A stretch of 35,528 bases of DNA from Chiloscyllium plagiosum (Eukaryota). This document shows, piece after piece, positions 1 through 35,528 of the stretch (position 1 is its first letter; every line of letters begins with the position of its first letter). Location: contig NC_057760.1 in NCBI RefSeq assembly GCF_004010195.1, positions 3,737,707 to 3,773,234 of the forward strand, written 5' to 3'. The notes beneath the pieces were generated by a model, which saw only the letters and a list, made by a program, of their open reading frames with translations, did not search any database and was not told the origin of the DNA. The translations under genes were made by a program, and so were the position numbers.

Positions 1-228
1 TCCACTCCACCCTCTCCTCCCTGACCTATCACCTTCATCTCCTCCCCCACTGACCTATTGTACTCTATGCGACTCTATCCCCATCCCCACCCTCCTCTAG
101 CTTATCTCTCCACGCTTCAGGCTCTCTGCCTTTATTCCTGATGAAGGGCTTTTGCCCGAAACGTCGATTTCGAAGCTCCTCGGATGCTGCCTGAATTGCT
201 GTGCTCTTCCAGCACCACTGATCCAGAA
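1..228 (+). mobile_element. Penelope-like element 3' end/pLTR, family A (runs off the window start)
   Basis: C/T-rich tract, hammerhead core, then GATGCTGCCTGAA..TGCTGTGCTCTTCCAGCA. The same 3' module follows the GIY-YIG remnant at 28130-28261. Near-identical inverted copy at 13515-13717. Confidence 0.8.
134..169 (+). ncRNA. Minimal type I hammerhead ribozyme motif (family A), intact core
   Basis: CTGATGA(138-144)-A-GGGC-TTTT-GCCC-GAAAC-GTC; predicted cleavage after C165; helix III is the palindrome ACGT. Confidence 0.8.
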
Positions 229-527
229 GATAGCTATCACCATTGTTAACAGCTAACTCGAGAATGCAACTTTAAAAAAAAGGGTTTTGTGATTTACACA
301 TGAAAGAAGTGAAATTATAACTGTATTCTAACAGATGAAAGGCTTAACAGATAGTCAATTTTTCAATGTATAATTTCAGTTACATCACACTGCAAATTTT
401 TGCTATAAATTCTGTGTTACGATCGAGCCCTCCACTATCACCTGATGAAGGAGCGTCGCTCCGAAAGCTAGTGTGCTTCCAATTAAACCTGTTGGACTAT
501 AACCTGGTGTTGTGTGATTTTTAACTA
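229..527 (+). mobile_element. PLE-type terminal repeat, family B
   Basis: Homologous to both arms of 5330-6532 and to the elements at 21835 and 26440; contains a hammerhead core. Confidence 0.7.
439..473 (+). ncRNA. Minimal hammerhead ribozyme motif (family B), intact core
   Basis: CAC-CTGATGA(442-448)-A-GGAGC-GTC-GCTCC-GAAAG-CTA-GTG; helix I CAC/GTG; helix III palindrome AGCT. Confidence 0.8.
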
Positions 528-1159
528 ATTATTTATGATATTTTAAGTTATTTGTCAACAGTTAGTTTTAAAATTATGCTCTGTACACCAAGTTTATGTC
601 ACTGATATTAAATATATGAGCCATAACTTTTATGCTATTTGAACATGCCGGGAATCAGGGCTATTTTTGACTCCTCGCTTCACAAAGGCCTGAGGCGAGC
701 CAACATTTCAAATTTTCTTGGAGGTCGTCAATTAACAGGTCACCCATGTTCACCATCTAAATAAGTAACTCCCTTAGAGAAGGAGGCCAATTGGCCACAA
801 ACGTTTGGGGGAAACATTGTAAGATTGTTTAGTTACTATTTTATTCTCTTTTGATTGTAGAAGCTAAAGTTGTAGAAAGCAATGAGAGTGTTATCAGAGG
901 AATGGAATTTACAGCTGCAATAATTGGAATGCAGAAGTTAACCTAACAGAATCACTCCAAAGGACTTTGGGTAAAGGTGATTCACCACATTACTACCTAA
1001 CGCAATAAGTTTCAAAAGCAAGAAATGACTTCATTCCTGACTCCCCCATGAAACTGTGGGGAAAGCATTTCGCAGAAATTGCATGTTTTAAAGGCAGTGT
1101 TAACATGTTAAGTTTAGACTGACCAGAGTATAATAATTATCTAGCTAATGATCATACAA

Positions 1160-1637
1160 CATGACACCCCCAATTCCTATACTCAGTGTTGTGAGCAATG
1201 AAGGCAAGAGTGCTAAATGTCTTCTTAACCACTTTATCTACCCGTGAAACAACTTTCAAAACTATGTGCTTGAATACCTAAATCTCTCTATCTGACAACA
1301 CTATCCCCGACCCTACCATTAACTGTATAAGTTCTACTGTTGTTTGTCTTACCAAAATGCAACACCTCACATTTATCTAAATTAAACTCCATCTACCACT
1401 CCTCACCCTAATGGCTTAATTGAACAAGATCCCTTTGTAATCTCAGATAAGCTTCTTCACTGTCCACTGAACCACAAATATCTGCAAATTTATAACCATG
1501 CTTCCTAAATTCTTATCCAAATCGTTTATATGAATGACAAACAAAGGCAGATCCAGGCACCAATCCCTGCGGAACTCTGCTAGCCATGGGCCTCCAGTCC
1601 AAGAAACAACACTCCAGCACTACTCTTCGTCTCCTAT
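1160..1637 (-). mobile_element. Old CR1 LINE RT fragment
   Basis: Degenerate similarity to the reverse-strand CR1 RT region at 11290-11650. Confidence 0.75.
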
Positions 1638-1796
1638 GGAATCTTGTATGAGGTATGAGAGAGCAGCTAGCAATGTGGAATCGGAGTCAACACCCTCAAG
1701 ATAGGAATGACTACATTTAGAGGGAGAACAAATATTAAGGAAAAGGAATATCTGAGTGTCAGGCAAACCCTTCCATTAAAAACTGAATCCTTGCTT

Positions 1797-2421
1797 TCCT
1801 TGAAAGTGGTATTGCAAGTAGACAGGGTAGTGAAGAAAGCGTTTGGTACGCTTGCCTTTATTGGTCAGTGTATTGAGTGTAGGAGTTGAGAGGTCACGTT
1901 GTGGCTGTTCAGGACATTGGTTAAGCCATTTTTGGAATACTGTGTCCAATCTGGTCTCCCTGCTAGGAAAGATGTTGTGAAACTTGGAAGGGCTCAGAAA
2001 AGATTTACAAGGACGTTGGCGGGTTTGGAGGGTATGAGCTATCGGGAGAGGCTGAGTAGGTTAGAGGGTTGGAGGATGAGGAGTGACCTTACAAAAGTTT
2101 ATAAAATCATGAGACGCATGTATAGAGTTCCCAGATAAGGAAGTCCAAAACTAGAGGGCGTAGGTTTAAGGTGAGAGGGGCAACATTTAAAAGGGACCTA
2201 AGGGGCAGCTGATGCATGTATGGAATAAGCTGTCAGCGGTGGTGGTGGAAGCTGGTACAATTACAACATGTAAAAAGGCATCTGGATGGGTCCATGAATA
2301 GAAAGAATTGAGAGGAATATGGGCCAAATGCCAGCAACTGGGTCTAGATTAATGTAGAATATAGGCATGGATGAGGTGGATTGAAGAGTCTGTTTCTGTG
2401 CTGTACATCTCAAAGACTCTA
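1797..2421 (+). mobile_element. CR1 (HER1-like) LINE, 5'-truncated 3' end
   Basis: ORF pieces VKKAFGTLAFIG, LEYCVQ, KLGRAQKRFTR; 3' tail TCTGTTTCTGTGCTGTACATCTC. Confidence 0.9.
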
Positions 2422-2489
2422 CTGCCTTGTTTGGCTAATAGGTCGGCAAGTCATACAAAGGTAAGAACAGTATCTTACCCCCCCAAAAA

Positions 2490-2750
2490 AACTTGCGTTT
2501 GTGAAGCACCTTTCATAAATAGCTTAACAGATAGTAATGCAATTTTTGAAGTGCATTCACTAATTTAGAGTAGGGCATATGGCAGTCAAGTTGCACACAG
2601 GAAACTCCCACAAACAGCAATGAGCTCACAGGAATGTAGGACTAGCCCAAATCACTGTATAGCCTGCTTTTTGTTGTGTGATAAATATTGCCCAGCGTGC
2701 TGGGAAAATCTCCCCTTGCTCTTTTATATCAACCCAAGGGATTTTGCAAT
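2490..2750 (-). repeat. Old SINE/L2-tail-like repeat
   Basis: Begins with a loose reverse-complement match to the L2-type tail at 4094-4128; highly degenerate. Confidence 0.35.
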
Positions 2751-3075
2751 ATTGCAAATTGACATCAACTCTTGGTGTTCATGTTGGACTTGCCAGTTTG
2801 CTATGATATTTTATCAGGTTTATCATCACAGCAACATTATTTACCAAAGGAGTCAACAGTGAAATTCAAGATATTGTGGTGGGAAAGGAAAGCATATTTG
2901 CCTCAGACTCAGCACTCGCTAATTACCCAATGCTGATACTATTCAAATGATGTCAACAATGGTTGCTGCTTTTTCCAATATTTGAATTAGATTATTCAGA
3001 TTACACTTTGTCACTGTGCCAATTCCTTTTCAAATTAAGTATACATCCATTAACTGTACTGACTCTAGCAGAAAC

Positions 3076-3501
3076 AGGGTGGCATGGTGGCTCAGTGATT
3101 AGCACTGCTGCCTCAGTGCCAGTTTGATTCCAGCCTCGGGCAACTGTCTGTGTGGTGTTTGCACATTCTCTGTGTGGGTTTCCTCCGGGTGCCCTGGTTT
3201 CCTCCCCTAGTCCAAAGATGTCCAGGTTAGGTGAATTGGCAATGCTAAATTTCCCATCGTGTCCAGGGATGTGTAGGTTAGGTGCATTAGTCAGGGGAAA
3301 TATACAATAATAGGGTAGAGAATTCCTGAAGAAGGGCTTATGCCCGAAACATCGATTCTCCTGTTCCTTGGATGCTGCCTGACCTGCTGCGCTTTTCCAG
3401 CAGCTCATTTTCAGTAGAGAATGGTTCTGGATGGTTTAATCTTTGGAGAGTCAGTGTGGACTTGTTGGGCTGAATAGCCTGTTTCTACACTGTAGGGATT
3501 C
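3076..3501 (+). mobile_element. HE1-like V-SINE, interrupted by a PLE mini-insert
   Basis: tRNA-derived head (GGTGGCTCAGTGATTAGCACTGCTGCCTCA..TTTGATTCC), V-domain (GTTTGCACATTCTC..GGGTTTCCTCCGGGTGC..TCCAAAGATGT), CR1-like tail. Confidence 0.85.
3324..3413 (+). mobile_element. 90-bp family A PLE insert consisting mostly of the hammerhead
   Basis: CTGAAGA-A-GGGC-TTAT-GCCC-GAAAC-ATC; flanked by the direct repeat GTAGAGAAT (3315-3323, 3414-3422). Confidence 0.8.
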
Positions 3502-3589
3502 AGTGATTCTTCTGTAACATCTGAGCAAGTTATTTGATTAACACGTCTCAATTTCCTTGGCATTCTGTTTAAAGAGGAGCTCTAAGCCC

Positions 3590-4130
3590 TTAGCACCAAA
3601 ATCACATATTCAAATATTGCTTGTTATCATTTCAGCCTCTATCACTGAAGCCTTTATTTCTACATTTGACATTCCACATCTACACATTCTTATCCTCTCT
3701 CTTATTAGATTTTCCATTCTAAACTCCAGATTGTCCTAAATGCTGCCATGCACTTCTTATCCTTCAAAAAAGTTCCATTTGACTAATATTCCAGTCTTCA
3801 CTGACATACTACTGAGTCCAGATTCCTTCATTGGATTTAAAAATTTTATTGTTCCTAGAATCCCTCCATGGACGTACAACAATCTTTTGCTGCCCGATTA
3901 TGTCCGAGTTTATCCCTGTTCCCCATGATTTCTAAGTAACCTGCCCCTCTCCCTTTTTCTTCCCTGATGGCATTTTTTCAACTACCTTGGGCCTACTCTG
4001 TGGAACTCTGTCCAAAATGTCATTATCTTCAAAAACTTCTTTAATACCTTGATGTTAATTAAGCTGAACTAATTTTTATTAAATCTGTTTTGTTGTGATA
4101 AAGGTGCCATATGAATGCAATATGTTGCTG
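3590..4130 (+). mobile_element. Highly degenerate L2-type LINE 3' end
   Basis: Vestiges of L2 ORF2 C-terminal coding sequence and tail AAAGGTGCCATATGAATGCAA. Confidence 0.45.
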
Positions 4131-4339
4131 TATGAAAACCCACCCACCAACTGAGAGGCCTCAAGAACAACAGTTTATATTGTCATACTTGCATGTTGAA
4201 CTAACATTACAAGGCAGTTTCATGTGCATGAGCCATCTATCAGATCGACTAAACAGCTATTATTCACGTTGAGTGAATGTTGGCAGGCTTTCCAACAGTT
4301 GATAACACCATGTATGTCTGTGATTTTTTAAAACAGAAT

Positions 4340-4660
4340 CATTCCACAGGATGTGGACATTACTGACTAGGCTAGTATTTATTACCCATTCCAAATTGTT
4401 AAGAGTGATCTACATTGTTGTGGATCTAGAGTCTCATGTAGGCCAGACCATGTAAGGATGGTAGTTTCCTTCCCTAGATAACATTAGCAAATCAGCTAGG
4501 GTTTTCCTGACAATCAGCAACGGTTTCATAGTTATCATCAGACTCTTACTTCCAAATTTTTATTGAATTCTACCTCCCATGGTGGAATTTAAACCCAGTT
4601 CCCCAGAACATTGTCTGGGCCTCTTGTTACTATTTAGCTGTAATAGCTCTAAGCCATTGC
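4340..4660 (-). mobile_element. tRNA-derived Deu-type SINE (SacSINE1-like)
   Basis: Homologous to 9245-9597; core TTTCCTTCCCTA; tail related to the LINE 3' end near 22940-23020. Confidence 0.65.
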
Positions 4661-4954
4661 AATGGATGTACAACATTTAAGAGCAGGAGTCCTGACTGAT
4701 ATTCCCCTAGCTGGCTCTCGTTCTCTTAGACCAATTGTAACATATTAGAGTAAGTCATAACACTATCAGCAGCTGAAATGGTTACAGTTAGCTAATGCAG
4801 CACAGACATCTGCAAGTCAAAGTTCTAACAGACAATCCATTCACTCTCAAACACATCAGAATAGAGCAAATCTTATGCATTATACTATAAGCTCTATTGT
4901 GAGTTGCACAGTTTTACTTTGTCAAAGGTTCCAATTTCTCAATGTTTTACTGTA

Positions 4955-5295
4955 GGATCCCTACAGTACTGAAAGAGGCCATTCGGCTAGTCGAGTCTGC
5001 GTCAATCCTCTGATGAAAATCCCACCCAGACACCCCCACCCTATCCCTGTAACCACACATTTACCATGGCGAATCTACCTAACCTGTGTATCCTTGGCCA
5101 CTAAAGGGCAATTTAGCATGGCCAATCCACCTAACCTGCACATCTTTGCTCTGTGGGAGAAAATCAGACCATCCAGAGGTGCCCATGTAGATGTGGAAAG
5201 AGTGTGCAAACTCTACACACACAGTCACCTGAGATTGGAATTGAACTTGGGTCCTTGGCACCATGAGGCAACAGTGCTAACCACTGAACCACATA
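4955..5295 (-). mobile_element. HE1-like V-SINE
   Basis: Reverse-complement homologue of 3076-3501 (tRNA head at right, V-domain, CR1-like tail at left). Confidence 0.85.
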
Positions 5296-5439
5296 GCAAG
5301 ACAAAGCTGCAATAAACTAACTACCACAGATTTACAAAGTTAAAAATCACATGACTTGGCGATGCTGGTGTTGGACTGGGGTGTACAAAGTTAAAAACCA
5401 CACAACACCTGGTTATAGTCCAACAGGTTTATTTGGAAG

Positions 5440-5475
5440 CATTAGCTTTCGGAGCGCTGCTCCTTCATCAGGTGG
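5440..5475 (-). ncRNA. Hammerhead motif (family B)
   Basis: Reverse strand reads CAC-CTGATGA-A-GGAGC-AGC-GCTCC-GAAAG-CTA. Confidence 0.7.
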
Positions 5476-5849
5476 TCGTGGAGTATAAAATTGTAAGACA
5501 GAATTTATGGCAAAAGTTTACAGTGTGATGCAATTGAAATTATATATTGAAAAAGACCTGGATTGCTAAGTCTCTCATCTTTTAGAATGGGTGTGTTGGT
5601 TTCAGTTTTCTTTCAGAACTTTTTTTTAAAATGATATTCTCAAGTGAACATTAACAATAGGTACCATGTCATCTCAGCTAATGCATTGAAGGTGTGAGGT
5701 GCCCTGTGTGAGGCAGTCTGTGCCCCAATGTTCAGACTGATTCTATTTCTAAAAAAGGGATTTACAGAATCTTACATGGATTCATGCAGCTTTTCAGCAA
5801 AATGAAATATAATTCTGCGAGTACAAATTCACCCCACAAACTTATACGT

Positions 5850-6085
5850 ATATGTATGTGTATGCAAGTGGGTGTGTGTGTAGAGGGGTGGGGAGGAAGG
5901 TATGAGAGTGGTGTGAGAGTGTGTGTATGTGTGAGTGTGAGTATAAAGGGGTATACGTTTGTGTGAGAATGCATGTGTGGGTGTGTATATGTGAGCATGT
6001 GAGAGAGAGCTTGTGTAAGAGAGAGGGTCTGCGTGAGAGTATGGGTCTGTAGGAGTGTGTGTGTGTGAGAGAGAGAAAGAGAGGG
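5850..6085. repeat. Degenerate (GT)n/(GA)n microsatellite
   Basis: Alternating GTGT/GAGA runs inside the family B composite. Confidence 0.9.
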
Positions 6086-6157
6086 ATTTACATATGAAAG
6101 AACTTAAACCAACATGGTCATTCTAAAAGATGAGAGACTTAATAAACAATCCAGGCC

Positions 6158-6331
6158 TTCCCCTTAGGTCACTTTTATATCTTTCCCCTCTTACCCTAAA
6201 CTTATGCCCTCTAGTTCTGGACTCCCCCACCCTAGGGAAAAGACTTTGTATATTTATCCTATCCATGCCCCTCATAATTTTGTAAACCTCTATAAGGTCA
6301 CCCTTCAGCGCTGTACATCTCAATGACTCTA
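6158..6331 (-). mobile_element. CR1 fragment inside the family B right arm
   Basis: Encodes LKGDLIEVYKIMRGMDR..DLRG; family B sequence resumes on both sides. Confidence 0.85.
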
Positions 6332-6408
6332 TAATACATAATTTCAGTTGCATCACACTGTAAACATTTGCTATAAATTCTGTGCCATACGATCTTATTC
6401 TCCACAAC

Positions 6409-6443
6409 CACCTGATGAAGGAGCAACACTCCAAAAGCTAGTA
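6409..6443 (+). ncRNA. Decayed hammerhead motif (family B)
   Basis: CTGATGA-A-GGAGCAACACTCC-AAAAG-CTA; catalytic G12 replaced by A. Confidence 0.55.
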
Positions 6444-7987
6444 CTTCCAAATAAACCTGTTGGACTATAACTCGGTGTTGTGTGATTTTTAACTTTGTAC
6501 ACCCCTGTCCAACACTGGCACCTCCGAATTGTTACCACAGGTTTCTTTGGCAATAAATTACACTACATTTAAACAATTTTCAAGGTCATTCTTAACGTGG
6601 TGCAGCGACACAGTCCTTTCGTGTTTTCACACAAAGGAATTTGTTACAATTACAATAGCAACAAAAGGTCAACAAATATAAGTGAGTGACAGACAAGACA
6701 TTAACTGAGGGGTTTATGTGGTGTATAAGTAGAACACAGTAAGTTACAGGGTACAATCCTAAACTGGTGATTTGTCTGTTGTCATGGCCCACTTGGGAAA
6801 ATGTGTCAACTCAAGACCTATTACTTCTGGGCTCACCACAGAAGTTAAAGATTTAATTAAATTGCTCAAACTCCCCAATTTAACTACCTGAAGGACTTGG
6901 GCTAACCAGGTTTCTGTACTTGAACTACTGTTTATTACAAGTAAACCAATTCTGACCACAGCAAAACACAAATATAAATTTTAGGATGGATAGGAGAGAC
7001 TGGTGGATGTAAGAGCTGCTCCTTTTCTGGAGATTGTTTTCAGTACTGGAACTGATTTCCTCAATTTCTTGCAGCAATAATTACTATTTTTATAAGTTTT
7101 TGCCTTTTTTTAGAACTTTAGAAAAAAAATCAAAAACGACAATACTTTAAACAGAAGGAAAGAGAGAGAGAGTAAGAGTTTCAGGAGAGACCACGTGGGA
7201 GATCGGAGAACGTCTGTAGAATTCATCAAAAAGCAATCAACAGAGAGCTCTACTAGGTGGAGCTCTAATCTCCTCCTTAAACCCTTCACATATATGCTTA
7301 CACAGACAAAAGACATGGATGCTGTGGGCAGAGGAAACAATATTGTGGAAAGACAGCTCAATAGCACCAGTTCTGTTTCTTTCAGGTCCTTCAGATCTCT
7401 GATCTTTGTAATGTTCTCAGTTATTTGCTGTAAACAAAATGGGGTTGGGGTGCTGGTGTTGACACATTAACTGTTTCAGTTTCTTAGTCGCTAGTTAGAG
7501 GCCACAGCTCATATCAAATAATGGGAGAGAATAGCTAGCTATCTTTCAGTCCTCACTTCCATTAGTGCAGAGAGAGAAAAGAGGAGATGTTGTCTCTGTG
7601 GTCTGGAGACATTTTGCTCTGTATTGCCAACACACAAGCTGTCCACCAACTTAGGAGCCATTCAGAGAATTGTTGTCATGTTGATGACTCCTGGCCCATT
7701 CAACTGGATCTCATCAAAAACCAAGTCAACAGGTTGTCTCTGGGTGACATTTGATCTGAACATACACTCATGGTGCCATTGGATCAAAGAAAGAAACATT
7801 ATAAAAATATAAAAATAACTCTCAGTGAGTTCCAGTTATTTGCTTTTAAAAGTGCCAGATCTCCTACCGAAATCCTTGTGTTTTTTTTTTCTCTAATTTT
7901 GATCCACAATCTAAACTAGTGCTAAATAAAAAGATATGGGTCAGAGACTTATTGAGGCCTGAACAGTTTGGGTTATGGTGAGAATGG

Positions 7988-10077
7988 TGGACTGGAGAAA
8001 TTGAGGCTCTGGTCAAGAAAAAGAAGGGGGTATATATCAGATATGGACAGCTGGGATTGAGTGAATTACTAGAGGAGTATAAAGACAGTAGGAGTACACC
8101 TAAGAGGGAAATTAGGAGGGCAAAAAAGGACATGAGATAGCTTTGGCAAATAAAGTTAAAGAGAATCTAAAGTGATTCTATAAGCATAAAAAGAAGCAAA
8201 AGAATAACTAGGGAGGGAATAGGGTCCCTTAAAGATCAACGTGGCTGTCTATGTCTGGAAGCACAGGAGATGGGTGAGATACTAAAAGAATATTTTACGT
8301 CAGTATTTACTGCAGAGAAGAACATGGAAGCTAGAATACTTGCGGAAATAAATAGTTTTAGAAAGAGGTCATATTACAGAAGAGGAGGTGCTGGTGGTCT
8401 TAAAATATAAAGGTAGATAAATCCCTAAGACCCGATCAGGTATTTCCCAGAACTTTGTGGGAAGCGAGGAAAGAGATTATTGACTTCTTGCTGAGATATT
8501 TGTATTATCAACAGCCATGGGGCTGGTTGGTTAATGTTGTGCCATTATTTAAGAAAGGCATTAAGGAAAAGCTATTGAACAATAGACCAGTGAGCCTTTC
8601 ATTAATGGTGGGTAAGTTGTTGGAGGGGATTCTAAGGGACAGGATTTACGTGCATTTGGAAAGGCTAGGACTGTTAAGGATAGTCAACATAGCTTTGTGC
8701 TTGGAAAATCGTGTCTCACTAATTTGATTGAGTTTTTGAAGAGATGATGAAGAATATTGATGAAGAAAGAGTGGTAGGTGTTGTCTATATGGACATAAGC
8801 AAAGCATTTGACATGATTCTGCATGGTAGACTGGATAGTAAGATTAGATCACATGGGATAAAGGGGGAGTTAGCCAATTGAATACAAAATTGACTTGCTA
8901 GCAGGAGGCAGAGGATGGTGATAGAGGGTTGTTTTTTGGACTGGAGGCCTGTGACCAGTGGTGTGCCACAAGGATCAGTGCTTTTCATCATTTATATCCA
9001 TAATTGTGATATGAATATAGAAAGTATGGTTAATAAGTTTGCAGATGACACCAAAATAGATGGTGTAATGGACAGTGAAGAAGAATATCTCAGAGTATGA
9101 CAGGATGTTGATCAAATGGGCCAATGGGTTGAGGAGTGGCAGATGGAGTTTAATTTAGTTAAATGTGAGGTGTTGCATTTTGGTAAGGCAAACCAGGACA
9201 GGACTTATAGTTAATGATAAGGTCCTGAGGAGTTTTTCTTTCCTCTTTATTCATTCATGGGATGAGAGTATTGCTGGTTCGGCAGCATTTACTGCCCATG
9301 CATAATTGCCAATAGTGCAATAAAGAGTAAACCACATTGCTGTGGACCTGGAGTCACATTTAGCCAGACCAGGTAAGGATGGCAGTTTCCTTCCCTAAAG
9401 GATATTAGTGAACCAGAAGGGTTTTTTCCAACAGTCAGAAAAAGATTTGTGGTCATCATTAGATCCTTAGTTCCAGATATCTATTGAATTCAACTTCGGC
9501 TATCTGCCATGACAGGATTCAAACCCAGGTCCCCAGAACAATTTCTGGTCTCTGGATTATCAGTCTGCAAACAATAACACTATGGCCATCAGCTCCCTCT
9601 ATGTTGCCGAACAAAGAAACCTAGGGGTGCAGGTGCATAGTTCATTGAAAATGGAGTTGCAAGTAGACAAGATGGTGAAAAAAGCATTTGGCATGTTTGC
9701 CATCATTAGTCAGAGCATTGAGTATAGGAGTTAGGATGTCATACTGCCGCTGTACAAGACATTGATGAGGCCACTTTTAGAATACTGAGTGGTCTGGTTG
9801 CCCTTCTATAGGAGAGATGTTGATAAACTTGAGAGAGTGCAGAAAAGATTTATAAGGATGTTGCCGGGACTGGAGGGTTTGAGTTATACAGACAGACTGA
9901 ATAGGCTGGGGCTTTTTTTCACTGGAGTGTCGGAGGTTGAGGGGTGACCTTAGAGAGGTTTGTAAAATCACGACGGGCATGGATAGAGTGAATAGCCAAG
10001 ATCTTCGTCCTAGGATGGGTGAGTTCAAAACTAGAGGGCATAGGTTTAAGGTAAAAGGGGAAAGCTTTAAAAGGACC
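7988..10077 (+). mobile_element. CR1 LINE ORF2 (RT) pseudogene, interrupted by a SINE
   Basis: NVVPLFKKG..RPVSL, WRPVTSGVPQGSVL, KFADDTK motifs with stops and frameshifts. Confidence 0.92.
9245..9597 (-). mobile_element. tRNA-derived Deu-type SINE inserted in CR1
   Basis: B-box GGATTCAAACCC, core CAGTTTCCTTCCCTAAAGGATATTAGTGAACCAG; the CR1 reading GGTCCTGAGGAG|TGTTGCCGAAC is split by it. Confidence 0.75.
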
Positions 10078-10080
10078 AGA

Positions 10081-10445
10081 AAGAAGGTTACCTCAGATTA
10101 TAATAGGATCTTGATCAGATGGGCCGATGGGCTGAGGAGTAGCAGATGGAGTTTAATTTAGATAAATGCGAGGTGCTCCATTTTGGGAAAGCAAATCTTA
10201 GCAGGACTTATACATTGGCCTAACCAATGTCCTGTACAGCTACAACATGACTTCCCAACTTCTGTACTCAATACTCTGACCAATAAAGGAAAGCATACCA
10301 AACGTCTTCTTAACTATCCTATCTACCTGTGGCTCCACTTTCAAGGGTGTGTTGCTGAACAAAGAGACCTTAGAATGCAGGTTCATAGCTCCTTGAAAGT
10401 GGAGTCACAGAGAGATAGGATAGTGAAGAAGGCATTTGATATGCC
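10081..10445 (+). mobile_element. Rearranged CR1 fragment with an internal inverted segment (~10214-10345)
   Basis: + strand CR1 RT sequence interrupted by a - strand piece from the immediately downstream CR1 region. Confidence 0.75.
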
Positions 10446-10962
10446 AGAGTCATAGAGATGTACAGCACAGAAACAGACCCTTTGGTCCAACCCGTCTATG
10501 CCGACCAGTTATCCCAACCCAATCTAGTCCCACCTGCCAGCACCCAGCCCATATCTCTCAAAACCCTTCCTATTCATATACCCATTCAAATGCCTCTTAA
10601 ATGTTGCAATTGTACCAGCCTCCACCACTTCCTTTGGCAGGTCATTCCAAACATGTACCATCCTCTGCATGAAAAATTTGCCCCTTAGGTCCCTTTTATA
10701 TCTTTTCCCTCACACCCTAAACCTATGCCCTCTAGTTCTGACTCCTCCAACCCCAGGAAAAATACTTTGTTTATTTATCCTATCCATGCCCCTCATAATT
10801 TTGTAAACCTCTACAAGGTCACTCCTCAGCCTCCGACGCTCTAGGGAAAACAGCCCCATCCTGTTCAGCCTCTGCCTATAGCTCAAATCCTCCAACCCTG
10901 GCAACATCCTTGTAAATCTTTTCTGAACCCTTTCAAGTTTCACAACATCTTTCCCATAGGAA

Positions 10963-11286
10963 NNNNNNNNNNNNNNNNNNNNNNNNNNNNNNNNNNNNNN
11001 NNNNNNNNNNNNNNNNNNNNNNNNNNNNNNNNNNNNNNNNNNNNNNNNNNNNNNNNNNNNNNNNNNNNNNNNNNNNNNNNNNNNNNNNNNNNNNNNNNNN
11101 NNNNNNNNNNNNNNNNNNNNNNNNNNNNNNNNNNNNNNNNNNNNNNNNNNNNNNNNNNNNNNNNNNNNNNNNNNNNNNNNNNNNNNNNNNNNNNNNNNNN
11201 NNNNNNNNNNNNNNNNNNNNNNNNNNNNNNNNNNNNNNNNNNNNNNNNNNNNNNNNNNNNNNNNNNNNNNNNNNNNNNNNNNNNNN
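10963..11286. other. Assembly gap
   Basis: Run of N. Confidence 1.
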
Positions 11287-11566
11287 GGTCTCTTTGTTCA
11301 GCAACACTCCCTAGGACCTTACCATTAAGTGTATAAGTCCTGCTAAGATTTGCTTTCCCAAAATGCAGCACCTCGCATTTATCTAAACTCCATCTGCCAT
11401 TTCTCAGCCCATTGACCCATCTGATCAAGATCCTGTTGTAATCTGAGGTAACCTTCTTTGCTGTCCACTGCACCTCCAATTTTGGTGTCATTTGCAAATT
11501 TACTAACTATACCTCTTACGCTCACATCCAAATCATTTATATAAGTGACGAAAAGTAGAAAACCCA

Positions 11567-11863
11567 GCACCAATCCTTGTGGCGCTCACTGGTCACAGGC
11601 CTCCAGTCTGAAAAACAACCCTACACCACCACCCTCTGACTTCTACCTTTGAGCCAGTTCTGTATCCAATTGGCTAGTTTTCCCTGTGTTCCATGTGATC
11701 TAACCTTGCCAATCGCACCGATCCTTGTGGCACTCCATTGGTCACAGGCCTCCAGTCTGAAAAACAACCCTCCAGCACCACCCTCTGACTTCTACCTTTG
11801 AGCCAATTCTGTATCCAATTGGCTAGTTTTCCCTGTGTTCCATGTGATCTAACCTTGCCAATC
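11567..11863. repeat. Tandem duplication of ~148 bp inside CR1 RT
   Basis: Units 11567-11714 and 11715-11863 (GCACC.ATCCTTGTGGC...CCTTGCCAATC). Confidence 0.9.
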
Positions 11864-12696
11864 AGTCTCCCATGGGGAAACTTGTCAAACACCTTAGTGA
11901 AGTCCATATAGATCGCATCTACCACTCTGCCCTCATCAATCCTCTTTGTGACTTCTTCGAAAAACTCAATCAAGTTTGTGAGACATGATTTCCCACGCAC
12001 AAAGCCATGTTGACTATCCCTAATCAGTCCTTGCCTTTCCAAATATATGTACATCCTGTCCCTCAGGATTCCTTCCAACAACTTGCCCACCACCGACGTC
12101 ATGCTCACTGGTCTATCTGGTCTATAGTTCCCTAGCATGTCCTTACCACCCTTCTTAAACAGTGGCACCACATTAGCCAACCTCCAGTCTTCCGGCACCT
12201 CACCTGTGACAATCGATGATACAAATATCTCAACAAGAGGCCCAGCAATCACTTCTCTAGCTTCCCACAGAGTTCTAGGGTACATCTGATCAGGTCCTGG
12301 GGTTTTATCCACCTTTATGCATTTCAAGACATCCAGCACTTCCTCCTCTGTAATATGGACATTTTTCAAGATATCACCTTCTATTTCCCTGCATTCCATA
12401 TCTTCCATATCCTTTTTCACAGTAAATACTGATGCAAAATGTTCGTTTAGTATCTCCCCCATTTTCTGCAGCTCCACACAAAGGCTGCCTTGCTGATCTT
12501 TGAGGGGCCCTATTCTCTCCCTAGTTACCCATTTGTCCTTAATGTATTTGTAAAACCCTTTGGATTCTCCTTAATTCTATTTACAAAGGCTATCTCATGT
12601 GCCCTTTTTGCCCTCCTAATTTCCCTCTTAAGTATACTCCTACTCCTTTATACTCTTGTAAGGATTCACTCAATCTATCCTGACTATACCTTACAT

Positions 12697-13514
12697 AGTT
12701 TTGGAAAGAATTATGAGGGATAGGATTTATGACTATTTGGCAAAGCATAGTGTGATTAAAGGCAGTCAGCATGGCTTTGTGAGGGGTAGGTCATGCCTCA
12801 CAAATCTTATTGAGTTCTTTGAGGAGGTGTCAAGACAGGTCAACAACGGTCGAGCAGTGGATGTGGTGTATATGGATTTCAGCAAGGCATTTGATAAGGT
12901 TCCCCATGGTAGGCTCATTCATAAAGTCAGGAAGTATGGGATACTGGGAGATTTAGCTATCTGGATTCCGAATTGGCTGGCTGACAGAAGACAGAGAGTG
13001 GTTGTAGATGGGAAGTATTCTGCCTGGAGGACAGTGTTGAGTGGGGTCCCGCAGGGCTCTGTTCTTGGGCCTCTGCTCTTTGTAGTTTTTATAAATGACT
13101 TGGATGAGGAGGATGAGGGGTGGGTTAGGAAATTTGCAGATGACACAAAGGTTGGAGGTGCTGTCGATAGTATAGAGGGCTACTGCAGGCTGCAGCGCGA
13201 CATAGACAGGATGCAGAGCTGGGCTGAGAAATGGCAGATGGAGTTCAAGGAGTTCAACCTGGATAAATGCAAAGTGATGCATTTTGGAAGGTCGAACTGG
13301 AATGCTGAATATAGGATTAAAGATAGGATTCTTGGCAGTGTGGAGGAATAGAAGGATCTGGGTGTGCAAGTACATAGCTCCCTCAAAGTTCCACCCAAGT
13401 GGATAGGGTTGTAAAAAAAGCATATGGTGTTTTGGCTTTCATTAACAGGGGGATTGAGTTCAAGAGCCACGAGGTTTTGCTGCAGCTCTACAAGTCCCTG
13501 GTGAGGTAACACTT
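12697..13514 (+). mobile_element. CR1 RT fragment of a different subfamily
   Basis: 216-aa ORF with YMDFSKAFDKV, GVPQGSVLGP, FADDTK; nucleotide sequence diverged from neighbouring CR1 copies. Confidence 0.92.
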
Positions 13515-13717
13515 AGAACTGCAGATGCTGGAAACCAGATTCTGGATCAGTGGTGCTGGAAGAGCACAGCAATTCAGGCAGCATCCGAGGACAGGCAAAA
13601 TCGACGTTTCGGGCAAAAGCCCTTCATCAGGAATAAAGGCAGAGAGCCTGAAGCATGGAGAGATAAGCTAGAGGAGGGTGGGAGTGGGGATAGAGTAACA
13701 TAGAGTACAATAGGTCA
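13515..13717 (-). mobile_element. Family A PLE 3' end
   Basis: Reverse complement of ~51-228 plus terminal CCAGCATCTGCAG. Confidence 0.8.
13599..13634 (-). ncRNA. Minimal hammerhead motif (family A), intact core
   Basis: Reverse strand ATTC-CTGATGA-A-GGGCTTTTGCCC-GAAAC-GTC-GATT, identical to 134-169. Confidence 0.8.
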
Positions 13718-13887
13718 AGTTGGGCTTGTCCACCCTTGGGCAAATTGTAGATGGTCATGTGATAAGGGAATGAGGTATGATGGCGGATAATGAGAGACAT
13801 ATCCCCCATCACTCCTTGTTCCCTAATTCCACTTTCATATCTACTCACCTTGTATCTACCATTTACAGACCTCAGGGACCATGTAGA

Positions 13888-14650
13888 GGAAAGCAAATCT
13901 TAGCAGGACTTATACACTTATTGGTAAGGTCCTAGGGAGTGTTGCTGAACAAAGAGAGCTTGGAGTGCAGGTTCATAACTCCTTGAAAGTAGACTCACAG
14001 GTAGATAGGATAGTGAAGATGGCGTTTGGTGTGCGTTCATTTCTTGGTCAGTATATTGAGGAGAGAAGTTGGGAGGTCATGTTGCAGCTGTACAGGACAT
14101 TGGTTAGGCCACTTTTGGAATATTGCGTGCAATTCTTGTCTCCTTCCTATCGGAAAGATGTTGTGAAACTTGAAAGGATTCAGAAAAGATTTACAAGGAC
14201 ATTGCCAGGGTTGGAGGATTTGAGCTATAGGGAGAGGCTGAATAGGCTGGGGCTGTTTTCCCTGGAGCATCGGAGGCTGAGGGGTGACCTTATAGAGATT
14301 TACAAAATTATGAGGGGCATAGATAGGATAAATAGACAAGGTGGAGTGGGGGAGTTCAGAACTAGAAACCGTAGGTTTATGGTGAGAGGGTAAAGATATA
14401 AAAGAGACTTAAGGGGCAACCTTTTCATGCAGAGGGTGGTATGTGTGGAATGAGCTGCCTGAGGAAGTGGTGTACGCTAGTACAATTGCAACTCTTAAAA
14501 GGTATCTGGATGGGTACTTGAATAGGAAGGGTTTGGATGAATATGGGCCGGGTGCTGGCAGGTGGGACGAGATTGGGTTGGGATAGCTGATCAACATGGA
14601 CAAGTTGGACCGAAGGGTCTGTTTCTGTGCTGTACATCTCTATGACTCTG
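13888..14650 (+). mobile_element. CR1 LINE 3' end
   Basis: 142-aa ORF2 C-terminal fragment (LYRTLVRPLLEYCVQF) and TCTATGACTC tail. Confidence 0.93.
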
Positions 14651-14671
14651 TTCTGCTCTCTCCATCAAACC

Positions 14672-15312
14672 TTGATTTGATTTAATATTGTCACATGTAC
14701 CTAGGTACAGTGAAAAGTTTTGATTTGTGTGAAGTTCAGGTAGATCATGTATAAAATGCATTAGGGTTATAGAACAGAGCTAAGAATACAATGTTATGGC
14801 TGCAGAGAAGGTGAAAAGATCAATATTAAATGTAAAATTTGTTCATTCAGAAGTCTAATAACAGCAAGGAAGAAGGCATTCTTAAATCTGTTGGTATACA
14901 TGTTTAAACGTTTGTAACTTCGGCCTAATGGACGAGGTTGGAAGAGACTATAACCAGGGTGGGGAGGGGGATTTGATTATACTGGCTACCTTCAGGAGGC
15001 AGTGAGACATATAGATGGAGTCAATGGATGGAGGGCTGGTTTGTTTGCAGTTCAGGCAGATCATATTGTACAAAATGCCGACAAAATATCATAGACTGGG
15101 TGGAGTTCACAACTCTCTATAGTTTCTTACAGTCCTGGGCAGATTAGTTGCCATACAAAGCTGTGCTGTATCCATTAGAATGCTTTCTATGGTGCATCAA
15201 TAAAAATTGGTAAGAGTTTCTATGGACATGCCGAATTTCCTTCGCCACCTGAGGAAGTTAGAGGCATTGCTGTGCCTTCTTGACTATAGCGTCAACGTGA
15301 GTGGACCAATCC
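14672..15312 (-). mobile_element. Rex1/Babar-type LINE 3' fragment
   Basis: Reverse strand encodes a decayed KKAQQ.L.FLR..RKFGMS..LTNFY motif and ends in GTGACAATATTAAATCAAA. Confidence 0.7.
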
Positions 15313-15734
15313 AGCTTATGTGTTTTTCTTTCAATTTCCAGTTATATTTATAAATACTGATGGAAATACCTGCATCTAGAAAACTAGAAGAAACAAATCT
15401 AAGATGCTGGGCTCTTTTTTTCACCGAAATATTCAATGAGCCAAGGTTCATTTATTGGAGTGGCCTGGGATGATGAAACGAAGGAAAATATCGAGAGTGA
15501 AAACCCAAGTTAACAACTTCAAGCAGAATAATTGAGGGCTGGTGCTGTGAGGAATACAGGAGGCACGGATGCTGAATTGCTGTTCTTTTTACTCATAAAC
15601 ATTGAACTTAAGTGCCATTTGAACCTACTGCATTATTTGATAAGATCATGTTTGAGCAATAGAATTAATGAGGTCTTCACTTCTATAATTGTGACTGTGC
15701 AGAGGGAAAACAAGTTTTTTTTAATTAAATGTGA

Positions 15735-15850
15735 GTCCATGGGATGTAGGCAATACTGGTTAGGCCAGCATTTATTACCCATCCTTAATTGTCCCGGAGA
15801 AAATAGGGGTAAGTCGCCATCTTGAACTTCTGCAGTTCCCAAGGTGTAGG
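15735..15850 (-). mobile_element. CR1/L2-type LINE 3' tail fragment
   Basis: Reverse-complement similarity to the tail at ~22900-23020. Confidence 0.55.
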
Positions 15851-15938
15851 AGATTATCAATGTCTAAAGTTTGTGCGAAGATTTGTAGCTTGGGTGCTCG
15901 TTGTTGTGGTTCTGTTCGCCGAGTTGGAAGTTTTTGTT

Positions 15939-15978
15939 GCAAACGTTTCGTGCCCTGGCTAGGCGACATCATCAGTGC
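15939..15978 (-). ncRNA. Hammerhead motif (family C), left arm
   Basis: Reverse strand GCA-CTGATGA-T-GTCGCCTAGCCAGGGCAC-GAAAC-GTT-TGC. Confidence 0.65.
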
Positions 15979-16088
15979 TTGGGAGCCTCCTGCGAAGCGC
16001 TTCTTTGATGTTTCCTCCGGTGTTTATAGTGGTACCACTATAAACACCGGAGGAAACATCAAAGAAGCGCTTCGCAGGAGGCTCCCAA

Positions 16089-16128
16089 GCACTGATGATG
16101 TCGCCTAGCCAGGGGACGAAACGTTTGC
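16089..16128 (+). ncRNA. Hammerhead motif (family C), right arm
   Basis: GCA-CTGATGA(16092-16098)-T-GTCGCCTAGCCAGGGGAC-GAAAC-GTT-TGC; helix I GCA/TGC. Confidence 0.75.
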
Positions 16129-16164
16129 AACAAAAACTTCCAGCTCGGCGAACAGAACCAACTT

Positions 16165-16415
16165 TGTATGGAATGAGCTGCCGGAGGAAGTGGTGGAGGC
16201 TAGGACAACTGCAACATTTAAAAGTCATTTGGAGGGATGTGGGCCGGCTGCTGGCAGGTGGGACTAGATTAGGTTGGGATATCTGGTCGGCATGGACTGA
16301 TGGGTCTGTTTCCGTGCTGTACATCTCTATGACTATATGACTCTGTTACCTGAGTGATAACATTTTCAGGTAGAGGTGGTTCATGTATGGAACGAGCTGC
16401 CAGAGGAAGTGGTTT
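16165..16415 (+). mobile_element. CR1 3' tail plus short CR1 fragment
   Basis: TGGAATGAGCTGCC..GCTGTACATCTCTATGACTATATGACTC; similar start repeated at ~16385. Confidence 0.85.
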
Positions 16416-16544
16416 ATTGAGGGGAATTAGTAGTTGTTAATCATCTTATAAACTGCACATCTCTTTAATACACAGCTTCCTAATCAACCACTCACCATAA
16501 GCAAATTAGCCAAGTTGTTCATTTTAAAGACAGAACAATAGAAC

Positions 16545-17955
16545 AAAATATTACATTATTTAAATGGCGAAAAACTGCAGAAGGTAGTAACACAAGGAAG
16601 CTTGTACATAAAACGCAGAAAGCTAACACATAGGTGTAGCAGGTAGTCAGGAGGACTAATAGAATGTTGGCCCATATTTCAAGGGAGTTGGAGTATAAGA
16701 GTAGGGAAGTCTTATTGCAACATGACAAGATGCTGGTGAGACATAGAACATAGAACAGTACAGCACAGTACAGACCACATCTGGAGGACTGTGAGCAGTT
16801 TTGGTCCTGTTATTTAAGGAAATATTTCATTGCAGATACTTCAGAGAAGGTTCATTGGGATGATCCCTGGTATGGAGGAATTGTTTTATGAGCAAAGGCT
16901 AAACTTAATTCTTGATTAGTAAAGGGGTCAAGGATTACGGAAGAAGGCAGGAGAGTAGGTTTGAGAAACATATCAGTGAATGGGGAAGCAGACTTGTTGG
17001 CTGAATGGTCTAATTATGCTCTGTATCTTAAGGTCTGAGGTCAATAAATGTTGGCCAGTCAGCGACATCCACGTCCCACCAGTAAACAAACAAAAAGGTG
17101 ATTGGAGTGCTGTGCTTTATTGCAAAGGGAATGGAGTATAGAAGTAGGAATGCCTTGCTACATTATCAAGGCCATGGTGAGACAGTGCCTCAAATATTGC
17201 ATGCAGTTTAGGTCTTCTTATTTAAGGAGGGGTATTCTTGGATTGTAGACAATTCAGAGAAAGTTCACTTGATTGATTACAGTGGGATAAAGGAGTTGTT
17301 TTATGAGGAAAAATTGAGCAGCTTAGGCCCATTATCAATGGAATTTCTGAAAGATGAATTTGTTGAAATATATTAGGACAGGCTTGACAGGGTAATTGAT
17401 GGTGTTTCCCTAATGAGGAAGTCTAGCACTACAAGGACACAATGTTAAAAATAAGGGTTTGCCCACTTAAGATAGCGATAGGGAAAAAGTTCTTCTCTCA
17501 GAGAGTGGTTAGTCTTTGAAATTTTCTTCCACAAGACTAAGTTAGATAGATTTGTGATCAACAGGGGAGTCAAGGGTTATGAAGGCGCAGTCAGGAAAAT
17601 AGAGTTAAAGCTACAATTAGATGAACCATGATCTTAAATCATTTCAAATATATATTAATGACTTGAATGAAGAAAATGAATGTACTATCACAAAGTTTGT
17701 GGTTGACAAAATTAAGTGGGAAGGGAACTGGTGAGGAATGCGTAGAATCTAGAGAGGGATATAGACATCTTAAGTGAATAAGCAAAAGACTTGGCAAATG
17801 AAATACTAGGGGGAAATGTGATGTTATGCATTCTGACAGGAAGAACAGAAGGTCTGAATGTTATTTAATTGGAGAAAAGTTTCTGAAACCTGTGGCACAG
17901 AGGGATTTGGGGTCCCTCATGCATGACTCACAAAATAAATTAACATCCAAGTTTG
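16545..17955 (+). mobile_element. Cluster of old, degenerate CR1 fragments
   Basis: Recurrent decayed CR1 ORF2 motifs (GAGTATAAGAGTAGGGAAGTC, TTCAGAGAAGGTTCA, ATTAATGACTTG). Confidence 0.7.
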
Positions 17956-18924
17956 GTGATGTAGGGAACCTTACCTAAGTATGGCAGAGGGGTGCCAGGG
18001 TCAGTAATGTATTCCTTGCCCTAATTTGAATAACATGCAGTTTCACCCTCAGTCAATCCCCAATCAGGACCCCCTTTCGTCCCTTAATCTCTATACTTGA
18101 CCCAAAGCACATAAAAACCCTCTCTGGCTGAAAAGCTGTGACTTCAAGGTACCACTTGAAGTGCTGCTTAGAAATCTTTTCATTTACTTTAAAGTTTCTG
18201 AGTCTTAATTTCTGACTCCTGAACCTGCCTGTGTGCCTTCTTGGCATTTCTTTTCACTGTCTCAAATTGACTTTGATAATTTGAGAGATATAATCTTCTC
18301 CTGATTGGCAATCTCTAAGGATTTAACCTTTTTCTTTAATTCTGTTTTCTGATTGGAAAACCTCAATTTCCTGACTGGCAACCTTTAGGCCATCAAGTTT
18401 CTGTTTTATTTCTGCATTTTCTGACGTAATTCCCCATTTTCTGACTTCATCTCACTTATCTCAGCATGTCTTTGCTTTAATGCAAACTTTGCGAACCAGG
18501 TTTCTGCAAAAAGGCAACAAATTCTCATCATCCTATCTTATTTGAGTGCTCACTTTCCCAAGAAATTTCTAATTGACTGTAACAAACGTTTTAGTGCAAC
18601 AGGTCTTGGAACATCACAAGCTTGCTAATACTCTATCCACTTTGGCAATTTCATATTCAAGCATTCCTTAACAAAGTTCTCCTATTCAGGTTAATTGTTT
18701 GTCATGATTTCAGAGTAAACAATTGAGCCTAATTCAATAATACAAAAATTTAAATGGTCTGATTGAACCTGAAAAAAGTTTTGCAACCTCATCCACCCAC
18801 TTGAATTCTAGACATCGTGTGGGACAGTTGCCCTCTTAATTGAAGTAGCAGGCAGGAGGAAGGGCGTGATGTGTGATGTGAAGGTGTTGTGGGGGTGAAG
18901 GGAGATGTTCGGAGTGAACCATGC

Positions 18925-20420
18925 AATCAAAGAAAGTGCAACACCTGCCTGGTTACTTCTTTCCTCCTCATTATCCAAGCTTCCAGATGAAGCAGTGATT
19001 TACCTGCACTTCACTCAATCTAGTCTACAGTATTCACTGCTCACAATGTGGTCTGCTGTACATTGGGAACATGAAATACAGCCTGGGCGACTACTTTGCA
19101 GAACACGTATGTTCTGCTTGCAAAAATGACTCTGGGCTTCCTGTTGCCTGCCACATCAATACACCACAGTGTTCCAGGCCAATATCTTTGTCTCAAGCTT
19201 GCTTCAGTGCTCCAGGGAAGCTTAGTGCAAGCTGGAAGAACTATATCAGATTTTCTACTTGGGGATTCTGCAGTCTTCTGGATTTAATATTGATTCCAAT
19301 AATTTTGGGACTGTTACAAATCCTTCTGCTAATTAAACCAAACACACAACAAAGCTCACCTTGCCTCATAATCTGTTAAAGTATGAGTGACAGAGAACTC
19401 CCCAAATTCCACTATTTACAGAAAAAAAATCAATTTTATTCTTTAACTCTAAAAGTGAACATTAAACAACAACGTTTACAACTTTAAGCCTCCTTTCTCT
19501 TAAAGGTTTGTTATCTACCTCCAATATGCCGTTCCAATAACCACCCGTATTAAAATAATATCAACTTAACTTTAAAACCAGAAAGCAGCGATTGTCTCCA
19601 GTCTCCTCCTTCCTCTGGATCTCGAGCTATCTGGGTCGTCTTTGGTCTTTTGCTGCAAAGAAGTTTTATATGAAAAAGAGGTCTTTGACTGGCAGTTACT
19701 CTGATGGCAGTTGGTCACTTTCTCTGGCTAACCCTCAAAATGTCTGCTTCTTTACAACGCAAACATTGGATCATCTCATTGATTCGATGTTGGCACAACA
19801 GTAACATTCAAATTCGATTGGGTTTTAGTATCCTGGGGCATAATTTAAATTGTTTGGTTAAATTCAAATGGTTGTCAGCATAGCAACCAAAACTCAGGTA
19901 TTCTGTTCACAGCCAATGTTACATATTTCCAATTTCCCAGTACACTCTGAGATTGCTTGTCAGTCACATGACAGGTGCCTACAAGCTCTCAATGCCAAAC
20001 AGCTTTCACTCTCTCTTAAAGGTACAATACACACCTTCAACTTCATAACAACCTTCTCCCATGTCCTTAGCCCTATGCTCCTGGACACCAGATCTTGACA
20101 TCATTTGGGCTGCTACCACAAATAGCCCATTGTCAGCCACTAATAGTCTCCACTAGCAGATATTGATTCTCCCAGGCTCACCTTTACCCATTCCTTTGCC
20201 CAACTGTTTTATTTTTCTCTCTCTCTCTCTCTGGGCTCCATCCCCAACCATCACTTACTCATCCCTGTTTCCACCCACCCATCTTCAGCATATACAACCT
20301 GTTCCTAGTTATAATAATTTCTTCAGAAGGGTCACTGTACCCAAAATGTTAACTCTTCTTTCTCTCCACAGATGATGCCAGATCTGCTGAGTCTTTCTAG
20401 CAATTTCTGTTTTTGTTTCT
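18925..20420 (+). mobile_element. Old Penelope-like element 3' part (GIY-YIG remnant), split by an insertion
   Basis: From 18999 reads FTCTSLNLVYSIHCSQCGLLYIGNMKYSLGDYFAEH..LPVACH; PLE-type 3' module at ~20320-20420. Confidence 0.8.
19312..20050. mobile_element. Possible solo LTR
   Basis: 739-bp segment bounded by TGTTA...TAACA interrupting the PLE; no clean TSD. Confidence 0.4.
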
Positions 20421-21209
20421 CCTGAAATTATGTCAATTCCTGCAATCCTGCCGCCCTGTCATCCTAAAATTATTGATTTTGAATATAAATTAGCACTATT
20501 CCATTTGGCAGGAATATCCTTTCACTGTACAGAGATTGTGAAAATAAATGGAGTCTCTTCTGATTTAAGAGGTTGCTACCAAATTAAATGACAAGGAATT
20601 AACAGCTCAATTGTGCCATTATGACAGGGTCTGAATGAGATTTTTGAGATAGAGTTGCAACTTCAGTGACACCTATTGTCTATCTCTTTACAAATCCTAA
20701 TATTTACACTTTAGTCCTTGTTTGTTATGGCTTCTGATGCAGAATGATTAGCATTCCTAAATTTAAGCTCAGGACAGAAATCTATTGATATGCAATATGT
20801 CTTTGAGTCAGTGGAAGGTGGATATCCTGCTGACTGTTTCTAGGTGCAGTGTTATGCATATTAACATTATAAATAGAATTGGTGGGATTTGAATGTACTG
20901 TCACCCAGCAAACGCATCCCAAACTCAGTTAAATAGGACCTGTCACATTCTTTCTGGATAACCATATGTCCACGTGGTACGGAGTCATTGAAATAAACAA
21001 AGAGGTAGAAGCAGTTTCTACAGTCGGCTTCTATTTCCTTAAGTTTAGTTGGAGAAGAATGTGTTGGTGTTGAAGGAGCTGATCAAAATTCCCTCTCTTT
21101 GATAATTTTCTGGAAATACCTGTTGTACAGTATGTGTTTTTAGATGCCAAGTTAGGAAAGAATCAGGTCAGTATATCTATTTTCCCTCAATAGACTAGGA
21201 CTACTGATA

Positions 21210-21387
21210 CTGAAAATGTGTTGCTGGAAAAGCACAGCAGGTCAGGCAGCATCCAAGGAGCAGGAGAATCAATGTTCATGCCCGAAACGTCAATTCTCCT
21301 GTTCCTTGGATGCTGCCTGACCCGCTGCGCATTGCCAGCAACACATTTTCAGCTCTGACCTCCAGCATCTGCAGTCCTCACTTTCTC
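21210..21387. mobile_element. Family A fold-back element with collapsed centre
   Basis: Inverted arms ~21210-21276/~21286-21352; TSD CTAGGA(C/T)TACTGATA at 21195-21209 and 21388-21402. Confidence 0.85.
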
Positions 21388-22038
21388 CTAGGATTACTGA
21401 TAGAATAATCAACAATGAGAAAGGTTTCAGAGGTGAGGTGAGAGTGATAGTCCTTGATATCAAGGCTGCAATGACTGAATGAGGCATCAAAGAGTCCAAG
21501 CAAAGCTGAAATCAATGGGTAACAGGGAGCAAACTCTCCACTCGATGCAATCATACCTGGCACATAGGAAGATGGTTGTGGTTCTGTGGATCAGTCATCT
21601 AAGCTTCAGGATGTCTCTGCAGAATTCCCCAGGATAGTGTTCTAGGCCCAACCATCTTCAGCTGCTTCACTAGTGACATTCCCACAATCACAAAGTATCA
21701 TAAGGTCAGAAGTGGGACGTTCGCAAGTGATTGCACAATGTTCAGCATCATTCGTGACTCCTCCATGCAGTCCATGTTAAAATGCAACAAGATCTGAATA
21801 ATATCCAGATTTAGACTGACAAGTCACAAGTAAAAATCACACAACACCAGGTTAGAGTCCAACAGATTTAATTGGAAGCACTAGCTTTCGGAGCGCTACT
21901 CCTTCAGCGCTCTGAAAGCTAGTGCTTCCAATTAAACCTGTTGGACTCTAACCTGGTGTTGTGTGATTTTTAACTTTGAGCTGAAAAATGTGTTGCTGGA
22001 AAAGCGCAGCAGGTCAGGCAGCATCCAAGGAGCAGGAG

Positions 22039-22074
22039 AATCGACGTTTCGGGCATAAGCCCTTCTTCAGGAAT
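22039..22074 (-). ncRNA. Hammerhead motif (family A), intact core
   Basis: Reverse strand ATTC-CTGAAGA-A-GGGCTTATGCCC-GAAAC-GTC-GATT. Confidence 0.8.
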
Positions 22075-22084
22075 GCCCTTCCTC

Positions 22085-22120
22085 ATTCCTGAAGAAGGGC
22101 TTATGCCCGAAATGTCGATT
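22085..22120 (+). ncRNA. Hammerhead motif (family A), one helix III change
   Basis: CTGAAGA-A-GGGCTTATGCCC-GAAAT-GTC. Confidence 0.7.
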
Positions 22121-23169
22121 CTCCTGCTCCTTGGATGCTGCCTGACCTGCTGCGCTTTTCCAGCAACACATTTTTCAGCTCTGATCTCCAGCATCCGCAG
22201 TCCTCACTTTCTCCTAGTTGATTTTTAACTTTGTACACCCCAGTCCAACACCAGCATCTCCAAATCAGTCACAAGTAAATTCATGCCACAAAAATGCCAG
22301 GCAGTGACCATCACCACTGCTCCTTGACATTTAATGGTGTTACATTCACTGAATTCCCCACTATCAATATCTTTGGAGTTACCATTGACCAGAAATTCAA
22401 CTGGACTCACCACATACACACAAGGGCTACAAGAGCAGGTCAGAGGCTAGGAGTACTGCTGTGAATAACTCACCTCCTGACTCCCCAAAGCCTATCCATC
22501 TACAAGGCACAAGTCAGGAGTGTGAGGAGATGCTCCCCACTTGCCCTAGATGGGTACAGCTCGAGCAATATTCAAGAAGCTTGAGACCATCCGAGACACA
22601 GCAGACCACTTGATTGGCACTACATCCACAAGCATCTACTCCACTCTACTGAGCATCCACCACCGATGCTCAGTAGCAACATTGTGCACTATCTACAAGA
22701 TGCACTAATGAAACTCACCAGAGATACTTAGATAGCACTTTCAAAACCATGACCATTTCCATCTAGAAGGACAAGGGCAACAGGTACATTGGAACACGAC
22801 TACTTACAAGTTCCTCTCCAAGCTACCCACCATCCTGTCTCGTAAGTGTATCATTTTTCCTTCATTGTTGCTGGGTCAAAACCCTCCCTCACAGGTGAAT
22901 CAACCTACAGCTGGTGGACTGCAACGATTCAAAAGGGCAGCTCACCTCTGCCTTCTCAAGGACAACTGGAAATGAGCAATAAAACGCTAGCCAGCCAATG
23001 ATGCCCATGTCCATGATTAATTTTTTAAAATCTTAACAGAATGACACTTTTTCTGTCTGAAGTACATAAAGACACCACAAACCAAAAACATAATTGTTCT
23101 CAGTGAGGTTGATCACTCAAAAGTCAGGATTACGTGGAGTTCACATTCAGCTGCCAATCATGTTAAAAT

Positions 23170-23660
23170 GGAATATAAAAACAGCACAGCTGTACAGGCC
23201 TTACTAAGTTCACAAGTGGAGGTTTAGTTTTCCTGGATTGAAAAAAATCTAAGATTGTTTACAAAGCAGTTCAGGGAAGGTTCACTTGATTCATTCCTTG
23301 GATGAAAGGTTTGTCTTGTGAGGAACAGTTGAACAGGGTAGTCCATTGAAGTTTAAAAGAACGATCGGCATTCTAATTGAAGCATATAAGGTCTACCCAG
23401 TGGGGACTGGGGAGCATTTTCTTCTTGGAGACTAAAACTGGATCATTAGAGTATGACATTCTCTTCCCTAGAATGAGGTGGGGGCTGGAACTTTAAATAT
23501 ATTAAAGACGGAGTTCAGTAGTTTTCTTAAGGCTTAAGAAGTGCAGACAAGAAAGTGGATCTGAGACTGCAACTAGATCAGACATGACATTGTTGAATGA
23601 TGGAATATGTTTGACAGGCTGAATGGTCTACACCTGCTTCTATGTTCTTATGTTAATGTT
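23170..23660 (+). mobile_element. Old CR1 3' fragment
   Basis: Decayed CR1 motifs; tail GGCTGAATGGTCTACACCTGCTTCTATGTTCTTATGTT. Confidence 0.6.
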
Positions 23661-24029
23661 GTTCTGGTGACTTTAATTCAGCTCAGATTCTTATGCCCAG
23701 GAATTCCACCAGTTTGCAGTTCATACTGATACCTATTAGTGATGTTAATTCATGAAATTGACATGTAAATACAGCAATTTAATGTAATTAAGTCCAATTC
23801 AGAACCAGTTCTTTTTGTTGCAAATGATCTCCCTTCCCTGCCCTAAAGGTATGGATTCTTACATGGGTGCAGTTCTGTGGGTGCTTAGAGCAGTTCACTT
23901 GGTTATCCTAATATTGACTGCAAAGGGTGACCCTGGGCTGGGATTCAGCAGGGTTTCAGTCTTGTCCTTGACTGATAATACAGACTTTCCAATTGAATCA
24001 GTGGATAACAATCAGCAGAAGGAATGTTG

Positions 24030-25305
24030 ACTCCCTAAGGGCTGGGTCCACTGCTTTTTGTTATTTATGTAGGTGATTTGGATATGAGCATAGGAAATAC
24101 AGTTAGTAAGTTTGCAGATAACACTAAATTTGGAGGGGTAGGGGACAGCGAAGAAGGTTACCTCACAGTACAATGGAATCTTGGTCAGATGTGCCAATGG
24201 GCCAAGGAGTGGCAGATGGAGCTTAATTTAGATAAATGTGAGGTGCTGCATTTTGGTGAGGCAAATCAGGGCAGGACTTATACACTTAATGGTAAGGTCC
24301 TGGCGAGTGTTGCTGAACAAAGAGAGACCTTGGTTTGCAGGTTCATTGTTCTTTGAAAGTGGAGTCGCAGGTGGATAGACTCATAGAGTCATGGAGATGT
24401 ACAGCACGGAAACAGACTCTTTAGTCCAACTTGTCCATGCTGACTAGATTTCCCAACCCAATCCAGTCCCACCTGCCAGCACCCGGCCCATATCCCTCCA
24501 AACCCTTCCTATTTATATACCCATCCAAATGCCTCTTAAATGTTGCAATTGTACCAGCCTCCACCACTCTGGCAGCCCATTCCATACACATACCACCCTC
24601 TGAGTGAAAACGTTGCCTCTTAGGTCTCTTTTATATCTTTCCCCTCCCACCCTAAACCTATGCCCTCTGGTTCTGGACTCCCCCACCCCAGGGAAAAGGC
24701 TTTGTCTATTTACCATGTCCCTCAATTTTGTAAACCTCTATAAGGTCACCCCTCTGCCTCCATCGCTCCAGGGAGAAGATCCCCAGCCTGTTCAGCCTCT
24801 CCCTATCGCTCAAATCCTCCAATCCTGGCAACATTCTTGTAGATCTTTTCTGAACCCTTTGGTAGTGAAGAAAGCATTTAGTATGCTTTCCTTTATTGGT
24901 CAGTGCATTGAGTATAGGGGTTGGGAGGTCTTGTTGCAGCTGAACATTGGTTAGGCCACTTTTGGAATATTGTGTGCAATTCTGGTCTCCCTCCTATCAG
25001 AAAGATGTTGTGAAACTTGAAAGAGCCCAGAGGTTTAGGTGAGAGTGGAAATATGTAAAAGGGACCTAAGGGGCAACCTTTTCATATAGAGGGTGGTGTG
25101 TGTATAGAATGAGCTGCCAGAGGAAGTGGTGGAGGCTGGTACAATTACAACATGTAAAAGGCATCTGGATGGGTATATGAATAGAAAGGATTTAGAGGGA
25201 TATGGGCCAAGTGCTGGCAAATGGGTCTAGTTTAGGTTTGGATATCAGGTCGGCATGGATGAATTGGACCGAAGGGTACATATCCGTGCTGTACATCTCT
25301 ATGAT
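24030..25305 (+). mobile_element. CR1 LINE 3' part
   Basis: KFADNTK..WQMELNLDKCEVLHFG; 3' tail at ~25300. Confidence 0.9.
24379..24859 (-). mobile_element. CR1 3' end inserted antisense in a CR1
   Basis: Host reading GTGGATAG|GGTAGTGAAGAAAGC is split by a reverse-oriented tail-containing copy. Confidence 0.88.
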
Positions 25306-25909
25306 ACCTGAAGTGTCTCAGATACCATCCTAGTGATACTAGCTTGTTTTCCTGCTGCCATTAGTCTGAATGGCTCACTATCATACCCAACAGTGCATTC
25401 ATAATGGTGCTACTACTCCTGATATCTTAATATATATTCAATCTTTCTCATTCTGTCAAAACTGGTATGTATCAGGTAAATTTAAGCAGATAAGAAGATG
25501 CTAGTGGGAGCTGTTGTGTGGGGGCAAAACTCAGTTCTACAGAAGTAAATGGAAAGAAAGATCAGGTGGGATATATAATTGGCCACAGCTTGTGAGCCTC
25601 ACCACCCCTGCTTCCCTCTCACCCCCCACCACCAGCAAAGTTTGATTTAATCCCCGGATTCAAGACTGACCCCAGTATAAGGATTTATAAATCCATGCAA
25701 CACCTTTGGCCAGTAAGGAGTACTCTTCCTCCTGCTCTTATTTGACACCATTCAGAAAGTGGACAGAATGTTATTTTTGTTAAATGGTTAGCTCTCCTTT
25801 GGTGGTGCTGAATGCTACTGAAGTGCAGTTCTGTAAGCACCATCATCCAGTATCTAACTATGGTGGCTATTGTTTATGCATTAGCTCACACAGAGGGTGT
25901 CATCACATA

Positions 25910-26310
25910 TAATAATCTGCATTCATATGGAGCCTATAACATAACAAATGTATCCCAAAGTGTTGTATGAGAGTTTAATCAACCAATATTTGACACCAAA
26001 AGATTGGTCAAACAGTTAGTTTTATGGAGCACCTTAACTAAGAGGTGGAAGTTTAGGTAGGGGATTCTAGAATTTAGGATACATGCAGTTGAAGGCTATA
26101 GTGATCCAACTGAAATCATGCATATGCAAAAGTTCAGAAAGGAGGAGATCCTAGAGATTTGTAGGGCTGAGAATGTACTAGAAATAACAACAGGCAAGAC
26201 TTTGGGGGTATCTGAAAACAAGATGGGAATTTTGAAATTACTGTGTTGCCAGACTAGATGCCAATTTAGACCAAGTTACTGTATTCAGCAACCAGAAAAA
26301 GCTTAGTCTG
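25910..26310 (-). repeat. Degenerate L2-type LINE fragment
   Basis: Starts with TGCATTCATATGG, the reverse complement of part of the tail at ~4107-4119; very diverged. Confidence 0.35.
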
Positions 26311-26439
26311 ATGTGGAGAATTAAATGGATAATAGAGGTTCTGGGAATAGAGATGCTGTGTTACACTACTTCAAAATGTTTGGTCTATTTCAACCGTTCT
26401 GCACCTTTCCATTTACTTTAGCTGCCTGTGTGATTAAAG

Positions 26440-26640
26440 TCATGATTTGGAGATGCCGGTGTTGGACTGGGGTGTACAAAGTTAAAAATCATACAACACC
26501 AGGTTATAGTCCAACAGGTTTAATTGGAAGCACACTAGCTTTCGGAACGACAATCACCTGATGAAGGAGCGTCGCTCTGAAAGCTAGTGTGCTTCCAATT
26601 AAACCTGTTGGACTATAACCTGGTGTTGTGTGATTTTTAA
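26440..26640. mobile_element. Family B fold-back element
   Basis: Inverted arms ~26480-26551/~26571-26642; 14-bp TSD CTGTGTGATTAAAG (26426-26439, 26641-26654). Confidence 0.88.
26555..26589 (+). ncRNA. Hammerhead motif (family B), intact core
   Basis: CAC-CTGATGA-A-GGAGCGTCGCTCT-GAAAG-CTA-GTG. Confidence 0.78.
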
Positions 26641-26832
26641 CTGTGTGATTAAAGGGTGATTTCCAGACAGCAATTTTTTTTCTCACCTCGCATTTTATTT
26701 TGCAAAACACTTTAAAACTTTGCCCTCTGGTTCTTGATCCTTTTGTGAGTGGGAGCAGTTTTTCCCTAACTATTGTGTCCAAAGCCCTCATGTTTTTGAA
26801 AACTTAGATGAAATTTTCCCTTCTTTCCTTCT

Positions 26833-28261
26833 AGTCCTCACATATCACCCCACCAATCTCTGAATCCAACGTATCATGCTCCACCATTTTCGCCACCTGC
26901 AGTCAGACCCCACCACCGAACAGATACAGAGGAACCTCGATTATCCGAATATCAATTATCCGAATTTTGGATTATCTGAAGAAGATCTCAAGGTCCCAAC
27001 AGAAACATTACATCTAAGAGGTGTTTCCAACACTGAATGCACCTTTTGTTTACAGTGACTAAAAATGAACCCGGCTTCCTGAAATGCTGCCGAGAACAGT
27101 CCTGGACATTGATTGGATCTCAGGCACCATCTCCAAATGACTGACTGTCCGCGTGTGCTCTCTCTCTCCCCACACTTTCCCTGGAGTTCTACACAGGGGC
27201 GTACCCTAACACCCCCTTTCCCAGATAATCTCTCCAACATTGTCCTGTACAGGGCAAAGGTGGAACCTGTCAAAAAGTTGCAGTAATGGGTTTTTTGTGT
27301 ATGTGTGTGTGCGTGCGCGCGCGCGCGCAGGGTTGGGGGATGTGCAGGGGGCAGGGTTGGGAGTGGGCGAGGGGGCAGGGTATGGGGAGCAGACTTAACA
27401 GAAGACTCTGAGCCCCAGAGGAGAGGCATTGAATCAATTAACCGAATGATCAATTATTTGAATGAGATAGTGACCGCCCATCTTGTTCAGATAAACGAGG
27501 TTTCTCTGTATATCCTTCCCCATAGGGACCATTCACTCCATGATTCAACCACAGGAAATGCAACACTTTCCCCTACACCTCCCCTCTCACCTTCATTCAA
27601 GGATCTAAATAATCATTTCAAATCCTGCAGATTTGCACCTCATCCAACCTGGTTTACTGCATCCGTTGGTCCCGATGTGGTCTCTTCTACTTCGGAGAGA
27701 CAAAGTGCAGACTCAGGAACCAGTTCACGGAGCATTTGCTCTCTGTATGCCCCAATGAATGCCACCTTCCGGTTGGCAGCCATTTCCAGGCCTCCTTCCA
27801 CTCCCTGGTGACATGTCCATCTTGGGTCTCCTCCACTGTCAAAATAAGGTTACACGTAAACTGGAGGAACATCATCTCCCATTCCATCTTTGGAGCTTAC
27901 AGCCCAATGGCCTTAACATCGATATCACCAGTTTCAAAATCTCCGCACTCCCAACCTTGTCCTATATCCAGACTTCCCTCTCCTCAACCAGATCTAACTT
28001 ATCATCTTCCACCTCACTTTCCCACTGACCAATCACAATAACCCCCTACCCGCATCCACCTATTACCATCCTACCTATCTTTTCCCAGCCACATTCCCTC
28101 CCTCTATTTATTTCCTTTCCCCCTCCTTGGTCCTGATGAAGGGTCCCAACCTGGAACATTGCCTTTCCTGCTCCTACAATGCTGCCTGACCTGCTGTGCC
28201 TTTCCAGCTCCACATTTTATCGACTCATGACTTCCAGCATCTGCAGTCCTTACTATCTCCA
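26833..28261 (+). mobile_element. Penelope-like element 3' part: GIY-YIG remnant plus family A-type 3' module
   Basis: HFRHLQSDPTT; from ~27631 ICTSSNLVYCIRWSRCGLFYFGETKCRLRNQFTEH; then MSILGL..RKLEE..LQPNGLNID; decayed hammerhead at 28133-28160. Confidence 0.88.
26927..27508. mobile_element. Tc1/mariner (Tigger/pogo-like) MITE
   Basis: TIR CAGAGGAACCTCGATTATCCGAA vs CAGAGAAACCTCGTTTATCTGAA; TA duplication (26925-26926, 27509-27510); interrupts the PLE ORF. Confidence 0.85.
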
Positions 28262-29929
28262 GTGTGTGCCACCTTTTTCATAATTGAAGTTCCTCATTCT
28301 TTGAACCATTCTTCTGAACCTTTTCCTTGTGATTTCCTTGGCAAATAGAAATTTTCTCTGGCTTCTGCTTTTCTAATATTTTGTAAATCAGTCCTTTGTA
28401 GGTTGCTCATGATTTAATTAACACAACCTTCATCCAGTCAGGGAGGTTAGACTAGTCTGTGATATTCTCACAGTTGAGCAGCCTAACACGAACCTATGCA
28501 GACTCAAAAAAAAACAGAATTGATTCGACAAGATTTGGAAGGTAAACAGAGTCATCTGTAAAAGGAGAGGAAATGAGGAGAAAATCAGGAAGAAGGTATC
28601 AATATACTTCTTGCGACCGAAAAGCAATCCTGATGAAAATACCACAAATGATGGTATATCCTGTTTTACAATTACACGGCTCGGAATGCTCTGAGTTTGT
28701 TGGAAACATTGCAAAAGTAAGAAAAAATACAATTTAAATGATATAGATCTCCATTTCTTCCCATTCTTTTGAGTTTTTGTGTTTAACAATATTTTGTACT
28801 ACTACATTCCAACCAAAGATAAAGCGTGACCGAGTAAAGTCAGTCAACATTGCACCAAGTGGTACAGAATAGATAGTTCACAATAGTTCACAGGGAGGAC
28901 AACTGAGATTTATGTACAGTTCAAATTAATCACGGTGCCCTTCCCAGTTTCATAAAGTGGTGATTTCAAACATAATATGGCAGAGATAGTTCATAAAAAT
29001 ATATAAAAGTACTGTAGAGTATCACTATTATCTTCGCACAGAAACTGTCATGAAGCCCTCAGAATTATGAAAAACCCACTACAATTTCCTTTGTGAGTGA
29101 CTTCCTAGTGACTGAAAGACTGAGACTCCAGCCATCTATTGTAATTGTGATCTAGCACAAGTCATTGATACATGATTCTGCAATCAATATGCCATATGAT
29201 TTTTTTGATAATTTAACGGGTAAATACAGCAACATTGGAGAAAATTGTCACTTTGAGTAGACGGTAATTGAAAACAGATAGGGCAGAATGCTCCCAGCCT
29301 TTGAATAACGGTGAGAAAGTTGGGAGATCAGAATATTCCCAACATTGAGTACAAAAGTCCCATTTTCCAACCTAGTATTGAATGGAGAGACTATACTGTC
29401 ATTAGTGATGAGAGATCTGTTTTCATAAATCAGCATGCATTAACATTCTCATTAATATATTATTTCATCTCATCAATATGGAAGGTTCCCGTTCTCTCAC
29501 CCACCACTTAGAAACTAGACAGCGACAATTCCCAACATGGAAGTATAGAGGTAACTGGTAAGTCCAGCTGCTTGCTCCTCTGGCCCTCCATCATGGACAG
29601 CAGTCACCAGAGTGTGAGACTATACTCTATGGGCAGCAACTGTGCATACCCCCTCATTTTGCAGTACATCTCGGTGTGTATCAGCAAAGTGAGGTGCAAA
29701 ATTGATGTACCTTGGGCAAATGACAAGAACCGAGCAGGACAGATGTGGACCTCAAGTGCTTGACATGGGTACATGACTGGGCTTCAAAGATGGCAATGGC
29801 ATCAAGATTTCTGGTAGGTCCTGGCAGTAGCCATTGTAGAATATGGGAGAATACAATGAGCCGAGTAAAATAAGAGCATGATACACAGAGCTTAAATTAT
29901 AGATCAGTACAGCACAAGTACAGGCTTTT

Positions 29930-30351
29930 GGAGGCTGAACAGGCTAGGGCTGTTTTCCCTGGAGCGTCGGAGGCTGAGGGGTGACCTTATTGAGGTGCAC
30001 AAAATTATGAGAGGTATGGGGATAGGGTAAATAGGCAAAGTCTTTTCCCTGGGGTCGGGGAGTCCAGAACTAGAGGGCATAGGTTTAGGGTGAGAGGGGA
30101 AAGATATAAAAGAGACCTAAGGGGCTCAGAGGGTGGTACGTGTATGGAATGAGCTGCCAGCGGAAGTGGTGGAGGCTGGTACAATTGCAACATTTAAGAG
30201 GCATTTGGATGGGTATATGAATAGGAAGGGTGTGGAGGGATATGGATCGGGTGCTGGCAGGTGGGACTAGATTGGGTTGGGATATCTGGTCGGCATGGAC
30301 GGGTTGGACCGAAGGGTCTGTTTCCATGCTGTACATCTCTATGACTCTATG
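29930..30351 (+). mobile_element. Young CR1 3' end
   Basis: RLGLFSLERRRLRGDL-coding region and tail CTCTATGACTCTATG. Confidence 0.92.
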
Positions 30352-30369
30352 TCTTGACAAGATGCTATT

Positions 30370-30710
30370 CTAAACTAATCCCATCTGTCTGTGGTCCATA
30401 GCCCTCTAATCTCTGCCTTTTCATGTGTCTAAGTGCTGCTTAAACTTTGCTATTGTATCTTCCATCAGCTCCCTGGCAGTGTGTTCCAGGCACCTATTAC
30501 CCTCTTCTGTAAAAAAAAAACACTTTCCTCGTGCATCTCCTTCAAATATTCCCCCTCTCATCTCAGACCTACACCCCATAGTGTTTGACATTTTCATCCT
30601 GGGAGAGAAACTACAACTATCTACCCTATTCATACCCCACATAATTTTATATACTTGTATCTAGTCTTCCCATAACTGCAACATTCTAGTGAAAGCAATC
30701 CAAGTTTGTC
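30370..30710 (-). mobile_element. Old CR1 fragment
   Basis: Decayed IQVYKIMWGMNRVD..FKQHLD. Confidence 0.7.
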
Positions 30711-30714
30711 TAAG

Positions 30715-31602
30715 ATGTAGTGGACAGCGAAAAAGATTACCTCAGAGTACAGTGGGATCTTGATCAGATGGGCCAGTGTGCTGAGGAGTGAAAGTTACAG
30801 TTTAATTTAGATATATGTGAAGTGCTGCATTTTGGAAAGGCAAATCAGGGCAGGAATTATACACTTAATGGTAAGTGGGAAGTGTCGCTGAACAAAGAAA
30901 CCTTGGAGTGCAGGTTCATAGCTCCTTGAAAGTGGAGATGCAGTTAGATAGGATAGTGAAGAATGTGTTTGGTATGCTTTCCTTTACTGGTCAGAGCACT
31001 GAGTATAGGAGTTGGATGTCATATTGCGGCTATACAGGATATTGGTTAGGCCACTTTTGGAATATTGTGTGCAATTCTGGTCTCCTGCCTATTGGAAGGA
31101 TGTTGTGAAACTTGAAAGGGTTCAGAAAAGATTTACAAGGATGTTGCCAGAATTGGAGGATTTGAGCTATAGGGAGAGTCTGAATAGGCTGGGGCTGTAT
31201 CCCGTGGTGCATTGGAGGCTGAGGGGTGAGCTAATAGATGTTTATAAAATCATGAGGGGCATGGATAGGATAAATAGACAAGGTCTTTTTCTTGGGGTGG
31301 GGAAGTCTAGAACTAGAGGATATGGGTTTAAGATGAGAGAAGAAAGATTTAAAAGGACCCTAAGGGGCAACCTTTTCATGCAGAGTGTGGCGTGTGTATG
31401 GAATGAGCTGCCAGAGGAAGTGATGGAGACAGGTACAATTACACCATATAAAAGACACCTGGATGGGGTATGAATAGGAAGGATTTAGAGAGTTTAGAGG
31501 CCAGGTGCTGGCATATGGGATTAGATTAGTTTTGGATATCTGCTTGACATGGATGGGTTGCACTGAAGGGTCTGTTTCCATGCTGTATATCTCTATGACT
31601 CT
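30715..31602 (+). mobile_element. CR1 LINE 3' part
   Basis: 153-aa ORF2 C-terminus (LEYCVQFWSP..WNELPEEV) and tail. Confidence 0.93.
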
Positions 31603-31619
31603 CCTAGTAGCCAGTACAC

Positions 31620-32820
31620 ACCAATCCAGGCAACATCCAAGTAAACCTCATCTGCACCCTCTCCAAAGCCTCCACATCCTTCCTATAGTGTGGCGACCAG
31701 AACTGCACACAGTGCTCCAAATGTGGTCTGATCAAAATGTTATACAGTTGCAGCATGATTTGCCAACTTTAATACTCACTGCCCTGACTAATGAAGACAA
31801 GCATGTCATATGCATTCTTTATGGCCTTATCCACTTGTGTTGCCACTTTCAGGGAGTTTTGGACTTCAACTTAAAAATCCCTCTAAAGATCATTGACTCC
31901 TAAGGGTCCAGCCATTTACATTTTACTTTCCTCTTGCATTTGACCTCACAAAATAAATCACCTCATTCCATCTGCCATTTCTCCGCCCAACTTTAATATC
32001 CTTCTTCACTATCTACAACTCCACCAACATTCCTGACATCTGCACAACTTATTAATCAGGCTTATTAATAATGTTTTCATCTAAATCATTTATATAAATA
32101 TTTATCAACAAAAGAGATCCAACACTCATTCTTGTGAAACACCACTGGTCACAGACCTCTAGTCAGAAAAACACCCCTTCGCAACTACCTTCTATGGCCA
32201 AATCAATTTTGTATTCAACTTGTCAACTCAACTGGATTCCACGTGATTTAAACTTCTGGACCAGCCTACCATGAGGAGCCTTGTCAATTACTTTAGTAAA
32301 GTCCATGTAGCCAACACTCACTGCCTTACCTTCCTCAATTATCTTCATCACTTCCTCAAAAACTCAATCTCCCCTGCATAAAGCCATGCTGACTATCTGT
32401 CATAACTCCATTCTCTAAATGCAAGTAAATCCTGTCCCCAAGAATCGTTTCCAATAATTTCCCTAACCAGCCCACAGTTTCCTGGATTGTCTTTGTTGCT
32501 GTTCTTTAACAAAGGAACAACATTGGTTATTCTCCATTCTTCTGGAACCTTAACTGTGGTTAAAAAGAATACAGAGATCTCCATCAAGGCCTCAGCAATC
32601 TCCTCCCTTGCCTCCTTCAGTATCCTGGGATAGATACCATCAGGTCCTGGGGACTTGGTACCTTAATATATTTCAACACACCCAATACCACCTTGCCTTT
32701 AATATTGACATGTCTTAGAAAATCAATGAACCTTTCTCTAAACTCACAGTCATCTGTGACTTTCTTAATGATAAATACTCATCCAAAGTACTCATTGAAG
32801 ACCTCACCAACTTCCTCTGG
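31620..32820 (-). mobile_element. Older CR1 RT fragment
   Basis: VPEEWRITNVVPLLK and other decayed RT motifs. Confidence 0.8.
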
Positions 32821-32822
32821 TT

Positions 32823-33561
32823 AGAGTCATAGAGTCATAGAGATGTACAGCATGAAAACAGACCCTTTGATCCAACCCGTCCATGCCGACCAGATATCCC
32901 AACCCAATCTAGTCCTACCTGCCAGAACCTGGCCCATATCCCTCCACACCCTTCCATCCAAATACCTCTTAAATGTTGCAATTGTACCAGCCTCCACCAC
33001 ATCCTCTGGCAGCTCATTCCATACACTGCGTGAAAAAGTTGCCCCTTAGGTCTCTTTTATATCTTTCCCCTCTCACCCTAAACCTATGCCCTCTAGTTCT
33101 GGACTCCCCGACCCCAGGGGAAAGACTTTGTCCATTTATCCTATCCAAGCCCCTCATCATTTTGTAAACCTCTATAAGGTCACCCCTCAGCCTCCGACGC
33201 TCCAGGGAAAACAGCCCCAGCCTGTTCAGCCTCTCCCTGTAGCTCAGATCCTCCAACCCTGGCAACATCCTTGTAAATCTTTTCTGAACCCTTTCAAGTT
33301 TCACAACATCTTTCCAATAGGAAGGAGACCAGAATTGCACGCAATATTCCAATAGGGGCCTAACCAATGTCCTGTACAGCCGCAACATGACCTCCCAACT
33401 CCTGTACTCAATACTCTGACCAATAAAGGAAAGCATACCAAACGCCTTCACTATCTTATCTACCTGCGACTCCACTTTCAAGGAGCTATGAACCTGCACT
33501 CCAAGGTCTCTTTGTTCAGCAACACTCCCTAGGACCTTATCATTAAGTGTATAAGTCCTGC
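32823..33561 (-). mobile_element. Young CR1 3' part
   Basis: ORF 33014-33589 ORF2 C-terminus; repeated TATGACTC tail at 32823-32841. Confidence 0.93.
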
Positions 33562-33564
33562 AGG

Positions 33565-33636
33565 GTGATGGTGGTATGGTGATGAGCATAGCTGCCTTCT
33601 AAGCAGTTGACCTGGGGTCGATTCTTGGCCATTGCA
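33565..33636 (+). pseudogene. tRNA-Gly(TCC)-derived pseudogene
   Basis: 72 nt colinear with vertebrate tRNA-Gly-TCC as recalled (GAGCATAGCTGCCTTC.AAGCAGTTGACC); anticodon now TCT; T-loop reads GTCGATT. Confidence 0.75.
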
Positions 33637-33709
33637 GTGTTGTGGTTTGTAAACAGCCTTTTAAAGGAAAGGCACTGGGATAAATCGAGGAGATAAATCT
33701 TTCTTTTTG

Positions 33710-34290
33710 AGTCAAACAGTCAGGGCAGGCAGGGACAAGGTAGGACTAATAAATTAAACTGCATTTTTTTCAATGCAAGGGGCCTAACAGGGAATGCAGA
33801 TGAACTCAGGGCATGGTTAGAAACATGGGACTGGGATATCATAGCAATTACGGAAACATGGTTCTGGGATGAGCAGAACTGGCAGTTTAATGTTCCAGGA
33901 TACAAATGCGGCAGGAAGGATAGAAAGGGAGGCAAGAGAGGAGGGGGAGTGGCATTTTTGATAAGGGATAGCATCATTTTTGATAAGGGATAGCATTACA
34001 GCTGTACTGAGGGAGGATATTCCCGAAAATACATCCAGGGAAATTATTTGAGTGGACTGAGAAATAAGAAAGGGATGATCACCTTACTGGGATTGTATTA
34101 TAGACCCCCCAATAGTCAGAGGAAAATTGAGAAACAAACTGGTAAGGAGATCTCAGCTATCTGTAAGAATAATAGTGTGGTTATGGTAGGGGATTTTAAC
34201 TTTCCAAACATTGACTGGGACTGCCATAGTGTTAAAAGTTTAGATGGAGAGGAATTTCTTAAGTGTGTGCAAGACAATTTTCTGATTCTA
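33710..34290 (+). mobile_element. CR1 ORF2 apurinic endonuclease fragment
   Basis: FNARGLTG..DIIAITETW, GGGVA, YYRPPN, MVGDFNFPNIDW; 22-bp tandem duplication at 33953-33996. Confidence 0.9.
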
Positions 34291-34414
34291 GTTCTCAACT
34301 TAAATTCCCTCCTTTGTAGATATTGAGGTGAGTTTGGGAAGATAGCATGAGAAAACCTGGGTATGCAGAGAGGAAAACCCTGCCATGAATCTCCTCATAA
34401 TTGACACTTAAAGA

Positions 34415-35528
34415 CATAGAGTCATAGAGATGCACAGCACGGAAACAGACCCTGCAGTCAAACCTGCCCATGCCGACCAGTTATCCCAACCCAATCTAGT
34501 CCCACCTGCCAGCACCCAGCCCATATCCCTCCAAACCCTTCCTATTCATAAACCCATCCAAATGCCTCTTAAATGTTACAATTGTTCCAGCCTCCACCAC
34601 TTCCTCTGGCAGCTCATTCCATATACATACCACCCTCTGCTTGAAAAGGTTGCCCCTTAAGTCTCTTTTATATCTTTCCCCTCTCACCCTAAACCTATGC
34701 CCTCTAGTTCTGGACTCCCCAAACCCAGGGAAAAGACAAAGTTTGAGAGAAGATTTGTAGCTCGGGTGCTCGTTTACTGTGGTTCTGTTCGCCAAGCTGG
34801 GAATTTGTGTTGCAGACGTTTCGTCCCCTGTCTAGGTGACATCCTCAGGGCTTGGGAGCCTCCTGTGAAGCGCTTCTGTGATCTTTCCTCCGGCATTTGT
34901 AGTAGTTTGAATCTAGATCTGTAATCATACTACCAGCAGACAAAGGCAGAATGACGTAAGCGACAGATTCAAACCACTACAAATGCTGGAGGAAAGATCA
35001 CAGAAGCGCTTCACAGGAGGCTCCCAAGCACTGAGGATGTCACCTAGACAAGGGACGAAACATCTGCAACACAAATTCCCAGCTCGGTGAACAGAACCAC
35101 AACAACCAGGGAAAAGACTTTACCTATTTACCCTATCCATGCCCCTCATAATTGTATGCCTCTATAAGGTCACCCCTCAGCCTCCGACGCTCCAGCCTCT
35201 TCAGCCTCTCCCTATAGCTCAAATCCTCCAACCCTGGCAACATCTTTGTAAATCTTTTCTGAACCCTTTCAAGTTTCACAACATGTTTCCGATAGGAAGG
35301 AGACCAGAATTGCACGCAATATTCCAACAGTAGCCTAACCAATGTCCTGTACAGCCGCAACATGACCTCCCAACTCCTGTACTCAATACTCTGACCAATA
35401 AATAAAGCGTACCAAACGCCTTCTTCACTATCCTATCTACCTGTGACTCCACTTTCAAGGAGCTATGAACCTGCACTCCAAGGTCTCTTTGTTCAGCAAC
35501 ACTCCCTAGGACCTTACCATTAAGTGTA
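34415..35528 (-). mobile_element. CR1 3' part interrupted by a family C element
   Basis: Tail at ~34415; LEYCVQFWSP ORF; runs off the window end. Confidence 0.92.
34738..35105. mobile_element. Family C PLE fold-back element with hammerhead motif in each arm
   Basis: Arms 34778-34914/34965-35101; 13-bp TSD CCAGGGAAAAGAC (34725-34737, 35106-35118); cores at 34812-34851 (-) and 35028-35067 (+). Confidence 0.9.

Follow-up and report, generated by a model that had tools for sequence, protein, structure and literature searches.

Hammerhead-bearing fold-back units of Penelope-type elements in Chiloscyllium plagiosum are probably one-off truncated insertions

The stretch of the Chiloscyllium plagiosum genome analysed here (the window; 35,528 nt of contig NC_057760.1, positions 3,737,707 to 3,773,234) contains seven fold-back units derived from Penelope-type elements (PLEs). 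Each unit is very probably a one-off insertion, strongly truncated at the 5' side, that an ordinary PLE RT/GIY-YIG protein produced, and not an element that copies itself; this explanation is built on seven fully resolved units. The layout itself, an inverted truncated pseudo-LTR (pLTR) with a tail and a target-site duplication (TSD), is already described for PLE insertions (PMC3846280, PMC8557442), and the window is a dense example of this known signature. A preliminary description of the same DNA had left two readings side by side, i.e., an abortive product of PLE integration or an amplifying class of MITE-like ribozyme retroelements; the present analysis supports the former and speaks against the latter. 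The assignment of these sequences to PLE pLTRs with minimal hammerheads is supported by a hammerhead descriptor and by the published insertion signature.

Local inverted-repeat and BLAST comparison of the window recovered the head-to-head geometry of the arms in all seven of the units previously proposed. They belong to three families (A, B and C) that had been considered unrelated, and indeed the family seeds gave no BLAST match to each other; the convergence that had been suggested for them is better read as one shared mechanism of PLE integration. Family A comprises the units 21210..21387 (178 bp) and 21979..22218 (240 bp). The second of these sits within the right arm of the family B unit 21835..22266, at its tail boundary, so that the 432 bp of the latter include the nested 240 bp and its own length is approx. 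180 bp. Family B also includes 26440..26640 (201 bp) and a long fold-back, 5330..6532 (1,203 bp), that exceeds the range of 180-430 bp initially given for the units; its left arm (5351 to approx. 6094, minus strand) starts about 620 nt upstream of the hammerhead and its right arm (6095-6159 and 6333-6532, plus strand) is split by a CR1 fragment. Family C is represented by 15866..16166, a perfect spacer-free palindrome centred at 16033/16034, and by 34738..35105 (368 bp), which is inserted in a CR1 and has a left arm about 50 nt longer at the centre. Besides the long arm pair of the 5330 unit, the inverted repeats span 15907-16160 (98% identity), 21210-21352 (84%), 21831-21972 (92%), 21978-22181 (95%), 26476-26646 (90%) and 34778-35101 (86%).

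The outer ends of the units fall at two fixed positions in each family, approx. 36-40 nt apart. A tail of this length is present on a single arm in five of the seven units, at the right in 21210 and 21835, at the left in 26440 and 34738, and also in 21979. The earlier statement that one arm is complete and the other shorter is valid for these five, but not for 5330, which has a tail on both arms and an extra stub of about 17 nt (5334-5350) at its left end, nor for 15866, where a full tail at the left is accompanied by a remnant at the right, since this arm ends with six letters that match the tail end, past an apparent internal skip. As had been reported, TSDs of 8-15 bp flank all the units except 15866, for which none was found; their lengths are 15 bp (with one mismatch) for 21210, 13 bp for 21835, 15 bp for 21979, 14 bp for 26440, 13 bp for 34738 and 8 bp for 5330 (exact; 11 of 12 if one mismatch is allowed). 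In a chance control with 5,000 random boundary pairs, exact repeats of at least 8 bp occurred at a frequency of 0.0016 and those of at least 13 bp were never seen.

The centres are different in all seven units. Relative to C3 of the hammerhead core, the two arms start at +21/+12 (21210) and -5/-14 (21979) in family A, at +4/+12 (21835), +13/-8 (26440) and about -620/-144 (5330) in family B, and at -58/-58 (15866) and -116/-68 (34738) in family C. Therefore, six of the centres are asymmetric, the exception being 15866 where both arms start at one base. In the four small units of families A and B, all eight arms start within -14 to +21 of the core, a clustering that plain random truncation does not explain. 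The arms of one unit share diagnostic subfamily variants; in family C, identity is 95-98% between arms versus 86-87% between units, and in family A the identity between arms (92% for 21210) is no higher than between units. The preliminary description had taken a unique centre in every copy as the mark of one-off truncation, and by this measure the units of the window are likely one-off truncations.

A complete core was defined by the descriptor CUGANGA..GAAA..NUH. Complete cores are present on both strands in three of the seven units, 21979, 15866 (with GUU as NUH) and 34738, and on one arm in two, 26440 (at 26558, plus strand only) and 5330 (at 5471 in the left arm; the GAAA box is mutated in the right arm). 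The remaining two have none, 21210 because both of its arms start inside the hammerhead and 21835 because of its arm starts at +4 and +12; the claim that the ribozyme region lies on both strands is thus confirmed for the first three units but not for the others. According to the descriptor, all three families show the features of the minimal PLE hammerhead, i.e., the core boxes, the extra base past A9 (between A9 and 10.1), the G10.1-C11.1 pair, a short helix I and a 4-nt palindrome (15.2-16.2) that replaces helix III, without loop 3. They differ from it in that they represent new sequence families, with a helix I of only 2-3 bp and ribozymes predicted from sequence. Pairs of minimal hammerheads on opposite strands, 100-700 bp apart, were already noted in Schistosoma and ascribed to truncated PLEs in 2014 (PMC4209133). 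In family A, 97.6% of the stem pairs are kept and double changes occur at two of six pairs, a weak signal given that it comes from nine rows. Hammerhead dimer cleavage was reportedly described by Lunse et al. in 2016. Rfam matched no hammerhead family; its miRNA-like hits on the palindromes were below threshold and were discarded as hairpin artefacts. The predicted cost of opening the core is 20.7-61.5 kcal/mol for the seven core-bearing fold-back strands versus 1.1-2.5 kcal/mol for three solo copies, and a fold-back transcript is predicted to bury its hammerhead. The hammerhead is likely a passenger and not the engine of a new mini-element.

The window also contains single-arm relatives. In family A these are a tailless solo stub of 92 bp at 3322..3413 (plus strand), with an 8-bp TSD and a start 4 nt before the core, and two copies of a second subfamily, both with an intact core: 1..228 (plus strand, tailless, core at 138), which extends at least 130 nt upstream, and 13502..13740 (minus strand, with tail), which extends about 110 nt. 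Family B has a tailless copy at 240..526 (plus strand) with about 190 nt upstream and an intact core at 442. The copy at 240 is 97-98% identical to the arms of the fold-back 26440, and the stub at 3322 is 94-96% identical to the fold-back 21979; judging from these identities, the same subfamily yields both fold-back and single-arm copies. An older and longer PLE 3' end was found at 27505..28262 (plus strand), in which a broken GIY-YIG endonuclease remnant (27505-27971; Atlas score 0.95; 407 phmmer hits, including P0135, that combines RVT_1 and GIY-YIG) runs into an A-type pLTR with tail (28129-28260) that is 73-83% identical to family A. From this arrangement, the A-type pLTR is read as the end of an RT + GIY-YIG ORF; the remnant is an older relative rather than the direct parent, and the window contains no RT. 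The search for parents that had been recommended yielded no RT + EN parent for families B and C, of which the window contains no coding remnant. Pfam missed the GIY-YIG remnant itself, word-index protein searches returned nothing for this remnant or for the family A open frame, and the family C open frame gave nothing in Pfam, in a word-index protein search or in Atlas; for family B the search consisted of Pfam on one frame and a scan of the window. Pattern scans gave no hits in prokaryote genomes (0 and 0) or viral contigs, nor for family B in metagenome contigs; three metagenome hits of the family A pattern were dismissed as chance, with a match over only 21-25 pattern bases.

From the geometry, the fixed outer ends, the TSDs, the variable centres and the variants shared by the arms, we infer the following steps of cutting, priming and joining. 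A dimeric PLE protein would cut the two target strands 8-15 nt apart, and cDNA synthesis would be primed from each 3' end at one or the other of the two internal start sites flanking the tail. Synthesis of both cDNAs would halt at approx. 70-230 nt, usually within the hammerhead hairpin or right in front of it. The two ends would then be joined, either blunt or through 1-2 matching bases, and filled in. The hammerhead would be carried along because it is located 70-130 nt upstream of the RT start sites, and in a fold-back its antisense copy would always be transcribed first. For the protein of an anole element, a dimer was predicted and both strands were nicked and extended in vitro; there, the tail lies between two RT start sites, and ribozyme cleavage is not needed (PMC11167929). 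On the other hand, Arkhipova 2013 (PMC3846280) proposed that head-to-head junctions arise preferably by self-priming on an antisense template, which counts against twin priming.

A partial census of reads and contigs covered three DNA runs from two organisms and one poly(A) single-cell RNA sample, of which approx. 2% was read. In one DNA run, 96,616 contigs fell on 1,100 bases, with a summed depth in the millions versus 19 on single-copy DNA, a value that is not a copy number. The best strand-switch joints of the three DNA runs consist of many separate contigs, each at approx. 1-2.5 times the single-copy depth, and none is a single deep contig, although a very high-copy centre could vanish among short contigs. 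Two joints recur in both organisms, 134 to 175 (13, 14 and 27 contigs, and 13 RNA reads) and 439 to 473 (5, 4 and 2 contigs, and 3 reads). In our reading, these coordinates mark where alignments were clipped, at places where the common subfamilies deviate from the reference copy; shared centres are possible.

A hairpin could also arise when a single cDNA snaps back and primes itself, or from an antisense template. This route was put forward for rotifer elements (PMC3846280) and would suit the spacer-free palindrome of 15866; nevertheless, it is quite unlikely for the group, since the other six centres are asymmetric and the outer ends lie at two different positions, fixed within each family, which agree with the two RT start sites observed in vitro (PMC11167929). 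It is very unlikely that the ribozyme sets the centre, with hammerhead-cleaved RNA copied by run-off into one of the arms, given that none of the 14 arms in the window starts at the predicted site (+28 in A, +29 in B; the nearest is at +21) and that RNA-seq of the anole showed no RNA ends at the cleavage site (PMC11167929). The recurring joints would agree with a ribozyme-set centre, as 473 is the predicted start of the cleavage product in B copies that lack the 2-nt insertion of the reference and 175 agrees with 166 if clipping is allowed for, but clipping alone predicts the same coordinates. Our RNA reads showed no pile-up of ends at the predicted sites, in a fragmented poly(A) single-cell library that is unfit to reveal such ends.

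These joints, together with their RNA reads, the very high abundance, and the known existence of non-autonomous PLE derivatives and trans-mobilisation, could also favour MITE-like ribozyme retroelements whose whole hairpins are copied in trans. This is very improbable: every centre in the window is unique, sister copies are solo or long, two units are coreless, the ribozyme is predicted to be buried, and the window shows no head-to-tail hammerhead arrays. Furthermore, a fresh TSD abuts two different family-fixed ends, which copying of a single parent hairpin would be unlikely to recreate. As the census is partial, there may be a minor propagating subfamily. MITEs, which are class II elements, share with these units the short length, the hairpin formation, the high copy number and the flanking TSDs, but here the arms consist of retroelement 3' ends and differ in length, without a fixed TIR or spacer, and neither unit length nor centre is constant among the copies of the window. 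The TSD of a MITE is the short, fixed-length duplication of a DNA transposase, whereas those found here are of 8, 13, 13, 14, 15 and 15 bp. Metazoan non-LTR retrozymes are also short, non-coding, hammerhead-bearing and related to PLE pLTRs; however, they are head-to-tail repeats with a ribozyme per unit and produce circular RNAs (PMC7229834; bioRxiv 10.64898/2026.07.22.740005, which surveys one chondrichthyan), in contrast with the head-to-head, variable and often coreless fold-backs.

Another aspect of these elements is a poly(A) signal in the family B pLTR (482..523, plus strand), with ATTAAA at 482-487, AATAAA in the 5330 subfamily, and a GT-rich stretch downstream. In the RNA sample, poly(A) follows position 499 in 458 reads and position 502 in 556 (1,014 in total), 12-15 nt past the hexamer; internal priming is argued against because the next 20 genomic bases contain just 3 and 1 A, respectively. 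Both sites are upstream of the no-tail end (526) and of the tail end. In a narrow literature search that drew on passages of PMC6765202 and PMC2377424, no poly(A) site inside a PLE pLTR was found. As a tentative refinement, which we regard as unlikely, the stubs could be run-off ('strong-stop'-like) cDNAs made from the 5' pLTR copy of the element mRNA, where priming would fall because poly(A) cleavage in the 3' copy would remove both RT start sites; such cDNAs would stop close to the 5' end of the RNA or to the hammerhead. The position of the poly(A) sites is in line with this, as are the sense bias of family B RNA (mostly 4-15x over 223-481), the fall in DNA depth of approx. 4-10x upstream of the hammerhead, the initiation of RT at an internal position within the initial ~118 nt of the ORF (PMC11167929) and, in D. 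virilis, a transcript whose start lies in the upstream pLTR (PMC2377424). However, in this single RNA sample the reads may be host transcripts that end in fixed copies, several of them contain indels that are seldom present in DNA, the hexamer is missing from families A and C, the arm starts are spread over 35 nt, longer copies exist, and subfamily divergence upstream of 134 confounds the depth drop seen in family A. It is equally doubtful that the stubs preserve, like fossils, a strong-stop step of the retroviral type in the replication of Penelope, with a pLTR organised like an LTR; the candidate order would be an RNA start near the hammerhead, the used poly(A) site 30 nt past the ribozyme cut site, and the two RT starts. 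If this were true, only the 5' copy on the mRNA could serve for priming, two run-off cDNAs integrated by the protein dimer would give the mini fold-backs, and full-length copies and pLTRs would need a template jump.

Compared with the insertion unit of EN+ PLEs such as Penelope/Poseidon, Neptune and Nematis (PMC3846280, PMC8557442, PMC11167929), the units share the inverted 5'-truncated pLTR placed head to head, a tail of 30-40 nt usually at one end, a TSD of approx. 8-15 bp, a pLTR that carries a minimal hammerhead, short partial-tandem stubs, and a GIY-YIG ORF upstream in longer copies. They differ in that both arms usually retain no more than the terminal 70-230 nt and enclose no ORF, in their very high density, and in the clustering of truncations at the hammerhead. 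This bears on how PLEs build inverted ends and regenerate pLTRs, and the many thousands of junctions in one genome make the twin-priming, snap-back and run-off models testable by counting. The units are also relevant for repeat annotation, since they mimic MITEs and miRNA hairpins, and they add many repeats that form double-stranded RNA to transcripts. Copies derived from PLEs, including the longer ones, account for about 11% of the window.

Comparison of the window with itself recovered all seven fold-back units of the preliminary description, named here by their start positions, and showed their head-to-head geometry. As had been claimed, they belong to three unrelated sequence families, A, B and C, with no BLAST match between them. 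Family A includes the fold-backs 21210 and 21979, single-arm copies at 1–228, 3322 and 13502–13740, and an older relative at 28129; family B includes the fold-backs 5330, 21835 and 26440 and a single-arm copy at 240–526; family C includes the fold-backs 15866 and 34738. The surrounding vertebrate DNA is repeat-rich and filled with fragments of CR1-type LINEs, one of which retains an RVT_1 domain (12662–13348, E 2.8e-24). Target site duplications (TSDs) of 8–15 bp flank six of the seven units, 15866 being the exception, again as described; among random boundary pairs, a repeat of 8 or more occurred at a frequency of 0.0016, and none of the 5,000 pairs gave one of 13 or more. Within a family the outer ends are fixed at two positions, separated by a tail of approx. 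36–40 nt. The proposal that each unit carries one complete end holds for five units, which use one of each family end, but not for 5330, which is tailed on both arms. This unit, with one arm interrupted by a CR1 fragment, is 1,203 bp long and lies outside the size range of 180–430 bp formerly given.

Penelope-like element (PLE) insertions with an inverted truncated pseudo-LTR (pLTR), a 30–40 nt tail and TSDs are described in the available portions of PMC3846280 and PMC8557442, and dual minimal hammerheads on opposite strands, 100–700 bp apart, were already noted in that of PMC4209133. The fold-backs are real and abundant, and are accounted for by this known insertion pattern, to which they add new members. 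Retrozymes, according to the accessible text of bioRxiv 2026.07.22.740005 and PMC7229834, are head-to-tail, and the window holds no such element. Literature searches at the level of listings, covering few subscription papers, returned nothing specific on shark fold-back PLEs, twin priming, strong-stop or a pLTR poly(A) signal.

The position of the centres, where the two arms join, bears on how the units arose. Relative to core base C3 of the hammerhead, the arms start at +21/+12 and −5/−14 in family A, at +4/+12, +13/−8 and about −620/−144 (the last being 5330) in family B, and at −58/−58 and −116/−68 in family C. No centre is common to any two of the seven units, which goes against the suggested propagating mini-element; amplification as a hairpin is the reading to which we give least credence. 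On the other hand, all eight arms of the four small A and B units begin within −14 to +21 of the core, and this counts against plain random truncation. Subfamily variants are common to both arms of a unit, and family C arms are 95–98% identical within a unit versus 86–87% between units; family A showed no such contrast. Subfamilies that gave fold-backs also gave single-arm copies.

The hammerheads of all three families fit the minimal type, as described in the available part of PMC4209133, and share an extra base after A9, G10.1-C11.1, a helix I of 2–3 bp and a 4-nt palindrome where helix III would be. In family A, 97.6% of the alignment cells in the stems are paired, with double changes at 2/6 pairs, a weak signal from nine related rows. 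The ribozyme had been placed on both strands; a complete core is indeed present on both in three of the seven units, but on one strand in two and on neither in two. Ribozyme activity within the fold-backs is predicted to be unlikely, since on either strand the antisense arm is transcribed before the sense arm, the predicted cost of opening the core is 20.7–61.5 kcal/mol for all seven core-bearing strands folded (from the four core-bearing units other than 5330; 1.1–2.5 kcal/mol in three solo copies), and a hammerhead dimer requires two sense copies, not available in a fold-back. The predicted cleavage product would start at +28 (A) or +29 (B), a position matched by none of the 14 arms in the window, and centres set by the ribozyme are very improbable.

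The reading that we consider highly probable is that the target would be cut by two staggered nicks, with priming presumably at each of the two start sites of the family; copying would halt early, near the hammerhead hairpin, and the ends would then be joined and filled in. The accessible text of PMC11167929 shows cutting and extension of both strands, a tail bounded by two internal RT start sites and the dispensability of ribozyme cleavage, and predicts a dimer. A run-off refinement, compatible with the two-nick model, would account for the shortness of family B copies, and we regard it as rather unlikely; snap-back, an alternative source of the head-to-head geometry, seems to us less likely still. 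In the available portion of PMC2377424 the D. virilis start lies within the pLTR, and the mechanism of pLTR regeneration is said not to be obvious. The pLTR end also restarts head to tail over short stretches, as in a 17-nt stub at 5334–5350 in unit 5330 and in a joint of the sequencing data that returns from 526 to 494 and has tail letters in the gap; this suggests template jumps as reverse transcription begins.

Sequencing reads were placed on a reference formed by window 1–1100 (unique DNA together with the single-arm copies of families A and B) for 4 of 24 listed runs, with 83,000–103,000 DNA contigs placed per run. In the DNA run X1, summed depth, which is not a copy number, was 5.9–7.5 million across the hammerhead region of family A and 4.7–15.7 million across that of B, 0.5–2.2 million upstream of the hammerheads and 19 in unique DNA. 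Most copies are pLTR-only, although for family A subfamily divergence upstream of 134 confounds this comparison. Among the 15 joints listed, of at least 190, strand switches cluster at 133–135 to 175/178, at 438–439 to 473/474/480 and further at 360 to 480; 13, 14 and 27 separate contigs carry the top joint, each at about 1–2.5x single-copy depth. The joint coordinates are probably clip points, since they fall where the reference departs from the common subfamilies (171–174, 471–472 and 436–438). According to the joints, centres are concentrated at the hammerhead across the genome and also in another organism; on whether the centres are identical the joints are silent. In X21, a poly(A) single-cell RNA run (5,558 reads placed, from about 2 in 100 of the run), 13 and 3 reads cross strand-switch joints; family A is equal on both strands and family B is sense-biased.

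The family B pLTR carries a poly(A) site (482–523, + strand): in one sample, 1,014 reads bear poly(A), behind 499 in 458 and behind 502 in 556, 12–15 nt past a hexamer at 482–487 and followed by a GT-rich, A-poor stretch. Both element ends of the family lie downstream of these sites, and sense-biased RNA coverage reaches at least 270 nt upstream. These reads could be host transcripts ending in fixed family B copies.

A search for parents encoding RT and GIY-YIG had been proposed; the A-type pLTR at 28129 adjoins a broken GIY-YIG frame (27505–27971), and no parent was found for B or C. This remnant was placed with GIY-YIG clusters (Atlas score 0.95, Pfam share approx. 20%) and gave 407 phmmer matches at E<=0.001; of ten scanned, seven had a GIY-YIG match, and one (P0135) combined RVT_1 and GIY-YIG above the cut-off. 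Its Cys-rich linker looks Neptune/Nematis-like, judged by the description in the accessible part of PMC8557442. A second broken GIY-YIG remnant (18736–19306) and, about 700 nt beyond it, an old, degraded end that resembles a pLTR and includes a hammerhead-like stem (approx. 20040–20410) probably belong to a single old PLE interrupted by insertions. Open frames run from the hammerhead interior through the tail in families A (21980–22228, + strand) and C (15775–16023, − strand), as does the ORF start of the anole element; searches found no protein homologues for them.

Within 21964–22233, a family A unit sits in a family B unit exactly at the tail boundary of B, and the A copy at 1–228 is followed after 12 nt by the B copy at 240–526; PLE ends are possible preferred targets. 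An element of approx. 580 bp (26927–27508), which by eye has imperfect terminal inverted repeats of about 23 bp and TA flanks, apparently splits the PLE remnant (protein matches at 26831–26956 and from 27505), and we take it to resemble a Tc1/mariner-type MITE. A tRNA-like match (33565–33636, + strand; 32.8 bits, just over the Rfam gathering score) adjoins a CR1 fragment and is perhaps a SINE head. Finally, a CR1 copy close to an N assembly gap contains a 149-bp tandem duplication (11567–11863; 10963–11286).
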